A stretch of DNA of 64,000 nucleotides. It comes from an uncultured Prolixibacteraceae bacterium. GTDB lineage: Bacteria; Bacteroidota; Bacteroidia; Bacteroidales; FEN-979. A program made the translations under genes and the position numbers. Positions within the stretch are counted from its first letter, which is position 1. Each line of letters opens with the position of its first letter. Below the pieces are notes generated by a model. That model saw only the letters and a list, made by a program, of their open reading frames with translations. It ran no database searches and was not told the origin of the DNA. Shown piece after piece: positions 1 to 64,000 of the stretch. The stretch is from assembly GCA_964642545.1 (NCBI GenBank), contig CAZXQU010000001.1, positions 37,171 through 101,170 of the forward strand, read 5' to 3'.

Positions 1-1783
1 TACGGCTGCAGGCTGGATCAATGCCGTTGAAATTGCCGGCAAAAAGAAGGAAGAGGTTAAAATAGTCGTGAATGGAGCTGGCGCAGCTGCCATCGCATGT
101 ACGAATCTACTCGTTTCCATTGGAGCAAAGAAAAAGAATATCGTCATGCTCGACACCAAAGGGGTGCTGCGTAAGGACAGAACTGACCTGAACAAATACA
201 AACAACTCTTCGCTACCGACAGGGATATCCACACCCTGGAAGAGGCCATGAAAGATGCTGATGTCTTTCTGGGTCTTTCATCCAAGGATGTATTATCCCA
301 GGAGATGGTTCGTTCCATGGCTGATAATCCTATCGTATTCGCTATGGCGAATCCAGACCCGGAAATCACTTACGAAGCTGCGATGGCAGCACGGCCAGAT
401 GTTCTAATGGCGACCGGACGCTCTGATTACCCGAACCAGGTTAACAATGTTCTGGGGTTTCCGTTTATTTTCAGAGGAGCTCTTGATGTTAGGGCTACCT
501 GCATCAATGAGGAGATGAAAATAGCTGCTGTTTATGCTCTTGCAGCCTTAGCCAAAGAAGATGTTCCGGAGAATGTAAGCGAAGCATATAATGTGAAAAA
601 CCTGATTTATGGTCGTGAGTATTTCATACCTAAGCCACTGGATATCAGATTAATTACTACCGTTGCCCCGGCTGTTGCCAAAGCCGCTATGGATTCGGGA
701 GTTGCCCGCAAACCAATCACCGACTGGAATGCCTATAAATTTGAATTAAGCCGTCGGCTTGGCTTGGAAAACCAGTTATTACGCGGAGTTACGCTGAAGG
801 CCAAACTCGACCCGAAACGGATCGTCTATCCTGAAGGAGCTAACCTGAAAATCCTCAAAGCTGCAAATGAGGTGTTACACGAAGGGATTGCTAAACCAAT
901 TCTGCTTGGAGATGAGGATCAAATCCGTCAGATCATCGCAGAGAATCATCTGGACCTCAACGGTGTTGTAATTATCGATCCGCGAGGCAAGGCAGAGGAG
1001 GCACGCAGGGAGCGATTTGCAGAGTTGATCTGGCAAAAAAGGCAGCGTAAAGGGATTACCAAGGATGAAGCGGTGGAGCTAACCTTTGACAGAAATTATT
1101 TCGGCATCATGATGGTTGAAACGGGGGAAGCCGATACAATGGTTTCAGGTATTACCAGTGAATATGGCGCAGTAATGGGGCCAGCACTGCAACTCATCGG
1201 CCCAAGGTCGGACATGAGTCGGGTTTCAGGTATGTACATTCTGATTACTAAAAAAGGTCCCTATTTCTTCGCAGATACTACAGTCAACCTTGATCCGGAT
1301 TGGAAAACACTTGCCGACACTGCATTACTAACAGCAGAAACGATGCAGAGATTCGGCATCGAACCGGTTATTGCCATGGTCTCCTTCTCTAACTTTGGTT
1401 CGATCAAAGCTTCAGAACATTCCCAGGGACCAGTAAGAGTGCGTCAAGCCACCCAGTATCTACATAAAAATTATCCGGAGTTATTGGTAGACGGAGAGAT
1501 GCAGGCAAACTTTGCACTAAACACGGAATTACGCAAGTCCAAATTTCCTTTCTCAAAAATTGCCGACCATGATACAAATGCACTAATATTTTCAAACCTG
1601 AGTTCTGGTAATGCTGCCTATAAAATTATGCAGGAAATTGGAGGTGGTGAGGCTATTGGTCCTATTCTTATGGGGATGAGGAAACCTATACATGTGGTTC
1701 CCCTGGAATGCAGTGTTCGGGAAGTTGTTCATATGACCACCATTGCAGTGGTTGACGCACAGTATGCTTCAAAGCATGAATGA
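1..1783 (+). CDS. maeB: NADP-dependent malic enzyme, MaeB type (malic enzyme plus PTA-like domain); 5' end off-window
   Basis: The frame is open from nt 2 (TAAGWINAVEIAGKKKEEVKIVVNGAGAAAIA...), so the ORF-track GTG at 68 is internal. It has the GAGAA Rossmann motif of the malic-enzyme NAD(P) domain, followed by a ~330-aa phosphate acetyl/butyryltransferase-like C-terminal domain. Confidence 0.9.
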   Translation, partial: TAAGWINAVEIAGKKKEEVKIVVNGAGAAAIACTNLLVSIGAKKKNIVMLDTKGVLRKDRTDLNKYKQLFATDRDIHTLEEAMKDADVFLGLSSKDVLSQEMVRSMADNPIVFAMANPDPEITYEAAMAARPDVLMATGRSDYPNQVNNVLGFPFIFRGALDVRATCINEEMKIAAVYALAALAKEDVPENVSEAYNVKNLIYGREYFIPKPLDIRLITTVAPAVAKAAMDSGVARKPITDWNAYKFELSRRLGLENQLLRGVTLKAKLDPKRIVYPEGANLKILKAANEVLHEGIAKPILLGDEDQIRQIIAENHLDLNGVVIIDPRGKAEEARRERFAELIWQKRQRKGITKDEAVELTFDRNYFGIMMVETGEADTMVSGITSEYGAVMGPALQLIGPRSDMSRVSGMYILITKKGPYFFADTTVNLDPDWKTLADTALLTAETMQRFGIEPVIAMVSFSNFGSIKASEHSQGPVRVRQATQYLHKNYPELLVDGEMQANFALNTELRKSKFPFSKIADHDTNALIFSNLSSGNAAYKIMQEIGGGEAIGPILMGMRKPIHVVPLECSVREVVHMTTIAVVDAQYASKHE

Positions 1784-1818
1784 AAGTTAAAATAATTTCC
1801 TATCTATTAATTTAATTG

Positions 1819-1826
1819 TATCTTTG
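1819..1826 (+). promoter_or_regulatory. Bacteroidota-type -7 box (TAnnTTTG) for csp
   Basis: TATCTTTG lies 29 nt upstream of the ATG at 1856. Confidence 0.5.
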
Positions 1827-1855
1827 CCCGTTAATCAATTTAATACAATACTATT

Positions 1856-2047
1856 ATGTCAACAGGTAAAGTAAAATTTTTCAATGAGAGAAAAGGTTTC
1901 GGTTTCATCATTGATGACGAAAGTCAAAAAGACCTCTTTGTTCATGTCAGCGGTATCATCGACAAGATTCAGGAAAACGACGATGTTGTGTTTGATATTA
2001 CAGAAGACCAACGTGGTAAAAAAGCAATCAATGTAAAGAAAGCATAA
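1856..2047 (+). CDS. csp: cold-shock domain protein (CspA family)
   Basis: 63 aa. It carries the RNP1-like KGFGFI and RNP2-like DLFVHVS motifs (MSTGKVKFFNERKGFGFI...). Confidence 0.9.
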   Translation: MSTGKVKFFNERKGFGFIIDDESQKDLFVHVSGIIDKIQENDDVVFDITEDQRGKKAINVKKA

Positions 2048-2064
2048 TTTTATTACAATTGATG

Positions 2065-2097
2065 CAAAAAAGGCGACCCTCGGGCCGCCTTTTTTTT
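2065..2097. terminator. bidirectional rho-independent terminator between csp (+) and dnaN (-)
   Basis: The sequence is AAAAAA-GGCGACCC-TCG-GGGCCGCC-TTTTTTTT. The GC-rich stem has 8 of 9 base pairs. It is flanked by an A-run and a T-run, so it works on either strand. Confidence 0.8.
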
Positions 2098-3220
2098 ATT
2101 TCGCTAGCATGACAGGCATCACCAGCATCAGGATATCTTCCTCTTTATTCTCGTTATTTACCGGCAGAAGTATTCCAGCCCTATTGGAAGCTGACATTTC
2201 AATCAGCACTTCATCGGTTTCGGCATTGTTGAGCATCTCCACCATGAACTTTGAATTGAATCCGATCTCCATATCATCGCCTTCATAAGCGCATGTCAGT
2301 CGCTCTTTGGCTTCATTGGAAAAATCAATATCCTCAGCTGAAAGAACAAGTTCTTTGCCTGAAATTTTAAACCGGATCTGGTGAGTTGATTGATTTGCAA
2401 AGATCGAGACCCTACGGATTGATGTTAACAGAGATACCCGGTCGATGGTGAGTTTATTAGGGTTATTGGTTGGAATTACAGCCTCATAATTTGGGTATTT
2501 GCCATCAATCAGACGGCAAACCAGCTCAATGTTACTAAATGAAAAAAATGCGTTGGATTTATTGTATTCCAGTTTAACAGGAACATCCTGTGTGCTTAAA
2601 ATATTTTTTAAAAGGTTCAGTGGTTTCTTAGGCAGAATAAAGTTGGCAGAATCATTCGACCTGGCATCGGTTCGTTTGTATTTGACTAGCTTATGTGCAT
2701 CCGTGGCGACAAAGGTAATATCCTCAGGTGAGAGCTCGCAGAAAACACCGGAGAGCACCAACCTCAGTTCATCGTTACCCGTTGCAAAGAGTGTCTTGTT
2801 GATCGCTTCTGCAAGAAGGTCGGAGGGCAACTTGATAGATGTTGTCTCTTCAAGAGCAGGTGTGCGTGGATATTCATCACTTTTATGGCCCGATAACTTG
2901 TATTTTCCTTCACCCGCAGAGATCTCAATCAGCTGGTTCGTATCGCTGATGTTAAAAGAGAGGGGAATATCAGGAAAGGTCTTCAATATATCTACCAGTA
3001 TTTTCGCTGGAATTGCAACACTCCCTGGTTCCTCAGCCCGATCGGGCTTTATGCTGACACTCATGGTGGTCTCAAGGTCAGAAGAGGTCACTTTCAACCC
3101 CTCTTCCTTCAGCTCAAACAAGAAATCGTCGAGGATAGGCAGGGTGTTGTTACTATTGATCACACCGATTATTGCCTGTAAATTCTTCAGCAGCACGGAA
3201 CTCGAGATGATAAACTTCAT
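2096..3220 (-). CDS. dnaN: DNA polymerase III beta subunit (sliding clamp)
   Basis: 374 aa. The length fits a three-domain clamp and the N-terminus MKFIISSSVLLKNLQAI...LPILDDFLFEL is DnaN-like. The call is by overall resemblance. Confidence 0.88.
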   Translation of the reverse strand: MKFIISSSVLLKNLQAIIGVINSNNTLPILDDFLFELKEEGLKVTSSDLETTMSVSIKPDRAEEPGSVAIPAKILVDILKTFPDIPLSFNISDTNQLIEISAGEGKYKLSGHKSDEYPRTPALEETTSIKLPSDLLAEAINKTLFATGNDELRLVLSGVFCELSPEDITFVATDAHKLVKYKRTDARSNDSANFILPKKPLNLLKNILSTQDVPVKLEYNKSNAFFSFSNIELVCRLIDGKYPNYEAVIPTNNPNKLTIDRVSLLTSIRRVSIFANQSTHQIRFKISGKELVLSAEDIDFSNEAKERLTCAYEGDDMEIGFNSKFMVEMLNNAETDEVLIEMSASNRAGILLPVNNENKEEDILMLVMPVMLAK

Positions 3221-3245
3221 AATCGTAAATTTTTAAAAATTCGGT

Positions 3246-3253
3246 CAAATATA
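3246..3253 (-). promoter_or_regulatory. -7 box for dnaN
   Basis: The minus strand reads TATATTTG, 25 nt upstream of the ATG at 3220. Confidence 0.5.
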
Positions 3254-3305
3254 CAAAAATCCATTTTGATTACCAACAAGTACAACAGGTTGGTTGTTAT
3301 CGTTT

Positions 3306-3941
3306 CTAAACTTTTTTCCGCCGGAAATTGAACCTGTTTTCCTCTCCTTTCAGAAGCCGTTTGAAGTTTTTCAAATGGGTAAGAGGGATAAAAAAAGCCA
3401 CAAAGACTGCCAGTCCTAGGAGCGCGATGTTTCGCTCATTTGTAGCGAAATAGACGATAAACGGGAAAGAAACCGATCCCACAATCGATGAAAGGGAAAC
3501 ATATCTGGAGATGGCAAATGTAATGATAAAAATCCCGAGCACTATCAACAACGCAATTGGGTATAGAGCCAAACCAACACCAGCCAGAGTACCTACCCCT
3601 TTGCCCCCCCGGAACCCTGCATATACAGGAAAAATATGGCCCAAAACAGTCGCCACTGCACAACCAATTTTGATATAGATCAGGTTCTCAAACAGTATGT
3701 CAGGGAATGGTATCCATCCGACAAGCTGAACAGCCAACCAACCTTTAAACACGTCAAAAAGCAGAACCGGTATCCCAGCCTTATAGCCAAGGACGCGGAT
3801 GGTGTTTGTTGCGCCTGCATTTCCGCTGCCATGTTCCCGAATATCTTTCCCATAGAAGCCCTTACTTACCCATACTGCCGTTGGAACCGACCCAATCAGG
3901 TAGGCGGTAAGAATTAACCCAATAATTTCAATCCACATCAT
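3306..3941 (-). CDS. plsY: glycerol-3-phosphate acyltransferase PlsY
   Basis: 211-aa polytopic membrane protein with the GSGNAGATN signature and the FKGGKG-like motif (FRGGKGVGT). Confidence 0.9.
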   Translation of the reverse strand: MMWIEIIGLILTAYLIGSVPTAVWVSKGFYGKDIREHGSGNAGATNTIRVLGYKAGIPVLLFDVFKGWLAVQLVGWIPFPDILFENLIYIKIGCAVATVLGHIFPVYAGFRGGKGVGTLAGVGLALYPIALLIVLGIFIITFAISRYVSLSSIVGSVSFPFIVYFATNERNIALLGLAVFVAFFIPLTHLKNFKRLLKGEENRFNFRRKKV

Positions 3942-3964
3942 CTAGAGAACTGTTGTTTCGTGTT

Positions 3965-6900
3965 TCATTCTTCCCCCATCTCGAACTTCCTGATAAAGTC
4001 ACGTTTCTTATGGTCGGTAGAGAGGGTATAGCTGTAGCCACGCCATGCCTTGTTTAGTCGTTTTTTTTCTTTCTTATTCAGCAGTGCCTCCTTGATTTTA
4101 TCATTCGAGTCAAAATCGGAAGAGATAAATCTCATCACATTATTTCGATAGTTGAAGAAGTACCAATCATTTGCAGATATCTCGAGATAGATCGTAAATT
4201 CATCTCCATTCCGCTTTCTGGTGAATTCGATCTTTCCATTGAGATAACGGTTTACCATGCCATCCAGAATAGAGCCAATACCAATGGCACCATCTGATAC
4301 AAACGAACGTGTCAATGTATCAAAGCTCATCTTCACATCGGCAATAATCATTGTCTTTGTCAGCTCCTCCGGGAATTTCCGGAACCTCCCTACAGTCTCG
4401 AGTTCTGATTTCAGTTTCTCTCTCTCTTTGTCTGGTATCAATTCATTAAAAACAAAATTAAATGGAGATTTGAACAGTTGGATCCCCGGAAGGTTAGTAG
4501 ATGTCATCTGTGTCCTGATATGCTCTGCAACTCTCTCCTCAAATGGAAAATCAAGGATCAAAGAAAGCCGGAGGGAGGCAGAATCCGGAAGAACATAATA
4601 ATCCATTGTTCCATAGCTCTCCATCTGCAACGGGCCCGAATTAAACCCAAGGTTGATCTTCCCCTCCGCACGCATCATGCAATTGTATGTATTAAGGGAT
4701 ACCTTTGCCCCTGCTGAAGCCAGATTACCATTGGTATCAGGCATTCCAGCCTGGAATGTAGAGATTGGAATCTGGTATTGCAAGATCCCTGAAGTGGAGA
4801 TCATAATCGTATCGCTGAAACTCCTCCGCGGAGTAAAAAATGCAGGATAGATAATGTTTTCTGCATTTGAATAGACCATGCCCAGCACCACCTTCTCAGA
4901 GTTCCTGTTCTGGATAGGGTCTGAGACCGGTAATTTTATATAGTCTGGATTGACCCTGGAAGAGAATTTCACCCAGTTGGTTCCCAGGTTATAACACTCA
5001 ACCGTTGGTTTGAAAGCGCCTGAAAAGGTCATAGCTTTGACAGGTGCGTCAAGTCTAATATTCCCTATAAAAGCGAATTCCGGACTAAGCATGAAGTCGG
5101 CGGATTCAGAGATTGTTCCCGTTCCCACAGTATTTCCTGAAGTATCAACAGAGATTTTATCGAAGAATATCTCCTGATGGCTTCCAGTCCTGTCAATGTA
5201 ATCGTAGATTCCCGATCCGCTGTATCGCTTTCTCCCAAGTATGTTTACTGAAGCATCGTAGAAACTATGTTCCCTTGATCTTGTATTCGCAATGATATTG
5301 GCATTTGTGAGCTGACTTATCTCAGCATTCTTCAGAATTTCAACTTTCCCGCTGTCGGGGTAAATTGCTGCATCCGCAACCTTTATGATCTTTACCTCTT
5401 CGGCATTGATGATATTCGTTCTGATATTGTAACGCGCCCTGAGAGCAAAGAACCGCAGGGAATCCTGTTTTGGATGAACCGACATGAATTCGGTTCCAGT
5501 ATAGCCCACATCGATCAGCTGCGCGAGGCTAAGGTTATCCGGAATCGCGTATCGTTGGTTCTCCTCGTTTGTCAAAACGATCTCTTCATTATCAATCATC
5601 CAGTCGAAACGGTCCATCGAACAGATATACTTGTTGATTGGGAACTCCATCTTGGAGATTCCGAGATTGGATCGGAACTCACCTCTTCGCTCTTCAAAAT
5701 CGAAATGAGCACGATAATTCTGTGTCGAAATCGCCAGTGTATTAAGATCATACGATTTTATCCTGAAGTCGGCAATCAGCGCATCAAAGGTATGTTGCTG
5801 AAAACTGAATCCCTTTGAATCCATCTCGGCATCTTCGATTTTCATCGTTCCCGAACCGCTTAGTCCGCCAGGAGTAAAGCCAAGGGTTCCATCAAAAAGC
5901 GATTGGTTGTTATACATTGCCATATCCCTGACAGTGGAGGTGATACTCATGGAGTCCTGGTAAGGCAGCCAGAACTCCTTCACGCTGTCGGCGTTTACCG
6001 ATGGGTACTCAACAGCTGCAATCTGTTCTGTAGCCTGGAACCCACGGGCAAGAGTTTGCATACTGTCTGGGAAAAAGAGGAAGTGATCAGATACTGAAGT
6101 GGAATTAAGGTAATAAAGCTGCCCATCAGCCTGCAAACCCTGGTTGCTGAGATCGACTTTTGAAACAAATGTACCTTTTCCTCCGTAGGCCGGATATCCG
6201 TTGGCATCTGTATATTTTTCAAAGCCGAGGGAGAAGTCTGGTCGAACTTTAAGTGGTTCAGGGATGTCAGGGAAGATTCCAGCGGAGATTAATTGTCCAT
6301 CAAACTTCAGGCTGTCGGTATCGATGTAATCCAGACTTTTCAAAATAAAGGGGAATACCTCAAAATAGAATCGTTCTTTATCATACACTCCGTTGTAAAT
6401 ATATGGCTTTCCCCAGTTGACTGTTGCTGTATCCTGATTTGTGAATATCGGGTATTCAGGAGAATGTTTTATTCCTGCTTTGTTCTCTGGATCATCAATC
6501 AAAAGGAATCCGCTCAGGTCGTTGAGAGCAGTCTGTACTTTCTTCATAGGAAAGCGCCCTGTCTTGGGATCAATCTTTTTACTGATTACATAGAATTCCA
6601 GGGTATCGACTTCAGGCAAATTAAGTCTGAATTTGTCGTAATCAAACGAGCAACTGTCGGCATAGAAATCAAAAAGACCAGCTTCAACCTTACCGGTAAA
6701 TTGAAAGTTGCGATTCTCCTTAAGGATCAGCTCCTGGTTTCGGGGCGCAACGTAAACATGCTGAGAGTCTGAAAGGAAGACACCAGGGATTCCCTGGATT
6801 TTCAAATCAAAGTTTTCGAGATTCAGTGTAGCGTTGCTCTTTCCTTCAACCTCCGACGTAAATACGATCTCGTCGTAGTCGGTCTTCTCATTTTTTGCAT

Positions 6901-8461
6901 TCACATAATGGATCAATTTATCCTTGACAACCGCTTTTTTATCATCCTGATCATAGATTAAAAAACCTTTGGCACTAAGCAGAAGCAACTGTGACTCAAC
7001 CTGGGCCGGAGGCATCCTCCAGAATGTCACCAACTCCCCCAGTTCAAACTCACGTGAGTTCCGCCTTTCGATGAACGTTTTGATGATCTGAAGAGGATTC
7101 AGCTCATCGATCCCCTGAAGCTTTTCGTAACGCCGGAGTGAAAAGTAATTACTGGATTCGAAGGTTGCTTTACTTTTGGTTCCGGGACCACGCATCGCCT
7201 CAAAATTGATCTTGGGCTCATTGGTTTTCCAGAACAGCGCTTCACAATATATCTCGATTTTATGATAAGTGTCAAACCACGGACTGATCAATGCAATCCG
7301 TTCATCTTTATTCAGCGAAAGCTCCTTCGTTTCATCCAGGTATTTAAATACCAATCCGGGATGATAAATCGAGTCAAGATCGTGGTGAATAGTTACCGAT
7401 GCATTGCTGGAGTTGATCCTGTCGGGGCGGATAATGAACGTTTTTGATCTTGCGGTTACGAACTCCTGGTCATCCCGTTTAAATACCAACATGGCATCCT
7501 GGTCATTCAGGCCAAATCCAACAACCTTTCTTCCCTCCATGGAGAATCCTCCCATGTAATCAATATTTTTAAAGATATTCTGGATTCCAATCAGTCCTTC
7601 ATAGGAGTAAAAGCGTGGATAGGAGGCTTTCTCTTCATCAACATCTGCCTGAATCTTATCGATGATACGACCGGTAAGCGGAGAGGGAAGGTAATCTATA
7701 TTGAAAAATTCGACCGAGTCGGCTTCATATTTTGAGAAGCGCATCTGAATCTGGTAGTTGCTAAGGTTAGCATATACCTTCCCCGGATCAAGTCCGGCCC
7801 GTTGCCAGTCGATTTTTCCTCCATACCCTTCCCACCTTGTTTCAATAGGGAAATAACGACCCTGCGTATTGAAAATGGTGAGGCTGTCTCTACTGGAAAA
7901 GCAGATGATATCAGTAGGACGGACCTCCACAATGGAGACTGAGTCATTGAGAAAACGGTAGTTAGGTGTTACTAGCTTCCAAGCTGTTGATGCCGACTTG
8001 TAAAGCATATCCTCCTCAAAAAGATGGATACTGAAATCGATGAAACTCAGAAAATGCCGGGTATATTTTTCTCCAGCCAGGGACTCAAGTACAGCCGACC
8101 AGTCGAAAAATTGCTGGCTGGAAAGACTCTTCTCACAAGTAAGGTTCAATACAACTAAATAGTTATAAAAATCGGGGAAAGCATGCATCCGTTTATTCAG
8201 CATTTTGTTGCATACCGAATAGATCGATTCTTTCTTTGAAAGATCAAAGTGACCCATCACCCAATGCTCTTTAAAGGGTGCCAAGGCTCCTTCAACTATT
8301 TTCTGGTCATTTTTGCTGAGTTTGGTGAAGAGTAGGTCCAGCTCGCTAATAAATTTGTCAGGATCTCCTGAAAAGCTCTTTAATTGTTGGCCATTCAATA
8401 CGAAACCGATCGCCGAAAGAAATAAGATAAAAACAGTTCTAAACGTAGTAGATCTCTTCAT
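3965..8461 (-). CDS. very large secreted protein of unknown function (1498 aa)
   Basis: Uninterrupted 4.5-kb ORF with an N-terminal signal peptide (MKRSTTFRTVFILFLSAIGFVLNGQ). Its ATG overlaps the prmA stop (ATGA at 8458-8461). I recognise no catalytic motif. Confidence 0.7.
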   Translation of the reverse strand: MKRSTTFRTVFILFLSAIGFVLNGQQLKSFSGDPDKFISELDLLFTKLSKNDQKIVEGALAPFKEHWVMGHFDLSKKESIYSVCNKMLNKRMHAFPDFYNYLVVLNLTCEKSLSSQQFFDWSAVLESLAGEKYTRHFLSFIDFSIHLFEEDMLYKSASTAWKLVTPNYRFLNDSVSIVEVRPTDIICFSSRDSLTIFNTQGRYFPIETRWEGYGGKIDWQRAGLDPGKVYANLSNYQIQMRFSKYEADSVEFFNIDYLPSPLTGRIIDKIQADVDEEKASYPRFYSYEGLIGIQNIFKNIDYMGGFSMEGRKVVGFGLNDQDAMLVFKRDDQEFVTARSKTFIIRPDRINSSNASVTIHHDLDSIYHPGLVFKYLDETKELSLNKDERIALISPWFDTYHKIEIYCEALFWKTNEPKINFEAMRGPGTKSKATFESSNYFSLRRYEKLQGIDELNPLQIIKTFIERRNSREFELGELVTFWRMPPAQVESQLLLLSAKGFLIYDQDDKKAVVKDKLIHYVNAKNEKTDYDEIVFTSEVEGKSNATLNLENFDLKIQGIPGVFLSDSQHVYVAPRNQELILKENRNFQFTGKVEAGLFDFYADSCSFDYDKFRLNLPEVDTLEFYVISKKIDPKTGRFPMKKVQTALNDLSGFLLIDDPENKAGIKHSPEYPIFTNQDTATVNWGKPYIYNGVYDKERFYFEVFPFILKSLDYIDTDSLKFDGQLISAGIFPDIPEPLKVRPDFSLGFEKYTDANGYPAYGGKGTFVSKVDLSNQGLQADGQLYYLNSTSVSDHFLFFPDSMQTLARGFQATEQIAAVEYPSVNADSVKEFWLPYQDSMSITSTVRDMAMYNNQSLFDGTLGFTPGGLSGSGTMKIEDAEMDSKGFSFQQHTFDALIADFRIKSYDLNTLAISTQNYRAHFDFEERRGEFRSNLGISKMEFPINKYICSMDRFDWMIDNEEIVLTNEENQRYAIPDNLSLAQLIDVGYTGTEFMSVHPKQDSLRFFALRARYNIRTNIINAEEVKIIKVADAAIYPDSGKVEILKNAEISQLTNANIIANTRSREHSFYDASVNILGRKRYSGSGIYDYIDRTGSHQEIFFDKISVDTSGNTVGTGTISESADFMLSPEFAFIGNIRLDAPVKAMTFSGAFKPTVECYNLGTNWVKFSSRVNPDYIKLPVSDPIQNRNSEKVVLGMVYSNAENIIYPAFFTPRRSFSDTIMISTSGILQYQIPISTFQAGMPDTNGNLASAGAKVSLNTYNCMMRAEGKINLGFNSGPLQMESYGTMDYYVLPDSASLRLSLILDFPFEERVAEHIRTQMTSTNLPGIQLFKSPFNFVFNELIPDKEREKLKSELETVGRFRKFPEELTKTMIIADVKMSFDTLTRSFVSDGAIGIGSILDGMVNRYLNGKIEFTRKRNGDEFTIYLEISANDWYFFNYRNNVMRFISSDFDSNDKIKEALLNKKEKKRLNKAWRGYSYTLSTDHKKRDFIRKFEMGEE

Positions 8462-9318
8462 CCATTGAATTTTGCAACCATCCAGTTGTTCTTAACCCGG
8501 GTTCCGGAGATTCTAAGTCCGTGCTTTCCTGCATAGGCTTCAACCGTAGGCAGATCTTCTGTATAAAACCCGCTTAGAAACAGCCCCCCCCCCTTTTTTA
8601 ATGCAGTTGCATAGGACGGAATCTGCTCGATCAAGGTATTTCGGTTGATATTTGCTAGTATCACGTCAAATTGTTCGAGTGGAATATCCGAAGCGTCTCC
8701 CCGAATAACGTCAATAGTACTTGTATTATTCTTTATCACATTCTCCAAGGCATTCTCAACAGCCCATTTATCATAATCGATCGCAACTACCCGGCCGGCC
8801 CCCATTTTGGAGGCCAGGATTGCCAGTACTCCGGTGCCGCAGCCCATATCAAGAACTGTTTTACCGATCACAACTTCATCCAGGAGGGATTCAATCATCA
8901 GGGAGGTCGTTTCATGATGGGCCGTGCCGAAAGACATCTTTGGTTCAATAACAATGTCAATTATGGATGCTGGATGCCGGATGCCGGATGCCGGATGAAA
9001 TGGAGCGCGGATATAGCATCTTCCAGCGACCAGAACCGGTTCATAAGAGCTTTCCCAGATCGCGTTCCAATTTTCTTCCGGCATCCTTGTAACACTCCAG
9101 AAAAGATCTTTCAGATTAGGATATTTATTCAGGACCTGATGAATTTCGCCTTCGTTAAAATCCATTTCCTTGATGTAGGCAAACAGTACTGTATCTTCTT
9201 CATTGAAACTATCAAATCCCACCTCCGACAGTTCAGCTATCAGAATGTCTGAATAGCCCTGAACAACAGGCTGAAATGCTATTTCAAGAAAAAGTGAGGA
9301 GGGTTGATGGCTGCCCAT
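8458..9318 (-). CDS. prmA: ribosomal protein L11 methyltransferase
   Basis: It has the SAM-binding motif DMGCGTGVLAI, preceded by PKMSFGTAHHETT, and a PrmA-like N-terminal domain. It contains an in-frame heptamer array (8965-8999). Confidence 0.9.
   Translation of the reverse strand: MGSHQPSSLFLEIAFQPVVQGYSDILIAELSEVGFDSFNEEDTVLFAYIKEMDFNEGEIHQVLNKYPNLKDLFWSVTRMPEENWNAIWESSYEPVLVAGRCYIRAPFHPASGIRHPASIIDIVIEPKMSFGTAHHETTSLMIESLLDEVVIGKTVLDMGCGTGVLAILASKMGAGRVVAIDYDKWAVENALENVIKNNTSTIDVIRGDASDIPLEQFDVILANINRNTLIEQIPSYATALKKGGGLFLSGFYTEDLPTVEAYAGKHGLRISGTRVKNNWMVAKFNG
8584..8599. repeat. homopolymer tract C10 T6 (G10 on the coding strand) inside prmA
   Basis: The plus strand reads cagCCCCCCCCCCTTTTTTaa. 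The coding strand reads tta aaa aag ggg ggg ggg ctg (LKKGGGL). Confidence 0.9.
8965..8999. repeat. heptamer array (GGATGCY) x5 inside prmA
   Basis: The units are ggatgct ggatgcc ggatgcc ggatgcc ggatgaa. On the coding strand they read in all three frames as HPASGIRHPAS. Confidence 0.95.
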
Positions 9319-9333
9319 ACCAATTCATCTGGT

Positions 9334-9341
9334 TATGTTTG
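9334..9341 (+). promoter_or_regulatory. -7 box for the DUF155 gene
   Basis: TATGTTTG lies directly back to back with the prmA box. Confidence 0.45.
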
Positions 9342-9349
9342 CAAAGGTA
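9342..9349 (-). promoter_or_regulatory. -7 box for prmA
   Basis: The minus strand reads TACCTTTG, 23 nt upstream of the ATG at 9318. Confidence 0.5.
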
Positions 9350-9404
9350 AGGAAAGAAATAGGAGTCGGAGCGATGAATTAAGGAATCGAATTTTCTGAT
9401 ATCT

Positions 9405-10193
9405 TTGAGCATGGAAACGATGAAAATTCTTGCCTACCAGATCAGTGAACAAATTGACCTGAAGAAGTTTGTTCAAACCTTTTCGGGCAAAGCTCCCCAG
9501 ATTGATTCGAACGAGTATTTCTCCCGAAATGAAAGAGATCAATACCTCTACCTTTTCAACTATGGCGTTGCCTGCTTTTTAGGGTATCAGGAGAGAGAGA
9601 GAGAAGAGTTGGTGAAACTGATCGAGCAATTCAGCACCAAAGACGTAGAGGGGGAAATCCAGGAGGAATACCACCTTCAAATCAAACCCGATGCCTTTGA
9701 AATTGGGTTCAACCATATTACAATCGGTGAACAGGATCCAGCTTCCATTAAACTCATCATGCTAAATATATCTCAATCCGTGGCCCTGAAATACTATTCG
9801 AACCAAACGGGTAAACTGCTGGAAGACATTCAGAACTATACGCATAAGCTGGAAAAATATGGAAGTTTCAAGATCAGCTGGTCTAAGCTGAAACGGTTTA
9901 TCGGGAGGGCCCTGAATATCAAAAACAGAATAGCTGACAACCTTTACATCTTCGACATGCCCCAGATAGCCTGGGACAATGAATACCTTCATCAAATTGA
10001 CCAGGGGATGAAAAAGGAGTTTCAGCTTCAGGGAAGGACAAGAAACATTCAGGATGACATCAAGATCATCACAGATAATCTCGAACTATTTACCAGCTTA
10101 ACCTTGCATAGAAAGGATGCTTTCCTGGAGTGGATCATCATCCTGTTAATCCTTATCGAGGTACTCAACCTTTTATTTGAAAAGCTGCTATAA
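9405..10193 (+). CDS. RMD1/DUF155 family protein
   Basis: The core YLYLFNYGVACFLGY and a C-terminal TM helix (WIIILLILIEVLNLLF) are typical of DUF155/Rmd1-like proteins. The start could instead be the ATG at 9411 or 9420. Confidence 0.7.
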   Translation: MSMETMKILAYQISEQIDLKKFVQTFSGKAPQIDSNEYFSRNERDQYLYLFNYGVACFLGYQEREREELVKLIEQFSTKDVEGEIQEEYHLQIKPDAFEIGFNHITIGEQDPASIKLIMLNISQSVALKYYSNQTGKLLEDIQNYTHKLEKYGSFKISWSKLKRFIGRALNIKNRIADNLYIFDMPQIAWDNEYLHQIDQGMKKEFQLQGRTRNIQDDIKIITDNLELFTSLTLHRKDAFLEWIIILLILIEVLNLLFEKLL

Positions 10194-10246
10194 GAAAATC
10201 CCTGGCAATGCCTTCATGGCATCTATGCGAAATTGGTTTTGCCGAG

Positions 10247-11023
10247 TTATGCCACGCTCCGGTTAATAGCAATTGTAACGATTTCAACAAACTCATCCGC
10301 TTTCAGTGAGGCTCCACCAATCAGGCCTCCATCCACGTCGGGTTGTGAAAACAGTTCAGATGCATTGGATGCGTTACAACTCCCTCCATAGAGGATGATA
10401 GCATCCTCGGCGACCCTCTCCCCATATTTTGAAAAGATAAGCTGTCGAATGTACGCATGCATCTCCTGGGCCTGGGCCGGAGACGCAGTAACACCAGTTC
10501 CGATAGCCCAAACCGGTTCGTAGGCTATGACAACCATGCGAAACTCCTTCTCTTCAAGATGGAAAAGAGACTCCTCAATCTGGGTTTTCGTAACATTAAA
10601 ATGGTTTCCTGCTTCCCGTTCCGGAAGTACTTCTCCACAGCAAAAGATCGGGGCTATGCCGAATCTAAGCGCTGAATCAACTTTCCTGGCAAGAAGGTCG
10701 TTTAATTCATTAAACTGTTTTCTCCGCTCCGAATGGCCAATAATGCAATATTCTACCTCCATGGATTTCAACATAGGAGCTGAAATTTCACCGGTAAATG
10801 CCCCGTAATCATGGTCATTGATATTCTGGGCTCCAACAGCTACATGGGTTTCATCTGTCAGGTCAAGTACCATCTCCAGATAGAGAGAGGGTGGGCAAAG
10901 TATCACTTCCACATTCGCAGTGTTCAACTTCTCAACCGCTTCTGTGATTTGAGCTGTCAGATCCTCAGCTTCCTGGAATGTTTTATTCATCTTCCAGTTG
11001 CCGGCAACAAGAAATTCTCTCAT
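10247..11023 (-). CDS. tpiA: triosephosphate isomerase
   Basis: Motifs AGNWKMN, IIGHSERR, AYEPVWAIGTG and GGASL are present. The start is trimmed to MREFLVAGNWKMN (ATG 11023); the ORF-track start at 11074 would overlap the upstream permease. Confidence 0.92.
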   Translation of the reverse strand: MREFLVAGNWKMNKTFQEAEDLTAQITEAVEKLNTANVEVILCPPSLYLEMVLDLTDETHVAVGAQNINDHDYGAFTGEISAPMLKSMEVEYCIIGHSERRKQFNELNDLLARKVDSALRFGIAPIFCCGEVLPEREAGNHFNVTKTQIEESLFHLEEKEFRMVVIAYEPVWAIGTGVTASPAQAQEMHAYIRQLIFSKYGERVAEDAIILYGGSCNASNASELFSQPDVDGGLIGGASLKADEFVEIVTIAINRSVA

Positions 11024-11049
11024 AGTTGGTATTGGTATTGTGGTTTGTG

Positions 11050-11057
11050 CAAAGATA
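11050..11057 (-). promoter_or_regulatory. -7 box for tpiA
   Basis: The minus strand reads TATCTTTG, 26 nt upstream of the ATG at 11023. This supports the trimmed tpiA start. Confidence 0.5.
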
Positions 11058-11070
11058 AGGAAATTGCGCA

Positions 11071-12150
11071 TCACTGCACCCTGACTCTCGGATCCAGGAG
11101 CCCATAAACGATATCTACCAGGATGTTGATGACGATCAGTACGACTGAGATGAAGAGCACGGCTCCCATGATTACGGGAAAGTCGTATTTATCGAGAGCA
11201 TTCACGATTACAACGCCAATCCCTTTCCAATCGAACACGTATTCTACGAAAACGGCGCCGGCTAGCAGTGAGGCAAGCCAGCCGGAAATAGCTGTAATAA
11301 CAGGGTTCAATGCGTTTTTCAAGGCATGTTTGAAAACAATGTTAAAGTTACTTAATCCTTTGGCACGGGCGGTGCGGATATAATCCTGCGACAATACCTC
11401 GAGCATGGAGTTCCGGGTTAGTTCAACAACTATTGCCAATGGCCTGATACCCAGTGTAACCGCTGGGAGAATCAGATTTTTTAGGTCGAGAAACTCACCC
11501 CGGCCAAGGTCATCAACTGAATAGAGGCTTCCGACCATGTTCAGGTGGGTGATGTCGACGAGGACAAAAGCAAAAATCCAGGCATTCAGGATTGCTGCAA
11601 AGAAAGAGGGGACAGACATCCCAAGAACCGAAAACACCAAGGCAATCCGGTCGGTGAAACTGTTCTTCTTCAGGGCGCAGAGGATGCCGATGGCAATCCC
11701 AAACAACACGGCAAATGTCATTGAAACGACAGCCAGAAGCAGGGTGTTGACAAGCGCTTCAGAAAGTATATCCGTAACATTTCGTTTCGATTGATACGAC
11801 TTCCTCAGGTATGGTTTTTTCAACACTACCACATGTTTCCCCAGGGGTAGTAGAACCTTGGCCGAACTGTATTTTTGCCTGTCGAGGAACCAATAATTGG
11901 ATGAATCGATACGGTTATGGATCGAAACCGGAGATAAGTCATTCAGGAAACCGAGGAACTGGACAGGTAATGATCGGTCAAGTCCCAAATCTTTGTTTAT
12001 AGCTTCAACAGATGCCAGGTCGGCCCGTTGTCCAAGCATCATCCTGGCTGGATCTCCGGGAAGTACGTTGAAGAGGAAAAAGATCACCAGGATCACCCCG
12101 AGGAGAACAAGGAGGCCGTAAAGGAGACGTTTGACGATAAACCTTAACAT
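11071..12150 (-). CDS. ABC transporter permease (DppB/OppB-like)
   Basis: The N-terminus MLRFIVKRLLYGLLVLLGV...FNVLPGDPA and six predicted TM segments are typical of peptide/nickel-type BPD permeases. No partner permease, ATPase or SBP gene is adjacent. Confidence 0.8.
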   Translation of the reverse strand: MLRFIVKRLLYGLLVLLGVILVIFFLFNVLPGDPARMMLGQRADLASVEAINKDLGLDRSLPVQFLGFLNDLSPVSIHNRIDSSNYWFLDRQKYSSAKVLLPLGKHVVVLKKPYLRKSYQSKRNVTDILSEALVNTLLLAVVSMTFAVLFGIAIGILCALKKNSFTDRIALVFSVLGMSVPSFFAAILNAWIFAFVLVDITHLNMVGSLYSVDDLGRGEFLDLKNLILPAVTLGIRPLAIVVELTRNSMLEVLSQDYIRTARAKGLSNFNIVFKHALKNALNPVITAISGWLASLLAGAVFVEYVFDWKGIGVVIVNALDKYDFPVIMGAVLFISVVLIVINILVDIVYGLLDPRVRVQ

Positions 12151-12153
12151 ATA

Positions 12154-12195
12154 GGTTAATAGATACTGGATAATGGATACTAGATACCAGCATCT
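12154..12195. repeat. degenerate heptamer array (RGATACT-like) x6 filling the permease/DoxX spacer
   Basis: The units are ggttaat agatact ggataat ggatact agatacc agcatct. The DoxX-gene stop (cta at 12194-12196) straddles the last unit. Confidence 0.8.
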
Positions 12196-13300
12196 AGTTA
12201 TTAATATATTTCTTACTGACCTGCTCCCAATCCGGGAAGTCGTTATAGTGCCATTTCTTGATCACCACTCCGTCCCACAGGAGAATCAATCCTGGATTTG
12301 AGCGGATCATGCTCTTCAGGATTACATCATCTGAGTTGTAGAACTCAAACTCAACGCCTGTTTCTTTCTGAAATGCAACAATTTCTTCCGGGAGGGTACT
12401 GGCAAGTCCGATGAACGAATAACCGGCATTGAAGGCAGACTCGTAAAGTGATTGAAGCTGACCCATTGCTTTTCGGTTAGCTTTATCCAGATTGTACACC
12501 ACGACAATGAAATGATACCCAGGAATATCCAGGATTTCATGCGTAAAATCATTCCCCAGAGTGTCTTCGATCATCAAGATCATCGCTCCCTCATTCGGGT
12601 CTTCAACACGCTGGCTAACGAATATCCATTCATCCAACCAGGTGGAGTCGTTCCATGGGTAGTTTGGCGTCAGGTACTCTTTATTCTCACCGGTATAGCG
12701 GTTTTTATATGTGACATAAAACTGGACGGCATCGTCATTGGATTTCAAAATATGACTTCCCTCTTTCCAATCCCTAAAGTCGATGACAGGCAAGTGCCAC
12801 AAGCAATAAAGGCTTAGTCCTGTAAATAGTACAGTAACGGAAATCAACGTCAGGATATCGCCCACTGGCTTCATCGTACTTCGGTATTTATTTCGCCAGA
12901 TGAATATTGGCACAACGATCGCCATCAGGACGACATTTTTAAGGAAGGTCTCTGTGTTGGTCATTTTAATGGCATCCCCAAAACAGCCGCAATCGGGAAC
13001 CAGATTATAGAATGCATCGAAAAAAGTCAGAATGGTAAAATAGGTCATCATGGGAAGCAATACCCAGGCAGTTTTTCGAATCCAAAGATTGAATAACAGG
13101 CTGACACCCAGGATAAATTCTACTACACAAAGAAAAATGGTAAGTGGCAACGCTAAATCGGTTGCCCAGCCCATATTAAAAGCCAGGAAATAATCATCCA
13201 TCCGGTAAACTGTTCCCAGAGGATCAATTCCTTTTACAAAGCCAGAAAAAATAAAGACAATGCCTACAATGATCCGAAACAGGGTCCTAACGAACTTCAT
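12194..13300 (-). CDS. DoxX/MauE-like membrane protein with a soluble C-terminal domain
   Basis: The N-terminal ~160 aa contain four TM helices (RIIVGIVFIFSGFVKGIDPLG..., a CGCFGD motif). The C-terminal ~200 aa are soluble. The family name is from memory. Confidence 0.6.
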   Translation of the reverse strand: MKFVRTLFRIIVGIVFIFSGFVKGIDPLGTVYRMDDYFLAFNMGWATDLALPLTIFLCVVEFILGVSLLFNLWIRKTAWVLLPMMTYFTILTFFDAFYNLVPDCGCFGDAIKMTNTETFLKNVVLMAIVVPIFIWRNKYRSTMKPVGDILTLISVTVLFTGLSLYCLWHLPVIDFRDWKEGSHILKSNDDAVQFYVTYKNRYTGENKEYLTPNYPWNDSTWLDEWIFVSQRVEDPNEGAMILMIEDTLGNDFTHEILDIPGYHFIVVVYNLDKANRKAMGQLQSLYESAFNAGYSFIGLASTLPEEIVAFQKETGVEFEFYNSDDVILKSMIRSNPGLILLWDGVVIKKWHYNDFPDWEQVSKKYINN

Positions 13301-13844
13301 AGTCGAGTTTGATTAGTGCAAAAACAGCATAGTTGATGATATCAAAATAATTGGCATCAATTCCCTCTGATATGAACGTCTTTCCCTGGTTATCCTCGAT
13401 TTGCTTTACCCTCATCAGCTTCATCAGGATGATGTCGGTAAGAGAGCCCAGCCGCATATTTCTCCAAGCCTCGCCATAATCGTGGTTTTTATTCAACATC
13501 AGGTCCTTGGCAGCTTGGATGAAGTTGTCATACAGTTTTTCGCCATCATCAAACTTCAGGTTTTCCTGGGTCTCCACGGCTCCCAGTTCCAGCTGAATCA
13601 GCGCAATTACCGAGTAATTTACAATGCCGATAAACTCTGACCGGATGCCTTCTTCGATCTTCTGGGACCCTTTTGTATCAATACTCCGGATCCGTTGTGC
13701 CTTGATGTATACCTGATCGGTAATGGATGGGATACGCAGGATGCGCCATGCGGTACCGTAATCCTTCAACTTCATAAGGAAGATCTCGCGGCAGGCTTGA
13801 ATTACAGAGTCAAACTGGTCTGAAGTTTTTTGAATGTCATCCAT
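13287..13844 (-). CDS. DUF1599 domain protein (tandem DUF1599 halves)
   Basis: An internal duplication shows KDYGTAWRILR...ITDQVYIKAQRI...IVNYSVIAL and then NHDYGEAWRNMR...LTDIILMKLMRV...IINYAVFAL. The start is trimmed to MDDIQ (ATG 13844). The gene is divergent from folP, an arrangement I recall as common in Bacteroidota. Confidence 0.75.
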   Translation of the reverse strand: MDDIQKTSDQFDSVIQACREIFLMKLKDYGTAWRILRIPSITDQVYIKAQRIRSIDTKGSQKIEEGIRSEFIGIVNYSVIALIQLELGAVETQENLKFDDGEKLYDNFIQAAKDLMLNKNHDYGEAWRNMRLGSLTDIILMKLMRVKQIEDNQGKTFISEGIDANYFDIINYAVFALIKLDYEVR

Positions 13845-13894
13845 TGGAAAAGCTTTCTTGAAGCGGTTAAAATTAATGAATTTTGGCTTATCGT

Positions 13895-13915
13895 GTATCC
13901 CATATCCCGTATCTT
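13895..13915. repeat. heptamer array (GTATCCC) x3
   Basis: The units are gtatccc atatccc gtatctt. The third unit runs into the folP -7 box TATCTTTG. Confidence 0.7.
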
Positions 13916-13917
13916 TG
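13910..13917 (+). promoter_or_regulatory. -7 box for folP
   Basis: TATCTTTG is present. A heptamer array fills the interval to the ATG at 13966. Confidence 0.5.
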
Positions 13918-13922
13918 GAGCT

Positions 13923-13964
13923 AAATCCAAATCGAAAATCGAAAATCGCAAAACTAAAATCTTC
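13923..13964. repeat. heptamer array (AAATCGA-like) x6 forming the folP leader
   Basis: The units are aaatcca aatcgaa aatcgaa aatcgca aaactaa aatcttc. The array ends 1 nt before the folP ATG at 13966. Confidence 0.9.
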
Positions 13965-13965
13965 T

Positions 13966-14796
13966 ATGGTTCTCGCCTTTAACGGAAAACGGCTTGATAT
14001 CTCCTCCCCTGTGGTCATGGGGATATTAAATATTACACCCGATTCATTTTTTAATCAGGGGAATTGGGGGTCCGTTGACAAGCAACTCAGGCAAGTAGAA
14101 CAAATGCTTACAGATGGCGCTTCGATTATCGATATTGGGGCAATATCCACCCGCCCGGGAGCCTCACCGGTTACTAAAACGGAGGAGCTTAACCGGCTAG
14201 TACCATCACTGAAAGCCATCAGGCACCGGTTCCCTGAATGTTTCCTTTCGGTCGACACCTTTTTTCCAATGGTGGCACAGGAAGCAGTATCCCTCGGAGC
14301 CGATATGATCAATGATATCTACGGGGGAAGGTATGACGGCAAGATGTTCGAAATAATTGGGAAGTCAAATGTACCCTATATTTTGATGCATATGAAAGGG
14401 AAGCCCGACACCATGCAGATCAATCCGGAATACCAGGATATTGTTGCTGAGGTTGCCTATTTTTTCGACCACCAAGCACAGAAACTCAGGGAACTAGGTG
14501 CCAGCCAGATTGTCATTGACCCTGGCTTTGGCTTCGGAAAAACGATTGACCATAATTTTGAGTTGCTGGAGAGGCTTCAGGAGTTTGAGAGCCTTGGATT
14601 TCCTTTAGCAGTGGGAATTTCCAGAAAGTCGATGATCCGGAAAACACTCGGCATCCCAGCTGATGAAGCCCTCAACGGATCTACCGTACTGAATACTGTT
14701 GCACTGCTTAAAGGAGCCAACATCCTGAGGGTTCATGACGTAAAGGAGGCTATGGAAGCTGTGAAGTTGACTGAAGCAGTTGGGGGATTGAGGTAG
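13966..14796 (+). CDS. folP: dihydropteroate synthase
   Basis: Pterin-binding motifs GILNITPDSF, DIGAISTRPG, SVDT, INDI and DPGFGFGK are present. The start is trimmed to ATG 13966 (MVLAFNGKRLD...). Confidence 0.9.
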   Translation: MVLAFNGKRLDISSPVVMGILNITPDSFFNQGNWGSVDKQLRQVEQMLTDGASIIDIGAISTRPGASPVTKTEELNRLVPSLKAIRHRFPECFLSVDTFFPMVAQEAVSLGADMINDIYGGRYDGKMFEIIGKSNVPYILMHMKGKPDTMQINPEYQDIVAEVAYFFDHQAQKLRELGASQIVIDPGFGFGKTIDHNFELLERLQEFESLGFPLAVGISRKSMIRKTLGIPADEALNGSTVLNTVALLKGANILRVHDVKEAMEAVKLTEAVGGLR

Positions 14797-14815
14797 GAAT
14801 GTTATATTTACAGTT

Positions 14816-15607
14816 ATGATAATACTTGAAAGTCTATTTTCCATGCGGATTGTGGATGTCATCGACATCCTGCTCTTCGCTGTGCTGCTTTATGAGATTT
14901 ACAACATCGTAAAAGGAACTGCTGCAATAAAGATCTTCATTGGGATCATTGCCCTCTTCATTGTCTGGAAAATTGTAAGGGCGCTGCAGATGCCATTGCT
15001 CAGTGAAATCCTGGGTCAGTTCATCAGTGTTGGTGTGATTGCTCTTGTCGTCGTGTTCCAACCCGAAATCCGTCAATTCCTGTTGATGGTTGGGAACACC
15101 AGGATTATCAGAGGGCATCGTCGGAGAATTCTATTCTGGAAATACAATCTCAACACGGGTGTGAACCTCAATCTGGACAAAGTTGTGAAAGCCTGCAAAC
15201 GGATGGCCGACATGCACACAGGAGCATTGATCGTGATTGCCCGTGAAAATGAACTTACCCCTTATGTTGAGTCAGGACAAGCAGTCGATGCGAAAATCTC
15301 TGATCTTCTAATTGAAACAATCTTTTTTAAAAACAGCCCACTTCACGACGGTGCGCTGATCATCGTACACGAATCGATCAAAGCGGCACGCTGTATCCTT
15401 CCTGTCTCCAACAAACCTGATATTCCAGCAACCTGCGGTTTACGTCACAGAGCTGCAGTAGGGCTTACCGAGAAAACGGATGCCATTGCAATTATCGTCT
15501 CCGAGGAGAGAGGTGAAATATCCTATAGCCTTGAAGGGACTCTCTTTATGAACATCAAACCTGTTCATCTGAAAGAGATCCTGGAGGAGCTGTTGAAGGA
15601 GAAGTAA
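14816..15607 (+). CDS. cdaA: diadenylate cyclase CdaA (c-di-AMP synthase)
   Basis: Three N-terminal TM helices precede a DAC domain with the motifs TGALIVI, PLHDGALII, GLRHRAAVG and SEERGEIS. Confidence 0.88.
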   Translation: MIILESLFSMRIVDVIDILLFAVLLYEIYNIVKGTAAIKIFIGIIALFIVWKIVRALQMPLLSEILGQFISVGVIALVVVFQPEIRQFLLMVGNTRIIRGHRRRILFWKYNLNTGVNLNLDKVVKACKRMADMHTGALIVIARENELTPYVESGQAVDAKISDLLIETIFFKNSPLHDGALIIVHESIKAARCILPVSNKPDIPATCGLRHRAAVGLTEKTDAIAIIVSEERGEISYSLEGTLFMNIKPVHLKEILEELLKEK

Positions 15608-15624
15608 AAGGTAAGATGTTTATC

Positions 15625-15652
15625 CAGGCATCAGGCATGTGACATCCGGCAT
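15625..15652. repeat. heptamer array (CAGGCAT-like) x4 between convergent cdaA and the TPR lipoprotein gene
   Basis: The units are caggcat caggcat gtgacat ccggcat. The array abuts the lipoprotein stop codon (cta at 15653-15655). Confidence 0.85.
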
Positions 15653-16174
15653 CTATTTTATCTCGCTTTGTTGAGCTTCAAACTCCTGGATCATCTGTTC
15701 AGGAGTTTTTCCCAGATTTCTTATTGATGCCTGGGCATCATCCACAAAGTCGTGATCGGGATAGGTATCGATAAAGAGCTGGTATGTCTCTCTGGCTTTG
15801 TCAATATCACCCATTACATTTTCCTGTACATATCCGGTAAAGAAAAGGCACAGAGGAGCTTTTTCAAAATCGGGATAGGATTCCCGGATTTGTTCAAAAA
15901 GAGCAATGGATCCCGGCCCATTTTGCAGGTTCATTGTCATGGAGGCTGCTTTGAAGAGATATACCGGTGAGAGTGAATCATCGGGATAGGTCCCAGCAAA
16001 ATCCCTGTACATCTGAATAAGGGAATCAGCTCCCACACGGGAGAAGCCACTTTCGGTGGTAAACATCCGATCCTCCATCGAGGAAATCTGATCTTCTGTC
16101 TGCGTTTTGGAGGGACCACAAGCGGAAATTAATCCGGTAAGAGCAAAAAGAATTATATACGATACCTTTTTCAT
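15653..16174 (-). CDS. TPR-like lipoprotein (YbgF-like fold)
   Basis: It has a lipoprotein signal (LTGLISAC) and TPR-like helical repeats (YPDDSLSPVYLFKAA..., YPDFEKAPLCLFFTGY..., YPDHDFVDDAQ). Confidence 0.6.
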   Translation of the reverse strand: MKKVSYIILFALTGLISACGPSKTQTEDQISSMEDRMFTTESGFSRVGADSLIQMYRDFAGTYPDDSLSPVYLFKAASMTMNLQNGPGSIALFEQIRESYPDFEKAPLCLFFTGYVQENVMGDIDKARETYQLFIDTYPDHDFVDDAQASIRNLGKTPEQMIQEFEAQQSEIK

Positions 16175-16200
16175 AGAGCTGTTATATTATATTGTCATCA

Positions 16201-16264
16201 TTTCCTAATTTTCTAATTTCCTATTTTCCTAATTTCCTAATTTCCTAATTTCCTAATTTCGTAT
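16201..16264. repeat. octamer array (TTTCCTAA) x8 between def and the TPR lipoprotein gene
   Basis: The units are tttcctaa ttttctaa tttcctat, then tttcctaa x4, then tttcgtat, in unbroken 8-nt phase. The last unit runs into the def stop codon (16264-16266). Confidence 0.95.
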
Positions 16265-16839
16265 TACCTCTTCCCCTTCTTCATTCCGGGGAAAATCATC
16301 TTATAGTGGACCTCTACATTCCCTTCTGCAATCTCTTTCAGCCGGCGCTTAAGTAGAATTTTCTTTAACGGGCTGATCCGCTCGGCCATCGTGATGCCAT
16401 CGATATGGTCATATTCGTGTTGGATAATCCGTGCCAGAATACCTTCATAACGCTCGTCATGTTCCTGAAAGTGTTCATCTAAGTAGCGAACGTGAATCAC
16501 CGATTTTCTCGAAATATCTTCATGAAGCCCCGGAAAACTCAGACATCCCTCGTTGTGGAGTCCCTCTTCACCCTCCTCGTTGTAAATCTCAGCATTGATG
16601 AAAACCTTTTTAAATCCATCCGCCTCAGGGTGTTGATGCTGAGAGAGGGCAGTTGCATCGATGACAAAAAGCCGAACCGAACGATTCACCTGCGGTGCAG
16701 CCAATCCAATGCCATCAGCATAGTACATCGTTTCCCACATATCGACCAGGAAATTATCAAACTCCGGGTAATTGGGATTGATCTCTTCAGCAAGTTTTTT
16801 CAGTACAGGATGTGGATATGCAACAATAGGAAGTAACAT
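16264..16839 (-). CDS. def: peptide deformylase
   Basis: The three deformylase motifs GIGLAAPQ, EGCLSFPG and HEYDH are present. Confidence 0.93.
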   Translation of the reverse strand: MLLPIVAYPHPVLKKLAEEINPNYPEFDNFLVDMWETMYYADGIGLAAPQVNRSVRLFVIDATALSQHQHPEADGFKKVFINAEIYNEEGEEGLHNEGCLSFPGLHEDISRKSVIHVRYLDEHFQEHDERYEGILARIIQHEYDHIDGITMAERISPLKKILLKRRLKEIAEGNVEVHYKMIFPGMKKGKR

Positions 16840-16867
16840 GGTTTCGTATTTCGTATTTCGTATTTCG
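16840..16867. repeat. heptamer array (TATTTCG) x4 filling the ruvX-def spacer
   Basis: The units are ggtttcg tatttcg tatttcg tatttcg. The whole 30-nt spacer between the def ATG (16839) and the ruvX stop (16870) is repeat. Confidence 0.95.
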
Positions 16868-16869
16868 TG

Positions 16870-17292
16870 TTAGCTTTTAATGGCCTGTGATTCAAGATAT
16901 GATTGAAGAATTATTGTGGCACTAACGGCATCAACCAGGGCTTTATTTTGCCGGTCTCTTTTTTTCGCTCCTGCCTCCAGAATGGCCCGTGAAGCCATCA
17001 GGGAAGTAAATCGTTCATCATGCCGTTCGATTGGAATATCAGGAAAACTCTTTCTAAGATTTTTAATGAATGGCGTGATAAACCGTTCCGCTTCGGAGGT
17101 ACGGTTTGCCATGTCCTTTGGTTCACCTATCACGAAACATTCTACGGTATTATCCTTTAGGTATCGCTTCAGATAGGTGATCACATCTGCAGCATGCACG
17201 GTCCCCAATGCAGTTGCAATGATCTTCAGTTCATCGGTAACTGCAAGTCCTACCCGTTTCCGACCATAATCGATTGCAAGAATTCTTCCCAT
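16870..17292 (-). CDS. ruvX: Holliday junction resolvase-like protein RuvX/YqgF
   Basis: 140 aa. The N-terminus ILAIDYGRKRVGLAVTD is typical of YqgF. Confidence 0.85.
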   Translation of the reverse strand: MGRILAIDYGRKRVGLAVTDELKIIATALGTVHAADVITYLKRYLKDNTVECFVIGEPKDMANRTSEAERFITPFIKNLRKSFPDIPIERHDERFTSLMASRAILEAGAKKRDRQNKALVDAVSATIILQSYLESQAIKS

Positions 17293-17306
17293 ATGCTTGT
17301 CGAATG

Positions 17307-17314
17307 CAAAGGTA
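17307..17314 (-). promoter_or_regulatory. -7 box for the ruvX-def-lipoprotein operon
   Basis: The minus strand reads TACCTTTG, 14 nt upstream of the ATG at 17292. Confidence 0.45.
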
Positions 17315-17334
17315 AGAAACTAATTTTTTTTAGC

Positions 17335-17342
17335 TACTTTTG
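17335..17342 (+). promoter_or_regulatory. -7 box for dapD
   Basis: TACTTTTG lies 19 nt upstream of the ATG at 17362. Confidence 0.5.
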
Positions 17343-17361
17343 ACTGATTAAAACCGATGAA

Positions 17362-18180
17362 ATGACAAAGGATATCAGATCTCTCATTGAGGCAGCCTGG
17401 AATGACCGGGAGATGCTGAAGCATGCGGATACACAACAGGTCATCAGGCTTGTCATCGATCTCCTTGACAAAGGGAAACTTCGGGTTGCAGAGTATACAG
17501 GGGAGGAATGGGTTACTTTCAAGTGGATAAAGAAAGCTGTTATCCTCTATTTCCTTATTCAGAAACTGGAAACTATCCAGGTGGATCCATTCGAATTCTT
17601 CGATAAAATTCCGTTAAAAAAAGATTATGGGAGGCTTGGTGTACGTGTTGTCCCTCCTGCAGTAGCTCGCTACGGCTCCTTCATCGCCGAGGGCGTAGTA
17701 ATGATGCCCTCCTATATTAATATTGGAGCTTACGTCGATAGCGGAACGATGGTTGACACTTGGGCAACCGTAGGTTCCTGCGCTCAGATAGGCAAAAACG
17801 TCCACCTCAGTGGAGGGGTTGGGATTGGTGGTGTTCTGGAACCTATTCAGGCAGCTCCCGTAATTGTGGAAGATGGTTGTTTTATCGGTTCACGCTCCAT
17901 AATTGTTGAGGGGGTTCGTATTGAACGGGAAGCGGTTTTGGGAGCCAATGTCGTTCTTACCTCCTCAACCCGGATCCTAGATGTATCGGGAAGTGAACCT
18001 GTTGAGAGGAGAGGATCTATTCCGGTGCGGTCAGTCGTGATACCCGGTTCTTATACAAAATCCTTCCCTGCCGGAGATTTCCAGGTAGCGTGTGCCCTGA
18101 TCATCGGGAAACGGAAGGCTTCGACTGACCTTAAAACATCGCTGAACCAGGCACTCAGAGAGTTCGACGTTCCGGTATGA
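17362..18180 (+). CDS. dapD: 2,3,4,5-tetrahydropyridine-2,6-dicarboxylate N-succinyltransferase
   Basis: 272 aa. The C-terminal half is a left-handed beta-helix of hexapeptide repeats (GAYVDSGTMVDTWATVGSCAQIGKNVHLSGGVGIGG...). The N-terminal helical domain is DapD-like. Confidence 0.85.
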   Translation: MTKDIRSLIEAAWNDREMLKHADTQQVIRLVIDLLDKGKLRVAEYTGEEWVTFKWIKKAVILYFLIQKLETIQVDPFEFFDKIPLKKDYGRLGVRVVPPAVARYGSFIAEGVVMMPSYINIGAYVDSGTMVDTWATVGSCAQIGKNVHLSGGVGIGGVLEPIQAAPVIVEDGCFIGSRSIIVEGVRIEREAVLGANVVLTSSTRILDVSGSEPVERRGSIPVRSVVIPGSYTKSFPAGDFQVACALIIGKRKASTDLKTSLNQALREFDVPV

Positions 18181-19151
18181 AAAAAATCTTGGTCATTCAA
18201 ACAGCCTCCATCGGAGATGTGATCCTGGCTACAGCTCTTCTGGAGAAGCTGCATCATTTCTATCCGGATGCCCGCATCGATTTCCTGGTAAAAAAAGACA
18301 TGCAATCCCTCTTCAACGGGCATCCATTTATTAACCGGTTGCTCATCTGGGATAAATCAGTAAAATATCGCAGTTTCTTCCGATTAATCAAGGACGTTCG
18401 ATCGGAACGATACGACTTTGCAATCAACATTCAGCGCTTCGCTTTAACCGGTATCCTGACTGCTCTTTCAGGTGCAAAAGCCACTATCGGATTCGATAAA
18501 AACCCCCTCTCATGGGCCTTCAGCAATAGGATACCGCATAAAGTTGGCAATGGGATTCATGAAACCCAACGCAATCAGAGGCTGATCGCTGAGATAACGG
18601 ATGAGAATGTGGAGAAGCCAAAGTTATATCCTGAGAAGATCCAGCATCCAGTATCAGGTATCTATTATACAATTTCCCCTGCATCCCTCTGGTTCACAAA
18701 ACAATATCCTGCCGAACGCTGGGCCGAACTGATCGGGCAGATGTCTGAGGAGGCAATGGTCTACTTGTTGGGATCGAAGGCAGATTTTGAACTCTGTGAA
18801 GAGATACGGGATACGGGATATGGGATACGCGGATCGCGAATCGTGAATCTCGCCGGCCAGCTTTCCCTCCTAGAATCAGCAGCCCTGATGCAGGGTGCGA
18901 GGATGAACTTTACCAACGATTCAGCACCAATGCATCTGGCTTCTGCTGTCAATGCCCCGGTTTCGGCAGTCTATTGTTCCACCACACCTGATTTTGGGTT
19001 TGGCCCCCTCTCCGATAATCGCGCGATTGTTGAGGTTCAGACGGAATTATCCTGCCGACCCTGTGGTTTACATGGTCGAACAAGTTGTCCGGAGGGCCAT
19101 TTCAGATGCGCTGTTGATATAAATATGGAAACCCTAAGATCCCGCCTTTGA
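18177..19151 (+). CDS. glycosyltransferase family 9 (heptosyltransferase-like)
   Basis: It has the N-terminus MKKILVIQTASIGDVILATALLEKL and the motif NDSAPMHLASA. Its ATG overlaps the dapD stop (ATGA). It contains an in-frame heptamer array (18801-18849). Confidence 0.8.
   Translation: MKKILVIQTASIGDVILATALLEKLHHFYPDARIDFLVKKDMQSLFNGHPFINRLLIWDKSVKYRSFFRLIKDVRSERYDFAINIQRFALTGILTALSGAKATIGFDKNPLSWAFSNRIPHKVGNGIHETQRNQRLIAEITDENVEKPKLYPEKIQHPVSGIYYTISPASLWFTKQYPAERWAELIGQMSEEAMVYLLGSKADFELCEEIRDTGYGIRGSRIVNLAGQLSLLESAALMQGARMNFTNDSAPMHLASAVNAPVSAVYCSTTPDFGFGPLSDNRAIVEVQTELSCRPCGLHGRTSCPEGHFRCAVDINMETLRSRL
18801..18849. repeat. morphing heptamer array x7 inside the GT9 gene
   Basis: The units are gagatac gggatac gggatat gggatac gcggatc gcgaatc gtgaatc. 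They encode EIRDTGYGIRGSRIVN in frame. Confidence 0.9.
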
Positions 19152-19200
19152 CAAACCGGGAAATTTATCAACATCGCATGCATGTATCCATAATGTTTCA

Positions 19201-19208
19201 TATATTTG
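19201..19208 (+). promoter_or_regulatory. -7 box for tsaC
   Basis: TATATTTG lies 21 nt upstream of the ATG at 19230. Confidence 0.5.
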
Positions 19209-19229
19209 TAAAAAAGTTCGGGAATTAAG

Positions 19230-19808
19230 ATGCAAGAGCATAGCATGAAACAGGAGATCAGGAATTGTATCGATGTACTTCGGAAAGGTGGAACCATTCT
19301 CTATCCGACAGATACAATCTGGGGTATTGGGTGTGATGCAACCAACATACGAGCGGTACAAAAGGTTTTCAAGATAAAGAAACGCATGGAGAACAAGAGC
19401 CTCATTGTGTTGCTTGATCGCAAAGAGAGTCTTTATAAATACATCGATTCAGTACAAAATATTGCCCTCGACCTTGTTGCAAATGTCACTACCCCATTGA
19501 CCATTATTTATCCCAACGCCAGAAACCTGGCGAAAAATATCATTGCCGATGACGGAACAATTGCCATCAGAGTAGTGCAGTTTGAGTTTTGTAAAAAATT
19601 GATCAGAATGTATGGCAAACCAATTGTATCTACATCCGCCAATATTTCGGGCCAACCTTCTCCTCTAATCTTTAAAAGTATCCCTGAAGAGATCATCAAC
19701 CAGGTTGATTACGTTGTAAACTTTTCAAGGGAAGAGGTTCGGGAGACAAAACCTTCCACCATCATTAGACTGAAAAGTAATGGCGAGTTTGAAATCATCA
19801 GGAAATAA
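19230..19808 (+). CDS. tsaC: L-threonylcarbamoyladenylate synthase (YrdC/TsaC family)
   Basis: YrdC-domain motifs LYPTDTIWGIGCDA and STSANISG are present. The start could be ATG 19245 (MKQEI...). Confidence 0.8.
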   Translation: MQEHSMKQEIRNCIDVLRKGGTILYPTDTIWGIGCDATNIRAVQKVFKIKKRMENKSLIVLLDRKESLYKYIDSVQNIALDLVANVTTPLTIIYPNARNLAKNIIADDGTIAIRVVQFEFCKKLIRMYGKPIVSTSANISGQPSPLIFKSIPEEIINQVDYVVNFSREEVRETKPSTIIRLKSNGEFEIIRK

Positions 19809-19873
19809 CAGCGAATACATATACTATCATCTTTCTGATTTCGTTTTCGAATAGGATTTAACCATGATATCTG

Positions 19874-22222
19874 ATGAAGAGACTTCTTCCTTTGCTAGTT
19901 GTTTTACTGACCTTTTTTCCTTCCTCGTTGATCAAAGCAGAATCTGAACTTACAAAAAAATGGACCATTAGTGGTTCGATACGCGACAAGTCGAACGGGG
20001 AAGACCTGACCGGAGCTACCATCTATATCAGTGAGCTCAATACAGGGACTGTATCAGACTTCTACGGGAACTATTCTCTTACCATCCCTGAAGGTCATTA
20101 TTCGGTTCACTACTCCTTTGTTGGGTTTGAGACAACGACGAAAAAAGTATTTCTTGATAAGAGTATGGTGATACATATTGAGCTGAACCCCTCTTCAGAG
20201 ACACTCAAAGAGGTTGAGATTACCAGTGAACAAGCGAATAAAAATGTAGCACGGCCAGAGATGAGCACCTTCAAGATGGATATCAAGACCATCAAGAGTA
20301 TTCCCTCTCTGATGGGTGAAGTGGATATCATAAAAGCAATCCAGCTTCTGCCTGGAGTCCAGTCGGTAAGCGAAGGTGGAAGTGGTTTCAGTGTTCGGGG
20401 CGGGGCCCCTGACCAGAACCTCATCCTCCTGGATGAATCTACCGTATACAACGCCTCACACCTGATGGGTTTCTTTTCGGTCTTTAACAACGATGCTATC
20501 AAAGATGTAAAACTTTACAAGGGAGACATTCCTCCGATGTATGGCGGACGGCTCTCTTCCGTTCTGGATGTGCGCATGAAGGAGGGAAATTCAAAACGAT
20601 TTGAGGTCACAGGAGGTATCGGGATCATCGCCTCCCGTCTTACTGTTGAGGGGCCTATCTGGAAAGACAGGATTTCATTTGTCGTGTCGGGAAGGCGTAC
20701 CTATGCCGACTTGTTTCTGGCGCTTTCAAGCGAGGAAGCTCTCAAAGACAACAAGCTCTATTTTTATGACCTGAATGCGAAGGTGAACTACCGCATCAAC
20801 GATAACAACCGGCTGTTTATCTCCGGATATTTTGGCAGGGATGTCTTCAAGAACGATTTTGCCAAGATGAGTTGGGGCAATGGTACCGGAACTATCCGAT
20901 GGAACCATCTGTTCAACAAGAGGCTCTTTGCCAATTTCACATTTGTTTACAGCGACTACCGCTATATGCTTGGTACACCCGACGGGACTACCTCCTCTTT
21001 TGAGTGGAATTCGAATTTGCGGGATGCCGGCTTTAAAGGTGATTTAAGCTATTACCTCAATACGAACAATACCCTCCATTTCGGGGTTTCAGGAATTTAC
21101 CATATGATCAACCCCGGCGTTGCGGGAGGGACAGGAAGTGAATCTTCGTATACAGAGGTCAAAGTACCTGATAACTACTCCCTTGAAACAGGTATTTATG
21201 TCAGCAATGAACAAAAGGTTGGTGAACACTGGACATTTAAATATGGTTTGCGTTTCTCGATGTTCCAGAATGTAGGACCCGGAACGGTTTTCAATTATGA
21301 CTCACTCTACAATCCGATCGACTCGACCGTTTATCCATCTGGTGAGTTCTACAACACTTACATCGGGATAGAGCCCAGGATAGGAATATTATACACCTTC
21401 AACGAAATTTCATCTATCAAGGCTAGTTACTCCCGTACCAACCAATACTTACAATTGGCGCAGAACTCTACAGCAGGCACTCCGCTCGACATCTGGTTTC
21501 CGGCCAGTCCCAATGTGAAGCCACAGATAGCCGACCAGGGAGCTCTGGGGTATTTCCGGAATTTTCGTCGAAATACCATTGAAACATCTGTTGAAGTCTA
21601 TTACAAACACATGAATCATGTGATCGACTTCAAGGATTTTGCCGAACTGCTTCTGAATGATAAGCTTGAGGGAGAAATCAGGGAAGGAAAGGGATGGTCA
21701 TATGGTGCCGAGTTCCTGGTACGTTTAAGTGAGAAGAAATGGGGTGGATGGGTTAGTTATACCCTATCAAGAAGCATGCGGAAAATTCCGGAAATCAACA
21801 ATGGCAACCCCTACCCTGCCCCTTATGACAAGCCTCATAACGTGGCGATTGTCGCAAATTACCAGTTTCTCCCACGCTGGTCGGTTTCTGCAAACTGGGT
21901 ATATGCAACGGGGAACCCGGTAACTTTCCCCACAGGCCGGGCTGAGATTGGTGGAAAGGTAATCCCAATTTACAGCGACAGAAATGCCTACAGGTATCAG
22001 GATTATCATCGCCTCGACATGTCAATTACATTCTACTCTAAAGTTAAAGAGGGAAAACGGTTCAAGTGGGATATCAATGTCTCTGCTTACAATGTGTATA
22101 ACCGTCATAACACCTGGTCCATCAACTTTGTACAGGATAATGAGGACCCGAATGTTACCTATGCCGAAAAAATTTATCTCTTTGGAATTGTTCCATCCGT
22201 CACATTTAACTTCCATTTTTAA
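19874..22222 (+). CDS. TonB-dependent receptor with a carboxypeptidase-regulatory-like N-domain
   Basis: A signal peptide is followed by a CarboxypepD_reg-like domain (ISGSIRDK..GEDLTGATIY...GNYSL), a plug region (IQLLPGVQS) and a long beta-barrel ending in ...VTFNFHF. Confidence 0.85.
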   Translation: MKRLLPLLVVLLTFFPSSLIKAESELTKKWTISGSIRDKSNGEDLTGATIYISELNTGTVSDFYGNYSLTIPEGHYSVHYSFVGFETTTKKVFLDKSMVIHIELNPSSETLKEVEITSEQANKNVARPEMSTFKMDIKTIKSIPSLMGEVDIIKAIQLLPGVQSVSEGGSGFSVRGGAPDQNLILLDESTVYNASHLMGFFSVFNNDAIKDVKLYKGDIPPMYGGRLSSVLDVRMKEGNSKRFEVTGGIGIIASRLTVEGPIWKDRISFVVSGRRTYADLFLALSSEEALKDNKLYFYDLNAKVNYRINDNNRLFISGYFGRDVFKNDFAKMSWGNGTGTIRWNHLFNKRLFANFTFVYSDYRYMLGTPDGTTSSFEWNSNLRDAGFKGDLSYYLNTNNTLHFGVSGIYHMINPGVAGGTGSESSYTEVKVPDNYSLETGIYVSNEQKVGEHWTFKYGLRFSMFQNVGPGTVFNYDSLYNPIDSTVYPSGEFYNTYIGIEPRIGILYTFNEISSIKASYSRTNQYLQLAQNSTAGTPLDIWFPASPNVKPQIADQGALGYFRNFRRNTIETSVEVYYKHMNHVIDFKDFAELLLNDKLEGEIREGKGWSYGAEFLVRLSEKKWGGWVSYTLSRSMRKIPEINNGNPYPAPYDKPHNVAIVANYQFLPRWSVSANWVYATGNPVTFPTGRAEIGGKVIPIYSDRNAYRYQDYHRLDMSITFYSKVKEGKRFKWDINVSAYNVYNRHNTWSINFVQDNEDPNVTYAEKIYLFGIVPSVTFNFHF

Positions 22223-22235
22223 TGCTTCCCTATAA

Positions 22236-23081
22236 ATGAAACGACTTATAATCTATTTACTGCTCCTTGTCATTGTCGCAGCAGCCTGTACTGAACGGAT
22301 TGAGTTGAATCTGGATGAGACCTATACACGATTGGTGGTTGATGGTGACATATCGAATGATACGGGCAGCTACCAGGTTACCCTGAGCAAAACAGCCGAC
22401 TATTTCTACAACGAACCAGCTCCACGTGTTGTCAATGCTACCGTCAGTTTGAACAATGACTCAGATTCCTATCTCCTTCACGAAACTGAGCCAGGAATAT
22501 CCGGGATCTATGAGACCGATTCATCGTTTTATGGGATCATTGGAGAGACATATACCCTCGACATCGATCTGGATCAACCAATCGATAATGAGACCAATTA
22601 CACATCCTCGTGCAAGATGATGAATGTGGCCCGCCTTGATTCCATCCAGGTAGTATTTCAGACAGATTGGGGCCCTAAAGGCATCTGGGAGATCAGAGTT
22701 TTTGCCCAGGAACCCGGAGATGAAGTCAATTATTACATGTTCCGATACTACCGGAACGACACACTGATGAGCGATTCGATCTGGAAAGTAGAAATATCTG
22801 ATGATAAGTATATCAACGGCGGCTACATCAATGGACTTACAGCGATCTATATCAATAACGAAAATCCATGGGAGACATTTAAACCAGGCGATAAAGTAAC
22901 TCTCCAAATGTCGGGAATCACCAAAGAGTATTACGATTTTATTTACCAGGTGAAACTCTCGGGATTCAACATCCCTTTCTTTACCGGCCCTCCAGCCAAC
23001 GTTCAGGGCAATATAAGCAATGGGGGGATTGGGTTCTTCTCAGCTTATTCCAATACGTGGGGGAGTACGATTGTGAAATAG
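22236..23081 (+). CDS. DUF4249-like lipoprotein (TonB-dependent receptor partner)
   Basis: It has a lipoprotein signal (VAAAC) and lies 13 nt downstream of the TonB-dependent receptor. The family assignment is from the remembered TBDR+DUF4249 pairing and is not verified. Confidence 0.6.
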   Translation: MKRLIIYLLLLVIVAAACTERIELNLDETYTRLVVDGDISNDTGSYQVTLSKTADYFYNEPAPRVVNATVSLNNDSDSYLLHETEPGISGIYETDSSFYGIIGETYTLDIDLDQPIDNETNYTSSCKMMNVARLDSIQVVFQTDWGPKGIWEIRVFAQEPGDEVNYYMFRYYRNDTLMSDSIWKVEISDDKYINGGYINGLTAIYINNENPWETFKPGDKVTLQMSGITKEYYDFIYQVKLSGFNIPFFTGPPANVQGNISNGGIGFFSAYSNTWGSTIVK

Positions 23082-23112
23082 CGAAATAGCGAAATAGCGA
23101 AATAGCGAAAAT
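23073..23112. repeat. octamer array (GCGAAATA) x5 after the DUF4249 gene
   Basis: The units are gtgaaata, gcgaaata x3, gcgaaaat. The TAG stop codon (23079-23081) is formed across the unit 1/2 junction. Confidence 0.95.
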
Positions 23113-23117
23113 TGAAC

Positions 23118-23125
23118 TATTTTTG
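23118..23125 (+). promoter_or_regulatory. -7 box for purB
   Basis: TATTTTTG lies 22 nt upstream of the ATG at 23148. This supports the trimmed purB start. Confidence 0.5.
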
Positions 23126-23147
23126 GGAATCTTTAATAATTCCTGAT

Positions 23148-24497
23148 ATGGATACTTCGCTATTTGCAATTTCTCCGGTTGACGGTCGTTATCGTAAATC
23201 TGTTGAGAAACTCTCCGATTATTTTTCTGAAGCCGCTATCATTCGCTACCGTGTGTGGGTTGAAGTAGAGTATTTCATCGCCCTGTGCGGCATCCCTTTA
23301 CCTCAGCTGAATACGTTCAATAAACGGGATTTTGCCAAGCTCCGGAAACTCTATAAAAATTTCATGCCCGAAGATGCCGTTCGGGTTAAAGCTATTGAAA
23401 CAGAGACCAACCATGATGTAAAAGCCATTGAGTATTTCGTGAAAGAGCGTTTCGATCAGTTGGGACTCGGAACCTACAAAGAGTTTATCCACTTAGGACT
23501 CACTTCTCAGGACATCAACAATAACGCGTTCACCATGGCGATGCGGGACGCTTGGGAAGAGATCCTGGAACCGGTGCTTACAGAGGTACATTATAACCTC
23601 CTTTATAAAAGCGCCGACTGGCAGCAGGTCCCCATGCTGGCGCATACCCATGGGCAACCTGCCTCTCCGACGACAGTAGGCAAAGAGCTTTATGTTTTTG
23701 TGGAGAGACTTTCCCAGCAGATGGCATTGCTGGAGACTATCCCCTTCTCAGGAAAATTTGGAGGCGCCACAGGGAATTTCAATGCCCATGCAGTAGCCTT
23801 CCCCAAGGTCGACTGGGCAAAATTTGCCAACCGGTTTGTGTTTGACAGCCTGAGGTTGGAACGGCTTCAAACCACAACGCAGATCGATCACTACGATAAT
23901 ATGGCAGCCTTTTTTGATAACCTGAAACGCATCAATACGATTCTGATTGACCTGGATCGGGATATCTGGAGTTATATTTCGATGGAGTATTTCAAGCAGA
24001 AGGTAAAGAAGACGGAGACAGGCTCCTCCACCATGCCACACAAAGTAAATCCAATCGATTTTGAAAACTCCGAAGGTAACCTTGGTGTTGCCAATGCCAT
24101 GTTCGAATTCCTTTCGGCCAAACTACCCATCTCCCGCCTGCAGCGTGACCTTACCGACTCTACAGTAATCCGCAACATCGGAGTTCCCATGGCACATATG
24201 ATGATCGGACTGAGATCCCTTCTCAAGGGACTTGACAAACTTATCTTAAATGAGAAAAAACTCAAACAAGATCTGAACGGCAACTGGGCTGTAGTTTCTG
24301 AAGCTATTCAAACCATCCTGCGACGCGACGGGTATCCAAACCCTTACGAAGCGTTGAAAGAGTTGACCCGCGGAAAATCCGCTATCACCCAGAAAACCCT
24401 CCATACATTCATCGATGGACTCAAGATCAAAAAGAGCCTGAAGGATGAGTTGAAACGAATTTCACCAGAAAATTACATCGGGATTATCAAGCTATAA
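23148..24497 (+). CDS. purB: adenylosuccinate lyase
   Basis: It has the fumarate-lyase signature GSSTMPHKVNPIDFEN and the N-terminus SPVDGRYR. The start is trimmed to ATG 23148 (MDTSLFAISPVDGRY). Confidence 0.92.
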   Translation: MDTSLFAISPVDGRYRKSVEKLSDYFSEAAIIRYRVWVEVEYFIALCGIPLPQLNTFNKRDFAKLRKLYKNFMPEDAVRVKAIETETNHDVKAIEYFVKERFDQLGLGTYKEFIHLGLTSQDINNNAFTMAMRDAWEEILEPVLTEVHYNLLYKSADWQQVPMLAHTHGQPASPTTVGKELYVFVERLSQQMALLETIPFSGKFGGATGNFNAHAVAFPKVDWAKFANRFVFDSLRLERLQTTTQIDHYDNMAAFFDNLKRINTILIDLDRDIWSYISMEYFKQKVKKTETGSSTMPHKVNPIDFENSEGNLGVANAMFEFLSAKLPISRLQRDLTDSTVIRNIGVPMAHMMIGLRSLLKGLDKLILNEKKLKQDLNGNWAVVSEAIQTILRRDGYPNPYEALKELTRGKSAITQKTLHTFIDGLKIKKSLKDELKRISPENYIGIIKL

Positions 24498-24519
24498 CAA
24501 ATATCCAATATACTTCCAA

Positions 24520-24556
24520 CCTACAGCCTAAAAGCCTAACAGCCTACAGCCTAATC
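24520..24556. repeat. 7/8-nt array (CCTACAG / CCTAACAG) x5 abutting the GT2 start codon
   Basis: The units are cctacag cctaaaag cctaacag cctacag cctaatc, followed immediately by the ATG at 24557. Confidence 0.9.
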
Positions 24557-25432
24557 ATGAAAGTCTCCGGTTTCACCATCGTTCGGAATGCCATCAAATA
24601 CGACTACCCGGTTGTGGAATCGATTCGCTCCATCCTGCCCTTCTGTGATGAAGTAGTAGTAGCAGTGGGGAACTCTGATGATGGCACGCGCGACCTGGTT
24701 GCCTCTATCGATCCGAATCGGATCCGCATCATTGATACCATTTGGGATGAATCTCTGCGGGAGGGAGGAGTTGTACTGGCTTCAGAGACAAACAAAGCTC
24801 TGGCTGCGGTTTCAAAAGATGCTGACTGGGCGTTTTACATTCAGGCCGACGAGGTAGTCCACGAATCATGTATGGGCCAGATCAGAGCGGGGATGGAAAG
24901 ATGGGAAGGGAATCCCGAAGTGGAAGGCCTCATTTTCAACTACCTGCACTTTTGGGGATCCTACGACTGGGTTGGCGACTCACGAAAATGGTATCGCCGG
25001 GAGGTGAGAATCATTCGGCCTCACAGGGGGATCAATTCGTTTAAAGATGCACAAGGATTTAGAATTGGCAGCAGGAAAATCAGGGTTAAACCAATCGATG
25101 CATGGATCTATCATTACGGATGGGTCAAACCACCCGGCGCTCAGCAGGCCAAACAGCAAGAGTTTCATAAATTCTGGCATGATGAAGGATGGATCCGTGA
25201 AAATATATCCCCGGATGAGGAGTTCGATTATTCGATTATCAACGCGCTTAGTCACTTCATCGGAGAACATCCTGCATTGATGCAGAACCGTATCGCAAAA
25301 CAAAACTGGAAGTTTGAACCCAAACCGGATGTCAAACCACTGAGTCTTCGCCACCAGCTGCTCGACCGAATCGAGAAGGTCACCGGTTGGAGGATCGGGG
25401 AGTTCAGGAACTACAGGCTGATTTCCGATTAA
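24557..25432 (+). CDS. glycosyltransferase family 2-like
   Basis: The N-terminus MKVSGFTIVRNAIKYDYPVVESI...CDEVVVAVGNSDDGT is typical of GT-A fold GT2-type enzymes. It also has a DxD-like QADE motif. Confidence 0.7.
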   Translation: MKVSGFTIVRNAIKYDYPVVESIRSILPFCDEVVVAVGNSDDGTRDLVASIDPNRIRIIDTIWDESLREGGVVLASETNKALAAVSKDADWAFYIQADEVVHESCMGQIRAGMERWEGNPEVEGLIFNYLHFWGSYDWVGDSRKWYRREVRIIRPHRGINSFKDAQGFRIGSRKIRVKPIDAWIYHYGWVKPPGAQQAKQQEFHKFWHDEGWIRENISPDEEFDYSIINALSHFIGEHPALMQNRIAKQNWKFEPKPDVKPLSLRHQLLDRIEKVTGWRIGEFRNYRLISD

Positions 25433-25452
25433 ATCGTCATCACTTTTTTTTG

Positions 25453-25460
25453 TACTTTTG
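25453..25460 (+). promoter_or_regulatory. -7 box for the DUF5606-like gene
   Basis: TACTTTTG lies 15 nt upstream of the ATG at 25476. Confidence 0.5.
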
Positions 25461-25475
25461 TAAAAAATCACTGCT

Positions 25476-25928
25476 ATGGACCTGAGCAAGATCTTATCCA
25501 TCTCTGGAAGAGCTGGTCTTTTTAAAGTTATATCACAAGCGAAAAATGCTGTCATCGTTGAGTCGTTGATCGACCAGAAACGAATTCCTGCATTTGGTCA
25601 TGAAAAGATGAGTTCACTGGAGGAGATTAGTGTATTCTCTACCGGGGAAGACATACTCCTGAAGGATATCTTCAGAAAGATGCATGACAATTTAAAGGAG
25701 AACGAGACTATTGATCCAAAATCAGACAATAAGATCCTACAGGAATTCTTTCTTGAGGTGATCCCTGAATACGACCAGGAGCGGGTCTATCCATCAGATA
25801 TCAGGAAAATTCTGAACTGGTATAATCTTTTGCTTGCAAACCAACTTCTTGATTTCTCTGATGAAGAGGAAAAAACTTCTTCAGAAGAGGAGAAAACTAT
25901 TGAAGAGGGTGCGGCAAAAAGTGATTAA
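25476..25928 (+). CDS. DUF5606-like protein with an acidic tail
   Basis: The N-terminus LSKILSISGRAGLFKVISQAKNAVIVESL matches my memory of DUF5606. The C-terminus is acidic (SDEEEKTSSEEEKTIEEG). Confidence 0.55.
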   Translation: MDLSKILSISGRAGLFKVISQAKNAVIVESLIDQKRIPAFGHEKMSSLEEISVFSTGEDILLKDIFRKMHDNLKENETIDPKSDNKILQEFFLEVIPEYDQERVYPSDIRKILNWYNLLLANQLLDFSDEEEKTSSEEEKTIEEGAAKSD

Positions 25929-25933
25929 TTGAC

Positions 25934-25941
25934 TATCTTTG
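25934..25941 (+). promoter_or_regulatory. -7 box for the PEGA-like gene
   Basis: TATCTTTG lies 41 nt upstream of the ATG at 25983. Confidence 0.45.
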
Positions 25942-25982
25942 AATGTTTAATCAAGTAAAACAAAATCATTAAATTAATAAAT

Positions 25983-26663
25983 ATGAAAACAAAATTCGCT
26001 TTACCCTTAATTCTTGTTGTCCTGCTCATCATCCTGAGTGGTGCTGATGCCATGGCCGGCAAGAAAAAAATGCATTTTGTCGCCTCAGAATCAGATGCTA
26101 AAATTTTTGTTGATGGGCGGTTGATGGGATCAGGACAATTGGATATCATTGTTCCATCTTATGCCTGCATCGTTATAAGAGTAGAAAAAGTTGGTTACCT
26201 GACAGAGAATATCGAATTCTGCAACAAACCCGACTTCTCCCCACCCCCAAAGAATTACAGTTTGATGATGCAAAAAGACGATGCCTTTGATGCATCAGAA
26301 GCTACAGATGTGGCCAATATTGATCTTGAGATCAAAACGGACAAACCTGAGTTAGAGGCATGGCAGCTTCTAAGCCAGATCATTACCTCCTACTTTGATG
26401 TAATTGAGGTAACCGACCGCGAAACAGGATATTTAAGAACAGCATGGACTGTGCAAACCTTTAAGAAGAACACAATCCGTACACGAATGATTGTTAAACT
26501 CGGGAACACAACCCCCCTATCCTATAAGATTAAGCTTGTTAGCGAAGAATCTCAGAGTCCTCAAACAAGTGTGAAAAGCGATGAACTTTTTCGTGAATGG
26601 GATCGCGTTTTGAGAAAATACAAAGAGGTTGTATTTGAGTGCCAGTCACGTTTGGCCTACTAA
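25983..26663 (+). CDS. secreted PEGA-like domain protein, function unknown
   Basis: A signal peptide is followed by a PEGA-like segment (SESDAKIFVDGRLMGSGQLDIIVPS...VEKVGYL). The remainder is unassigned. Confidence 0.5.
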   Translation: MKTKFALPLILVVLLIILSGADAMAGKKKMHFVASESDAKIFVDGRLMGSGQLDIIVPSYACIVIRVEKVGYLTENIEFCNKPDFSPPPKNYSLMMQKDDAFDASEATDVANIDLEIKTDKPELEAWQLLSQIITSYFDVIEVTDRETGYLRTAWTVQTFKKNTIRTRMIVKLGNTTPLSYKIKLVSEESQSPQTSVKSDELFREWDRVLRKYKEVVFECQSRLAY

Positions 26664-26678
26664 CTGTGAAATAACTGC

Positions 26679-27458
26679 ATGGAAATTAAGAAATCTGTTC
26701 AGGATCTTACTGTTGCGAGTAATATCACATTGAACAAACGACATTTCCTGCTTGACCTGATTGCCCCGGAGCCTCTGCCAATGATGCTTCCGGGGCAATT
26801 TGTTCAGGCACTGGTTGAGGATTCTCCAACTACCTTTCTAAGGCGTCCTTTTTCAATTCACCAGGTGGATTACAGCCGTAATGCACTCCGGCTGCTCATC
26901 CAGATCAAAGGTGAAGGGACTCGTCACCTGAGCCTTCTCAGAGAGGGAGACACGCTAAACCTGATCTACCCATTGGGCAACTCCTTTTCATTACCCATAA
27001 CCAGCGAGGTGTTGCTTGTTGGAGGCGGATGCGGTGTTGCTCCCCTGCTCTTCCTGTCACAGTTTCTGAACCAGAACAACGTCAGACCAACTATCCTGGT
27101 AGGATTCCAAACCAAAGAGGAGGTCTCTGAGATTGACACATATTCAAAATATGGTACGGTCCATATCACTACCAATGATGGAACAGAAGGCGAACGTGGA
27201 CTAGTTGTGGATCACTCGATCCTCCAAAAAGAGCGCCTCCCATTTAAAAAGATCTATTGTTGCGGCCCGGATGCCATGATGCAATCTGTTGCCAGGATTG
27301 CTACAATGCAGGGAATTGACTGCGAAGTGTCGCTGGAGAACAGCATGGCTTGTGGATTTGGGGTTTGCCTCTGCTGCGTCACACCCACAGACAGGGGCAA
27401 TGAACGCGTTTGTGTGGAGGGGCCCGTGTTTAATACAAAACGGTTGAAGTGGAAGTAA
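26679..27458 (+). CDS. pyrK: dihydroorotate dehydrogenase electron-transfer subunit
   Basis: It has a ferredoxin-reductase-type fold (RRPFSI, GGGCGVAP) and a C-terminal 2Fe-2S cysteine cluster (CGFGVCLCC...C). It is directly upstream of pyrD. Confidence 0.88.
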   Translation: MEIKKSVQDLTVASNITLNKRHFLLDLIAPEPLPMMLPGQFVQALVEDSPTTFLRRPFSIHQVDYSRNALRLLIQIKGEGTRHLSLLREGDTLNLIYPLGNSFSLPITSEVLLVGGGCGVAPLLFLSQFLNQNNVRPTILVGFQTKEEVSEIDTYSKYGTVHITTNDGTEGERGLVVDHSILQKERLPFKKIYCCGPDAMMQSVARIATMQGIDCEVSLENSMACGFGVCLCCVTPTDRGNERVCVEGPVFNTKRLKWK

Positions 27459-27465
27459 TATAAAA

Positions 27466-27528
27466 CTGAAATACGAAAGATGAAATACGTATTTCCTAAT
27501 TTCCTAATTTCCTAATGACCAATGACCA
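27466..27528. repeat. composite repeat in the pyrK-pyrD spacer: TGAAATACG x2 (15 nt apart), ATTTCCTA x3, ATGACCA x2
   Basis: tgaaatacg occurs at 27466 and 27481. atttccta occurs three times at 27491-27514. atgacca occurs twice at 27515-27528. The second ATGACCA carries the pyrD start codon (27522). Confidence 0.9.
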
Positions 27529-28436
27529 ACCTTCAAGTAAATATCGCCGGACTCACCTTCAAAAATCCCGTTACCACGGCATCTGGCACATTCGGGTATG
27601 GAGATGAGTTCAGAGACTTCATGGATCTTGGTAAGATCGGAGGTATCTTTGTCAAAGCGGTAACTGGCTCCAACAGGGAGGGAAACGCCTATCCCCGTAT
27701 GGCTGAAACTCCGTCGGGGATGTTAAATTCGGTGGGTCTGCAAAACAAAGGCGTTGACCATTTCGTCAGAGAGATCTATCCCCGGATCAAAGATTTTGAC
27801 ACCCATATCATTGTCAATGTTTCAGGCTCCACACTAGAAGAATATGTGGAGGTAGCCGCCCGGATGAATGAACTGGAGAATGTATCTGCCATTGAGCTGA
27901 ACATTTCCTGCCCCAATGTCAAACAGGGCGGGATGGCTTTTGGAACCGTGCCGTCCATGTCGTCGGAAGTGACCCGGGCTGTGAGGGATGTCTACAAGGG
28001 GGTGCTGATGGTCAAACTTTCACCCAATGTCACCAGTATTATCGAAATCGCAAAGGCGGTGGCCGACGGTGGCGCAGATGTGTTGACACTCGTAAATACA
28101 CTCTTGGGAATGGCTATTGATGCCGATCGTCGTCGCCCTATCCTCTCCACTATTACAGGAGGACTCTCTGGTCCGGCCATCAAGCCTGTTGCCTTACGGA
28201 TGGTATGGCAGGTCCACAATGCTGTAAACCTGCCCGTAATTGGTCTTGGCGGTATCATGAACGCTACCGATGCCATTGAATTCATGCTAGCCGGCGCTTC
28301 TGCCATCCAGGTTGGAACTGCCAACTTCATCGATCCGGCAGTCTCCGTCAAAATTGTGGAAGGCATTGAAGCTTATATGCTGAAACACTGTATTACCGAC
28401 GTAAATGAGCTGATCGGTGGATTGCGGACTGATTAA
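27522..28436 (+). CDS. pyrD: dihydroorotate dehydrogenase 1B, catalytic subunit
   Basis: Motifs [14 protein letters not shown] (catalytic Cys loop), [10 protein letters not shown] and GLGGI are present. Confidence 0.92.
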
Positions 28437-28479
28437 TGTCAACATCTCTTTTTTTGCAAAAACTATTTATTCCTTCACT

Positions 28480-31056
28480 ATGATCTATAATACTCTGTTT
28501 TCAAAAAAAAAGTTGGTTAAACCTCTTTTTTCGATAACTTTCATTGCATTGCTATCAGTCATTTCCTGGCAAGCCAATCGCTTTGATCATTCCTCTAATC
28601 TTAACATTAGGGGCCACTTCCAACCCCCATCTGTTACCCCCAACGACTGGATGGCAATGCAGCGGATCTATCCCTATGACCGGATTCAGCCTGATGCCTA
28701 CCTGGCTGCTGTTGAGCAGGCTCAGGCATTGATTGATGCCGGTGCGGTCAGAAGTACCCCCTGGGTTTTTACCGGTCCAACCAACATCGGAGGCAGAATT
28801 ACCGACATCGAGATTCCTGATGGTGACCTCCAGACAATCTATATTGGCGCCTCTACAGGTGGAGTGCTCAAAACCACAGACGGTGGGATCACTTGGAACA
28901 ACCTGTTTAAAAATATCCCCGTTGTATCCATTGGAGATATTGCGATTGATCCGGGCAATTCCGATGTCCTCTACGTTGGAACGGGCGAAGCAAACTCCTC
29001 CAGCTTCAGCTTCTGGGGAAACGGAATGTACAAGTCGACCGATGCAGGCCAAACCTGGCAACATATAGGCCTGGAAAATTCGGCCTACATCGGAAGGGTG
29101 CTGGTGGATAATGCCAACTCACAGCGTGTCTTTGTAGCTGCCTGTGGCTATCTCTTCTCCTACAATGATGAACGGGGGGTTTACCGCAGTGAAGATGGTG
29201 GAACGACCTGGGAAAGGACATTATATCTGACTGATTCTACTGCTGCTATCGATTTAGTGCAGCATCCCACCAATCCTGATATTCTTTATGCAGCTATGTG
29301 GGAACGAAGCCGCGGGCTGGAATACCGGAACTCTTTCGGAGCCACCTCAGGGATATGGAAAACAATGGACGGTGGAGATACATGGATTGAGCTGACCAAT
29401 GGCCTCATGGCTGGTGAGGATGTAGGCAGAATCGGAATCTCCATGTGCAAGTCACAGCCCGATATCCTTTATGCTGTTTATGATCTGCCCAACTTCGAGG
29501 TAGCTGTCTTTAAAACAGATAACGGGGGAGATACATGGACGCGTACAAATGATGGGGATCTCTTCGGAATGTGCAGTAATTTCGGCTGGTACTTCGGGCA
29601 GATCCGGGTTGACCCGATAAATTCAAACAGAGTGTTTGTTATGGGAGTTCCACTCTACGCTTCTCAAGATGGAGGACAATCATGGTATGAAGTTACCAAC
29701 AACATCCATGTTGACCATCATGCAATGGTAATTGACGAGACAACCTCCACGATCTTTGAAGGAAATGACGGAGGTTTATATGTCAGCGGTAACTACGGAA
29801 GTTCATGGTTGAAAATCAACAACCTTCCCATCACGCAATTCTATGCCATCGATATCGATTACCTGAAACCTGAGCGCATATACGGTGGTACACAGGACAA
29901 CAACACCATCCGGACACGCACAGGCGCTGTTAATGACTGGGAAGCGATTCTTGGTGGCGACGGCATGTACACCCTGGTTGATTACACCAACTCGAATATC
30001 ATCTATGCTGAATACCAGTGGGGAAACCTTTACCGGTCCGACAATGGTGGAAATAATATGATTGATATCGGCCAGAATTGGGAAAACGAACGCACAAACT
30101 GGTCGTCACCTCTTGCAATGCACCCCGAAGACCCGACCATTCTCTATTTCGGCACCTACAGGATATGGAAGACCTTCAACAGGGGGAACAGTTGGACTCC
30201 TTTTAGTGAAGATCTGACACAAGGCATCGACCAGTATTTCCATACCATTACAACCATCACCATCTCTCCCGTTGATCCTTCTATTATCCTTGTTGGAACA
30301 GGAGATGGGAAAGTCCAGGTGTCGACAAATGATGGCCTCACCTGGACTGATGTCTCGGCAGGGCTTCCGAACCGTTGGGTAACACGCGTAACCCCGGACC
30401 CCTTCGACAGTCAAACGATTTATGCCACCCTCTCTGGTTTCAGATGGGATGAGCCACTCCCCCATGTTTACAAATCTACTGACCTGGGGCAAACCTGGAC
30501 AGCGATCTCAGGAAATCTGCCGGAATTCCCCGTAAATGATATCGTACTGGATCCCGATGTTGCTAACAAAATCATTGTTGCGACTGATGCCGGTTTGTAT
30601 GGTTCGGGCGATGCAGGTATCACGTGGGAGTGGATTTGGACTGACCTTCCTGCTGTTCCTACCTATGCGCTCAAGGTACATGCACCTTCACGAACGATCG
30701 TTGCCGGCACCTATGGGCTCTCCACTTATTCGGCCAGCATGGATGAAATCCTGGTGGGTGCAGAAAGTGAAAAAATCCAACGAAAAGGGCGCCTTACTAC
30801 TACACCAAACCCTGTAACCACCAATACCTCTATTCAGTTCTTTCTTCCCGAAGCCGATCATCTTACCTGTTCTATCATCAACATGAATGGAATAGTAAGT
30901 AATGCTGATTCAAAAATTATCGGAGATCTTCAACGGGGAGAGCATTCAATCAGGATAACAGATCTGGGAGATATAAACCAGATGCCGTCGGGGATCTACC
31001 TGGTGGTGATTGAGGGGAATCGTACAAAAATTTCGGGAAAAATTGTGGTGTTGTAA
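28480..31056 (+). CDS. sortilin/VPS10-like BNR (Asp-box) beta-propeller protein with a T9SS C-terminal sorting domain
   Basis: Asp-box repeats recur (TTDGGITW, STDAGQTW, SEDGGTTW, TMDGGDTW, TDNGGDTW, SQDGGQSW, STNDGLTW, STDLGQTW, SGDAGITW). The C-terminal ~80 aa (TTTPNPVTTNTSIQFFLPEA...GIYLVVIEGN...GKIVVL) resemble a type-A T9SS CTD. The start is trimmed to ATG 28480, which has a signal peptide. Confidence 0.8.
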   Translation: MIYNTLFSKKKLVKPLFSITFIALLSVISWQANRFDHSSNLNIRGHFQPPSVTPNDWMAMQRIYPYDRIQPDAYLAAVEQAQALIDAGAVRSTPWVFTGPTNIGGRITDIEIPDGDLQTIYIGASTGGVLKTTDGGITWNNLFKNIPVVSIGDIAIDPGNSDVLYVGTGEANSSSFSFWGNGMYKSTDAGQTWQHIGLENSAYIGRVLVDNANSQRVFVAACGYLFSYNDERGVYRSEDGGTTWERTLYLTDSTAAIDLVQHPTNPDILYAAMWERSRGLEYRNSFGATSGIWKTMDGGDTWIELTNGLMAGEDVGRIGISMCKSQPDILYAVYDLPNFEVAVFKTDNGGDTWTRTNDGDLFGMCSNFGWYFGQIRVDPINSNRVFVMGVPLYASQDGGQSWYEVTNNIHVDHHAMVIDETTSTIFEGNDGGLYVSGNYGSSWLKINNLPITQFYAIDIDYLKPERIYGGTQDNNTIRTRTGAVNDWEAILGGDGMYTLVDYTNSNIIYAEYQWGNLYRSDNGGNNMIDIGQNWENERTNWSSPLAMHPEDPTILYFGTYRIWKTFNRGNSWTPFSEDLTQGIDQYFHTITTITISPVDPSIILVGTGDGKVQVSTNDGLTWTDVSAGLPNRWVTRVTPDPFDSQTIYATLSGFRWDEPLPHVYKSTDLGQTWTAISGNLPEFPVNDIVLDPDVANKIIVATDAGLYGSGDAGITWEWIWTDLPAVPTYALKVHAPSRTIVAGTYGLSTYSASMDEILVGAESEKIQRKGRLTTTPNPVTTNTSIQFFLPEADHLTCSIINMNGIVSNADSKIIGDLQRGEHSIRITDLGDINQMPSGIYLVVIEGNRTKISGKIVVL

Positions 31057-31057
31057 T

Positions 31058-31108
31058 CTGTAGAGACGGAGCATGCCTGTAGAGACGAGGCATGCCTCGT
31101 CTCTACAG
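31058..31108. terminator. perfect 32-nt palindrome preceded by a 19-nt direct copy of its left arm, between the convergent T9SS-cargo gene and murB
   Basis: 31077-31108 is CTGTAGAGACGAGG-CATG-CCTCGTCTCTACAG, a 14-bp perfect stem with a 4-nt loop. 31058-31076, CTGTAGAGACGGAGCATGC, repeats 31077-31095 with 17 of 19 matches. There is no flanking U-tract. The right arm contains the murB Leu-stop (CTGTAG on the minus strand). Confidence 0.6.
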
Positions 31109-32116
31109 AATATTGACCTCTGGGTCCAATAATATCCCAAACCTGGCTAACACCGATTGGCGGATCAGGGATGCCAGTGTCAGGATCTCCTGGCCTGTTG
31201 CGTTTCCATAATTCACCAGTACCAAGGGCTGATCAGGATGAACGCCTGCGTCACCAGTGCGTTTGCCTTTCCAGTGGCACTGGTCTATCAGCCAGGCAGC
31301 AGCCAGCTTCACGCCATTGGGGTCAGCATAATTAACGATATCAGGGTATTGATTTTTAAGCCTTACAAACTGGTCGGAACGGATGACCGGATTCCGGAAG
31401 AAACTGCCGGCATTCCCGGCAACTGCAGGGTCAGGAAGTTTATTCTTCCGGATCCTGCAAACAACATCCCGTACATCCTGGATTGTTGGCGAGGAGATGC
31501 CAGAGCGGTCCAACTCCAATTTAATAGATCCATAAGCCAGCTTCAGGACAGGTCTTTTGTCAAGCCTTAGCGTTACGCTAGTGATGAGGTATTGTCCTCG
31601 GAGCTTTTTCTGGAAGATGCTCTCACGGTATCCAAAACGACAATCATCTCTGGAGAAGGTACGTTGTTCATGTGTCGTCAAATGAACGGTATCGACTTCC
31701 TGAAGAACCTCTTTGAGTTCTACCCCATAGGCTCCAATGTTCTGGATTGGGCTGGCACCCATCCGACCAGGGATCAGGGAAAGGTTCTCGACTCCCCCCC
31801 ACCCCTTTTGCACACAATACTCAACCACTTCATCCCAGATCTCCCCTGCAGCAACCCGAATAGTGATGGATTCATCATCCTGTTCAACGATGGTAATCCC
31901 TTTTGTATCAAGACGAATTACCGTCCCCGGGAAATTATCCGTAAAAAGAATATTGCTGCCATCTCCCAGCAACAATAATGGTTGATGATCTTCATTCAGA
32001 GATGCTAATACCGTCAAAACATCCTCTTCCCGGTCGATCTCAATAAAATACCTGGCGTTGGCCTGGATGCCAAAGGTATGTTCATGCTTGAGGGATTTAT
32101 ACTCCTGAATAACCAT
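31103..32116 (-). CDS. murB: UDP-N-acetylenolpyruvoylglucosamine reductase
   Basis: 337 aa. It has an FAD-binding PCMH domain (LLLLGDGSNILF) and a MurB C-terminal domain (AGSFFRNP, AAWLIDQCHWKG). Confidence 0.88.
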   Translation of the reverse strand: MVIQEYKSLKHEHTFGIQANARYFIEIDREEDVLTVLASLNEDHQPLLLLGDGSNILFTDNFPGTVIRLDTKGITIVEQDDESITIRVAAGEIWDEVVEYCVQKGWGGVENLSLIPGRMGASPIQNIGAYGVELKEVLQEVDTVHLTTHEQRTFSRDDCRFGYRESIFQKKLRGQYLITSVTLRLDKRPVLKLAYGSIKLELDRSGISSPTIQDVRDVVCRIRKNKLPDPAVAGNAGSFFRNPVIRSDQFVRLKNQYPDIVNYADPNGVKLAAAWLIDQCHWKGKRTGDAGVHPDQPLVLVNYGNATGQEILTLASLIRQSVLARFGILLDPEVNIL

Positions 32117-32123
32117 TATGGAT

Positions 32124-32131
32124 CAAAAGTA
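32124..32131 (-). promoter_or_regulatory. -7 box for murB (near-leaderless geometry)
   Basis: The minus strand reads TACTTTTG and ends 7 nt upstream of the ATG at 32116. Confidence 0.4.
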
Positions 32132-32175
32132 TAAAAATAATTAACTTGCGTCTCCGTTGGACTATAAACCATCTT

Positions 32176-33306
32176 ATGCCGGTCAAGTGTGCCATCGTAT
32201 GCGTTACCAATGACCTCACCACCGATCAACGGGTGGACCGCACATGCATAACCCTTATGGAACTAGGCTATTCCGTGATTTTGATAGGCCGGAAACTGAA
32301 TAAAAGCCTTCCACTGATACCCCGTTTGTATGAGATGCACCGGATGCCGTTATGGTTTAACAAAGGCCCGTTTTTCTATGCTAACTACAATATTCGCCTG
32401 TTTTTATATCTAATTACCCATAAATTCAGCCTTATCGTCTCCAACGACCTTGATACCCTTCCTGCCAGTTTTCTGGCATATAAAATAAAAACCAGGGGGG
32501 TGACACTCCTCCACGACTGTCACGAATACTTTCGCGGGGTGCCGGAACTGGTTGGGCGGAAAGGGACCACACGTGTTTGGAAATGGATCGAAGACAGAAT
32601 ATTTCCACGTCTGGAACTGATAACTGCAGTCAATGGATCCGTTGCAAAACTCTACAAGGAAGAGTATGGCAATGAGATTGTCGTGATCAGGAACGTCCCG
32701 TTCCGCAAGCATGGCGGAGAAGCTATCTCCAAAGAATCACTGGGGATATCTCCACATCAGAAGGTGATTCTCTATCAGGGAGCTGTAAACCTGGACAGAG
32801 GACTTGAAGAGATTATCCAGGCAATGAAATATATACGATGTGATGCAAAGTTGGTGATTGTAGGAACGGGTGATAAGTTTGATGAACTTCAGGCATTTGT
32901 GAAACAGGAGAAGGTACCGGGCAAAGTAATCTTCACCGGGCCAATTCCATTCCAGGATCTTTATCGCTATACGCTTATGGCAGATATCGGATTATCGGTT
33001 GAGAAGGACGTAAGCCTAAACTACCATTTTGCATTACCAAACAAGTTCCTGGATTATATTCAGGCCAATGTCCCCCTTCTGATCTCACCATTCCCTGAAA
33101 TGAAAGCAATCCTCGATAAATATTTTATCGGGGAGGTGCTGGAGAGCCATGACCCGATACATATCGCAGAGAAGATTGACGGGATGCTATTGAATGAAAC
33201 CCGGCTGGCGCTTTTTCGCGAGAACCTTCTTTCGGCTGCAGAAGAACTTTGCTGGGAGAATGAGGAGCCAAAGTTGAAGAAGATGCTGGAAGAGAATGAG
33301 GAATGA
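32176..33306 (+). CDS. glycosyltransferase (GT-B fold, GT4-like)
   Basis: The C-terminal half has the GT-B pattern (ILYQGAVNLDRGLEE...LVIVGTGD...). The start is trimmed to ATG 32176. The stop codon lies inside a heptamer array. Confidence 0.7.
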   Translation: MPVKCAIVCVTNDLTTDQRVDRTCITLMELGYSVILIGRKLNKSLPLIPRLYEMHRMPLWFNKGPFFYANYNIRLFLYLITHKFSLIVSNDLDTLPASFLAYKIKTRGVTLLHDCHEYFRGVPELVGRKGTTRVWKWIEDRIFPRLELITAVNGSVAKLYKEEYGNEIVVIRNVPFRKHGGEAISKESLGISPHQKVILYQGAVNLDRGLEEIIQAMKYIRCDAKLVIVGTGDKFDELQAFVKQEKVPGKVIFTGPIPFQDLYRYTLMADIGLSVEKDVSLNYHFALPNKFLDYIQANVPLLISPFPEMKAILDKYFIGEVLESHDPIHIAEKIDGMLLNETRLALFRENLLSAAEELCWENEEPKLKKMLEENEE

Positions 33307-33384
33307 ATTACGAATTACGAATTATGAATTATGAATTGAATATCAATGAATTGAAACCCGAAACCCGAAACCCGAAACTTGAAA
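33294..33384. repeat. heptamer-derived arrays spanning the whole GT4/GT spacer
   Basis: The units are gaatgag gaatgaa ttacgaa ttacgaa ttatgaa ttatgaa, then a degenerate bridge (ttgaatatcaatgaattgaaa), then cccgaaa x3 and cttgaaa. The upstream TGA (33304-33306) and the candidate TTG start (33379) both lie in units. Confidence 0.92.
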
Positions 33385-34530
33385 CTAACACTTCACATCA
33401 TAAGCTTTGACGTCCCGTTTCCTCCCAATTACGGGGGGGTGATCGATATCTATTACAAGATTCGGGCGCTCCATGAAGCCGGGGTAAATGTAATCCTGCA
33501 CTGTTTCCAGGATCAAAGGGATCCAAATCCTGAACTTAAGAAACTATGTACCGAGGTATGTTACTATCCGCGTCAAAAGAGCATCCTGAATCTCATGTCC
33601 CTGCGACCTTACATCGTTGCCAGCCGGAATTCAGAATCCCTGCGAAAGCGGCTATTGCAGGACGAGTATCCAATCCTGTTTGAAGGACTGCATACCTGCA
33701 ATATCCTGAATGATCGAGCTTTTCGGGACCGTAAAAAGATTTACAGGGAGAGTAACATTGAACACGACTATTATTATCACCTCTATAAGGCGACAGGAAA
33801 TATCCTTGACAAAGTGTTTTTCCTGGCCGAGAGCATGAAATTGCGCTGGTTCCAAAGGATCCTTAAACATGCTGACCTGATGCTGGCAGTCTCAAAAGCA
33901 GACGAACAGTACCTGAAATTCAAGTTTCCACAAAAGGATATCCGGTATTTGCCATCATTTCACCTGGATGACAAAATAAGTTCAAAACCTGGCCGGAGTT
34001 CCTACCTGCTTTACCAGGGCAAATTAAGTGTTCCGGAAAATATTCGTGCCGCAGAATATATCATCAATCATATCTACACTGACTCTCTTCCTGATCTGAT
34101 TATCGCCGGGATGAATCCTCCTGGGCATCTCATTAAACTAATTGAAAAGCATCCCAACATTCGACTGGAGATCAACCCCGATGACGACAGAATGTTTGAA
34201 CTCATTCGGGATGCACAGATCAACCTCCTGGTGACATCGCAACCAACCGGATTGAAGCTGAAACTATTAAATGCGCTGTTTCATGGCCGGCACTGCCTGG
34301 TGAATCCCGAAATGCTTGTGGGGACAGGGTTGAATGATGTTTGCACAACAGCAAAAACGCCTCAACAATTCCGTGACGAGATTGGCACCCTTTTCTTGAA
34401 AGATTTCGACGCTGGGATGATAGCCCACCGTGAGGCTATAATCATGGAAAAATACTCCAATAAAAAAAATTGTATAAGCCTAACGGATATATTAACTTTG
34501 TTCTATGAAAAAAATACTCGTTCCGGTTGA
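33379..34530 (+). CDS. glycosyltransferase (GT-B fold, GT4-like)
   Basis: The N-terminus HIISFDVPFPPNYGGVIDIYYKIRAL and a C-terminal GT-B half are present. The TTG start at 33379 is taken from the ORF track and lies in the last repeat unit, so the start is uncertain. Confidence 0.6.
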   Translation: MKLTLHIISFDVPFPPNYGGVIDIYYKIRALHEAGVNVILHCFQDQRDPNPELKKLCTEVCYYPRQKSILNLMSLRPYIVASRNSESLRKRLLQDEYPILFEGLHTCNILNDRAFRDRKKIYRESNIEHDYYYHLYKATGNILDKVFFLAESMKLRWFQRILKHADLMLAVSKADEQYLKFKFPQKDIRYLPSFHLDDKISSKPGRSSYLLYQGKLSVPENIRAAEYIINHIYTDSLPDLIIAGMNPPGHLIKLIEKHPNIRLEINPDDDRMFELIRDAQINLLVTSQPTGLKLKLLNALFHGRHCLVNPEMLVGTGLNDVCTTAKTPQQFRDEIGTLFLKDFDAGMIAHREAIIMEKYSNKKNCISLTDILTLFYEKNTRSG

Positions 34531-35371
34531 TTTTTCCGAGCACACGGATATCACCTGTTCCTATGCCCTGAAAATAGCAGATGCTTACCAGGCAGAATTA
34601 ATGCTTTTTCACACCTATTTTGACCAGGTTGTCCTCACCGATACAACCTTCCCCGACAGCATGAACATGAATGCTGTTTATAACGAAGAGCTGATCAGGG
34701 AAATGCACACCCAGGCTGAAGTGAATATGCAAAAGCTCCATGCGGCTATCGAAAAGCGTATGACTGATGAAAAAATCAAGAATGTCCAGCTAAAAAGTAC
34801 CGTTGTTGGAGGAGATATCGAGATGGAACTAAAAATGGTATGCAGTGAGTATCACCCTCAAATGGTAATCATGGGTACGCGTGGGATTGGTCAAAATGTT
34901 AATGTATGGGGGCGGGTATCGACATACATCATCAACCATGCCAAGGTACCTGTATTGACTATTCCCGAGATTAAAACCTTTATGGGTCTTCAGAATCTCA
35001 TGTATGCAGCAGATTTATCGGAGGGAAATGCAGCTGCCATCCTTCAGCTGCTGAACCTGATGAAACCCTTCCAGAGTTCGCTGTATATAGTTCATTTTCA
35101 GACAGAAAAAGATGATGGAAACCAAAAGATGGAAACATTGAGAGCGGAATTCAGTGATCTTGAACAAAAGGGGAAGATCCAATTCGAGCTAGTGAAAATT
35201 GGAGATGATAACCAGAAGGCTCTGGATGATTATGTGGCAAGCAATGGAATCGAAATCATCGTATTTCAGCCGCATAAGAGAAATCTCTTTTACAATCTCT
35301 TTACCAAAAATATCACGAAGAAAAACCTCTTTTCGACCAATATTCCTTTACTCGCTATTCCCGTCCAATAA
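34505..35371 (+). CDS. universal stress protein (tandem UspA domains)
   Basis: It has the N-terminus MKKILVPVDFSEHT and motifs (MGTRG, VPVLTIP) in the first domain. A second Usp-like half follows (YAADLSEG...). It overlaps the upstream GT by 26 nt. Confidence 0.8.
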   Translation: MKKILVPVDFSEHTDITCSYALKIADAYQAELMLFHTYFDQVVLTDTTFPDSMNMNAVYNEELIREMHTQAEVNMQKLHAAIEKRMTDEKIKNVQLKSTVVGGDIEMELKMVCSEYHPQMVIMGTRGIGQNVNVWGRVSTYIINHAKVPVLTIPEIKTFMGLQNLMYAADLSEGNAAAILQLLNLMKPFQSSLYIVHFQTEKDDGNQKMETLRAEFSDLEQKGKIQFELVKIGDDNQKALDDYVASNGIEIIVFQPHKRNLFYNLFTKNITKKNLFSTNIPLLAIPVQ

Positions 35372-35383
35372 AGTATCCTGATC

Positions 35384-36862
35384 TCAATTCAGGGGCATCC
35401 GTGTGTAATTATCATAGCGGAACAACTCCCAGTGATGGTTTTCCCATCCATCCCCATTCATCTGACGAAACTTATAGAAGGTTTGTAACGGCCTGATTGA
35501 AATCTCCGTCAAACAGTTGTAAAACTCGGTTCCATATTGCTTCAATGCATTCAGAAAATACCATGCTACATCATACCCTTGAAATGCAAGACTCTCAGGA
35601 TCTGTCTTATACTCATCCCTGAATAGTATTACAATCCGTTTAACAGTTGGATCGTTATAATCAATCCATGATGGAACAAAAATGTGTGCCCCAGCCTTTT
35701 CCAAATATTGATAATCGATCCCATCAAACTGATCCCATCTGGGCAAACCGAATACGGTGAATTGATACCCGTCGGTATCGGCATTTAATTGGGAAAGGAC
35801 GTTCATCACGAAGGACTTCTGCTGGGAGACCACAACGACAATATTTTCGACTCCCCTGTTAAGTTTGCCGATTAAATCATCCTGAGAAACAGCTTCGATA
35901 TCCAATCCAAGAGCCTGGCAATTGGCATAAATCTGGTCAGCCATCTTTTTCCCTTCCTCCTCCCAACTCCGTATCAACAACGTATGTGTAAACCGATGAC
36001 TGTTTGCAAGGAATTCTGCAAGAGCTATCCCTTCGGAGGTGTAAGAGGGGCGTAGCTTTATAACCATGGGGTTCCCTTCAACCTGCGACTCCCTCTCCGA
36101 AATCGGACTCACAATGGGGATCTGACGATCCCTGGCCCAGGAGGAGACAATCTCAAAATTACGGTTGAAAAGCATCCCGACAATCAGATCCATCTCAGCC
36201 ATTTCAGGCTTTTTAAGAAGGGCATATGTGGCGCTCGGGTTCGGTTCCAGGCTATAGACATACAAATTGAGATTTAACCCGATCTTCCGAAGAGAATCAA
36301 CAGCAAGTAGAAAGCCTTCATAGAACTGAATGTATCGTAGTGAGTTATAGCTATCAATCTCTTTCTGTGAGGGGCCCCTGGTATTGATAGAGTCGGCTTC
36401 ATTAAGAAATAGATGCATCATCAGTGCCACGTTATAAACTTCTTTTTTCGAATCCTGCCCCTTTCCGCAGGGGAGCTTACTTGTTGACTCTCCCAAGGTG
36501 TTGAAGGTATCTTCTAGAGGCTGAGCATACTCTTCGACGATAGGTGGATCCATCACGGAAGGTTCAATCAACGTAGGTAATTCAACATGTATCTCGGCTT
36601 CTGGAGCAGGAATTAACAGGGTTTGGTTGGCCTTCAGGCCCTTTTTAATCTCAGGATTGGCAGCGATGACATCCTCCATCGTGACGTTATAGGCTTTGGA
36701 TATGGAGTAGAGAGTTTGGCCTTTTTTAACCTGATGGATAAAAAAATTCTTGCCATTGATGGTTCGAAGCTTGTCTGAATGAATCTGATCATACCCATCC
36801 TGAGCGATGGCATGGGTATTAAATAAAAAAAAGATCCATCCAATAATCAGTATATATCTCAT
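35384..36862 (-). CDS. LysM domain fused to a type-1 periplasmic-binding-protein-like domain
   Basis: A signal peptide from ATG 36862 (MRYILIIGWIFFLFNTHAIA) is followed by a LysM domain (HQVKKGQTLYSISKAYNVTMEDVIAANPEI...GLKANQTLLIP). A ~370-aa Leu/Ile/Val-binding-protein-like domain comes after it. Confidence 0.65.
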   Translation of the reverse strand: MRYILIIGWIFFLFNTHAIAQDGYDQIHSDKLRTINGKNFFIHQVKKGQTLYSISKAYNVTMEDVIAANPEIKKGLKANQTLLIPAPEAEIHVELPTLIEPSVMDPPIVEEYAQPLEDTFNTLGESTSKLPCGKGQDSKKEVYNVALMMHLFLNEADSINTRGPSQKEIDSYNSLRYIQFYEGFLLAVDSLRKIGLNLNLYVYSLEPNPSATYALLKKPEMAEMDLIVGMLFNRNFEIVSSWARDRQIPIVSPISERESQVEGNPMVIKLRPSYTSEGIALAEFLANSHRFTHTLLIRSWEEEGKKMADQIYANCQALGLDIEAVSQDDLIGKLNRGVENIVVVVSQQKSFVMNVLSQLNADTDGYQFTVFGLPRWDQFDGIDYQYLEKAGAHIFVPSWIDYNDPTVKRIVILFRDEYKTDPESLAFQGYDVAWYFLNALKQYGTEFYNCLTEISIRPLQTFYKFRQMNGDGWENHHWELFRYDNYTRMPLN

Positions 36863-36872
36863 TATCTGATAA

Positions 36873-38402
36873 TTATTCCCATTCGATCGTGGCTGGAGGT
36901 TTCGAGCTAACATCGTAGACAACCCGGTTTACTCCTTTTACCTTATTGCTGATCTCGTTAGAAACCCAAGCCAGAAACTCAAATGGCAATTGCGCCCAAT
37001 CTGCTGTCATACCGTCAGTAGAGGTAACAGCTCTGAGAACCACGGCATTTTCGTAGGTCCGCTCATCTCCCATAACGCCCACCGACTGAATGGGTAACAG
37101 TACCACAAATGCCTGCCAAACCTTATCGTAAAGGCCATGCTCACGGAGTCCCTCAATGAAGAGGTTATCGGCCTCCTGAAGAAGTAGTACCTTCTCCTTT
37201 GTGATATCGCCAAGAATCCTGACAGCCAGCCCCGGTCCGGGAAAAGGATGACGTCCAAGAATCAACGGATCTAACCCGAGCGCGTTGCCCACACGTCTAA
37301 CCTCATCCTTAAAAAGCGAGTTCAGCGGTTCAACAACTTTCAGGTTCATATGAGCGGGAAGTCCGCCAACATTGTGATGCGATTTGATCGTTGCGCTGGG
37401 TCCTTTAACCGATCGGGATTCTATCACATCGGGATAGATGGTTCCCTGGGCAAGCCATTTGATATTCTTGATTTTCTTGGCTTCCTCTTCAAACACTTCA
37501 ACAAATACGCGTCCGATAATTTTTCGCTTCTTCTCTGGATCAGAGACCCCTTTGAGTTCATTGAGGAAACGATCAGATGCGTCGACACCGATTACATTCA
37601 GATGCATGTGCTCGTAGGAGTCGAGTACTTTCTGAAACTCATCTTTCCGCAGCAACCCATTGTCGACGAAAATACAATGCAGGTTGGAACCAATGGCTTC
37701 ATGCAGAAGCATCCCGGCAACGGAAGAGTCGACACCCCCCGAAAGACCAAGAACCACCTGTTCTTTATCAAGTTGATCCCGCAACTCTTTGATTGTAGAT
37801 TCGATGAAAGACTCGGGGGTCCACGACTGATGGCATCCGCAGATATCCACTACAAAATTTTTAAGCAACACAGCGCCTTCTGTGGTATGGTATACTTCGG
37901 GATGAAACTGGATGCCATATGTTAGCTCATCTGTGATCCGAAATCCGGCAATGTCAACACTGGAGGTCGATGTGATCACACAGAAATTCTCAGGAACGTT
38001 CAGGATAGTATCTCCATGTGACATCCAAACCTGACTCCCGTTTGAAAGTCCTTTCATCAGGTCACTTTCAGGATTGATATAAGAGAGGTTTGCACGACCA
38101 TACTCCCGAATTTTAGAAGGCATCACTTCTCCGCCTGATGCCAGTGCGAGATATTGCGCTCCATAACAGACAGCCAGTATCGGATACTTTCCGCGGATTT
38201 CGGAAAGATCGGGGATCAAGGGATCTTTATCCCTCACAGAAAAAGGGCTTCCGGATAATATAACCCCCTTAATATGAGCACCTAAAGGAGGAATTTTGTT
38301 GTACGGGTATATATCGCAAAAGACATTAAGCTCCCTGACCCGGCGCGCAATCAGTTGGGTATACTGAGAGCCGAAATCGAGTATAAGGATGGTCTCTTCC
38401 AT
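36873..38402 (-). CDS. guaA: GMP synthase (glutamine-hydrolysing)
   Basis: It has a GATase-1 N-domain (ILAVCYGAQ), the ATP-PPase P-loop SGGVDSSV, and the C-terminus ...[14 protein letters not shown]. Confidence 0.95.
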
Positions 38403-38406
38403 GGTA

Positions 38407-38414
38407 CAAAAATA
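38407..38414 (-). promoter_or_regulatory. -7 box for guaA (leaderless geometry)
   Basis: The minus strand reads TATTTTTG and ends 4 nt upstream of the ATG at 38402. Confidence 0.4.
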
Positions 38415-38424
38415 AGAAAATATT

Positions 38425-40185
38425 TTACCTGATCAGGGTCGCATTGTATTCAGTGCGGTTTCCAACACCGTCAGTAATGATCAGCTGGAATTTGTTCGTA
38501 CCGGCTTTGATCCGGCTATCGTATTTGTACTCCAGCCTGTTCTGTTTGGCATCATAATCCATTAAAATCCAACTCCCGTTCAATGTCCCACGGTAACTTT
38601 TGATTCCGGAGAAATCATCTGAGATTGTGAGTACGATTGTACTCTGCTTGCTGATGTTCTTGTTGTTATAAATATTGACTGCCTTGATTTTAGGTGGCAT
38701 TGAATCTACGCTGATAGTGTAAGCTCCAAACTCGCGTATCTTTCCAGTCACATAGCCATCGTTGAATTTCCCTCCCTGACTGACAAATTTTCCACTTTTT
38801 TCAACCTTTGCAAGAAGTGCTCTTGATTCAAGCCATCTTGGAAGAGTTTCGGCTCTGATTGAAAGGGTGCAGCGAAGATGCATCGGAGTCTCTTCATCCT
38901 GCAAATAATGAACACGGGAGTAACTTCCGTTTATTGGAGGCTTTGTAGTGTATTGAAAATCCAGATCTTCATAGAGGGTATTTTCAGGCATCATAAAGTT
39001 AAGGTAGGTATTTTCAAATTCGTTTTCCTGATCCCAGGCGAAACTATTCGAAGGCGTAGTTGTTTCAGTTGGCCCTACACCAGAAGAGGTGGGCGGATGA
39101 CTTTTCACCCAAAATGTAATCTGAGATGTATTGCCATAAGAATCTTTAACAACATATTGAATTTTGTGCGCCTTCAGGTCAGTAAAATTAACAATGCCCC
39201 GGTTGACTACTCCATCGAAAATTTCCAGATTGTTTCCGGGAGCGATATATGACCTGAAAAATCGCTGTTTGTTCTTAATGTTCTGGGGATAGTCAAGGAT
39301 CGCATTAACATACCGGGTATCAGCAAAGGCATACCTGTCAATACGCTGGCCGAATACCTTCTCTCCATCAACCTTCAACTCGATCGATTTAATTCCGCAA
39401 CGAATGGATGATGTATTTTGAAAATCGTATGCTTCTATCCCAAAGATGATATCACCTGAAACCATGACTGTATCGGACGAAACGACTCCATATTTCCCAT
39501 TACCTCCGGCAGCCTGCAGTGCTTTCGGATTGGAAGTATAGTTTACCATTGCAGTTTGGCCATAAGGGTAGATTTTTACCCATTTGATCTGGGGTTGAAG
39601 GTTGTCCTGAATTCGGATTCCAAAAGAGAGGGGATCCAAAGGATCCTGACTTCGGCCATCTCTTATCTCAAAATGAAGATGAGGGCCTCCTGATGAGCCT
39701 GAATTTCCTGAATACCCGATCACGTCACCTTTCCGCACCTGAATTTTGCCGGACGGAACAGTGACATCAATCGAAAATGACTCCTTTGCATACTGTTGCT
39801 CATATGCATAAGCAGCTATCTCTCCGCGAAAACGATCCAGATGCCCGTACACCGTTGTGTAACCGGAAGGATGACTGATATAAATTGCTTTCCCAAAGCC
39901 CCAGGGGGAGACGAAGATCCTGGAAACGTATCCATCTGCAGCAGAATAAACTGGCTTGCCTGTCACCCCGGCAGTACGAATATCGATTCCCGAATGAAAA
40001 TGATTTGGTCTAATCTCACCATAAGATCCTGATAGTGAAAGAGTAAAATCGACGGGGGACCGGAACAGGGTTTGAGAATAGTTGGTCTGAGAGCTGCCGG
40101 TGAGAGTGACTAATAACAACAGGAGAGTGAGGGAAACACCAACTGCCAACTGCCTACTGCCTACTGCCAACTGCCTACTGCCCAT
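38425..40185 (-). CDS. M23 family metallopeptidase (LytM-like)
   Basis: The zinc motifs HFHSGIDI (HxxxD) and GPHLHFE (HxH) are present. The N-terminus [16 protein letters not shown] is encoded by six heptamer repeats ahead of the signal-peptide core. The true start may be an in-frame TTG inside the array. Confidence 0.85.
40141..40182. repeat. heptamer array (WACTGCC) x6 at the 5' end of the M23 gene
   Basis: The units are aactgcc aactgcc tactgcc tactgcc aactgcc tactgcc. The minus strand encodes [14 protein letters not shown] directly after the ATG at 40185. The HAD stop codon (40175-40177) is inside the array. Confidence 0.95.
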
Positions 40186-40675
40186 TGTCTGCTAACTTAC
40201 TTACAGTTTCAGAAAGTTCTCCCATGTTGTCAATCACCCGATCAGCCTGTTCAAATATCCCCGTCAGTTTATTTTCATTGTAGTAAACCGTCTTCATTCC
40301 AGCCCTTTTAGCCCCTACGATATCCTTGGTATAATGATTCCCAACCATCAAGCAATCTTCAGGTGCAACGTCAAGTTTCTCGGCAATAGTGAGGAAAAAC
40401 CGAGGATCGGGTTTCCCATAGCCAAGTTCTTTTGAAGAGAAAAAATTCGCAAAAAAACTCTCTGCTCCAACACGTGCAAGCGCTTTTATCATCTCTTCTG
40501 TTCCCGAATGAGGGGCATTGGTAGCAATACAAAGCTGATATTGAGTAGATAATTTACTCAATGAATTTTGCGCTCCGGGAACCCAATCTACCTGATCCCA
40601 GAGGTACATTGGACCCGGAAGTGCATAGTCGATCATAATTGTACCACCCCAGTCAAATATTAGTAGTTTAATCAT
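40175..40675 (-). CDS. HAD-superfamily hydrolase (variant motif I)
   Basis: Motif I is LIFDWGGT, in which the second Asp of DxDxT is replaced by Gly. Motif II is IATNA, motif III is GKPDP and motif IV is MVGNHYTKD. The start is trimmed to ATG 40675 (MIKLLIFDWGG). Confidence 0.75.
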   Translation of the reverse strand: MIKLLIFDWGGTIMIDYALPGPMYLWDQVDWVPGAQNSLSKLSTQYQLCIATNAPHSGTEEMIKALARVGAESFFANFFSSKELGYGKPDPRFFLTIAEKLDVAPEDCLMVGNHYTKDIVGAKRAGMKTVYYNENKLTGIFEQADRVIDNMGELSETVSKLADNGQ

Positions 40676-42728
40676 TCTTGCAACGGGCTGGCAGGTATGA
40701 GAATTCATTCGAGTAGGAGATCATCTGCTCCGAAAAGTCATCCGGATAGGTGACTACGATATCTGTCAACGAATCGTTCTGGTAAACCGGTGTGAGAACG
40801 GGGTTAATAAATCCACCGTAAGGAGAGATATTGAGTTTTTTATAGCGCTCCAGCATCTGGTTGTGCAGCTCGGGATCCACTTTAACGCCATAGGTCTCAA
40901 CCAGCTCTTTCCCCGCCTCGTAGTCGCCTGTAGATTTGATTCGCTGGATCTTGTTCAGCAACTTGCCGAAAAGTTCACGTAACCCTTCATAATCATTCAC
41001 CTTGATGTACGTTGTCCCGTCTCGTTCAATCAGTTCGATGATGTTTTTATCTTTCCCTTGCTCGTAGCACCATGAGGCTATCAGTTTCCGGTCGCGCATG
41101 TGTGCCTGCTCAATGTCTTTCCCCGGTTCAATTCTAACCAGTTGTGTGAGGTAGCCATTTCGTATGTAATTATCATATTCAGCTTTCCCAACCTCCAACG
41201 AAGGTATCAGTCCCAGCTCAACCAGCTTGGGATCCATAATGTAATATAAAGCGAACAAATCGGCCCGCGACTCTTCCAATGCTGAGTGGTAATTCTTCAT
41301 AGCATCAGGACTGGTACCTGGCAACAGTTGTCCGGCCGCATGGCCAAGGCACTCGTGCATATCTGTGGTCAGGTTTCCTGCCAGGAAGCCATATTCCCGT
41401 TGCCGCTGAATCTCTTCAGGCGACGAGGCGAACTCTTCAAGGAAACCGTTCCCCAATGAGGACTGGTCATATGCGTAGGTGATATTTCCCATGGTAACCG
41501 ATTTAGAGCCATGATCTTTCCTGATCCATTCGGCGTTGGGAAGATTGATGCCAATTGGAGTGGTGGGATCGCAATCGCCTCCGAGCTGGGCCACGGTGAT
41601 TACTTTAGCTGTAACCCCTTTAACCTCTTTCTTCTTAAATTCGGGATCTACAGGGCTATTATCTTCAAAGTACTGTGCATTGTCGGCCAGTGTGATGGTA
41701 CGTTCTGTTGCTTTTTTGTCCTTGAAATTCACTACCGACTCCCAGGTTGCTTTCATCGACATCGGGTCGCCGTATGTTTCAATAAAGCCATTGATAAAGT
41801 CGACATCCGAATTCTGATCGGCTAACCACATAACGCTGTAATCGTCAAATGCAACCAGGTCGCCGGTTTTATAAAACTCTATCAATTTATCCAGGGCCGC
41901 TTTTTGTTCGGCTGTTTCGGTAACGGTAGCAGCTTTTTCCAGCCAATAAAGAATCTGTTCAATTGCCGGATGGTACATACCATCAAGTTTCCACACGATC
42001 TCGGTCATCTTGCCATCTTTCTTAACCAGTTTTGAATTCAAGCCGTATGAGACCCGTGTATCCTTGCCTGCCTTAGCGTCATCCGACCTCTTTTGTGCGT
42101 AAAAATCTTCCACCTCATCCTGGGTCACTCCTTCGTAGAAATTGCAGGCTGATGCTTCAATCAGGTCGGTCCCCGAATCCAGACTGATGCGCTTTGCTGC
42201 AACTGTAGGATCGAAGATGATCGTTGTGATCTCTTTAGTAAACTCTTCAGGTATCTGGCCCTCTTTCATTGGCAGCTGATCCTCAGGAACTCCGTTAAGA
42301 AGTGTTGTAAAATAATCGGTTGATACGTCAGGGAAGAATTTATCGGTACTGTAATGGTGATGAATTCCATTGGAGAACCATACCCGTTTCATATAGGTTT
42401 CAATGTTTTTAAAATCATTGGATGTACGGTCGCCCTTGTAGTTCTGATAAATGGCTTCCAGGGTTTTTCGTACGAGGAGGTTGTTCTTGTAATTCTGATC
42501 ATAGGTAATGTCACGTCCACACAAAGCAGCCTGTGAAAGGTAATAGACCAGCTCCTTCTGTTTTAGTGTAAGTTCATCCCATCCCGGGATCTGGTACCGA
42601 AGAATCCGCAGGTCGGCAAACTGTTCGGCCTGCCATTTGAACTCACTATTCTCCTCTTTCTTTGTGCCGTTACAGGCCACCATTGTAACCATCATAGTCA
42701 TTGCAATTAAGTAGATCGTCTTTTTCAT
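40668..42728 (-). CDS. dipeptidyl-peptidase III-like zinc metallopeptidase (family M49), lipoprotein
   Basis: It has the HECLGH (HExxGH) and EESRADL (EExRAD/E) zinc-binding motifs at M49-like spacing, and a lipoprotein signal (...MVAC). Confidence 0.8.
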   Translation of the reverse strand: MKKTIYLIAMTMMVTMVACNGTKKEENSEFKWQAEQFADLRILRYQIPGWDELTLKQKELVYYLSQAALCGRDITYDQNYKNNLLVRKTLEAIYQNYKGDRTSNDFKNIETYMKRVWFSNGIHHHYSTDKFFPDVSTDYFTTLLNGVPEDQLPMKEGQIPEEFTKEITTIIFDPTVAAKRISLDSGTDLIEASACNFYEGVTQDEVEDFYAQKRSDDAKAGKDTRVSYGLNSKLVKKDGKMTEIVWKLDGMYHPAIEQILYWLEKAATVTETAEQKAALDKLIEFYKTGDLVAFDDYSVMWLADQNSDVDFINGFIETYGDPMSMKATWESVVNFKDKKATERTITLADNAQYFEDNSPVDPEFKKKEVKGVTAKVITVAQLGGDCDPTTPIGINLPNAEWIRKDHGSKSVTMGNITYAYDQSSLGNGFLEEFASSPEEIQRQREYGFLAGNLTTDMHECLGHAAGQLLPGTSPDAMKNYHSALEESRADLFALYYIMDPKLVELGLIPSLEVGKAEYDNYIRNGYLTQLVRIEPGKDIEQAHMRDRKLIASWCYEQGKDKNIIELIERDGTTYIKVNDYEGLRELFGKLLNKIQRIKSTGDYEAGKELVETYGVKVDPELHNQMLERYKKLNISPYGGFINPVLTPVYQNDSLTDIVVTYPDDFSEQMISYSNEFSYLPARCKND

Positions 42729-42739
42729 ACATCTTGGTT

Positions 42740-45253
42740 TTAGTAGTCATACACTTTACATCCCGGGTTCTCAGATTTGAACTTGGCGATCCGCCTGGAT
42801 GAGATTCTGGTATTGAATATTTTAACTGATTTAATGTTCTTCATGTTATTCAGCACATCTATATTGCTGATCTTGGTATTGTAGATCTCGAACACTTCCA
42901 GCTTCCTGAGATTCGCCAGATCTTTGAGGTTTTTGATGGGTGTTCCCGAAAGCTTAAGTACCTCCAGGTTCACCAGGTTTGCGAGGGGACGCAAATCATC
43001 TACCTGGGTATTTTCCGCATCAATTTCGATCAAGCCGGTGAGGCCCGACAAAGGAGAAAGATCACTGATGGCATTTTTAGAGAATCCGAGTCTCCTGAGC
43101 CAAGTCATCCTGGTCAATGGTTCCAGTGTTGTTACTTTCGTATCGGAAAACCTCAACTCTTCCAGGCGTGAAAGAAATACAACCGGCTGAAGTGTGACAA
43201 TCGACTGATCATCTTTGACTACCAGACTTTTAATATTGACAATCTGTTGCAGCTGAAATTTATCGGGATCCTTTTTAAACTGTACCTCTTGGCGAAAAGC
43301 CTCCTGCCAAACGCCTGGCAGCGAATTCCACCAATTGGTATTTTCATACGTCTGGCTGATAACCAGGCAACCGGGGTTCTTCGACATGAAATCGTTGGCC
43401 TCCTTTTTTGTAATCCCTGAATTATCAGCCAAAATCAGTTCCAACCCGGCTAATCGTGTAAGCGGGGAAATATCGGTAACCTTGGAATTATCCAGATTAA
43501 GATATTTCAGTTTTACCAGTGCCGAAAGAGGTGCTACAGAGGTAACATCCGTCGATTTTGCATTGAGATAGCTGAGATTGAGAAGATCTTTAAGCGGGTC
43601 CAGGGTGGTTATAGGAGTCAGAGAGCAATCCAGCCATCTCAGTCGCGGCAGTTCCATTACAGGAGCCAGGCTTGTTATCTCGGTACGTCCATTGATAATC
43701 AGGCTGTCGATGGTCATTAGCCTGTGCAGTTGCTCACGTGTAGGAGGATTATCCAACTTCCTGTATATAAAGAAAATCTTCTGCCATTCGTTGGGCATCT
43801 TACCCCACCACGCTTCAAGTTCTGAGGAGGCAAAACTGACGACAACATCAGGATGATCGATCATAAACTGTACGGCATTGTCTTTCCTGACCAGGGTTTG
43901 ATCACAATATATTTTTCGCAATGAAGGAATTGAAGCCAGAGGCCCAAGGCTATTCACCTGGGTGTTATTGAAGGTCACCAGCTCCAGTGCATCCAGGTTT
44001 TTAAGTGGCTCAAGTGCAGTAACCGGTGTGTTTGAAAAATCAATGACAAAAAGGTTCTTCAGTCCTGTAAGCGGAGTCAGGTCTTTCACTTTGGTCTGGT
44101 TCATCCGAAGCACCTTCAGATTCGTAAGTTCGGCAAGTGGTTTCAGGTCAGAAATTCCCGTGGAGCTGATATCCAAAACCTCAAGCAATGGAAAGCTTGC
44201 AACGATAGAGGGATCCGTGATGGCAGTATTGCTTATGTTTAACTCCCTGATTTGATTGCAATATTTCAGAGGATCGAGTGTGATCACCTTGGTCCCGGAA
44301 ATGTTCAGATTTTCCAGCGCATTTAGATTTCTCAAAGGCATCATGTCGGAGACGAGGGTGTTGGCAAGGTTGAGTGTGGTGAGATGAGAGAGTTTTGAAA
44401 GTGGCTCCACATTTGCAATATTGGAATTGCCTGAAAGGTCAAGTGTTTTACTATCCGCGATCCTCAGAAAAAGTCCGTAAATCCGTGAATCCTTAATAGT
44501 GAGAGGGACATCGTCAACCATGGCAACCGTATCGTTGTAGTGTTCTATCTGACTCAGCATCAAACCATCATCTACTTTAATATCCTTCCCGAATATATCG
44601 TGCCACTCCTGCGAAAGGCCGTTCCACCAATTTCTCAGGTCCTCCTTCTCATTCAGTTTCGTAGTGTAAATGCTAACGATCTTGATCTGCTTCTTGTTCT
44701 CATCGTAATTGATCTCAATGTAACGAACCATATTGGTATTGACCGAATCACCATCGAGGGTTAATCCTTTTAGGGAGCGGTTGGCAGTTGCCTTGAAATA
44801 GCTCTGCCCGGCATGGTTACTCATAACACTCACATCCTGTACCTGATATTCAAACTTCGCCCCTTTGAAAAAGAAGTCCACATCTGTTAGGTATGCCTGA
44901 ACATCTTTGTAGAGTGGAACAAGTCGTTTGACATCCAGATCGTCTTCGATCTGCACTTCACTGTCCCAGAAAAATTTCTTGTAACTTTCGTTGATAATGG
45001 TCTCTTTCTCCTTGACCGAATTCTGTTTATCGGCCAGGAAGTTCAGCGTGCTCTCCAAAAATTTTACTATCTGGTTGGCCTGCTGTCGGTAGACCTCCAT
45101 CTCCGCTTCCGGTATGGAAGATGCCTTGGGCTCGTCGGTAACTTTCGTAGTTTTTCCGGTGCTCTTTTTCTGACCGAATACTGAATTTTGAATCAGGCAA
45201 AAACCGAAGGAGAGTATCAGAGCAAAGGATAATAGGAAAAATTTACTTTTCAT
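42740..45253 (-). CDS. modular leucine-rich-repeat protein (secreted), function unknown
   Basis: The signal peptide starts at ATG 45253 (MKSKFFLLSFALILSF...). A module occurs three times: a WW-helix (WWNGLSQEWHDIF / WWGKMPNEWQKIF / WWNSLPGVWQEAF), about 8 LRRs of the LxxLxxLxLxxTxVxDLxPL type, and a cap (F..DHPDVVV / F..KNPGCLV / F..ENPGCKV). Confidence 0.8.
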   Translation of the reverse strand: MKSKFFLLSFALILSFGFCLIQNSVFGQKKSTGKTTKVTDEPKASSIPEAEMEVYRQQANQIVKFLESTLNFLADKQNSVKEKETIINESYKKFFWDSEVQIEDDLDVKRLVPLYKDVQAYLTDVDFFFKGAKFEYQVQDVSVMSNHAGQSYFKATANRSLKGLTLDGDSVNTNMVRYIEINYDENKKQIKIVSIYTTKLNEKEDLRNWWNGLSQEWHDIFGKDIKVDDGLMLSQIEHYNDTVAMVDDVPLTIKDSRIYGLFLRIADSKTLDLSGNSNIANVEPLSKLSHLTTLNLANTLVSDMMPLRNLNALENLNISGTKVITLDPLKYCNQIRELNISNTAITDPSIVASFPLLEVLDISSTGISDLKPLAELTNLKVLRMNQTKVKDLTPLTGLKNLFVIDFSNTPVTALEPLKNLDALELVTFNNTQVNSLGPLASIPSLRKIYCDQTLVRKDNAVQFMIDHPDVVVSFASSELEAWWGKMPNEWQKIFFIYRKLDNPPTREQLHRLMTIDSLIINGRTEITSLAPVMELPRLRWLDCSLTPITTLDPLKDLLNLSYLNAKSTDVTSVAPLSALVKLKYLNLDNSKVTDISPLTRLAGLELILADNSGITKKEANDFMSKNPGCLVISQTYENTNWWNSLPGVWQEAFRQEVQFKKDPDKFQLQQIVNIKSLVVKDDQSIVTLQPVVFLSRLEELRFSDTKVTTLEPLTRMTWLRRLGFSKNAISDLSPLSGLTGLIEIDAENTQVDDLRPLANLVNLEVLKLSGTPIKNLKDLANLRKLEVFEIYNTKISNIDVLNNMKNIKSVKIFNTRISSRRIAKFKSENPGCKVYDY

Positions 45254-46073
45254 GTGTATAGTTCCTGATGATTTCTTTTTTCTCCTGGTCATTCACGCGG
45301 ACCAGATTTGATATCAGCCATCCCGAGTTGTTCTGGTAGCGGTTAAAATAGGAGACTTCGAAGTACCAGTGGGGGATCTGAAAAAAGTGAAACTTCACAT
45401 TGTTTGAAGAGACAAACTTCAGGTTTCCATCCTTGTACTCTTTCAGGAAGATGGCAAGCTGGTCGGGATAGTAATCTTTTTCGAGGTAGTACCCAATATT
45501 GGCCGGATCTGTAAACATTTTGCGCAGAGTCATAAAATCCAGCTCATGACTCATTGGGTGCAGAAAATTCTCTCCACTAACACTGTCGCCAACATGGTTG
45601 AAATATTTCTCAAACGCGCTGCAATGCACATTTGAGAGGACCCATTTGTATCCTTGGCGCTCTGCCTCCAGTTTGAAGTAGAGAATCATATGAATTGGCT
45701 GACGATTGTATGTGAACTCGGAGCTCACTTCTGCAAACCAGCTATTGGCATGAAAGTCGAGAAACACCGGATTTTTTTTGCCGTTTACATCCAGGATAAA
45801 AACATCTCTGGCATCCTTTGTGATGAGTGGGCTGGAGAGGTCGAACAGGATATTGAGGTACTTATTGCGCAATTTTACGGAATGGTACTCTCCATCGGTG
45901 TCGTAGAGCCGTTTTCCCGTAACATCCTCCTCTCCGTTGAATCGATGGAAGAATTGGTTGATTTGTTTGGTTTGAGCATAGAGCATCGACTCATCTCCCT
46001 GGAAGGTTTGAACCTGTCCGAGAGAAAATAAGGAACTTATCAGCAGGATCAGTATTAACAGGGAGTTTTTCAT
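45243..46073 (-). CDS. secreted hypothetical protein
   Basis: The signal peptide starts at ATG 46073 (MKNSLLILILLISSLFSLGQ). The stop overlaps the LRR gene start by 11 nt. No motif is recognised. Confidence 0.6.
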   Translation of the reverse strand: MKNSLLILILLISSLFSLGQVQTFQGDESMLYAQTKQINQFFHRFNGEEDVTGKRLYDTDGEYHSVKLRNKYLNILFDLSSPLITKDARDVFILDVNGKKNPVFLDFHANSWFAEVSSEFTYNRQPIHMILYFKLEAERQGYKWVLSNVHCSAFEKYFNHVGDSVSGENFLHPMSHELDFMTLRKMFTDPANIGYYLEKDYYPDQLAIFLKEYKDGNLKFVSSNNVKFHFFQIPHWYFEVSYFNRYQNNSGWLISNLVRVNDQEKKEIIRNYTHEK

Positions 46074-46156
46074 TTTGTTCAACTTAGGGATATGAAAAAT
46101 GCAGCATGCAGTGTGAGGTTGATCTTCTGCATCCTGCATTTTCATTGGCAGATTAG

Positions 46157-46732
46157 TTACTTCGAGGTTTCTTTAACCCGGATATCTCCCAGCAACACAT
46201 CCCAGAAGCCAATCATGCGACCACCGATCTGTGTCTCTTTACGTTTGACATATACTGTGATATCTTTTTTTGTGGTATCCTCGTATACGAGTCCTTTCTC
46301 TTTGTCATAACCCTGAAAACGCTGGAAAACCGTGATCACCCCAACATAGGTCCCGTCGGGCTGACGCTCCAGATCACTGACATACTGAATCTTATACCAT
46401 TCGATCACTACCCGATCGTAATTGAGTTGCATCAACCGGTCAAAGTACTCACGGATTTTATAATAGTGAACTTCAGGTTTGGCCAGAGATGAAACACCCA
46501 TTTCACTTCCAGGCATAAAAAGTTCAACAGCCCGTTCGATCACTCGCTGAGCTTCGGACCAAGGGGTATCTTTATTCCCGATGATACTGACATATTTACT
46601 CAAATCCCTGACTTTTTCAAGTGCCAGGCTATCGATTGCCTGTTTTCGTTGTGGTGAGAGATCATCATTTCCCTGTGCAAACAGGCCTGCTGATAACACA
46701 ATCAGGCCAACTATTACCATTGTTCGTTTCAT
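46157..46732 (-). CDS. secreted hypothetical protein
   Basis: It has a signal peptide (MKRTMVIVGLIVLSAGLFAQ). The segment YYKIREYFDRLMQLNYDRVVIEWYKIQYVSDL resembles LYKDVQAYLTDVDFFFKGAKFEYQVQDVSVM in the N-domain of the LRR protein. Confidence 0.6.
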   Translation of the reverse strand: MKRTMVIVGLIVLSAGLFAQGNDDLSPQRKQAIDSLALEKVRDLSKYVSIIGNKDTPWSEAQRVIERAVELFMPGSEMGVSSLAKPEVHYYKIREYFDRLMQLNYDRVVIEWYKIQYVSDLERQPDGTYVGVITVFQRFQGYDKEKGLVYEDTTKKDITVYVKRKETQIGGRMIGFWDVLLGDIRVKETSK

Positions 46733-46736
46733 GAAT

Positions 46737-47552
46737 CTACTTTTTAATTAAGTCAAGTTCTTTGATTTTTCCAGCTGTATCCATCTTGTACGAATCCACA
46801 GCATTACGGTTCTCCTTCTGATCTTTCAGAAAGTTCAAGTAATTATTGATGGTTGTTGGTTTATCATAATCCACAATAGATCCTTCGCGGCTGATGATGA
46901 TCAAAACAGGGATGTCGGGCGCCGAGAAGTAATTGAGAGCCCCGTCGATCAGGCTGTTTGCCGTACTGGTATTGCCCGACCGGGCGGCATCGGCAATCGA
47001 CTGAAATGAACTCTCGAGCTTAGTCTTCAGCGACATTTCCCCTGAAGCCATTGTTCTCATATCAGCAATCTTCTTCTCCAATCGCCCAAGCAACTCGTTG
47101 ATCTCGTCATCACCAAGATTTTCAGCCTTAATTTTATTCATTTCCACTTCCAGCTGATCGGCAGTGAGGTTCTGCTTATTGACCAGCAAGTCGTAAAGTT
47201 TGTTTCGGGCAACGGCGACCTTCTGTTCCCTGATCTTAGCCTGTTCGGCATAGGCTTTCTTGCTCACCTGCTGCGCCTGTAAAATAAGCTGGTTCAGCTC
47301 ATTGTCTCCAAAGTTTTTATTGATAGCTTCTGAGATAGCTCTATCCTGTTCTTCAAGGGTCATCGTTGTAGTGCCATCGATAATCCCTCTCATCTGTTTT
47401 TTATACATCTCGATCTGAGCCTTTTTTTCCTTTTTTGTCAGTTTACCAGTCGACTTACAGGAATCAAAGCTCACCGCAACCAGGGCGACGAGGGTGAAGA
47501 CAACAACCTGCTGCCAGCCAAAGGATTTTAATCTGTTTACGATATTTGTCAT
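46737..47552 (-). CDS. membrane-anchored or lipoprotein coiled-coil protein, function unknown
   Basis: An N-terminal hydrophobic segment with Cys (VAVSFDSC) is followed by a long K/E/Q-rich predicted coiled coil. A small C-terminal domain follows (PVLIIISREGSIVDYDKPTTINNYLNFL). Confidence 0.6.
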   Translation of the reverse strand: MTNIVNRLKSFGWQQVVVFTLVALVAVSFDSCKSTGKLTKKEKKAQIEMYKKQMRGIIDGTTTMTLEEQDRAISEAINKNFGDNELNQLILQAQQVSKKAYAEQAKIREQKVAVARNKLYDLLVNKQNLTADQLEVEMNKIKAENLGDDEINELLGRLEKKIADMRTMASGEMSLKTKLESSFQSIADAARSGNTSTANSLIDGALNYFSAPDIPVLIIISREGSIVDYDKPTTINNYLNFLKDQKENRNAVDSYKMDTAGKIKELDLIKK

Positions 47553-47563
47553 GATTCAGTTTA

Positions 47564-48652
47564 TTATGATTTGTAAAATGGAAATTTAACCACTTTTGCT
47601 TTGAGGGCTTTATCCCTGATTTTTATATAGATTTCGCTTCCTTCCTTTGCGAATGCCGGAGGGACATACCCCATACCAATCGCTTTTTTAACGGCGGGAC
47701 CCATCGTTCCACTGGTTACAGTACCTATGACCTCACCTTGATCATCCACAATTTCGTAATCGTGCCGTGGAATTCCCTTGTCGATCATCTCAAAACCAAT
47801 GAGTTTTCTTGATACGCCATCCCGCTTCTGAACTAATAACGCATCCTTATTAATAAAATTTTTCTCATCGGTGAATTTTGTGATCCATCCCAATCCTGCT
47901 TCGAGGGGTGAAGTGGTATCGTTGATGTCATTTCCATAGAGGCAAAAGCCCATCTCAAGTCTCAGAGTGTCTCTGGCAGCAAGACCGATCGGTTTAATCC
48001 CGAATTCGGCGCCGGCTTCCATTACTGCCTTCCAGACATGGGGTCCGTCTTCATTTGCCATGTATATCTCGCAACCTCCCGAACCGGTATAACCCGTAGT
48101 GGAGAGGATTACATCTTTCACTCCTGCAAACGTCACCTTTTTAAATGTATAATACTCCATGTCGAGGATGGGAGTATCCGTAAGTTTCTGCATCGCTTCC
48201 AGGGCTTTGGGCCCCTGAACAGCCAGTTGTGAGATTTCGTCGGAGGCATTATAGAGAGTTGCCCCCATCTTGTTCTGTTTGTTGCACCATGCCCAGTCTT
48301 TGTCAATATTGGAAGCATTGACTACCAGCAAGTATGTCTCTGCATTGATCCTGTATACCAACAGGTCATCCACGATGCCTCCCTGCTCATTCGGAAAACA
48401 GGAGTACTGAACCTTCCCGTCAACAAGCTTTGATGCGTCGTTAGAGGTTACCCACTGAACAAATTCAAGAGCTTTAGGACCTTTTACCCAGAACTCCCCC
48501 ATGTGGGAAACATCAAATAAACCAATACCATTGCGCACGGTTTCATGCTCGGCATTGATGCCTTCATATTGCACCGGCATATAGAAGCCGGCGAATGGGA
48601 CCATTTTGGCACCCATTTCTTCGTGAAATTTTGTAAAAGCAGTATGTTTCAT
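47564..48652 (-). CDS. gcvT: glycine cleavage system aminomethyltransferase (T protein)
   Basis: 362 aa. It has the motifs [10 protein letters not shown] and [11 protein letters not shown] and a C-terminal barrel (...[10 protein letters not shown]). Confidence 0.92.
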
Positions 48653-48692
48653 GTGTAATAATTAGTTGGAAAAGCGATTCAGGAAATCGGTG

Positions 48693-48700
48693 CAAAATTA
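48693..48700 (-). promoter_or_regulatory. -7 box for gcvT and the downstream co-directional gene string
   Basis: The minus strand reads TAATTTTG, 40 nt upstream of the ATG at 48652. Confidence 0.45.
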
Positions 48701-48742
48701 GAAAAAATTATCAGGTATAATGGCGATGTTCATATTATATAA

Positions 48743-48750
48743 TAACTTTG
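48743..48750 (+). promoter_or_regulatory. -7 box for the CapD-like gene (near-leaderless geometry)
   Basis: TAACTTTG ends 6 nt upstream of the ATG at 48757. Confidence 0.4.
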
Positions 48751-48756
48751 TCGGCC

Positions 48757-50619
48757 ATGATAAACCTGCGACAAAACACGCCCCGGTGGCTGATCTTCCT
48801 GATCGACATGTTGATCGTTTTCACTTCTGTGATTATCGCCTATCTCTTACGATTCAATTTCGATATCCCCCAGATTGAACTGGATCCCCTTCCGCAGATT
48901 CTGGCCTATATGATGGCTATCCGGGCTATCACTTTTCTGATCGCAAAATCGTATACCGGCATTGTGAGGCATACAAGTACGGCAGATGCGCTGCGAGTGT
49001 TAGCTACCCTTCTCGCAGGGAGTATCTGTTTTGGGTTTACAAACATCGGCACATATCTTTATAACCACACCTTCTTTATCCCATTCTCCATCATTATTAT
49101 TGACCTGCTGGCAAGTACCTTTGGCATGATCACCTTCAGGATGGTGGTAAAACTCGCCTTCCTGGAATTTCAAAACCCGGTTCGGTCAAAAGTCAATGTG
49201 ATTATATACGGAGCAGGAGAGGGAGGTATTACTGCCAGAAGGGTTCTGGCCCGGGATGCAGGAACCAAATACAAAGTACTTGCTTTCGTTGACGATGACC
49301 CGGCAAAATCAGGAAAAAAACTTGAAGGGATTGACATTATCGGGCCCGAAAAATTGGAGAATTTACTACAGACCAATACGATCGCACATGTGATCCTCTC
49401 GGTACAACGATTTGATCCCGACAAACGGGACTGGTTGGTCGACCTCTGCCTGAATTATAACACGAAGGTACTCACAGTCCCTCCCATGATTCGATGGATT
49501 AACGGAGAGCTGAGCTTTAAACAGATCCGAAAGATCAATATCGAGGAGTTGCTGGAACGGGATGAGATCAATCTCAATGATGAGATGATCTCACAGGAGA
49601 CTTCCGGGAAGGTAATCCTGGTAACCGGCGCATCTGGTTCTATTGGAAGTGAGATTGTTCGCCAGTTGGTCAGATTTCATCCGAAGAAACTGATACTGAT
49701 CGACCAGGCTGAAACCCCGCTACATTTCCTTGAACTGGAATGGATGAATAATTTTCCTGAATCGAAAGTTGAGTTCATCCTCGGCGACATCACCAACGAA
49801 CCAAGGATGAGAGCAGTTTTTGAGTCGGCCAAACCAGATGTTGTATACCATGCTGCCGCCTACAAGCATGTTCCGATGATGGAGGCCAACCCGGTGGAGG
49901 CTATATGGACCAATGTGTTGGGGACGCGTATCATCGCTGATCTGGCTGTGGCAAATGGTGCCTCGAGATTTATCATGATATCTACTGATAAAGCAGTAAA
50001 TCCGACCTCGGTGATGGGGGCCACAAAACGGATGGCCGAAATTTACATCCAGGCGCTCGACGGGAGTGGTGAAACGAGATTCATCACTACCCGATTCGGT
50101 AATGTCCTTGGCTCCAACGGATCAGTGATCCCTTTATTCAGGAACCAGATAGAAAGTGGAGGTCCTATCACTATTACGCATCCCGAGATCACCCGCTACT
50201 TCATGACAATCACCGAAGCGTGTCGCCTGGTTTTGGAAGCAGGTGCCATGGGGAAAGGAGGTGAAATCTTCCTGTTCGACATGGGTAAATCGGTTAAAAT
50301 CCTGGATCTGGCAAAAAAGATGATCCAGCTTTCGGGGCTTACCCTGGGAAAAGATATCCAGATCCGTTACGTAGGGCTTCGTCCGGGCGAAAAACTTTAT
50401 GAAGAGCTGCTGAACAAAGAGGAGAACACGTTGCCTACCCATCATAAGCGAATCCTGATTGCCAAGGTCAGGGCATATGATCTGGAGGAGGTCAAGCGTC
50501 ATAATGCTGAATTAATCGCAATGACAACTACACACACCGACATGGATCTTGTCAGGAAGCTGAAGGAGATAATCCCGGAATACTTAAGCCAGAATTCAGT
50601 GTATGAGGAGTTGGATTAA
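48757..50619 (+). CDS. polysaccharide biosynthesis protein, CapD/WbpM-like membrane-bound NDP-sugar 4,6-dehydratase/epimerase
   Basis: Four N-terminal TM helices are followed by two Rossmann motifs (IYGAGEGG; VTGASGSIGSE) and the SDR catalytic YKHVP (YxxxK). The start is trimmed to ATG 48757. Confidence 0.85.
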   Translation: MINLRQNTPRWLIFLIDMLIVFTSVIIAYLLRFNFDIPQIELDPLPQILAYMMAIRAITFLIAKSYTGIVRHTSTADALRVLATLLAGSICFGFTNIGTYLYNHTFFIPFSIIIIDLLASTFGMITFRMVVKLAFLEFQNPVRSKVNVIIYGAGEGGITARRVLARDAGTKYKVLAFVDDDPAKSGKKLEGIDIIGPEKLENLLQTNTIAHVILSVQRFDPDKRDWLVDLCLNYNTKVLTVPPMIRWINGELSFKQIRKINIEELLERDEINLNDEMISQETSGKVILVTGASGSIGSEIVRQLVRFHPKKLILIDQAETPLHFLELEWMNNFPESKVEFILGDITNEPRMRAVFESAKPDVVYHAAAYKHVPMMEANPVEAIWTNVLGTRIIADLAVANGASRFIMISTDKAVNPTSVMGATKRMAEIYIQALDGSGETRFITTRFGNVLGSNGSVIPLFRNQIESGGPITITHPEITRYFMTITEACRLVLEAGAMGKGGEIFLFDMGKSVKILDLAKKMIQLSGLTLGKDIQIRYVGLRPGEKLYEELLNKEENTLPTHHKRILIAKVRAYDLEEVKRHNAELIAMTTTHTDMDLVRKLKEIIPEYLSQNSVYEELD

Positions 50620-52034
50620 TACTCCTCAATCCTTTCCAGCAACTTCTCCAGATGTTCAGCCGTAGTAAACGGGTTCATCAGTGTGGTGCGCAGGTAAATG
50701 ACACCCCGTAAAGTGGTTTGGACGATATAAAACTCCCCCTCTTCCAGGATTTGTTTCCGTATCAGCGAATTCTTCCTGTTTTGCTCTTCCAATGAGAGTG
50801 ATGAATCATTGAGCCTGAAACAGACAATGTTGGACTGCGGTTCCATCGCCAGTTCAAACCTGTTTCTCCTCTTTATCAGATTGGCAAACTCCCGGGCAAG
50901 ATCATATAATACCGTCACATTTTCGCCAAGGACCTCAACACCGTGAACTTTTACAAGGGTAAAGAACTTCAGACTCATCATCAACTTAGTACATTCAAAC
51001 GTCCGTTGGCCATAATTATACCACTCGGGATCTACATCTTTTTGCCACAGGTACTGTGCATCCTGCTGAAATGTATGATAGGATTGGTCGGCATGTTTAT
51101 ACAACAACGCTGTGGTGAGTGCCGGAGTCATCAACATCTTGTGGCAATCGATCACTACAGAGTCGGCCAAATGAATCCCATTCACCAGGTACTTGTATTT
51201 TTCTGTAAAAATTACGGGTCCGCCATGGGCGCCATCCACATGAAACCAGATGTTCTTGTTGGCTGCAAATGCTGCAATGGCTTCCAGATTGTCATAGGAA
51301 CCTGTGGCAGTGGTGCAGGAGCTTCCAACAACTGCAAATACCTCTTTTCCCTCTGATTTTGCTTTTTGCCATGAATCCTCCAAAAGATCCACCTTCATCT
51401 GAAAATCAGTATTGGTCTCAACAAGGATAATTCCATCAGAACCAAGACCCATGATCCGGGCGGCCCTGTCCACACAGTAATGGGCTTCAGCCGAAACCAT
51501 GATGGACAATTGTTTCCCGTCATTTCCATTCGCCCAGATATTCCTCCCCGAAACCGCCTTCCTTGCAGAAAGCAGAGCCGTGAGGTTGGCAAGGGTCCCA
51601 CCAGAAGTAAAGAAACCATCTCCGTTCTTCCCAAATCCGAGGGCATGTGTAAATACCTGAACGGCCAGTTTCTCCATCGCCGTAGTTACACTCCCCATCT
51701 CATACCCTACCATACCATTATTTACAACACCGGCCAGGAAAGCAGCCAGGGCAGTTACCGGAGCCGTAGGTGTTAACTGGTGCCCCATATATTTTGGATG
51801 AAGCAAATGGATGGATCGGGCGATGATATCATGAAAGAATGGCGTCAGGTCATCTCCCTCAATGGTGTAGTTTTTCCAGAATTCCACCTGTTGGTCAGGT
51901 TCAACCCAATCCAGAACCGGCATATCCTGTCCGGTTTTTGCCTGCTCCATATAATCAGCGAGCAGATCGACCAGTCGATGTCCGTTTTTCCTGAAACTCT
52001 CTGTATTAAAAACGTCTGAAATCGTTGATGCCAT
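50616..52034 (-). CDS. group II pyridoxal-phosphate-dependent amino-acid decarboxylase
   Basis: It has HVDGAHGG and the PLP-lysine motif DCHKML, and its length of 472 aa fits. Substrate (Asp, Glu, DABA or Tyr type) cannot be assigned by eye. Confidence 0.8.
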   Translation of the reverse strand: MASTISDVFNTESFRKNGHRLVDLLADYMEQAKTGQDMPVLDWVEPDQQVEFWKNYTIEGDDLTPFFHDIIARSIHLLHPKYMGHQLTPTAPVTALAAFLAGVVNNGMVGYEMGSVTTAMEKLAVQVFTHALGFGKNGDGFFTSGGTLANLTALLSARKAVSGRNIWANGNDGKQLSIMVSAEAHYCVDRAARIMGLGSDGIILVETNTDFQMKVDLLEDSWQKAKSEGKEVFAVVGSSCTTATGSYDNLEAIAAFAANKNIWFHVDGAHGGPVIFTEKYKYLVNGIHLADSVVIDCHKMLMTPALTTALLYKHADQSYHTFQQDAQYLWQKDVDPEWYNYGQRTFECTKLMMSLKFFTLVKVHGVEVLGENVTVLYDLAREFANLIKRRNRFELAMEPQSNIVCFRLNDSSLSLEEQNRKNSLIRKQILEEGEFYIVQTTLRGVIYLRTTLMNPFTTAEHLEKLLERIEEY

Positions 52035-52056
52035 ATAAAGTTATTAGTTGTTGCAG

Positions 52057-52064
52057 CAAAAATA
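52057..52064 (-). promoter_or_regulatory. -7 box for the PLP decarboxylase gene
   Basis: The minus strand reads TATTTTTG, 22 nt upstream of the ATG at 52034. Confidence 0.5.
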
Positions 52065-52158
52065 ACGAATGTCAGACAGTGTGCAGAAAAACTTTTACAT
52101 TCGTGAAATATTTGGTGATGGAGTGATGGCCACCTTCGCTGAAGCTACGGCGGTTAAA

Positions 52159-52207
52159 GGTGATAGGCGTGATGAAATCGTAATTCATAATTCGTAATTC
52201 GTAATTG
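52159..52207. repeat. morphing heptamer array x7 (core CGTAATT x4 at 52179-52206) upstream of miaA
   Basis: The units are ggtgata ggcgtga tgaaatc gtaattc ataattc gtaattc gtaattg, in constant 7-nt phase. The array ends 5 nt before the miaA ATG at 52213. Confidence 0.85.
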
Positions 52208-52212
52208 ATAAA

Positions 52213-53073
52213 ATGATTGTAATCCTCGGTCCAACAGCATCAGGTAAAACACAACTGGCTACCCGCCTGGCTTTTGAGCAGGACGGGGAGATCATTTCGG
52301 CTGATTCGCGGCAGGTATACAGGGGGATGGATATCGGAACTGGTAAAGACCTGAAAGAATATACAGTGGATGGGAAAGCTATCCCATATCACCTGATCGA
52401 TATTGTGGATCCCGGATATGAGTACAATGTGTATGAGTTTCAGCAGGATTTCCTGAAAGCATACAGCGAAATTATTCAGCGAGGGAAAATCCCGATACTT
52501 TGTGGTGGTACAGGGTTATATATTGAGTCGGTTTTGAAAGGATACCGGCTTCCACGGTTGGAACCCAATCCTGAGTTGGAAGCAATGCTTGCTTCAAAAT
52601 CCACGGAAGAGCTGATGGATCTGTTGAATACTTTACGGGAACAACACAATACAACGGATATCCTCAACCGGAAACGATTGATCAAAGCGATCCGTATCGG
52701 ATTGGAGGAGTCGCGGCAAACCGAACACCACCAGGAATTTCCGGAGATTGAAACCATTATCATTGGAATCGCACCACCCCGGGAGATTATCCGTGAACGA
52801 ATTACCAAACGGTTGCATCATCGTCTTGAACAGGGTATGGTGGAAGAGGTTGAGCGGCTTCTGGCATCAGGCATCAGTCCCGAAACCCTGACGTTTTATG
52901 GATTAGAGTATAAATTTATCACCCTTTATCTTATGAAAGAACTCACCTACGAAGAGATGATGACTCAATTAAATACCGGCATTCACCAGTTTGCCAAACG
53001 GCAGATGACCTGGTTCCGCCGCATGGAACGCAATGGGACGAAAATAGAATGGATTGATCCTTCCTCCTGGTGA
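52213..53073 (+). CDS. miaA: tRNA dimethylallyltransferase
   Basis: It has the P-loop GPTASGKT, ISADSRQVYRGMDIGT, GGTGLY and FAKRQMTWFR. Confidence 0.92.
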   Translation: MIVILGPTASGKTQLATRLAFEQDGEIISADSRQVYRGMDIGTGKDLKEYTVDGKAIPYHLIDIVDPGYEYNVYEFQQDFLKAYSEIIQRGKIPILCGGTGLYIESVLKGYRLPRLEPNPELEAMLASKSTEELMDLLNTLREQHNTTDILNRKRLIKAIRIGLEESRQTEHHQEFPEIETIIIGIAPPREIIRERITKRLHHRLEQGMVEEVERLLASGISPETLTFYGLEYKFITLYLMKELTYEEMMTQLNTGIHQFAKRQMTWFRRMERNGTKIEWIDPSSW

Positions 53074-53079
53074 AAATTG

Positions 53080-54291
53080 CTAGAATGGGAATCCTAAACA
53101 AAAGGTAAGCGGGATTTTCACCCCGGCATTGTTCGGAAAAATGTTTCCGTTAGAATAGTGTCCGATTTTGATTTCAACATTCAGATCTCTTTTTTTTCGA
53201 AAAAACATTCCAATTCCCATGTTGTCCTGAAAAGTAAAATGCTCACCGGTATTCTCGCCATCAATGATTTTTTCTGAGATATAGGTTGGACCTGCCACCG
53301 AATAAAAGAAGTAGAAGTCCAGCGGTTTTGTATGAAACACAGTGAATCGGAGTACCGGATACAGAGATAGGGTATAAAAAAATTTATTTCCCAGATTCGA
53401 TTGCCAACACGAAAAACTTACTCCCCAATCAAAAGAGAACACCTTTACTCCATGGTAAATATTTCGTTGATAGTTGATGGTCAGCCCACGTCTGACTTCA
53501 GCATCCCCACCCCAGAATAACAATATCTTTGACAGAAAATTATTGACCCCATACCCAAAAACATTGGTCGAAAAGCCAACCTGAATCATTTGCTTTGGAA
53601 AAATATATCCTGTTCGTTCAGATTTTTCAACACGTTTTGCTGACAGGGGGAGTAATTGATACGAAAATCCGGTTGAATAGAAGATCGTATGGGGTTGTTT
53701 CGATGCCTTGTTTGGAGGAGTATATGAAGCACTCACCATCAATCCCCAATTTCTATGGAATCGGTACTTCAGCCCTCCCCCAACTAAAAAAGCCATGTTG
53801 GTCGCATCCTTCACAACGGGTTTCAAGGTATAGATATCATCAATCCCATTTCTTGTGACCACGCACACACCAATCTCCCCGTATATTGAAAACCGGTCAT
53901 TTATCGGCAACTGCGGTTTCAATGACAACCCTGCAACATTCATCCAAACTGATCCATGGTCACGAACCAACGAAGAATCATTAATATAGTCGTATTCGGC
54001 CCACATCACAGGGCGCATGTAGGTTATCTGAGCTGAGAGGTATTTGTTAAACTCATGACCAAAGAGGACCAAACGAACTGCCGCATGTGGAACCTTTACA
54101 GATTCCATTGTAAATCCGGGCTCCATACTTGAGTGACCAAACGGATAATTGATATATCCGAGATTGATCTCAACGTATGAATTTCTCAGTACGGATGGAA
54201 ATTGTGCTCGCTTATCCTGACCGGATACAGAAAACACCGATAGGATCGTAAATAAAAGCAGAAGACTATTTATTCCAATTCGGGATATCAA
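53080..54291 (-). CDS. outer-membrane beta-barrel protein with a PagL-like acyloxyacyl hydrolase C-terminal domain
   Basis: A signal peptide is followed by alternating aromatic beta-strand patterns. The C-terminal GHYSNGN (HxSN) resembles the lipid A deacylase catalytic His/Ser motif, and the protein ends ...LGFPF. The family call is from memory. Confidence 0.6.
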   Translation of the reverse strand: MISRIGINSLLLLFTILSVFSVSGQDKRAQFPSVLRNSYVEINLGYINYPFGHSSMEPGFTMESVKVPHAAVRLVLFGHEFNKYLSAQITYMRPVMWAEYDYINDSSLVRDHGSVWMNVAGLSLKPQLPINDRFSIYGEIGVCVVTRNGIDDIYTLKPVVKDATNMAFLVGGGLKYRFHRNWGLMVSASYTPPNKASKQPHTIFYSTGFSYQLLPLSAKRVEKSERTGYIFPKQMIQVGFSTNVFGYGVNNFLSKILLFWGGDAEVRRGLTINYQRNIYHGVKVFSFDWGVSFSCWQSNLGNKFFYTLSLYPVLRFTVFHTKPLDFYFFYSVAGPTYISEKIIDGENTGEHFTFQDNMGIGMFFRKKRDLNVEIKIGHYSNGNIFPNNAGVKIPLTFCLGFPF

Positions 54292-54296
54292 TCTCT

Positions 54297-57200
54297 CTAT
54301 TTTGTCTTATCCGGAAACTCCGGCACTTCAGGCAACTCTTTTGGCCAATTTTCCAGTTCAATCATGATCAGTTCGATGGCTTTGTTCAGCTGCTCATCTT
54401 CACCGGCATACTCCTTGGCAGGATCATTGTCGACCCACACATCCGGTTCAACACCAACGCCTTCCATCGCCCATTTGTTCTCCCTGAAATCATAGTTGGC
54501 AAATTCGGGTTTCTGCAATGACCCTCCATCGATGAAGGGCAAGGATCCGCGGATCCCAATCACACCTCCCCAGGTGCGTGTACCAACCAGCTTACCAAGG
54601 TTCAATTGTTTAAACTGGTACGGGAAGAGGTCACCATCAGATGCAGAATACTGGTCGATCAAACAGATCTTCGGACCCCACATAAATGGGATCCTTCCGG
54701 GAACGGGATCGGTATTTCGCGCCATCCGCATAATCACTGCTTCTCGCTTTAGGCGCTCGATAATCATAGGGGAGACATTTCCTCCGCCATTTCCACGGTC
54801 ATCAATAATCAGCGCACGTTTGGTAAGCTGCGGGTAGAAATATTTCACAAATTCGTTTAGTCCGCCCGGACCCATATCAGGGATGTGAATGTATCCGACC
54901 TCCCCGTTTGTTGCCTCATTCACTTTGATGATATTCTCCTGCACCCAGTTATAGTAGTACAGATCAGCTTCATCAGCGACCGGCACAACAATTGTTTTAT
55001 GTGACCCATCCGCATCAGGCTTTCCGTTCACTGTAAGCTCAACCTGAACGCCGGCTTTATTCACAAGTGATTGGTAGAAATCGTTCATCACTTTTGTGGA
55101 GATGCCGTCAACGGCAATAATGAAATCACCCTTAGCCACAGTAACACCCATTTCGGACAGAGGGGAGCGGTTCTTTGTTGACCAATTCTCACCTTGCAGG
55201 ATCTCATTAATACGGTAATAACCTGATTTATCCCGTGTGATGGTAGCTCCCAGAAGCCCCAATTTGATCCTTTCGGGCTTGGGCTTATCTCCAGCACTTA
55301 CATAAGCATGTCCAACGTTGAGTTCACCAATCATCTCACCGATGATATAATTAAGATCATTCCGGTTGTTCACATAAGGTACCAGGGGAGCATATTTCGC
55401 CCGGATGACATCCCAGTCTAAGCCATGCATGTTTGGGGCATAAAAGAAATACTTCATCTGACGCCACGACTCATTGAAGATCTGATTCCATTCAGCCTGC
55501 AGGTCCACCATAATCTTCATGTTAGAAAGATCCACATAATCCTTTTCAGTGATCTTGGATTTGGGAAGGTCTATCACAGCATATTTATCCTCTTTTACCA
55601 GTAACATCTTCTTATGGCTGGAAGCGATTTCATAGTTCCCATATTCACCCAGTTCCGTCTCTTTCTTATCCTTCAGGTTAAAGAAACAGAGTGTAGGTTG
55701 ATCGCCACGTTTGTTTTTGACATAATACACATCACCATCAAGGGCACTAATTCCCCAGTAGATCCCGGCATCCAGCGGAAGTTTAACCGTTCGGGCCATA
55801 ATTCCATCAAGATCAACTTTCATATCCAGATGTTTACTGTCATCTTTTTCTTTCGTATTTGGCTCCGCCGAACTCTTCTTCGCTTCTTTTCCTAATTTCG
55901 AATTTCCATCCTCATTTACCTCCACTTCATCGTTCTCATAAGCAAAGGGAGAGGGAGTACTTTTCGCCAGGGTAACGAAATAGATATTACTCATATCATT
56001 GTATGCATGATTCCACTCTGTCCAGCTGTATATCGGATTGAAATCACGATTGGATGCAAAAAAGAGGTATTTCCCATCCGAAGAGAAAGCCGGTTCTCCA
56101 ACATCATACCATCCGTCAGTGACAGGAGTGGAAGTTCCGGAAGCCAGTTCATACAGAAAGATCTTTGACTCTCCGCGTTGAACAGGCTCTGTAAATGCAA
56201 TCCATTTACTATCAGGCGACCATGTATAATCCTGGTATTCAAATGCTTTTGTTTGGGCAACAGTCACCACCTTTTTCGTTTCAATATCAACATACTGCAA
56301 TCGTAGCATCTTATCGCTCCACATCAACTTTTTTCTGTCGGGCGACCACATAGGAAAATATTTATACGTGTCGGCATTTTTTGTAATCTGAACCGCCGGT
56401 TCACTTCCATCCTGGTTGATGATGTAGATTTCATCTTCACCCGTTTGATCTGAGACAAAAGAGAGGTACTTTCCGTCAGGCGACCACGCCACATCACGGT
56501 CATGAGCACCTGAAGAGAGTGTCAGGTCCTTTGTTATTCCTGATTTGACCGGGACAGTAAAGATATCGCCCCGTGCATCAAATCCAAGTCGTTTGCCATC
56601 AGGGGAAATTGTAAACGAGTTGATGATCTTACTGGCGTCTTTCAGCTGATTTCTTCCTGTGATGAAGTCGTTTGCAATGCTGATATCTATTTTTGAAGAC
56701 TGCTCAGTAACCAGGTCAAAAGTATAGAGATATCCCCCATTCTCGTAAATGATCGCAGCATCTCCCATTGAGGGAAACTTCACATCATAGTTAGTATAGT
56801 TGGTGAGTTTTCTAGTCTCCTTTGTTTTCAGGTCGATGACAAAAAGATTCATGGTACGGTCGCGGTCGGAACAAAAATAGATCCTCTCCCCTCTCCACAT
56901 CGGAAAGATATCCTGGGCAGGATTGTTGGTAAGATTCTCTGTTTTTTGACTGTTAAAATCATGGATCCAGATGTCGTCGGCCATGCCTCCTCGGTAATAC
57001 TTCCAGGTACGAAATTCTCTGAAGACACGGTTGTAGGCAAGCTTTGTCTTATCCGGTGAGTACGAGCAGAAACCACCAACCGGCAAGGGAAGTTCTTCAG
57101 AGAGGCCGCCTTCCTTGTTGATCAGGAACAGCTGGCCTTTGAAGCTGTTGAACGATTGCTTTCTCGATCGGTAAACAATATTGTCATTGTCGCGCCAGGT

Positions 57201-57578
57201 CATTACGATGTTATTGGGTCCCATCCGGTCAGAGATATCATCCCGTCCCAGTGTTGCAGTGTATGTTAATCTCTTAGGGACTCCTCCTTGAGCAGGGATC
57301 AGAAAGACTTCTGTATTTCCATCATATTGTCCGGTAAAAGCAATGTTTGAACCATCCGGCGAAAACCGGGCAAACATCTCATAGCCGTCGGAATCGTTGG
57401 TAAGCTTGCGTGCAACTCCTCCTGTTTTAGCAACAGTATAGAGGTCTCCTGCGTATGTGAACGCGATCTGATCACCGTGGATTGCCGGAAAACGGAGTAA
57501 CCGGGCTTCATCCTGTGCACTGACAACTCCGAGAAGAAGGAATGCAAAGAGCGTAATAGCTAGTTTTTTCATTATCAT
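54297..57578 (-). CDS. tricorn protease homologue (S41 peptidase with beta-propellers and PDZ)
   Basis: 1093 aa. The N-terminus LLRFPAIHGDQIAFTYAGDLYTV is followed by TolB/WD40-like repeats (SPDG... recurring) and a PDZ-like region. The S41 core includes IIDDRGNGGG and DQYSASDGD. Confidence 0.85.
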   Translation of the reverse strand: MIMKKLAITLFAFLLLGVVSAQDEARLLRFPAIHGDQIAFTYAGDLYTVAKTGGVARKLTNDSDGYEMFARFSPDGSNIAFTGQYDGNTEVFLIPAQGGVPKRLTYTATLGRDDISDRMGPNNIVMTWRDNDNIVYRSRKQSFNSFKGQLFLINKEGGLSEELPLPVGGFCSYSPDKTKLAYNRVFREFRTWKYYRGGMADDIWIHDFNSQKTENLTNNPAQDIFPMWRGERIYFCSDRDRTMNLFVIDLKTKETRKLTNYTNYDVKFPSMGDAAIIYENGGYLYTFDLVTEQSSKIDISIANDFITGRNQLKDASKIINSFTISPDGKRLGFDARGDIFTVPVKSGITKDLTLSSGAHDRDVAWSPDGKYLSFVSDQTGEDEIYIINQDGSEPAVQITKNADTYKYFPMWSPDRKKLMWSDKMLRLQYVDIETKKVVTVAQTKAFEYQDYTWSPDSKWIAFTEPVQRGESKIFLYELASGTSTPVTDGWYDVGEPAFSSDGKYLFFASNRDFNPIYSWTEWNHAYNDMSNIYFVTLAKSTPSPFAYENDEVEVNEDGNSKLGKEAKKSSAEPNTKEKDDSKHLDMKVDLDGIMARTVKLPLDAGIYWGISALDGDVYYVKNKRGDQPTLCFFNLKDKKETELGEYGNYEIASSHKKMLLVKEDKYAVIDLPKSKITEKDYVDLSNMKIMVDLQAEWNQIFNESWRQMKYFFYAPNMHGLDWDVIRAKYAPLVPYVNNRNDLNYIIGEMIGELNVGHAYVSAGDKPKPERIKLGLLGATITRDKSGYYRINEILQGENWSTKNRSPLSEMGVTVAKGDFIIAVDGISTKVMNDFYQSLVNKAGVQVELTVNGKPDADGSHKTIVVPVADEADLYYYNWVQENIIKVNEATNGEVGYIHIPDMGPGGLNEFVKYFYPQLTKRALIIDDRGNGGGNVSPMIIERLKREAVIMRMARNTDPVPGRIPFMWGPKICLIDQYSASDGDLFPYQFKQLNLGKLVGTRTWGGVIGIRGSLPFIDGGSLQKPEFANYDFRENKWAMEGVGVEPDVWVDNDPAKEYAGEDEQLNKAIELIMIELENWPKELPEVPEFPDKTK

Positions 57579-57606
57579 AAAATTGCGTTAGACTTCTGTT
57601 ACAAGC

Positions 57607-57614
57607 CAAAAATA
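57607..57614 (-). promoter_or_regulatory. -7 box for the tricorn protease gene
   Basis: The minus strand reads TATTTTTG, 28 nt upstream of the ATG at 57578. Confidence 0.5.
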
Positions 57615-57774
57615 CCCAGAATTCATGGAATGGGAAACAATTTTTGATGACAATATCTTTTTACACGATAAGATTTAAACCTCTCACCTTATTTATTCCC
57701 TGGTTTAATTGTCAGTTGAGCAAGGTGTAAAAGAATTCATATCCCCATGTGTAAATTCATCGAGGAGAAAATCA

Positions 57775-57782
57775 TATTTTTG
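57775..57782 (+). promoter_or_regulatory. -7 box for the OsmC gene
   Basis: TATTTTTG is present. The predicted ~75-nt leader is mostly heptamer array. Confidence 0.5.
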
Positions 57783-57803
57783 CAGAAAAACCGAAAGCTG
57801 GAT

Positions 57804-57859
57804 CCCAGATCCCAGATCCCAGATCCCAAATCTCTAATCCCTAATCCCTAATCCCTGAT
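57804..57859. repeat. morphing heptamer array x8 (CCCAGAT to CCCTAAT) in the OsmC leader
   Basis: The units are cccagat x3, cccaaat, ctctaat, ccctaat x2, ccctgat. The array lies between the -7 box (57775-57782) and the ATG at 57865. Confidence 0.95.
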
Positions 57860-57864
57860 TCTTT

Positions 57865-58260
57865 ATGTCAATTGAAGTAAAATTTCCAGGCGGAGTGAAA
57901 GTAGACGCCCTTATCGAACCATTTGTAATTTCCACAGACCAGCCTGTCAGAGGAGGCGGAGAGGGTACAGCCCCTGCTCCTTTCTCACTATTTCTTGCAT
58001 CACTTGCAACCTGTGCCGGCTATTATGTAAAAGCTTTCTGTGACTCACGTCAGCTCTTCTCGGAAGGGGTTTCCCTTACAATGGATACAATATATGATCC
58101 ATTGAACAAAATGATTGGAAAGATCATTATTAAGATTATCGTTCCAATGGATTTTCCAGAGAAATATGATAATGCCCTGATCAATGCAGCCAATGTGTGT
58201 GCTGTGAAACGGCATCTGTCTGACCAGATTGAGGTCGAAACCCTTGTTGTAAGAGAATAA
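57865..58260 (+). CDS. OsmC family protein (peroxiredoxin-like)
   Basis: 131 aa. It has an OsmC-like pattern with two cysteines (LASLATCAGYY ... NVCAVKRHL). Confidence 0.75.
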   Translation: MSIEVKFPGGVKVDALIEPFVISTDQPVRGGGEGTAPAPFSLFLASLATCAGYYVKAFCDSRQLFSEGVSLTMDTIYDPLNKMIGKIIIKIIVPMDFPEKYDNALINAANVCAVKRHLSDQIEVETLVVRE

Positions 58261-58288
58261 GGCACAGGGCACAAGGCACAGGGCACAG
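58261..58288. repeat. heptamer array (GGCACAG) x4 starting immediately after the OsmC stop codon
   Basis: The units are ggcacag ggcacaa ggcacag ggcacag. The array is the left flank of the PLP-enzyme remnant. Confidence 0.92.
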
Positions 58289-58413
58289 GAGAATGCCATG
58301 AAAGTTGCCGAATACCTAGAAGCACATCCCAAAGTAGCATGGGTTAAGTACCCCGGGCATAACGTGGGATTCTGTGTTTTGGCTGTATCCCTTGGGGGAA
58401 TAGAGACCCTGAT
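58289..58413 (+). pseudogene. remnant of a Cys/Met-metabolism PLP enzyme (cystathionine gamma-synthase / methionine gamma-lyase / OAH sulfhydrylase family)
   Basis: The translation ENAMKVAEYLEAHPKVAWVKYPG...FCVLAVSLGGIETLIQYPAS matches two conserved C-terminal blocks of the family (..NA.KVAEFL..HP.V..V.YPGL and F..A.SLGG.ESLI.HPASMTH). About 40 aa between the blocks are missing, as are the whole N-terminal ~300 aa and the last ~40 aa. The remnant is flanked by heptamer arrays on both sides. Confidence 0.6.
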
Positions 58414-58448
58414 CCAGTATCCAGCATCCAGCATCTGGCATCCAGCAT
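58414..58448. repeat. heptamer array (CCAGCAT) x5, right flank of the PLP-enzyme remnant
   Basis: The units are ccagtat ccagcat ccagcat ctggcat ccagcat. They read as YPASSIWHPAS in the remnant frame. Confidence 0.92.
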
Positions 58449-58495
58449 CAAAAATATCGCGTATATTTGTCCGTTTGATACGTAAACTGATTCGG

Positions 58496-60796
58496 ATGAT
58501 CCGCCAGCTGAAGATACTTATATCCTTTCTGGTCATATTAATCACACTGTTTCCTTCTCCTGGTTTCTCCCAGAAGGTAGCCCTTGTGCTTTCGGGAGGC
58601 GGAGCACGCGGGGCAGCCCATATCGGGGTAATCAGGGCACTCGAAGAGAACCAGATTCCGATCAACTATATAGTTGGTACTTCTATAGGTGCCATCGTTG
58701 GAGCTCTGTACGCCATTGGTTACACTCCTGATGAGATCGAGCAACTGATGAGCTCTCCTGAATTTTCCAATTGGGCATCCGGCTCAATTGACGAAAAGTA
58801 CCGTTATTATTTCAGGAAAGATGATCCTACTCCCTCCTGGGTATCCCTTGATTTCAATCCCAAAAAGAAATTAAGTACAGTTATTCCAACCAACCTGATC
58901 AATCCATATGAGATTGATTTTGAGTTCATGCGCCTGCTGGGACCTGCAGCAGCGGCAGCCTGTTATAATTTCGATAACCTGATGGTCCCATTCCGGTGTG
59001 TTTTATCAGATATTGATTCCACACAACCATTGGTAATGAGAGGGGGGAATCTCAGTACAGCAGTTCGGGGATCCATGTCTATTCCTTTGATTTACAATCC
59101 TTTACGATATAATGATAAATTACTTTTCGATGGTGGCATGTACAACAATTTCCCGGCAAATGTTGCACAGGAGGACTTTCATCCGGATGTTATCATTGGA
59201 TCAAGGGTGGCCCAGCGTTATAGCAAAGCTGACCCCGACGATGTGATCAGTCAGCTTATGATCATGTTGATGGAACGACAGAATGACACCATTACCTACC
59301 CAAACTCAGTGATGATCGTGCCTTCAATTCCCAAAATCAACCTGCTTGATTTTTCACAGACTGAAATTTTGGCTGATAGTGGCTATTTGGCGGCTATCTC
59401 AATGATCCCTGAGATTCGAAAGCTGGTAGCAGACACCATTACTCCCGAAGTTCTCCTCAGGAAGAGGACTATCTTCAAGGCCAAAGAACCTGAGATGTTA
59501 TTTGATTCTATCGTTGTAACAGGACTCACAAAAGCGCAGGCTCAGTATGTCCAAAAAATATTGAAGCACAACCAAAAGACTGTTACCATCAATGAATTAA
59601 AAAAGGCCTATTTCAGATTCATTGATGAAGGTTTTGTCAAGACGATTTTCCCTACTACAAGGTACAACCCACAAACTGGATATTATGACCTTTACCTGGA
59701 TATTCAAAAAGCTCCAGGTTTCAACGTGCAATTTGGCGGAAACCTCTCCCTGGGGACCAGCAATGAAGGATTTCTTCAGCTTCGGTACAAATATCTTTGG
59801 AACCATGCGATCAGGGTTCTGGCGAACGGATATTTTGGCAGATTCTATAGTTCTGCTAAGGTTGGCGGGCGGATTGACTTCACATCAAAACTACCCTGGT
59901 ATCTGGAACTTTACTACACATATAACAATTACAACTATTTCAATAATACGACCTATTTCTTTGATGACCTGACACCCTCAAATATCAAGCAATGGGAGAG
60001 TTTTACTTCCCTAAAAGGGGGTATCCCTATTACGAACAAAGGGAAACTTACCCTGGGATTAATCAATGCGATTACCTCTTCTGATTATTACCAAACCAAT
60101 GATTTTTCGCGACTCGATACAGCTGATCAAACCAAATTTAATTACTTCACTCCCAGGATCTGTTTTGAGCTGAATAGTCTGAATCGAAAACAATACGCCA
60201 ATGCCGGAGCCCGTCTTAGCATTTCACTGACATATGTGAACGGGAGGGAGATTCTCATTCCCGGGTCCCAGTCAGCCAACAAATCAGAACAAACCGTGTA
60301 TCATGAATGGCTTGAGATCAAAGGAATTTACGATAATTATTTTGAAACCATAGGTCCGCTCAAACTTGGCTTTTTTGGAGAAGTTTGCATAACCAACCAG
60401 CCATTTTTCTTAAACTACACATCCTCTATTATGTATTCACCAGCATTCCAACCGCTTCCGGAAATGCAGTCTTTATTCCTGCCTCAATTCAGGGCCTCTA
60501 GTTACCTGGCAGGTGGATTGAAAGCCATTTTAACAATCTATAAAAAGCTGGAAATCAGAGCCGAAGGTTATATATTTCAACCATATCAACAAATCCTGCA
60601 AAGCCCCATTGATTATACCGCGTACCATGGGCCAATCCTGAGTGACCGATCATACATTGCAGCAGCAACGCTCGTTTACCACACGTTTCTTGGGCCATTG
60701 AGTGCCGGCTTTAGTTTCTATGACAAATTACAAGATCCCTTTACCTTCAATCTCAATTTCGGGTATATCATCTTTAATCGTAGTGCCTTACCATAA
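58496..60796 (+). CDS. patatin-like phospholipase fused to an Omp85/BamA-like beta-barrel (PlpD-like)
   Basis: The signal peptide starts at ATG 58496 (MIRQLKILISFLVILITLF). Patatin motifs are present: GGGARG, GTSIG (GxSxG) and FDGG (catalytic Asp). The C-terminal ~450 aa are aromatic-rich and barrel-like. The ORF-track start at 58298 would fuse the pseudogene remnant onto it. Confidence 0.82.
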   Translation: MIRQLKILISFLVILITLFPSPGFSQKVALVLSGGGARGAAHIGVIRALEENQIPINYIVGTSIGAIVGALYAIGYTPDEIEQLMSSPEFSNWASGSIDEKYRYYFRKDDPTPSWVSLDFNPKKKLSTVIPTNLINPYEIDFEFMRLLGPAAAAACYNFDNLMVPFRCVLSDIDSTQPLVMRGGNLSTAVRGSMSIPLIYNPLRYNDKLLFDGGMYNNFPANVAQEDFHPDVIIGSRVAQRYSKADPDDVISQLMIMLMERQNDTITYPNSVMIVPSIPKINLLDFSQTEILADSGYLAAISMIPEIRKLVADTITPEVLLRKRTIFKAKEPEMLFDSIVVTGLTKAQAQYVQKILKHNQKTVTINELKKAYFRFIDEGFVKTIFPTTRYNPQTGYYDLYLDIQKAPGFNVQFGGNLSLGTSNEGFLQLRYKYLWNHAIRVLANGYFGRFYSSAKVGGRIDFTSKLPWYLELYYTYNNYNYFNNTTYFFDDLTPSNIKQWESFTSLKGGIPITNKGKLTLGLINAITSSDYYQTNDFSRLDTADQTKFNYFTPRICFELNSLNRKQYANAGARLSISLTYVNGREILIPGSQSANKSEQTVYHEWLEIKGIYDNYFETIGPLKLGFFGEVCITNQPFFLNYTSSIMYSPAFQPLPEMQSLFLPQFRASSYLAGGLKAILTIYKKLEIRAEGYIFQPYQQILQSPIDYTAYHGPILSDRSYIAAATLVYHTFLGPLSAGFSFYDKLQDPFTFNLNFGYIIFNRSALP

Positions 60797-60828
60797 TCAC
60801 CGTTATATTGCGGTATCAGAATAAATAC

Positions 60829-60836
60829 TATTTTTG
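60829..60836 (+). promoter_or_regulatory. -7 box for the DUF349 gene
   Basis: TATTTTTG lies 71 nt upstream of the ATG at 60908. Confidence 0.45.
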
Positions 60837-60907
60837 CAATTGAAAACACGACTTACCGGCATCGTTCGGAACCTTCAGAGTATTATTTATATGACGTTTG
60901 TTAACTC

Positions 60908-62983
60908 ATGGAAAACAAAGAGCACACCAATCAGAATCCTGATCTGGAACAAAATCCAGTTCAGGAGGAGAATTCTTCACCTGTTGAATTAAAGGAAACA
61001 TCCACAGAGACCCCGGAAACAGTTCCGGCGGCAACTGATTCTACCGAAGAAAAACCTTCCCAACCAGAAACAACTGAGAATGAGACTGACACTCCAGTTG
61101 TACCGGCAGAAATTCCGACCGCTGCCGAAGAAGAGACATCAGAATCCATTCCTGAAGAGATAGCAGTGGACGAGCCGCAAGCTGTTGAAGAGGTCCCTCC
61201 TATTGATGAGCCCACTGAATCAGTGGAGGAGGAAACGCATGAAGATGAGGAGGATCTTCACCTTCAATTGACAGACGAAAACATCAACCAGTATAGCCAG
61301 GCTCAGCTTCTTGATCTTTTAGAGGTTGCTGTCGCCGAAGCCGATCTCAATGCCGTAAAGGCACGGATTGCCATGATTAAGATGGCTTTCCTGAAGAAAC
61401 GTGACGAATTGCATGAACCGGTTGATATAGATGAAGATAGGGACAACCCACCTGTAAAAAACAAGGAGCAAGACGAGTTAAATATCCGGTTTGAAGCCCT
61501 GTTTAGTGTTTACAAAGCCAACAAAGGGCGTTTCATGGCAGAGCAGGAGAAGCTTAAAAAAGAGAACCTGGAGCGAAAACGCCAGATTCTTGAAGAGCTG
61601 CGAAACCTGATCAGCTCTGACGAGACGCTTAAGAAAACATACGATGAGTTCAAAATCCTACAGGACCAGTGGAAAGAGGTTGGGATGGTGCCGAGAGGTG
61701 AAATCAACGATCTCTGGCAAAATTACCACTTCCTTGTTGAGAAATTTTTCGAAAAAGTCAAGCTGAATAAAGAGCTTAAAGACCTCGACCTGAGGAAGAA
61801 CCTCGAAGCCAAAATTGAACTCTGCGAAAAAACAGAAGAGTTGCTACTGGAGCCATCCGTCTTGAAGTCCTTCAAACAACTTCAGAAATACCATGACGAA
61901 TGGAAGGATATTGGGCCTGCTCCAACGGATAAAAAGGATGAGGTATGGGATCGCTTTAAGAACGCTACCGATAAAATCAATGAGCGTCGCCGCGAGTATT
62001 ATGCATCTCTTGAAGAAGAGCAAAACAACAACCTGGAGACCAAAAACGCGTTGTGCCAACAGGCCGAAGAGGTCTTGACGAATCGAAATGAGACGGTCAA
62101 AGAGTGGCAGGATCAAACGCTCAAAGTCAATGAACTCCTGAAGATATGGAAGAGTATAGGACCGGTTCCTCAAAAAAATAATGCTGAAATCTGGACAAGG
62201 TTCAAAGGGTGCCTTGATAGTTTTTTTGCCAGCAAAAAAGAGTTCTTCGATCGCGTGAAGGATCAGCAGATGCACAATTACAACATGAAAGTTGACCTCT
62301 GTGCCCAGGCTGAAGCCGTCAAGGGAAGCACCGACTGGAAAAAGAGCACCAATGAATTAATTCATCTGCAGGAGGAGTGGAAAAAAATTGGCCCCGTACC
62401 GCGTAAACACTCTGACAAGATCTGGAAACGGTTCCGTTCGGCCTGTGATGATTTTTTTAAGACCAAATCGGCTTACTTCGCCAACATCCATACCCATGAG
62501 GATGAGAATATGAAGGCGAAAGAGGAGCTTCTATCCAAGCTTAAAAGTCATCAGTTCACCGAAGATAAGAGCAAAAATCTCGATGACTTGAAAACCTTCC
62601 AACGAGAATGGACTCAAATTGGCCATGTCCCTTTTAAAGAGCGTGACCGCCTTCAAAATGAATTCCGTAAACTGGTGAATGAACATCTTGATAAACTTAA
62701 GATAAGTGAAGTTGAGATGACTGCCATCAGTTACCAATCGAAGATGGAGTCAATGATGAACGATCCCCAGTCCAAACGGATAATCATACGGGAGAAGGAA
62801 AACCTGTCAGCCAAGATCAGCAAGCTTCGTGAAGACATTAATCTCTGGGAAAATAATATCGGCTTCCTCGCCAATTCAAAAAACGCCAACATTCTTAAAG
62901 ATGAATTCGAAAAGAAGATTGACCTGGCTAAAAATGATCTGAAGGTGATGGAGGCGAAGGTTAAAATATTACGGCAGCAATAA
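60908..62983 (+). CDS. DUF349 repeat protein with an acidic disordered N-terminus
   Basis: At least five repeats have the form W(K/Q)xIGPVP...(IW/VW)xRF (e.g. WKEVGMVPRGEINDLWQNY, WKDIGPAPTDKKDEVWDRF, WKSIGPVPQKNNAEIWTRF, WKKIGPVPRKHSDKIWKRF, WTQIGHVPFKERDRLQNEF). The first ~110 aa are E/T/P-rich. Confidence 0.8.
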   Translation: MENKEHTNQNPDLEQNPVQEENSSPVELKETSTETPETVPAATDSTEEKPSQPETTENETDTPVVPAEIPTAAEEETSESIPEEIAVDEPQAVEEVPPIDEPTESVEEETHEDEEDLHLQLTDENINQYSQAQLLDLLEVAVAEADLNAVKARIAMIKMAFLKKRDELHEPVDIDEDRDNPPVKNKEQDELNIRFEALFSVYKANKGRFMAEQEKLKKENLERKRQILEELRNLISSDETLKKTYDEFKILQDQWKEVGMVPRGEINDLWQNYHFLVEKFFEKVKLNKELKDLDLRKNLEAKIELCEKTEELLLEPSVLKSFKQLQKYHDEWKDIGPAPTDKKDEVWDRFKNATDKINERRREYYASLEEEQNNNLETKNALCQQAEEVLTNRNETVKEWQDQTLKVNELLKIWKSIGPVPQKNNAEIWTRFKGCLDSFFASKKEFFDRVKDQQMHNYNMKVDLCAQAEAVKGSTDWKKSTNELIHLQEEWKKIGPVPRKHSDKIWKRFRSACDDFFKTKSAYFANIHTHEDENMKAKEELLSKLKSHQFTEDKSKNLDDLKTFQREWTQIGHVPFKERDRLQNEFRKLVNEHLDKLKISEVEMTAISYQSKMESMMNDPQSKRIIIREKENLSAKISKLREDINLWENNIGFLANSKNANILKDEFEKKIDLAKNDLKVMEAKVKILRQQ

Positions 62984-62985
62984 AG

Positions 62986-63048
62986 GACGTGAGACGTGGG
63001 ACGTGAGACGTGGGAAGTGAGACGTGAGACGTAAATCGTAAATCGAAC
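62986..63048. repeat. morphing heptamer array x9 (GACGTGR to ATCGTAA) after the DUF349 gene
   Basis: The units are gacgtga gacgtgg gacgtga gacgtgg gaagtga gacgtga gacgtaa atcgtaa atcgaac. The array starts 3 nt after the TAA at 62981-62983. Confidence 0.95.
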
Positions 63049-63110
63049 TGCGAAGCACTCATGAACACCAATGAAATTAGTAATTTGTGAATAATTAATC
63101 GGAGGTCAAA

Positions 63111-64000
63111 TTGTCCAGCAACTCCATAGGAAAAAACATCGTACTGACTACTTTCGGGGAGTCTCACGGGACTGCTGTTGGAGGGATTCTAGATGGATTT
63201 CCTGCAGGGATTGAGATCGACATTCCTATGATTCAATCGGAAATCAACCGGCGTAATCCTGCCAAATATCCGTTTGCCACAGCACGAAAAGAGGATGATA
63301 AACTGGAGATTCTTTCCGGTATCTATGACGGGCAGTCAACAGGGGCTCCAATTGCATTTCTGGTTTATAACCATGATCAAAGGCCCGAGGAATACGATAA
63401 CCTGAAAGACCTCTACCGGCCTTCGCATGCCGACTTTACCTATGAGGCGAGATACGGGATCCGGGATCCGCGTGGTGGCGGAAGGGCTTCGGCACGTACC
63501 ACACTTTCGGTTGTTGCCGGAGGAGCCTTTGCGAAACAGATTCTTGCCCTGAATAAAATCATTGTTATCGGGTATGTTTCCCAAATCGGGCCACATTCGC
63601 TACCAACAGGGTTTAGTCTTGCCGATCGTGCACTTGTAAAACTTTCTCCCCTTGCATGTCCGCATGAAAAGACGACCCAAAAAATGCTTGATTTCCTTCA
63701 CACGTTGAAAGAAGAGGGCGATACAGCAGGAGGTGTCATCTCATGTGTCATCAAAGGTGTTCCCGCCGGAATCGGCGATCCGTTGTTTGGCAAAATCCAG
63801 GCCGACCTGGCCAAAGCGATGCTGAGCATCAATGCGGTAAAAGGATTTGAATACGGATCGGGCTTCAAAGCCGCCTCCATGAAAGGATCAGAGCACAACG
63901 ATGAATTCATCCTGGAAGAGAACCTGATCAGAACAAAAACCAACCACGACGGCGGCATCCAGGGAGGCATCTCCAACGGGATGGACATCACCTTCAACGT
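63111..64000 (+). CDS. aroC: chorismate synthase; 3' end off-window (absent from the supplied ORF track)
   Basis: My own translation from TTG 63111 gives LSSNSIGKNIVLTTFGESHG...RPSHADFTYEARYGIRDPRGGGRASARTT...SINAVKGFEYGSGF...TNHDGGIQGGISNG. No stop occurs before the window edge. An in-frame TAA at 63096-63098 limits any upstream extension. Confidence 0.9.
   Translation, partial: MSSNSIGKNIVLTTFGESHGTAVGGILDGFPAGIEIDIPMIQSEINRRNPAKYPFATARKEDDKLEILSGIYDGQSTGAPIAFLVYNHDQRPEEYDNLKDLYRPSHADFTYEARYGIRDPRGGGRASARTTLSVVAGGAFAKQILALNKIIVIGYVSQIGPHSLPTGFSLADRALVKLSPLACPHEKTTQKMLDFLHTLKEEGDTAGGVISCVIKGVPAGIGDPLFGKIQADLAKAMLSINAVKGFEYGSGFKAASMKGSEHNDEFILEENLIRTKTNHDGGIQGGISNGMDITFN

Follow-up and report, generated by a model that had tools for sequence, protein, structure and literature searches.

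What are the roughly 20 tandem arrays of 7-nt units, a few of them with 8-nt units, found in a 64,000-nt stretch of an uncultured Prolixibacteraceae genome (the window), and why do they lie where genes meet? We called arrays with Tandem Repeats Finder (TRF) and with a stricter detector of our own, which returned ten period-7 and three period-8 arrays in the window and none at periods 5, 6 or 9–12. Third-order Markov simulations (n = 100) gave no arrays at periods 6–12, and 200 kb of clade sequence held 80 arrays at 7 nt, 17 at 8 nt, three at 9 nt and two at 10 nt. Of the starts listed in a preliminary description, TRF recovered all but two, exactly or a few bases off: the GTATCCC run at 13895 (2.7 copies) is under the TRF score cut-off and visible by eye in the sequence, and the GAAATAC part at 27466 is a period-14 doublet, TRF giving only the adjoining array at 27491. 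The arrays are as follows (from TRF unless stated).

8965–8997, minus strand: (GGATGCC)x4.7 within the PrmA gene (8458–9318, minus; TRF, Pfam and protein alignment)
11024–11049, minus: hexamer run, TTGGTA x2.5, immediately 5' of the likely tpiA start (ATG 11023) and downstream of the permease stop (11071)
12154–12196, minus: TAGATAC/TGGATAA units between the DoxX/MauE stop (12194) and the permease start (12150)
13895–13913, no strand assigned: (GTATCCC)x2.7 in the divergent DUF1599/folP spacer (from the sequence, gene starts refined)
13923–13961, plus: (AAATCGA)x4.7, stopping 4 nt short of the likely folP ATG (13966)
15625–15653, no strand assigned: (CAGGCAT/CCGGCAT)x4.1 between the stops of two convergent genes, cdaA (15607) and the TPR gene (15653)
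16200–16263, minus: (ATTTCCTA)x7.6, an 8-nt unit (GAAATTAG on the sense strand), between the def stop (16264) and the TPR-gene start (16174)
16840–16869, minus: (TTTCGTA)x3.9, filling the spacer from the ruvX stop to the def start
18801–18849, plus: (GATACGG)x4.4 grading to (CGCGAAT)x3.1, in frame within a GT9 glycosyltransferase gene (18177–19151)
23073–23110, plus: (GAAATAGC)x4.5, an 8-nt unit, with the DUF4249 stop in the first unit, ending 2 nt before the purB start
24520–24554, plus: (ACAGCCTA)x4.1, stopping 3 nt short of the GT2 start
27466–27529, plus: GAAATAC doublet, (ATTTCCTA)x3.2 and (AATGACC)x2.3, the last containing the pyrD ATG (27522)
33294–33337, plus: (GAATGAG/GAATTAC)x4.7, spanning the GT4 stop codon (33304–33306)
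33351–33385, plus: (GAAACCC)x3.7 against the putative start (33379) of a second glycosyltransferase
40139–40182, minus: (CCAACTG/CCTACTG)x6.3, with the stop of the HAD hydrolase (40175) inside it and the start of the M23 peptidase directly against it
52159–52211, plus: (TCGTAAT/TCATAAT)x4.4, its end 2 nt short of the ATG of miaA (52213)
57801–57856, plus: (GATCCCA)x4.6 grading to (ATCCCTA)x4.9 in the 5' leader of OsmC, with a TAnnTTTG-type promoter element upstream
58261–58289, plus: (GGCACAG)x4.1, beginning 1 nt past the OsmC stop
58412–58449, plus: (ATCCAGC)x5.4 where the remnant of a Cys/Met-PLP-enzyme pseudogene ends, with a promoter downstream
62986–63045, plus: (GACGTGA)x6.7 then (CGTAAAT)x2.3, beginning 3 nt past the DUF349 stop, upstream of aroC

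The hexamer run at 11024 is the weakest member of the set. Intergenic DNA makes up 2,800 nt (4.4%) of the window and contains 594 of the 743 array bases (80%), so that arrays account for 21% of all intergenic bases. A gene boundary lies within 4 nt of 13 of 17 arrays, against 6.6 expected when every array is placed at random within its own spacer (P ~6e-5). The described concentration at start and stop codons is borne out by this enrichment, except that 8965–8997 and 18801–18849 are intragenic and 58412–58449 lies in the pseudogene remnant. The start codons of pyrD, the M23 gene and the second glycosyltransferase do lie within or against arrays, as had been stated; of the stop codons, those of DUF4249, GT4 and HAD are inside arrays and that of def is touched, but the DoxX/MauE stop is reached only by degenerate units, the TRF array ending 7 nt short of it. 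Arrays sit mainly within operons or in 5' leaders, and spacers with a TAnnTTTG promoter are conserved and array-free. The proposal that arrays replace classical terminators was not upheld: a canonical hairpin and T-run terminator follows the csp gene (~2066–2100), and a strong palindrome separates the convergent genes at 31057–31102 (fold z = −7.8).

The most reasonable explanation, to which we assign a probability of about 0.6, is that the arrays are simple sequence repeats made by replication slippage, which selection has filtered to frame-tolerant sites, and not a designed element. They would be a by-product of slippage at the DNA level, slippage being unusually active in this Prolixibacteraceae-like lineage. 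Duplication would act first on a two-copy proto-repeat that arose by chance, or on the first or last few codons of a gene, and the run would then grow and shrink by whole units through more slippage. Local amplification of one unit's point mutations could give concerted evolution within arrays and the unit-by-unit morphing with phase kept that had been described and is seen directly in the window. Since neither 7 nor 8 is divisible by three, arrays would be purged from reading frames unless they sit in a tolerant linker or loop and their net length keeps the frame; with only ~4% intergenic DNA, they would therefore heap up in 5' leaders and right at the codons that start or stop a gene, lengthening otherwise tight junctions. 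Slippage as the mechanism, the cause of the 7–8-nt preference and the selective filter are our inferences, whereas the tandem structure, the period specificity, the placement, the whole-unit polymorphism of strains, one birth in place, the in-frame coding inserts and the restriction by lineage are observed.

Several lines of evidence bear on this reading. Intact orthologues of the PLP enzyme carry the two-copy ATCCAGCATCCAGC, coding for an IQHPAS motif, and the decayed copy in the window has 5.4 units; judged from these sequences, the 58412–58449 array demonstrably grew in place from a native two-copy proto-repeat in a decaying gene. Nearly all differences between near-identical strains are indels of whole units. 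Over 19 kb, L001 and L008 differ by six substitutions and a sole indel of one GAAATAGC unit (8 nt); L098 and L099 are two GGACGAG units apart (14 nt), with a further change in a second array; and L100 and L101 are eight GAACGCA units apart (56 nt). In-place growth, whole-unit strain differences and positions kept through unit turnover agree with the earlier suggestion of a slippage-driven repeat gathering at gene ends.

Such copy-number variation between strains would also be expected of contingency loci, in which hypermutable repeats toggle flanking genes by phase variation; a 7- or 8-nt change would alter the frame if it fell within a gene and the spacing if it fell between promoter elements. 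We regard this as very improbable. The pooled rate of array length change is ~155 times the substitution rate of a single site and no more, so the arrays are unstable, yet far less so than phase-variation loci. Ten independent assemblies of this population match the window exactly at each array they cover (57801, 58261, 58412 and 62986), save that L094 diverges within 58412. Furthermore, the arrays lie between cistrons or in leaders and neither separate promoter hexamers nor fall in 5' coding regions, many are degenerate, and the genes attached have unrelated housekeeping functions (tpiA, def, ruvX, purB, pyrD, folP, miaA). The same assemblies bear on an artefact of assembly or sequencing, which might be suspected as some contigs end at arrays and an N-gap in L001 has duplicated array sequence on its flanks. 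This reading is rejected, as the arrays covered are base-for-base the same in the ten assemblies, which come from different samples and pipelines, and orthologous arrays occur in eleven other species.

Where arrays do enter coding sequence they form only in-frame inserts, in the PrmA linker, in GT9 loops and in a Tricorn loop. The 33 nt at 8965–8997 encode ASGIRHPAS in the linker preceding the methyltransferase domain of PrmA, a site that holds a variable array-derived insert in all relatives by protein alignment; the 18801–18849 array occupies a GT9 loop that outgroups do not have, where an inverted array pair gives a strong hairpin. The DoxX/permease array is a reduced form of an inverted array pair that makes a long hairpin in relatives (fold z −2.5 in the window, −9.0 in L002, −4.5 in L005 and −3.5 in L011), and adjoining inverse units at 27466–27529 form a small palindrome (z = −2.6). 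These hairpins, the in-frame inserts in three proteins, like those of the Rickettsia palindromic element, and a composite of GACGTRA, then AAATCGW, then AACTGC at unlinked loci of different genomes recall small palindromic or mobile elements of the REP/BIME, MITE or Rickettsia palindromic type, which would insert at the ends of genes and, with the frame kept, within them. We consider such an origin improbable: most arrays are direct repeats of a single orientation and cannot fold, there is no constant element sequence, terminal inverted repeat or target duplication, Pfam-scanned genes adjoining arrays include no transposase or RAYT-like gene, strains differ by whole units and not by element presence or absence, and one array grew out of host coding sequence. 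Under slippage, hairpins from some inverted pairs may have been co-opted.

In 11 related species (70–80% nucleotide identity) the corresponding junctions also carry arrays, whose units are either related or different. Between DUF4249 and purB, GAAATAGC is also present in L001, L002, L006 and L008 (strains L001 and L008 differing there by one unit), and L004 has the variant GAGGTAGC x22; CTAATCC-type arrays occupy the OsmC leader in L098 and L102; and the DUF349/aroC composite recurs in L098/L099 (with a two-unit strain difference) and L100 (x21). The miaA array has 4 copies in L100, 8.7 in L102 and a single copy in L098. The def/TPR-gene junction in relatives is a mosaic of AAGAGGT, AAGACGT and ACGAAAT units, and the tpiA/permease junction holds 9–10-nt arrays or an inserted gene. 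Downstream of OsmC, L098 has no array, L102 has TTTCTAA, the window GGCACAG and L100 GGACGTR, which indicates independent births. Arrays are also dispensable, since some species have array-free junctions of 2–13 nt with the operon intact and the folP/cdaA array of relatives is missing from the window. The ruvX/def junction carries GGTTTCG arrays in L002 and L006 and measures 13, −1 and 2 nt without an array in L001, L012 and L014, and the ACAGCCTA array at the GT2 start reaches x6.4 in L002, the junction being 4 nt in L009.

This conservation of position could instead reflect generic junction modules, slippage-born but kept by selection as unstructured, A-rich, stop-containing spacers that un-couple or re-couple translation of neighbouring cistrons and act as leaders where Bacteroidota initiate without a Shine-Dalgarno sequence, a reading we hold to be possible though doubtful. 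Array ends 0–4 nt from start codons above chance are consistent with it, as are the persisting positions and unit families, with three species that have CTAATCC ahead of the OsmC ATG and five that have GAAATAGC between DUF4249 and purB. Array-bearing spacers are mostly unstructured (fold z 0 to +2), but array-free spacers are equally so. The sense strand has A>T in 32 of 47 unit classes (32 vs 15, de-replicated; P = 0.02) and is purine-rich in 31 vs 18 (de-replicated; P = 0.09), and several units put TAA or TAG directly 5' of ATG; however, stop-containing units show no enrichment in sense over antisense (27 vs 20 of 48) and ATTTCCTA is oriented both ways relative to transcription (16200 and 27491). 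The orientation bias is weak. Array-free junctions in the same operon also count against a module, as do repeats in proteins, at convergent ends and upstream of promoters, where such a role is inapplicable. Within the slippage account, weak selection on the transcript for an A-rich sense strand and no stable structure before the start might sift units and orientations.

Unit families had been said to recur across loci. Sharing is indeed above chance, with 7 heptamer unit pairs at one mismatch or fewer against 2.4–3.1 expected (P 0.009–0.04) and 41 at two or fewer against 22–25 (P <= 0.006), and TTTCCTAA is an exact 8-mer match between 16200 and 27491. Some proposed matches are imprecise; the unit at 23073 is the 8-mer GAAATAGC and not the heptamer CGAAATA. 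In the clade, the GACGTRA-then-AAATCGW, GGATGCC-type and TTTCCTAA families turn up above chance at unlinked loci and in more than one species. By analogy with the TAACTGA repeats of Beggiatoaceae, this restricted vocabulary might mark binding platforms for a nucleic-acid-binding protein (S1-, cold-shock- or CsrA-like) in a post-transcriptional regulon. A single OB-fold domain has a footprint that fits the 7–8-nt register, and a CSD protein gene lies in the window, such genes being ubiquitous. The same footprint argument was made by MacGregor 2015 (PMC4679880). We think this unlikely, given at least 50 distinct unit classes in ~100 clade arrays with no common core, the weakly constrained orientation, the unrelated flanking genes and unit turnover between species at the same junction.

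Some observations run against slippage itself. Pure local slippage predicts no recurrence of unit families at unlinked loci and in different species, inverted pairs stay complementary as their units change between species, and arrays are tighter to gene boundaries than random in-spacer placement. Arrays that keep their junction, and often their unit family, across species with only 70–80% DNA identity are long-lived for neutral DNA of a compact genome; selection for retention could explain this, or the first unit can be anchored in conserved terminal codons and renewed by slippage. The arrays are restricted by lineage: 7/8-nt arrays are absent from L016, a syntenic outgroup, and among other lineages of Bacteroidota richness in arrays is patchy, a pattern slippage leaves unaccounted for.

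Among known systems, according to the accounts of Mrázek 2007 in PMC4679880 and PMC4692102, heptanucleotide units are the commonest class of long SSRs in most prokaryotic genomes, attributed to polymerase slippage. The preliminary description knew of no functional description for Bacteroidota, which is close to correct; intergenic TAACTGA and 'other heptamer direct repeats' are reported from five Bacteroidetes, with no function given (MacGregor 2015, PMC4679880). Its 'STRR-like' label is apt, as the closest counterparts are the cyanobacterial STRR, slippage-prone heptamer repeats like those of the window, together with Mrázek's long SSRs, the GGGNATC repeats of Xanthomonas and Nostoc, and the TAACTGA repeats of the sulfur bacteria Beggiatoaceae, for which a post-transcriptional regulon has been proposed. 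The arrays are a fresh example of this known, still poorly understood kind of repeat.

Tandem Repeats Finder (TRF) detects about 20 arrays in the window, including essentially all of those that the preliminary description had located there and that are visible in the sequence; the unit at 23073 is corrected to the 8-mer GAAATAGC. A stricter detector of our own found 10 arrays of period 7 and three of period 8 in the window and none of periods 5, 6 or 9–12, and 100 third-order Markov simulations produced 0 arrays at periods 6–12 against these 13 strict arrays. The window arrays fall within the Mrázek-type LSSR definition (head-to-tail units of 5–11 nt in runs longer than chance) and occur at a density of ~0.3–0.5 per kb in DNA of 44–45% G+C that lacks a GC-skew switch. 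A tRNA/tmRNA scan of the window returned none, and an Rfam scan at the gathering threshold matched zero families.

After gene starts had been refined by domain boundaries and orthologue alignments, intergenic DNA amounted to 2800 nt (4.4% of the window), and this small fraction contains 594 of the 743 array bases; array sequence accounts for 21% of intergenic bases. The arrays had been described as concentrated at gene boundaries, and indeed a start or stop codon is no more than 4 nt away from 13 of 17, where 6.6 are expected when each array is randomised inside its own spacer (P ~6e-5). The stops of the DUF4249, GT4 and HAD genes are inside arrays, as had been claimed; that of the DoxX/MauE gene, placed in an array as well, is reached by degenerate units only, the TRF array stopping 7 nt short of it. 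The starts of pyrD, M23, GT2, miaA and folP lie inside or against arrays. Pfam annotation of the flanking ORFs backs the gene names used in the preliminary description and covers PrmA, tpiA, an ABC permease, MauE/DoxX, DUF1599, folP, cdaA, def, ruvX, dapD, GT9, DUF4249, purB, pyrK/pyrD, GT4, HAD, M23, miaA, a Tricorn-like protease, OsmC, patatin, DUF349 and aroC. The C-terminal tails of def (…GEEVIRN*; window 16264–16290) and GT4 (…ENEE*; window 33294–33306) are encoded by degenerate array units; judging from these coding sequences, protein C-termini are remodelled by arrays.

Placement at boundaries does not extend to the arrays at 8965–8997 and 18801–18849, both of which are in frame within genes. 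The first (33 nt) encodes ASGIRHPAS in a PrmA linker and the second adds residues in frame to a GT9 loop. When aligned, every clade member has array-derived inserts of variable length at these sites (peptides such as PDAGYR, SGIRHxAS and EGRGSRVEGRG), and the GT9 inserts are missing from more distant GT9 homologues; in relatives, a loop of the Tricorn-like protease carries an array-derived variable insert that behaves in the same way. The first GT9 insert has a two-armed layout similar to the inverted pair at the DoxX–permease junction. Two further candidates, GATCCGG x2.9 in aroC (63451–63470) and a repeat in the miaA gene of a relative, were rejected as insertions because they align without a gap, so that both are native coding sequence or proto-repeats; the aroC run is possibly a proto-repeat within intact coding sequence.

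A protein-anchored search yielded seven syntenic loci from species-representative genomes (uncultured Prolixibacteraceae, Bacteroidales or Bacteroidota MAGs) with 70–80% DNA identity to the window, and a second search yielded 80 metagenomic loci with def protein identities from 87% down to 50%. The closest genomes are Prolixibacteraceae/Bacteroidales MAGs; an exact-sequence look-up of the CdaA protein gave no match and one of the OsmC protein gave matches. Every locus of 4 kb or longer whose def protein is at least 76% identical carries 2.5–9 arrays of 7/8 nt per 10 kb. None is present in the syntenic outgroup that comes next, L016 (66% identity, 16 genes shared), and 18 of 32 more distant Bacteroidota loci of at least 10 kb are array-free; unrelated array-rich lineages are represented by L038, L055, L077 and L083 among these 32 and by L025 among shorter loci. 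Arrays are therefore a trait of this whole lineage and are scattered patchily over the phylum. Counts by period in 200 kb of clade sequence were 80 (7 nt), 17 (8 nt), 3 (9 nt) and 2 (10 nt), heptanucleotides thus being the dominant class, as in the LSSR definition, and the median clade array has 4.4 copies and spans 32 nt.

Repeats of other kinds and an array-flanked insertion were also seen in these loci. The DUF1599–folP spacer of L016 (14366–15120), which lacks heptamer arrays, holds a ~930-nt block of ~117-nt higher-order repeats made of the 10-nt units TTAACGCAGA and GAATCAGCGA, a different repeat type, and a similar block is found at L064 4–634. An insertion of 545–590 nt between tpiA and the permease in L008 (15913–16456), L001, L011 and L007 carries an antisense 23S_rRNA_IVP (four-helix-bundle) gene flanked by 7–10-nt arrays (AATGACG; GCAATGATGT x7.5; ATTGCCATGT); it is absent from the window, L002 and L009. 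In L098, positions 2604–3439 contain a GGGCGGGTTTGGAACCCGCCCTTACC hairpin in triplicate and a GTCATTGCGAGGAGC...GCGACGAAGCAACC element where the corresponding window spacer is 2 nt; these are further small palindromic repeats within the clade.

When junctions were aligned across species, arrays were found to recur at the same place between co-transcribed genes, often with the same or closely related units. Between DUF4249 and purB, GAAATAGC is present in five species, and its two-substitution variant GAGGTAGC has expanded to 22 copies in L004. Likewise, GACGTRA followed by AAATCGW lies 3' of DUF349 in three species, CTAATCC-type units precede the OsmC ATG in three species, and TCGTAAT units precede miaA. 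Spacers with Bacteroidota-type promoter elements (TAnnTTTG), such as those of ruvX–dapD, GT9–sua5, patatin–DUF349 and gcvT–epimerase, have a conserved sequence without arrays.

Arrays have also been gained and lost between species at orthologous junctions. The DoxX–permease junction is 3 nt in L001; the ruvX–def gap is −1 nt in L012, 2 nt in L014 and 13 nt in L001; and the purB–GT2 gap is 4 nt in L009. Between folP and cdaA the window is without an array and five relatives have one, with up to 17 copies of an 8-mer. The junction 3' of OsmC has no array in L098, TTTCTAA in L102, GGCACAG in the window and GGACGTR x20 in L100, unrelated units that point to independent array births. Units are more similar inside one array than among orthologous arrays, which marks local amplification as ongoing.

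Near-identical strain pairs differ almost exclusively in their arrays, and by whole units.

Differences between near-identical strain pairs at homologous loci
L001 and L008: 6 substitutions in 19 kb; arrays differ by one 8-nt GAAATAGC unit
L098 and L099: 15 substitutions in 20 kb; arrays differ by two GGACGAG units, with a change in a second array
L100 and L101: 30 substitutions in 16.5 kb; arrays differ by eight GAACGCA units
L102 and L103: 3 substitutions in 15.7 kb; no array changes

Copy number between strains that are 99.8–99.97% identical therefore varies through array indels of 8, 14 and 56 nt, the whole-unit change by which slippage in LSSRs is recognised. Pooled over the pairs, array length change is ~155x as frequent as substitution of one nucleotide. 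Conspecific pairs from another Bacteroidota lineage (L050/L054/L055, 1% divergent) showed no unit-length change in 4–5 arrays, which indicates that instability is moderate, not extreme. Where they overlap the arrays at 57801, 58261, 58412 and 62986, ten assemblies of the same population from other samples are identical to the window, except that L094 diverges within the 58412 array; this agreement rules out both an assembly artefact and extreme hypermutability. Arrays do break assemblies: L001 has a scaffold gap (an N run at 10784–11017) that coincides with the cdaA–TPR array and has a copy of the array content on either side; 93 nt close this gap in the conspecific L008.

The birth of one array can be followed at 58412. 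This array had been counted among those at gene boundaries but lies 5' of the patatin promoter, in what is left of a gene for a PLP enzyme of Cys/Met metabolism. The intact gene (391–392 residues) lies between OsmC and patatin in the L098/L099 and L102/L103 pairs.

L098 10399–11574: intact Cys/Met PLP enzyme gene
L102 10422–11600: intact Cys/Met PLP enzyme gene
Window 58298–58411: remnant of the Cys/Met PLP enzyme gene

In the intact genes the conserved IQHPAS motif is coded by ATCCAGCATCCAGC (L098) or ATCCAGCATCCGGC (L102), which is already a two-copy heptamer. The window fragment ends in (ATCCAGY)x5.4, whereas L094, a co-occurring variant strain, retains the coding form with two copies and, beyond it, a longer part of the PLP gene. 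This comparison shows that the array grew in place from host sequence after coding constraint was lost. In L100/L101, where reduction or loss of the gene was independent of that in the window species, the PLP gene is gone and its place is taken by ~20 GGACGTR units, a hairpin, 8–16 GAACGCA units and a 14-nt repeat.

All of the data are accommodated most simply if the arrays are slippage-driven simple sequence repeats, with a strong preference for 7 nt and a secondary one for 8 nt, on which selection acts as a filter. A unit whose length is not divisible by three would persist only outside reading frames, or in a tolerant loop when the net insertion keeps the frame; with ~4% spacer DNA, survival outside frames would bring arrays exactly onto stop and start codons. 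A duplication that spans a stop or start codon leaves the protein unaltered, which would explain why the terminal codons so often form the first unit. The A-rich bias of the sense strand and the absence of arrays from promoter spacers would be accounted for by weak selection acting on transcripts. The preliminary interpretation, a selfish slippage repeat with a preference for gene ends or else a used element, is in this sense partly supported.

The sense strand of co-directional arrays leans slightly towards purines and A. By array, the sense strand is purine-rich in 34 of 48 co-directional arrays (mean 0.60 vs 0.52 in genes); by unit class, purine-rich sense strands number 31 vs 18 (P = 0.09) and those with A>T 32 vs 15 (P = 0.02). 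Two predictions of specific transcript roles fared less well: G>C on the sense strand, as expected for avoidance of Rho-loading sites, was found in 25 vs 21 unit classes (not significant), and stop codons, as expected for a frame-clearing role, were not enriched in the sense orientation of units (27 vs 20 of 48). As RNA, array spacers are unstructured, with fold z ~0 to +2, and no less structured than array-free spacers, which have the same range. The structured exceptions are where inverse arrays adjoin. At the DoxX–permease junction an inverted array pair forms a long hairpin (z = −9.0 in L002, −4.5 in L005, −3.5 in L011 and −2.6 in L014; −2.5 for a reduced form in the window), whose arms are built from units that differ between species (CTGGATA, CCTGGAT, CCGGAAT, CAGATGY).

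Units are also shared between loci more than chance predicts, as had been proposed: seven heptamer pairs in the window agree with at most one mismatch where 2.4–3.1 are expected, the exact 8-mer TTTCCTAA occurs twice, and ATTTCCTA is used in both orientations, at 16200 and 27491. GGAT/ATCC is present in 26 of 97 clade arrays, and a composite GACGTRA, CGTAAAT/ACGAAAT, AACTGC succession is found 3' of DUF349 in the window and 3' of def in L013. This limited vocabulary at unlinked loci, the lasting presence of arrays at some junctions and the co-variation of inverted arms go beyond what pure local slippage explains and keep alive the reading of the arrays as a used element. A generic spacer or leader role is unlikely on balance, and recognition by a specific binding protein is very improbable. 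Between these, a doubtful proposal is that the arrays form a maintained junction system in which mRNA platforms in a 7–8-nt register would be bound by an OB-fold protein (S1- or cold-shock-like) in charge of termination and re-initiation where operon genes meet without a Shine-Dalgarno site, inverted array pairs serving as processing or attenuation hairpins; persistence, recurring units and co-varying arms would then reflect selection.

Arrays had further been thought to replace classical terminators, which is not borne out, given a hairpin with a T-run after a cold-shock gene and a palindrome between convergent genes.

1856–2047, + strand: gene for a cold-shock (CSD) protein of 63 residues, missed by the 90-aa ORF list
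~2066–2100, 3' of the CSD gene: canonical intrinsic terminator, GGCGACCCTCGGGCCGCC plus T-run
31057–31102: perfect palindrome CTGTAGAGACGAGG-CATG-CCTCGTCTCTACAG, 14-bp stem, RNA fold z = −7.8

The palindrome lies between the genes at 28417–31056 (+) and 31103–32116 (−), comes after an incomplete direct repeat of its own left arm, and looks from its sequence like a bidirectional terminator or a REP-like element. Scans of 60 kb for sigma-70 promoters and simple terminators gave counts at or below the shuffled expectation, the generic models used being uninformative for a Bacteroidota genome.

The value of these arrays is mainly as a rich natural system for an old question, since why heptanucleotide tandem repeats arise, and what they might do, has been asked ever since their 1990 description in cyanobacteria. 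The lineage is an unusually dense and tractable data set, with many species carrying arrays at orthologous junctions, strains differing by whole units, repeated sampling of one population (a lake metagenome series) and a clear case of birth from a proto-repeat, so that rates of birth, growth and loss are measurable and a clean test of retention against neutral expectation is possible. In practice, the arrays break metagenome assemblies, mislead gene calling (starts chosen by longest ORF extend through them), give PrmA, GT9 and similar cases loops of low complexity, and are good strain-typing markers.

Among known systems, the short tandemly repeated repetitive (STRR) sequences of heterocystous cyanobacteria (Calothrix/Nostoc) form three heptanucleotide families (STRR1–3; CCCCAGT, TTGGTCA and CAACAGT) for which we know of no agreed function. 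The arrays had been called STRR-like, and the window does share tandem heptanucleotides, many dispersed and mainly intergenic loci and recurring unit families. Its host, however, belongs to another phylum, with TAnnTTTG promoters of the Bacteroidota type, and the clade also has 8-nt units, far more kinds of unit and coding inserts that keep the frame. STRR1–3 units are represented in the window and clade only by a 2.3-copy AATGACC at 27514 (reverse complement of TTGGTCA) and one match in L102. Phase-variable SSR loci (e.g. in Haemophilus and Moraxella) lie in promoter spacers or 5' coding regions, are associated with surface or restriction-modification genes and change by whole units via slippage. 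The clade arrays share the whole-unit slippage changes, but contingency loci occupy gene-switching positions, belong to genes of those kinds and are orders of magnitude more mutable, none of which holds for the window arrays, which lie between cistrons, in leaders or in in-frame loops. Rickettsia palindromic elements and REP-type palindromes are discrete elements with a consensus that are tolerated in frame in proteins and at the 3' ends of operon genes. In-frame tolerance, 3'-end positions and hairpin-forming inverted pairs are common to both, whereas elements of the REP/BIME, MITE or Rickettsia-palindromic type are fixed and the clade arrays are open-ended and unit-variable, with no constant sequence; no transposase (e.g. 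RAYT) was found among the Pfam-scanned genes flanking arrays in the 64-kb window and the relatives' flanks.

Published heptamers other than STRRs come closer in anatomy, although units are essentially not shared (TAACTGA, STRR1–3, GGGAATC and GGGGAYT were searched for in the clade). In marine Beggiatoaceae, some cyanobacteria and five Bacteroidetes, TAACTGA arrays directly precede start codons, and "other heptamer direct repeats" are reported in spacers of Gramella, Aequorivita and Elizabethkingia, with relatives lacking the repeats and contigs ending in them (MacGregor 2015; PMC4679880). Both systems place heptamer arrays directly before starts, and TAACTGA genomes seldom use Shine-Dalgarno sites; but TAACTGA is one unit with a strong forward orientation bias, from which a regulon was suggested (PMC4679880), whereas the clade has many units and a weak bias. 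Tandem TAACTGA is absent from the window and all clade loci, and our literature search returned no dedicated description of such arrays for Bacteroidota. GGGNATC repeats in Xanthomonas and GGGGA(C/T)T repeats in Nostoc are 89–93% intergenic with few intragenic copies, lie tens of nt from ORF ends and mostly between co-oriented genes, keep the same flanking genes in related species despite extensive length and sequence variation, and occur on both strands, some as inverted pairs (Rehm et al. 2015; PMC4692102). This is the anatomy of the clade arrays (intergenic, near ORF ends, at the same junctions, variable in length), yet there one G-rich, G-quadruplex-forming unit dominates, whereas clade units are diverse and most lack GGG; a G4-type tract pattern is present in one window array only (57804–57827).

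The long SSRs of 5–11-nt units surveyed by Mrázek et al. (2007), as that survey is represented in PMC4679880 and PMC4692102, have heptanucleotides as the commonest class in most prokaryotes and a sporadic phylogenetic distribution, and polymerase slippage was proposed as their cause. They share with the clade arrays heptamer dominance, length beyond chance and the keeping of units that are not multiples of three out of coding sequence; the ten richest genomes listed there include no Bacteroidota (PMC4679880, PMC4692102), and the density here is very high. The arrays are thus not a new kind of element but a further case, dense and well documented, of a known repeat class.

Follow-up and report, generated by a model that had tools for sequence, protein, structure and literature searches.

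Long simple sequence repeats (LSSRs), as described by Mrazek et al. (2007) and recounted in PMC4679880, have units of 5-11 nt and include a heptanucleotide class, whose arrays are strongly over-represented genome-wide, comprise many different units and are mostly intergenic; where the unit is not a multiple of three, the same survey gives them as largely excluded from coding sequence. Between relatives, LSSRs and cyanobacterial heptamer arrays are reported there to change length in 7-nt steps, for which slippage with a polymerase footprint of approximately 7 nt has been proposed (PMC4679880). Repeats of the heptamer TAACTGA are found in Beggiatoaceae, Cyanobacteria and five Bacteroidetes (MacGregor 2015, PMC4679880). 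Most of these arrays end a few nucleotides upstream of start codons, and a minority lie within ORFs in a stop-free orientation and are translated as 7-aa repeats of LSVISYQ (PMC4679880). One such array sits in a variable surface loop, in a protein similar to RNA polymerase beta-prime; the in-ORF cases are mostly hypothetical proteins or protein ends, and their conservation across species is not shown in that paper (PMC4679880).

Phase-variable loci are by definition variable from strain to strain, with tracts that mutate at 100 to 10,000 times the basal rate (PMC11868660). Rickettsia palindromic elements and MITEs of approximately 100-150 nt are inserted in frame, as selfish or neutral DNA, at structurally permissive sites of unrelated housekeeping proteins (review PMC10969869).

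The locus described here is a tandem heptamer within prmA, in a 64 kb stretch of DNA from an uncultured Prolixibacteraceae bacterium that was analysed as a whole and is referred to as the window. It is likely to be an old in-frame heptanucleotide microsatellite, (CATCCRG)5, one of the genome-wide arrays with 7- or 8-nt units, that was seeded on an anchor of conserved codons and became fixed and frame-locked in a permissive, poorly ordered loop of PrmA.

The array and its host gene

The prmA gene (8458..9318, minus strand) was recognized from the ORF list, PF06325 and Foldseek as encoding a predicted ribosomal protein L11 methyltransferase of 286 aa, and its stop codon overlaps the start of a downstream 1498-aa ORF by 4 nt. 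Its product matches the Pfam family PF06325 (PrmA) over residues 40-281 (E=9.6e-46, 157 bits vs a cut-off of 22) and T. thermophilus PrmA 1ufk (E=4e-25). The AF2 model, with an overall pLDDT of 87.9, has T. thermophilus PrmA 3cjt, 2nxe and 2nxn as its best PDB matches (Foldseek, E ~1e-20 to 1e-21, TM 0.62-0.81) and consists of an N-terminal L11-binding domain, a linker helix, a small sheet and a class I methyltransferase domain, the two-domain PrmA architecture described in a review (PMC3347575). The catalytic and SAM-binding motifs GTxHHxTT and D-x-G-C-G-T-G are present, and H134, H135, T137, T138, D157, G159, C160, G161 and T162 are among the invariant columns of a 34-sequence alignment (A1). 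Judged by sequence and model, the product is a member of the PrmA family, and trimethylation of L11 is its predicted activity.

The array, as delimited by sequence, TRF and self-identity, occupies 35 nt (8963..8997, minus strand) at 37-41% of the CDS. On the coding strand its five units are CATCCGG (8997-8991), CATCCGG (8990-8984), CATCCGG (8983-8977), CATCCAG (8976-8970) and CATCCAT (8969-8963), which encode H108 P A S G I R H P A S I119; with the preceding codon, TTT CAT CCG GCA TCC GGC ATC CGG CAT CCA GCA TCC ATA is read as F H P A S G I R H P A S I. The initial annotation had counted five GGATGCY units between 8965 and 8999. Five is the right number in the coding-strand register, whereas in the plus-strand register (8965-8997, GGATGCT GGATGCC GGATGCC GGATGCC GGATG) there are four full units and a GGATG stub, and the end at 8999 takes in two bases of the Phe107 codon. 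TRF reports period 7, 4.7 copies, 96% matches and a score of 59. In the register of the invariant His108 codon, period-7 self-identity is 26/28, and the chance expectation in 64 kb is 4e-9 windows with at least 26/28. Unit 1 is the source of the invariant His108 codon and of Pro109, CAT (the His108 codon) plus the CC of Pro109 constituting the 'anchor' unit.

The array peptide, HPASGIRHPASI, is situated between the invariant RAPFH and IEPKMSFGTAHHETT blocks, a placement proposed at the outset and borne out by the 34-sequence alignment; the 7-aa period of the peptide, its reading in all three frames and the rule that only multiples of three units keep the frame agree with the arithmetic. The first of the flanking blocks, R104-A-P-F-H108 (8995..9009, minus strand), forms the end of strand E101-104 according to alignment A1 and the secondary structure of the model, and its F107 and H108 do not vary among the 34 PrmAs. 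On the downstream side of the array, strand E120-123 of the model (8950-8961, minus strand) comes directly ahead of the conserved block I124-EPKMSFGTAHHETT-T138 (8905..8949, minus strand), a catalytic-domain motif in the alignment and the model. An assembly artefact was ruled out by two independent assemblies of the same species (L081 and L082), which have 0/861 mismatches to the window in prmA, together with orthologous arrays in other species.

The array is one of many in the window, where 20 tandem arrays score at least 40 (vs 1.2 in shuffles); 18 of the 20 have a period of 7, 8 or 14, and no period-7 or period-8 array with this score was found in 30 Markov shuffles. Strict arrays in the window have period 7 (five loci) or period 8 (two loci), with none of periods 4-6 or 9-12. 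The sequence CATCCRGCATCC, with at most one mismatch, has 11 matches in the window vs 0.82 expected. Most of the arrays are intergenic and just upstream of start codons, the intergenic ones being placed 0-8 nt from the start; other in-frame arrays are present in a GT9 gene of the window. The flanks in relatives likewise carry arrays of the period-7/8 class. An orthologous array in the MauE/permease spacer varies in unit and in copy number between the same species (9.1, 6.1, 5.6 and 3.9 copies), whereas unit-step variation of copy number among relatives is absent for the prmA array (five units in six species).

Age and length stability in relatives

Five units in the same register are present in at least six species (the window, L083-86, L087, L088, L089 and L090), among which PrmA identity is 61-80% and prmA differs from that of the window at 20-36% of nucleotides. 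Period-7 DNA identity of the array is kept at 21-26 of 28 across these species, although flanking synonymous sites are near saturation. In a quick NJ tree of 34 sequences, a good many of which derive from MAGs, the insert-bearing clade has the array-type peptide scattered over its whole extent, and the array-free P0005 is nested within it. The five-unit array is probably ancestral to the clade, and on its placement in this tree the P0005 lineage has lost it. The idea, considered at the outset, that orthologues lacking any DNA repeat carry the same peptide is not borne out: no repeat-free orthologue has it, the array-free L091 having a different peptide (PPATAS) at the site.

The initial annotation had envisaged that arrays invade or expand inside essential housekeeping genes. 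Invasion as a recent event is contradicted by the sharing of register and unit count among at least six species, and the word essential does not fit prmA, mutants of which are viable and without phenotype in E. coli (review PMC3347575). That a mobile or horizontally transferred repeat cassette entered the prmA of this genome recently, as real mobile-element insertions at exactly this site in two relatives (L174 and L175) and another occurrence of the prmA heptamer family in the window (58412-58449) might suggest, is extremely unlikely. Orthologous arrays agree in position, register and unit number across six species; the array of the window is without terminal inverted repeats, hairpin potential or target duplication; and the palindromic element of L174 and L175 was not found in the window. 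The orthologous arrays have largely refuted the recent-insertion reading already.

Length stability bears on another explanation, that PrmA is switched on and off when the tract slips by one or two units, producing heritable, reversible heterogeneity in L11 methylation. Only three-unit changes keep the frame, the genome makes heptamer length changes elsewhere (3.9 to 9.1 copies between species in the orthologous intergenic array), and tolerance of prmA loss in E. coli implies that OFF states could survive. However, the copy number is five in all six array-bearing species, prmA DNA is identical in the two same-species assemblies, and approximately ten contigs encode an identical 286-aa protein, while nine contigs that carry the identical neighbour gene are in matching size classes. 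In a search of 5.8 billion protein clusters, no in-frame length variant or C-terminal fragment with more than 80% identity, and no allele at that level besides the exact sequence, is among the matches listed. A metagenome scan for close relatives and copy-number variants returned at least 599 rows, and relatives among the matches listed have at most 54% identity. The length-stability data consist of assembled consensus sequences and exact-protein-identity look-ups, which are blind to minor or frameshifted alleles, and at this consensus level the two assemblies and the protein look-ups contain no ON or OFF length alleles at the array.

The character of the tract also counts against toggling: it is short (4.7 copies), imperfect and mid-gene in a housekeeping modification enzyme, at a distance from the usual placement of contingency loci at the 5' end of the CDS or in the promoter of a surface, restriction-modification or similar gene. 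Even the much longer compound array of one relative (P0004, 46 residues) has no length variation among four alleles and 16 contigs. Such a switch is therefore very improbable, and the frameshift switch or hazard suggested initially has no evidence behind it, with five copies in all six species and identical prmA DNA in two assemblies of one species. The prmA array does not reveal a new regulatory switch.

A permissive loop and a conserved DNA repeat

The AlphaFold models place the array in a lower-confidence loop between two strands, namely a hairpin between strands 101-104 and 120-123 of a small three-stranded sheet ahead of the Rossmann fold. In the AF2 model of the prmA product, pLDDT is 68 for residues 111-120, vs 88 for residues 101-110 and more than 90 for the catalytic domain. 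The earlier description of this segment as a short variable connector before the methyltransferase domain is upheld by alignment and models insofar as it is length-variable, insertion-tolerant and just ahead of the fold; rather than being the interdomain linker, however, it forms a hairpin loop within the small sheet that borders the catalytic domain. In the same columns of the 34-sequence alignment, the connector has 10-12 residues in outgroup PrmAs vs 11-57 in the array clade, and relatives have 0 to 46 extra residues in the loop, derived from other heptamer or octamer arrays and from palindromic elements.

Unrelated repeats have expanded the loop in P0004 and P0009. The larger, 46-residue insert of P0004 is predicted to be disordered, with a pLDDT below 50 while the rest of the model exceeds 90, and four of the six variable columns among the four P0004 alleles fall within the 50-aa insert. 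A palindromic element takes the place of the array peptide in P0011. In L174 and L175, a 69-nt double-hairpin element is inserted in frame at the prmA loop, and a further copy is located at L175:2731. The same palindromic element follows array unit 1 in two lineages that belong to separate subclades of the quick NJ tree. Relative to array-free orthologues, the array connector has a net gain of 4 aa (12 nt), a multiple of neither 7 nor 21 nt, so the origin of the array is not reconstructable as a simple gain of units; an origin by three added units (+7 aa) is ruled out by the same 4-aa difference. One loop of a housekeeping protein repeatedly gathers three kinds of in-frame repetitive DNA, a history that bears on the origin of low-complexity 'expansion segments' in bacterial proteins and on the annotation of odd protein inserts in MAGs.

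Within the array, pS is 0.23 vs 0.73 elsewhere in the gene, a threefold lower synonymous divergence, and pN/pS is higher (0.62 vs 0.29), from which it follows that the DNA repeat persists, not the peptide. Mean pairwise identity at third codon positions among the six species is 0.69 in the array vs 0.45 gene-wide, which places the array at rank 1-2 of 272 windows. Positions 2-4 of the unit (ATC) are the same in 30 of 30 units. Variation falls mainly on position 6, which in the anchor unit is the silent third base of Pro109, and neighbouring units have its state in common: A-A-A-A in L088, G-G-G-G-G in L087 and G-G-G-A-A in the window. Codon bias was considered as a cause of third-position conservation and rejected because usage is too even (Ala GCA 29%, Ser TCC 21%). 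Such a signature, in which synonymous divergence is depressed and amino-acid constraint relaxed, is unusual.

This signature is the reverse of what peptide-level purifying selection leaves, and it makes improbable the view that the HPASGIRHPAS loop is selected as protein (for instance as an L11 contact or to tune domain motion), the DNA repeat being merely its historical origin. A recognizable version of the peptide is kept across a clade spanning 57-80% identity, and the loop is next to the sheet through which the mobile interdomain helix is connected with the catalytic domain, as such a role might predict. On the other hand, its residues vary freely (GIRHP, GIQDQ, DIRHP, RIQDP, GIQHL), model confidence in the loop is low, and while P0005 has lost the loop, P0011 has a palindromic element in its place, and unrelated repeats have enlarged it in P0004 and P0009.

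A cis-acting DNA or mRNA element, bound by a factor or structured (for example as a long-range helix) and affecting prmA or the overlapping 1498-aa gene, would agree with the threefold fall in synonymous divergence and with the position of the array as the most conserved third-position window of the gene. A possible partner exists: 8986-9000, which comprises the Phe107 codon and the first 1.7 array units, is 93% complementary over 15 nt to 9072..9086 (minus strand), the codons (T)R-M-P-E-E (AGG ATG CCG GAA GAA) located 71 nt upstream, which may be a quasi-palindrome partner or a seed of the array, and the resulting helix is used in the MFE fold. Nevertheless, the fold of the 168-nt region is unexceptional (z=-1.56, equalled by 18 of 200 shuffles), the array by itself has no folding advantage over shuffles (z=+0.59), and the RNAalifold covariation term is +0.96, the pairs of the helix being either invariant or, in L088, broken, with no compensatory change there. 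A selected RNA structure in or around the array was ruled out on these grounds, folding being no better than that of shuffles and covariation being absent. No Rfam family was found in the whole window and no promoter- or terminator-like site at the array, and P0005 and P0011 dispense with the array. Such an element is, overall, quite unlikely.

Proposed history and comparison with described systems

On the reading preferred here, an old microsatellite locked in frame, the array would have originated when replication slipped or switched templates in a lineage with a tendency to 7-nt slippage. Its seed would have been the CAT-CC supplied by the invariant codons of His108 and Pro109, perhaps aided by the inverted CCGGATGCCGG within the R-M-P-E codons upstream. 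Because seven and three have no common factor, gaining or losing one or two units would shift the frame and be removed by selection, so that the array would be locked at five units, whereas orthologous intergenic arrays would drift freely in copy number. This frame constraint is the likely reason why copy number is fixed in prmA and variable in the intergenic array. Intra-array correction would keep the units alike, each unit position would occupy codon positions 1, 2 and 3 in turn from unit to unit, and the invariant residues would hold unit 1 in place. Unbiased homogenisation by itself does not reduce between-species divergence. In an array homogenised under these constraints, no position would be truly silent, which would explain the threefold synonymous deficit; alternatively, the low synonymous divergence could be due to local hypomutability or to a function at the level of DNA or RNA. 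The peptide encoded by the array is probably a neutral or nearly neutral spacer.

It is unlikely, although several observations fit, that a dedicated process makes, homogenises and positions the heptamer and octamer arrays of this lineage, or that a factor binds them, with the prmA array serving as a functional DNA site. The synonymous deficit, the preference for periods 7 and 8, the placement near start codons and the palindromic element after unit 1 in two lineages all accord with this possibility, under which the array could be a landing pad that attracts arrays and palindromic elements, or a cis element on the transcript of prmA and the 1498-aa gene. As an old frame-locked microsatellite, the array is instead a natural example of the survival, within a conserved enzyme, of a repeat with a unit length not divisible by three. 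Survival calls for a unit free of stops, a loop that is disordered and a host gene that can be dispensed with; the reading frame then freezes the length of the array, while intergenic arrays of the same genome keep changing.

The prmA array resembles the SSR contingency loci of Haemophilus, Neisseria and Campylobacter (PMC11868660) in being a tract inside a reading frame with a unit that is not a multiple of three. It differs from them in that it has no copy-number polymorphism, is short, imperfect and mid-gene, belongs to a housekeeping enzyme and is conserved in length across species. As with Rickettsia palindromic elements, repetitive DNA is tolerated in frame, and relatives carry a palindromic element at the very site of the array; the array of the window, in contrast, is a 35-nt tandem microsatellite that is not dispersed and has no hairpin potential. 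An RPE-like structure is seen only in the unrelated element of L174 and L175, and no internal inverted repeat was found within the prmA array.

Similarity to the TAACTGA system lies in the intergenic heptamer arrays of the window, which end just upstream of start codons, and in the translation of the prmA array within a loop. TAACTGA doublets themselves do not exceed chance in the window, with one match containing two mismatches vs 0.59 expected. Unlike that system, the unit in prmA is CATCCRG, and the genome draws on many unrelated units without favouring any one heptamer. With LSSRs, as far as they are described in PMC4679880, the window shares head-to-tail heptamers, a genome-wide excess of one period class and a mostly intergenic location, but the prmA array is set apart from them by its position in the middle of a gene for a conserved enzyme, its frame-locked length of five units and its depressed synonymous divergence.

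A heptamer array read in frame within prmA

The plus strand at 8965-8997 reads GGATGCT GGATGCC GGATGCC GGATGCC GGATG, an array of period 7 (4.7 copies, 96% matches, Tandem Repeats Finder score 59) that is spanned by a single long ORF of 286 aa, 8458..9318 on the minus strand. This ORF is prmA, encoding ribosomal protein L11 methyltransferase: it matches Pfam PF06325 (E=9.6e-46) and T. thermophilus PrmA (E=4e-25), and the best fold matches of its AlphaFold model are PrmA crystal structures. The description in the initial annotation is corrected in that the gene lies on the minus strand, and the "five GGATGCY units" hold in the coding-strand register, where the units from the His108 codon (8997 to 8963) are CATCCGG three times, CATCCAG and CATCCAT, whereas the plus-strand register gives four full units plus a stub. 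The codons TTT CAT CCG GCA TCC GGC ATC CGG CAT CCA GCA TCC ATA encode F H P A S G I R H P A S I. The in-frame array is real: its period-7 self-identity is 26/28, an equally periodic stretch is expected by chance 4e-9 times per 64 kb, no array of period 7 or 8 appeared among 30 Markov shuffles of the window, and two independently made assemblies of this organism differ at 0/861 prmA positions.

Alignment of 34 PrmA sequences confirmed that the array lies between two conserved blocks, the invariant ..RAPFH and IEPKMSFGTAHHETT; in the same columns more distant Bacteroidota PrmAs have a connector of 10-12 residues, and T. thermophilus PrmA has five residues fewer than the window PrmA. In the AlphaFold model (pLDDT 87.9), residues 108-119 run between strands 101-104 and 120-123, with a block confidence of 68 at the array, 88 ahead of it and >90 in the catalytic domain. 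Published work on PrmA (PMC3347575) describes a small three-stranded sheet as the link between the interdomain helix and the class I methyltransferase fold, and the array is modelled as a hairpin loop of this sheet; its assignment to an interdomain linker was rejected on the basis of the model strands and this published architecture. Tolerance of insertions by the loop, as originally proposed, is borne out by the varying connector lengths of relatives and by other in-frame repeat inserts at the site. The host gene had also been called essential, but E. coli prmA mutants are viable and without phenotype (PMC3347575), and therefore it is not.

An ORF of 1498 aa (3965-8461, minus strand) with no Pfam match overlaps the prmA stop codon by 4 nt. 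In nearly all relatives (L083, L085, L087, L090, L172, L173 and L175), the same gene of ~1500 aa lies next after prmA; its product is a conserved, uncharacterised large protein, apparently co-transcribed with prmA.

Age and fixed length of the array

The proteins nearest to the window PrmA belong to a clade of uncultured Bacteroidia, one of them the 'Bacteroidales bacterium' MAG GCA_014860625.1, in which PrmA is 282 to 332 aa long, with the entire difference located at the array site. Comparison of DNA from eleven relatives found the five-unit array, in identical register, in five species besides that of the window. Their coding strands read CATCCGG CATCCGG TATCCAG GATCAAG CATCCCG (L083-86, PrmA 80% identical to that of the window), CATCCGG CATCCGA CATCCGG CATCCGG TATCGGT (L087, 71%), CATCCAG CATCCAG GATCCAG GATCCAG CATCTTG (L088, 65%), CATCCGG CATCCGG CATCCAG CATCTAG CATCCAA (L089, 62%) and GATCCGG CATCCGG CATCCGG CATCAGG CATCTGT (L090, 61-63%). 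Period-7 self-identity is 21-24/28 in these five species and 11/28 in L091, which has no array and encodes PPATAS at the site; the array peptide was not found without a DNA repeat among the relatives. In a quick neighbour-joining tree from which the insert columns were removed, the insert-bearing PrmAs form a monophyletic clade, with the array-type peptide scattered over all of its branches and the array-free PrmA of L091 (P0005) nested within it. The array is therefore old and was lost secondarily in P0005, and a recent invasion is contradicted by this tree and by the five units shared in register by six species.

The frameshift hazard or switch suggested in the initial annotation finds no support in assembled sequences: array copy number is five in 6/6 array-bearing species, and prmA DNA is identical in both same-species assemblies. 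The identical 286-aa PrmA is encoded on about ten contigs, an independent look-up via the identical neighbouring DUF155 gene returned nine contigs of the same size classes, and a search of 5.8 billion protein clusters found no PrmA variants between 100% and 80% identity.

Conservation of the repeat and turnover of the loop

Among the six array-bearing species, mean pairwise identity at third codon positions is 0.69 in the array versus 0.45 gene-wide, so that the array ranks first or second among 272 sliding windows. By Nei-Gojobori counts, pS is 0.23 in the array and 0.73 in the rest of prmA, pN is 0.14 and 0.215, and pN/pS is 0.62 and 0.29, respectively. Codon usage, considered as a cause, was rejected since it is nearly even; these values together therefore indicate that conservation applies to the DNA repeat rather than to the peptide. 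Unit positions 2-4 (ATC) are invariant across 30/30 units, and variation is greatest at position 6, the silent third base of the Pro109 codon in unit 1. Adjacent units agree at position 6 (A-A-A-A in L088, G-G-G-G-G in L087, G-G-G-A-A in the window), a probable signature of unit-to-unit correction. Unit 1, held by the invariant His-Pro, would serve as the anchor of the array, and homogenisation would leave no truly silent site in it because every unit position is read in three codon phases.

Conservation through a function of the array as DNA or RNA is improbable. A 15-nt, 93% inverted match does link the start of the array (8986-9000) to the upstream R-M-P-E codons (9072-9086; AGG ATG CCG GAA), which correspond, in reverse complement, to 1.7 array units and at which most clade members have kept CGG ATG CCG. 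Against a function, shuffled sequences fold as well as the region (z=-1.56; array alone, z=+0.59), the RNA helix is without covariation and its pairs are broken in L088, and neither an Rfam family in the window nor a promoter or terminator at the array was found. A different role for the inverted match may be that of a quasi-palindrome, serving as a template in the seeding of the motif.

Other repeats have entered the same loop. The prmA genes of two relatives, L172 (332 aa) and L173 (328 aa), contain in-frame strings of differing heptamers (AGCCATG, AGGGTCG, TGGGTCA, CACAAGG and others) together with one octamer, (AGTCATCC)x4, also in frame. Both inserts also possess CATTGCGAG...GAAGC(A)-type stretches, encoding HCEARSDAA and SLRAKRSK, which look like fragments of a third short repeat-element type translated in frame. 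The insert of P0004, the L172 protein, is predicted to be disordered (pLDDT <50 at residues 126-157) within an otherwise confident fold, and 4/6 variable columns among four P0004 alleles, each of 332 aa, fall within it. In L174 and L175, which belong to separate subclades of the quick neighbour-joining tree, a G/C-rich double-hairpin palindromic element of ~69 nt (CCCCTCCCC..GGGAGGGG, then CCCCC TTCA GGGGG) is inserted in frame directly after the first array unit (L174:3140-3210; L175:3320-3392), with a second L175 copy at L175:2731 and none in the window. This element, which may target heptamer arrays, replaces most of the array in L174 for a net gain of 48 nt over L088; L174 and L088 are ~98% identical outside the site and differ in essence by this replacement alone, and therefore turnover can be recent. 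Insert lengths modulo 7 aa fall into uneven classes (8, 7, 6, 3, 1, 1 and 0, kinship ignored), a hint that lengths may change in 21-nt steps.

Arrays elsewhere and relation to known systems

The window contains 20 non-redundant arrays with scores of at least 40, versus 1.2 in shuffles; 18 of the 20 have periods of 7, 8 or 14, and strict arrays are limited to periods 7 and 8. Eighty distant Bacteroidota loci average 7.8 arrays per 64 kb, 2.6 of them with these three periods. Most window arrays fill a short spacer and stop 0-8 nt before a start codon, such as the heptamer and octamer arrays of unrelated units at 12157-12186, 16842-16868, 23075-23110, 24523-24554, 27491-27529, 33351-33385, 52178-52211, 57801-57856 and 58259-58289. 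In a phylum largely without Shine-Dalgarno sites, they may shape 5' leaders. The octamer ATTTCCTA is present at two unlinked intergenic loci, 16200-16260 (7.6 copies) and 27491-27516 (3.2 copies), and therefore unit sequences are not wholly idiosyncratic. The orthologous MauE/permease spacer has arrays in every relative, ending at the permease start in L083, 1 nt ahead in L088 and 8 nt ahead in L090; because their consensus units and copy numbers differ, intergenic arrays evolve in concert and change length, in contrast to the frame-locked coding array of prmA. Between the permease and TIM genes, four relatives, but not the window, possess a small gene of the 23S rRNA intervening-sequence protein family PF05635 (insertions at L088:1284-1827, L172:833-1222, L173:1581-2155 and L174:1105-1648); its flanking arrays have 9-11-nt units that are approximate reverse complements of each other (ATTGCCATC and GCAATGATGT), and gene and flanks look like a small mobile cassette.

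A GT9 glycosyltransferase ORF (18177..19151, plus strand; Pfam Glyco_transf_9) contains two further in-frame heptamer arrays: ATCCAGC ATCCAGT ATCAGGT ATCTATT at 18639-18668, encoding KIQHPVSGIYY, and GATACGG x4 plus a decayed continuation at 18803-18849, encoding EIRDTGYGIRGSRI. A match to Cys_Met_Meta_PP positions 260-279 (E=2.9e-6) covers the first 20 residues of a patatin-like ORF (58298..60796), and 58298-58450 looks like the remnant of a Cys/Met-PLP enzyme gene fused upstream. An (ATCCAGC)x5 array (58412-58449) lies on the ..LIQYPASSIWHPAS stretch (..HPAS motif) of this putative remnant, which suggests that the ATCCAGC heptamer has a natural seed of 1.7 units in HPAS codons (CAT CCA GCA TCC).

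According to the summary of Mrazek 2007 in PMC4679880, no class of long simple sequence repeat is commoner in many bacteria than heptanucleotide arrays, and units with a length not divisible by three are largely kept out of genes. TAACTGA arrays adjoin start codons in Beggiatoaceae, Cyanobacteria and a few Bacteroidetes, and a minority are translated within ORFs, one of them in an RNA polymerase beta-prime-like surface loop (MacGregor 2015, PMC4679880); the intergenic arrays of the window resemble those of Beggiatoaceae in their position upstream of start codons. Rickettsia palindromic elements are the classic case of selfish repeats tolerated in frame (PMC10969869). Heptamer arrays in bacteria, their occasional translation and in-frame repeat tolerance are thus already known; what the prmA array adds is its long conservation without change of length, its deficit of synonymous change, and a loop that behaves as a hot spot. 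The prmA tract is short, imperfect and mid-gene, unlike contingency loci, whose definition rests on hypermutable tracts and on variability among strains (PMC11868660).

Follow-up and report, generated by a model that had tools for sequence, protein, structure and literature searches.

The spacer between two glycosyltransferase genes, GT1 and GT2, in a 64-kb stretch of DNA from an uncultured Bacteroidales (the whole stretch is called the window here) is probably a compound heptanucleotide microsatellite (long simple sequence repeat, LSSR), one case of a lineage-wide build-up of 7- and 8-nt arrays at gene boundaries. The array damaged neither gene, and GT1 and GT2 are both intact. When positions 33294-33384 were re-read, the letters and coordinates given in an earlier note on this DNA matched exactly. 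In the register of that note, ttacgaa x2 (33308-33321) and ttatgaa x2 (33322-33335) are followed by a 21-nt bridge (33336-33356), cccgaaa x3 (33357-33377), and cttgaaa (33378-33384), which holds the TTG at 33379-33381.

TRF resolved this block into two arrays separated by a bridge core (Table 1). Array B was also detected at period 7, as 3.7 copies with 100% matches at 33353-33378; it crosses the TTG start and reaches codon 3 of GT2. At the other end, the GAATGAG/GAATGAA pair consists of two imperfect copies only, within the last codons of GT1. A direct-repeat search found ATGAATTGAA twice, at 33331-33340 and 33346-33355, and these copies flank and overlap the bridge core. Reading of the sequence bore out that the TGA stop and the TTG start lie within repeat units. 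The statement that no non-repetitive nucleotide separates the genes went too far, since 33338-33350 is outside the tandem arrays and TATCA at 33341-33345 is outside any repeat. Overall, 82% of the 72-nt spacer falls within TRF arrays, and both arrays (x4.7 and x3.7) have at least three head-to-tail copies of a unit within the 5-11 nt that define LSSRs.

Table 1. Positions of the two glycosyltransferase genes, the parts of their spacer, and other 7- and 8-nt arrays in the window.
Feature	Position	Strand	Source or detail
In-frame array inside PrmA, GGATGCC x4.7, 33 nt, encodes HPASGIRHPAS	8965..8997	-	TRF
7/14-nt array that fills the 43-nt gap separating two minus-strand genes	12157..12187	.	TRF
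Array between convergent genes	15625-15653		
Octamer ATTTCCTA x7.6 in an 89-nt co-directional spacer	16200..16260	.	TRF
TTTCGTA x3.9, 30-nt spacer filled from stop to start	16842..16868	.	TRF
GATACGG and CGCGAAT arrays within the GT9 (heptosyltransferase-family) coding sequence	18803..18849	+	TRF
Octamer GAAATAGC x4.5	23075..23110	+	TRF
Octamer ACAGCCTA x4.1, ends 2 nt before an ATG start	24523..24554	+	TRF
ATTTCCTA x3.2, then AATGACC x2.3 containing the pyrD ATG start	27491..27529	+	TRF
GT1, GT4-family glycosyltransferase, 386 aa from TTG 32146	32146..33306	+	Pfam Glycos_transf_1 6e-16, Glyco_transf_4
GAATGAG GAATGAA doublet	33294..33307	+	gaatgag 33294-33300, gaatgaa 33301-33307; holds TGA stop 33304-33306
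Heptamer array A, GAATTAC x4.7	33305..33337	+	TRF period 7, 96% matches, score 52
Bridge core, no tandem heptamer array	33338..33350	+	Outside TRF arrays
Heptamer array B, GAAACCC x3, then GAAACTT GAAACTA	33351..33385	+	TRF period 14
In-frame TGA closing the GT2 frame upstream	33352..33354	+	Sequence read
GT2, glycosyltransferase, 383 aa, TTG start	33379..34530	+	Weak Glyco_transf_4 match; homologue-collinear N-terminus
CAGTAGG/CAGTTGG x6.3, sense orientation	40139..40182	-	TRF
TAATTCG-type array, ends 1 nt before an ATG start	52178..52211	+	TRF
GATCCCA x4.6 and ATCCCTA x4.9, ends 8 nt before the ATG of an OsmC-like gene	57801..57856	+	TRF
GGCACAG x4.1, begins directly after a TAA stop	58261..58289	+	TRF
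GGACGTG/AGACGTG x6.7 and CGTAAAT x2.3, begins directly after a TAA stop	62985..63045	+	TRF

Both proteins were aligned with their orthologues, and neither truncation nor extension was seen in the window. The 26 homologues of GT2 (53-99% identity) were collinear with it from the first residues; their starts lay 0-5 residues from the same position, and H6, F10, P13, P15, Y18, G19, and G20 were invariant. A TGA closes the GT2 frame upstream, so that no start earlier than TTG 33379 is possible; the next one in frame, GTG at codon 21, would remove these invariant residues. TTG is also the GT2 start in the other four clade species sampled (L001/L002/L095, L003/L004, L005, and L006/L007) and in all 11 loci with a spacer longer than 40 nt. 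From the collinear N-terminus, the first possible position, and its use in four other clade species, the predicted start of GT2 at TTG 33379 is not in doubt. For GT1, an alternative start exists at ATG codon 11 (position 32176), and the orthologues in syntenic loci are 80-89% identical. Its final codons, ..GAG AAT GAG GAA TGA, include the GAATGAG/GAATGAA doublet. The tail after the conserved LCWENE[EA] motif has 12 residues in the window versus 13 in the array-free L014, and thus the GT1 of the window is neither truncated nor extended. In sister species, GT1 tails are encoded by repeats: L005 ends in ..IMDSGFGI, from GGATTTG-type units, and L006 in ..PGYRIPEKNDE, including GGATACC GGATCCC. In both the window and L006, GAATGAN units stand at the stop of GT1; they also occur within the L008 spacer. 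The GT2 of L008 carries an N-terminal extension, MNLEPIT, encoded by TTGAACC repeat units.

These alignments bear on the view of the earlier note that array growth had overwritten or generated the GT1 C-terminus, the spacer, and the GT2 N-terminus, so that the annotated ends, and the GT2 start especially, would be unreliable. The position of the stop and start within repeat units, the repeat-encoded GT1 tails of sister species, and the L008 extension agree with this view. The collinearity of GT2, the use of its first possible start across the clade, and a GT1 tail as long as in array-free orthologues speak against it, and we consider it very unlikely. Its parts fared differently. Growth of the spacer from arrays was supported, alteration of the GT1 C-terminus applies to the sister species and not to the window, where the tail length is ordinary, and neither an overwritten GT2 N-terminus nor an uncertain GT2 start found support.

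The junction was compared across 75 Bacteroidales loci that carry this gene pair. In 60 of them, the stop of GT1 and the start of GT2 overlapped or were at most 10 nt apart, and 44 of those 60 had an overlap of exactly 8 nt. A spacer of more than 40 nt was present in 11 of the 75 loci, and 8 of the 11 were heptamer-filled, that is, at least 30% covered by 7/8-nt arrays. The heptamer-filled spacers were confined to array-prone genomes. These results support growth of the spacer from arrays. The array-rich loci L062, L052, and L065 retain the 8-nt overlap, and the TTG subclade has array-free spacers of 21-103 nt (L009, L010, L011, L018, and L087). Therefore, the arrays may have colonised an existing short spacer and not directly split an overlap. 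The arrangement in the 60 relatives is that of stop/start-overlap coupling (ATGnnTGA or TGATG junctions), whereas in the window 72 nt of repeat spacer and a TTG start take its place; coupling, if any, thus works differently there or is lost.

An alignment of the window with L001, L003, and L006 showed that all four share GAAAC(C/T)TGAAAC-TTG amid turnover of the remaining spacer. In these and in L008, (C/T)TGAAAC or TTGAACC units precede the TTG. The spacer was identical in seven assemblies of the window species (L088-L094), which come from different samples, and in three assemblies of the L001 species (L001, L002, and L095), so on this time scale indels, if they occur, are infrequent. L089 differed solely at the contig end, inside a coding gene. 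A metagenome scan with both spacer flanks and a gap of 57-87 nt gave no match, and a scan with the 20-nt start region returned a single contig, identical to L001.

The arrays of this DNA are specific to periods 7 and 8 and are concentrated in non-coding junctions without a promoter box. About 18 arrays of 7/8-nt units lie in the 64-kb window, mostly at gene boundaries, and about 10 of them end at most 10 nt from a start codon. Exact tandem repeats of at least three copies were found at k = 7 (5 arrays) and k = 8 (3 arrays) and at none of k = 4-6 or k = 9-15; in 30 first-order Markov simulations, zero such arrays arose at any k of 6-15. The 47 rows reported by TRF for the window were dominated by periods 7, 8, 14, and 21. 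The array frequency and period preference in the 64-kb window were those expected of LSSRs, and 129 arrays were counted across 1.39 Mb of related Bacteroidales loci. Outside ORFs of at least 100 aa lay 94 of these 129, in DNA of which only 12.2% was non-ORF; 24 arrays overlapped a stop codon and 8 a start. Arrays also occur in an isolate, Parabacteroides sp. PF5-6 (L066). Half of the co-directional spacers of at least 20 nt in the window (8 of 16) were array-made. The Bacteroidetes promoter box TAnnTTTG occurred in none of these eight versus six of the eight array-free ones (Fisher p ~0.007, hand calculation).

The GAAATAGC array provides a DUF4249 gene with its TAG stop and borders directly on the TTG start of adenylosuccinate lyase, which is the same situation as in the GT1-GT2 spacer. 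The array at 40139..40182 contains the TAG that ends a HAD hydrolase gene as well as ATG/TTG candidates for the start of an M23 peptidase gene, and this junction has 6.3 copies in the window versus 12.6 copies or different units in related species. The pyrK-pyrD array is kept in L001 with point changes only. Identical unit pairs across loci and genomes numbered 35 versus 6.6 +/- 2.3 for letter-shuffled units, a recurrence that may partly be orthology.

The tandem heptamers scattered through the intergenic DNA of the window are similar to the genome-wide STRR (short tandemly repeated repetitive) heptamers of heterocystous cyanobacteria, which Mazel and colleagues reportedly described in 1990 as falling into three unit families (said to be CCCCAGT, TTGGTCA, and CAACAGT). 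Membership in STRR was rejected, as the window holds one chance-level doublet, TGACCAA x2 (the reverse complement of STRR2), at 27514-27529. We read the spacer as belonging to the known heptanucleotide-LSSR kind, which is STRR- or TAACTGA-like. As summarised in PMC4679880, LSSRs are head-to-tail arrays of 5-11-nt units, sporadic among lineages; the heptanucleotide class, the commonest in most genomes, is attributed to polymerase slippage (Mrazek, Guo & Shah 2007); the top carriers named there are Burkholderia, Cyanobacteria, Actinobacteria, and Xanthomonas. Since 7 is not a multiple of 3, LSSRs are mostly non-coding. The window arrays share the head-to-tail form, the predominance of period 7, and the mostly non-coding location given in that summary. 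They differ from it in being carried by uncultured Bacteroidales, in their density (~18 per 64 kb), in a second peak at 8 nt, and in lying in promoter-less co-directional junctions, sometimes entering gene ends or in-frame loops.

TAACTGA direct repeats occur in marine Beggiatoaceae, some Cyanobacteria, and five Bacteroidetes (MacGregor 2015, PMC4679880). These arrays of 2-6 or more copies are mostly intergenic and lie a few nt upstream of Shine-Dalgarno-less starts; some extend into the end of the preceding ORF, strains differ by indels in 7-nt steps, and MacGregor proposed them as translation elements or a platform for an RNA-binding protein (PMC4679880). The window arrays are likewise mostly intergenic, many ending 0-10 nt before a start. 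However, one unit prevails in the TAACTGA system and related heptamers are rarely repeated there, whereas the window has many unrelated units in inconsistent orientation, and some of its arrays abut stops only. Membership in the TAACTGA family was rejected, since the window contains no tandem doublet and two singletons of TAACTGA and repeats many other units.

We examined the spacer for signals at the level of the transcript. No promoter-like (sigma-70-like) or terminator-like site was found in the spacer, and no TAnnTTTG box within 33100-33500. An Rfam search of the spacer gave no credible match, the sole one being TeloSII_ncR30 with 15.9 bits versus a gathering score of 86 (E = 0.49). The spacer RNA was less structured than its shuffles (MFE z = +1.63; 191 of 200 shuffles folded at least as well), and a structured regulatory RNA (riboswitch, attenuator, or Rfam family) was rejected on the Rfam and MFE results. 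Composition largely accounts for this low structure. For the -50..+20 segment of the GT2 start, the MFE was -1.8 versus a shuffle mean of -1.6. Arrayed initiation regions had a mean MFE of -5.9 versus -8.6 kcal/mol for the others (p = 0.06), but their folding z-scores against dinucleotide shuffles were alike (0.20 versus 0.11, p = 0.43), and RNA structure as the purpose of the arrays was rejected.

Functional readings of the arrays were also weighed. The heptamers near the start could be translation elements, acting as a ribosome standby site or enhancer or as a platform for an RNA-binding protein (S1, Csp, CsrA-like), and set GT2 expression in a lineage without Shine-Dalgarno pairing. The start-proximal sequence kept in four species amid spacer turnover, the arrays that end close to starts, the recurrence of unit families beyond chance, the tendency of arrayed initiation regions towards less structure, and the proposal for TAACTGA (PMC4679880) are consistent with this reading. 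However, there are dozens of unrelated units, which makes one binding specificity unlikely, and, with respect to the gene that follows, ATTTCCTA reads sense at 27491 but antisense at 16200. Arrays also lie between convergent genes (15625-15653), after stops far from starts (62985-63045), and inside coding sequence. The equal folding z-scores speak against it as well, and the conservation next to the start could stem from constraint on the start codon and on the codons after it. We therefore regard it as unlikely. A broader version, in which the arrays are actively generated or selected operon-internal leaders in several Bacteroidales lineages, appears quite improbable. Here a limited set of unit families (such as GAAAC-NN beside starts, the octamer TTCGCTAY, and GGATNCC) would serve as recognition sites for a component of the ribosome or an RNA-binding one, giving Shine-Dalgarno-independent internal initiation in place of overlap coupling, or else the arrays would be made by a sequence-specific DNA process that advances in steps of 7-8 nt. 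The recurrence of units and the GAAAC-NN shared near the start in four species could reflect selection or such a sequence-specific process and not neutral slippage.

A simple sequence repeat beside glycosyltransferase genes is the classic setting of a contingency locus, and the spacer repeat shares with the tetranucleotide repeats of Haemophilus and the 5'-UTR repeats of Moraxella a position among surface-glycan enzyme genes. Frequent gain and loss of 7-nt units would then switch or tune the expression of a surface-glycan glycosyltransferase, and the copy number does differ between species at the HAD/M23 junction. In contrast to those loci, no length polymorphism was found in the 7 + 3 assemblies, the arrays extend beyond surface genes, and no promoter spacing or frame is affected. 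The identical spacer in the seven assemblies argues against phase variation, and a length change in a promoter-less non-coding spacer would have no obvious switch effect. Arrays of the same kind also precede the housekeeping genes pyrD and adenylosuccinate lyase. A contingency locus was rejected, the array lying between a stop and a start with no promoter-like elements and no assembly-level length heterogeneity, and we give phase variation very little probability. A 35-aa ORF encoded by the repeats (33303-33410) could also bridge the genes and relay ribosomes from GT1 to GT2. It was annotated by gene callers in L090-L093, and its ATG overlaps the GT1 TGA (ATGA) in the window, L001, and L006. 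However, the matching frame is open for 18 codons in L001 and for 5 in L006, L005 has no ATG, and in the window it ends 30 nt past the GT2 start, out of frame. Since the ORF is not conserved in L001, L005, and L006, it was rejected, and a role for it is extremely unlikely.

For the microsatellite that we favour, we propose that replication slippage grows the arrays in 7-nt steps and that the junction itself seeded them. The 5' GAATGAN units would be copies of the GAA-TGA stop region, and the 3' (C/T)TGAAAC units would be copies of the first seven bases of GT2, TTG-AAA-C. In the simplest reading, the stop and the start resemble repeat units because the units next to them were copied from them, and not the reverse. 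Indels of 7 nt would be tolerated only outside reading frames, or within loops and tails in multiples that keep the frame, so that arrays would accumulate mainly in spacers. Unit-step length change was not seen in the 7 + 3 same-species assemblies, and at the HAD/M23 junction the copy numbers differ between species but the units have changed as well. The spacer is probably transcribed within a GT1-GT2(-Usp) mRNA, where it would contribute no promoter, terminator, or stable structure. Its likely effect would be passive: overlap coupling would give way to independent initiation, at an accessible TTG in A-rich sequence without a Shine-Dalgarno site. Taken singly, this spacer is probably close to neutral, an operon-internal leader with neither structure nor promoter.

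The relatives form a natural series, in which the pair overlaps or lies at most 10 nt apart in 60 loci, has a spacer of unique sequence in a few, and has heptamer arrays in eight. This series could be used to test the effect of heptamer arrays on translation in Bacteroidota without Shine-Dalgarno sequences and the preference of slippage for 7-8 nt, two questions that date from the first sightings of heptanucleotide repeats in cyanobacteria and Beggiatoaceae. For annotation in this lineage, stops and starts within repeats are nothing unusual and are reliable where homologues agree, while C-terminal tails, N-terminal extensions, and in-frame loop insertions encoded by repeats are lineage-specific noise and not domains.

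The 72-nt spacer between GT1, a gene for a GT4-family glycosyltransferase, and the glycosyltransferase gene GT2 was re-read in the sequence. The letters reported for 33294-33384 by the earlier note matched exactly, and a repeat search placed the two copies of ATGAATTGAA at 33331-33340 and 33346-33355. The statement that no non-repetitive nucleotide separates the two genes was too strong: array coverage of the spacer is 82%, not 100%, and 33338-33350 is part of no tandem array. In three independent Logan assemblies of the same species (L091, L092, and L093), contigs all terminate at exactly 33308, where the TTACGAA array begins, which suggests that short-read assembly graphs are broken by arrays.

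Coordinates of genes, arrays, and spacers (window positions unless a related Bacteroidales locus, L, is named)
Feature	Position	Details
GT1	32146..33306	ORF list
GT2	33379..34530	ORF list
gaatgag gaatgaa	5' end of 33294-33384 block	contains TGA 33304-33306
ttacgaa x2 + ttatgaa x2, then 21-nt bridge	GT1-GT2 spacer
cccgaaa x3, then cttgaaa	3' end of 33294-33384 block	contains TTG 33379-33381
Tandem array	33305-33337	period 7, 4.7 copies, 96% matches (TRF)
Tandem array	33353-33378	period 7, 3.7 copies, 100% matches (TRF)
Tandem array	33351-33385	period 14 (TRF)
Array-made spacer	12151-12193
Array-made spacer	16175-16263	ATTTCCTA x7.6
Array-made spacer	16840-16869	TTTCGTA x4; co-directional, 7/8-nt array class without box
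Array-made spacer	23082-23111	GAAATAGC x4.5; co-directional, 7/8-nt array class without box
Array-made spacer	24498-24556
Array-made spacer	27459-27521
Array-made spacer	58261-58297
Co-directional spacers, unique-sequence class (examples)	19152-19229, 25433-25475, 25929-25982, 60797-60907
PrmA in-frame array	8965-8997	GGATGCC x4.7, 33 nt, encoding HPASGIRHPAS; just before SAM-binding core
GT9 glycosyltransferase in-frame arrays	18803-18849	GATACGG + CGCGAAT units, encoding EIRDTGYGIRGSRIV, a loop
TTCGCTAY-family arrays (examples)	23075; L020 4749; L027 1827/8479/8574; L031 3562; L041 6183
Recurring GGATNCC-like heptamers	8965, 15625, 57801; L006 12796; L031 9167
GT1 palindromic insertion	L001 ~5020-5090; L005 ~5070-5110; L006 ~4990-5065

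Arrays of period 7, 8, 14, or 21 were found by TRF all over the window. Among unit lengths k=4-15, exact tandem repeats of at least three copies were confined to k=7 (five) and k=8 (three); in first-order Markov simulations, the whole range k=6-15 yielded no such repeat. When every gap between the long ORFs of the window was listed, many short spacers were essentially arrays and nothing else. An GAAATAGC array supplies the TAG stop of the DUF4249 gene and adjoins the TTG at which the adenylosuccinate lyase gene begins, AATGACC x2.3 holds the pyrD start codon (ATG), and a CAGTAGG/CAGTTGG array gives the HAD hydrolase gene its TAG stop and the M23 peptidase gene its candidate starts. These results show that the GT1-GT2 array spacer is not a one-off and that stop and start codons within repeats recur elsewhere in the window. 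A few arrays in the window, in PrmA and a GT9 glycosyltransferase, are intragenic and in frame. Related Bacteroidales loci totalling 1.39 Mb contained 129 period-7 or -8 arrays; 94 of these lay outside ORFs of at least 100 aa, though non-ORF DNA makes up only 12.2%; a stop codon was overlapped by 24 of the 129 and a start by 8. Within 58298-58449, the first 20 codons of ORF 58298..60796 have a weak match (26.5 bits against a cutoff of 27) to the C-terminal portion of a Cys/Met-metabolism PLP enzyme, and heptamer arrays at 58261-58289 and 58412-58449 sandwich them. A gene relic is the probable explanation, with the true start of the patatin-like protein encoded by the ORF probably on the downstream side of the second array.

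The window has 16 co-directional spacers of at least 20 nt, which were scored for the sense-oriented Bacteroidetes -7 promoter box, TAnnTTTG. Eight of them are array-made (coverage 0.49-0.97). The box was present in none of these eight and in six of the eight array-free spacers (Fisher's exact p ~0.007, hand-calculated). Therefore, arrays occupy promoter-less junctions, which are presumably operon-internal. At guaA (38403-38424, minus strand), a conserved box ends only 4 nt before the ATG (TATTTTTGTACCATG; TACATTTG in L005 and L006), which suggests a nearly leaderless mRNA.

The GT1 stop and GT2 start were located in 75 Bacteroidales loci carrying the pair. The genes overlap or lie at most 10 nt apart in 60 of the 75, and 44 of these 60 have an overlap of exactly 8 nt with a start that is nearly always ATG. 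The spacer measures 11-40 nt in 4 loci and exceeds 40 nt in 11, all with a TTG start, so that start codon usage follows junction type. Arrays of 7/8 nt cover 33-95% of eight of these 11 long spacers (the window, L001, L005, L006, L008, L012, L013, and L016). This comparison supports the earlier proposal that the spacer was produced by array growth, and the spacer is a derived state. The overlap is kept in some array-rich loci (L062, L052, and L065). Since array-free spacers of 21-103 nt occur in the same TTG subclade (L009, L010, L011, L018, and L087), arrays may have colonised and lengthened a pre-existing short gap rather than directly splitting the overlap.

Pfam domain matches were Glycos_transf_1 and Glyco_transf_4 for GT1 and a weak Glyco_transf_4 for GT2, whose homologues number in the thousands. 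In an alignment of GT2 with 26 homologues (53-99% identity), every start fell 0-5 residues from a common position, with H6, F10, P13, P15, Y18, G19, and G20 invariant. An in-frame TGA at 33352-33354 rules out any start further upstream; the next in-frame start codon after the TTG is a GTG at codon 21, whose use would drop these invariant residues. The start is also TTG in 4/4 related species (syntenic loci L001/L002/L095, L003/L004, L005, and L006/L007; 73-85% GT2 identity), and (C/T)TGAAAC units precede it in L001, L003, and L006. On these combined grounds the GT2 start is not uncertain, and the doubt raised about it earlier was unfounded. After the conserved LCWENE[EA] motif, GT1 has 12 residues in the window and 13 in the array-free L014; the window GT1 is neither truncated nor extended. 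The proposal that array growth alters gene ends held in kind in sister species, where GT1 tails are repeat-encoded (IMDSGFGI in L005; PGYRIPEKNDE in L006, with GGATACC GGATCCC units included in its coding), and in L008, where GT2 gains a short N-terminal extension (MNLEPIT) from TTGAACC units. It failed for the window, with its ordinary GT1 length and collinear GT2 start. At 33250-33302, the last GT1 codons (TGCTGGAAGAGAATGAGGA, ..MLEENEE) are similar to a conserved stretch that encodes CWENEE and lies 34-36 nt upstream (TGCTGGGAGAATGAGGA), and this likeness may reflect an old local duplication within the 3' end of the gene.

In the window and L006, the GT1 stop is adjoined by GAATGAN units; the L008 spacer likewise contains GAATGAC units. 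Units adjoining the GT2 start copy the first 7 bases of GT2 (TTG-AAA-C in the window, L001, L003, and L006; TTGAACC in L008). The middle of the spacer is wholly different between species. In the simplest reading, the flanking arrays would have arisen by duplication, 7 nt at a time, of the gene ends that hold the stop and the start, and this origin would account for the repeat-like appearance of the GT1 stop and GT2 start. When a heptamer unit holds a stop triplet, 21 nt of array are enough for that triplet to occur in every frame, so an ORF entering such an array ends inside it, which explains the variable repeat-encoded tails.

The window's species is represented by seven assemblies from different samples (L088-L094; identity 99.88% or more), and all seven share the same spacer, with L089 differing only at its contig end, inside a gene; the L001-type spacer was identical in three assemblies. 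At the HAD/M23 junction, the window has 6.3 copies of CAGT[AT]GG and L006 has 12.6 copies of GGCAGTR plus 15.4 of CGGCATC, with other units in L001 and L005; the pyrK-pyrD arrays of the window and L001 show point changes only. The arrays thus persist unchanged on the scale of populations, with turnover on the scale of species. High-frequency phase variation is argued against by the identity across 7 + 3 assemblies and by arrays upstream of housekeeping genes.

Neither a sigma-70-like promoter nor a terminator was found in the spacer, no TAnnTTTG box within 33100-33500, and no credible Rfam family for the spacer (sole match 15.9 bits; gathering score 86). The 141-nt region around it folds worse than its shuffles (z = +1.63). 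Across the window, folding of arrayed initiation regions was slightly weaker (p = 0.06) and shuffle z-scores were no different; therefore, low structure mostly reflects composition. In Bacteroidota, the phylum of this bacterium, initiation is not known to rely on Shine-Dalgarno pairing. The spacer would have a passive role as an unstructured, A-rich, promoter-less leader within the GT1-GT2(-Usp) transcript, permitting independent initiation at the TTG. It seems to us unlikely, though two observations speak for it, that the arrays are functional or sequence-specific, more than debris. Identical units recur in 35 non-neighbouring pairs, in any rotation or strand, against 6.6 +/- 2.3 for letter-shuffled units (~5x), and start-proximal GAAAC-NN units are common to four species. 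Part of the unit recurrence is probably orthology. Five genomes, the window's among them, carry arrays of the octamer family TTCGCTAY, of which AGCGAAAT and GAAATAGC are rotated or opposite-strand forms.

According to Mrazek (2007), as summarised in PMC4679880, no long-SSR class in most prokaryotic genomes is more abundant than heptanucleotide repeats, which are ascribed to polymerase slippage. MacGregor (2015; PMC4679880) reported TAACTGA heptamer arrays a few nt upstream of SD-less starts in Beggiatoaceae, cyanobacteria, and five Bacteroidetes; some overlap the end of the upstream ORF, and a role in translation was suggested. The window arrays are of the same kind but differ in their many units, 7-plus-8 periodicity, density, and tie to promoter-less junctions. 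TAACTGA and the cyanobacterial STRR are absent from the window as array units, which rules out that the arrays are either system. We found no published description of this array habit in Bacteroidales; what is new lies in the lineage and the local details of a kind already known. AATGACCAATGACCAA at 27514-27529 is (TGACCAA)x2, the reverse complement of TTGGTCA, the cyanobacterial STRR2 unit; with two copies only, this is probably coincidence.

In GT1 orthologues, a GC-rich palindrome such as CTCCCCCTCTCC-TCAA-GGAGAGGGGG is inserted in frame and encodes ..LLPLSxRRG..; it is absent from the window GT1 (corresponding site 32485-32505). Similar GC-rich hairpins occur in L003, upstream of GT2 and at the HAD/M23 junction of that locus. 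These elements look like a second, REP/MITE-like family of small elements in these genomes. The convergent gap between the gene for a T9SS-tailed protein and murB (31057-31102) is also a GC-rich hairpin, CTGTAGAGACG..CGTCTCTACAG, enlarged via a 19-nt tandem duplication, with shorter versions in L001 and L005.
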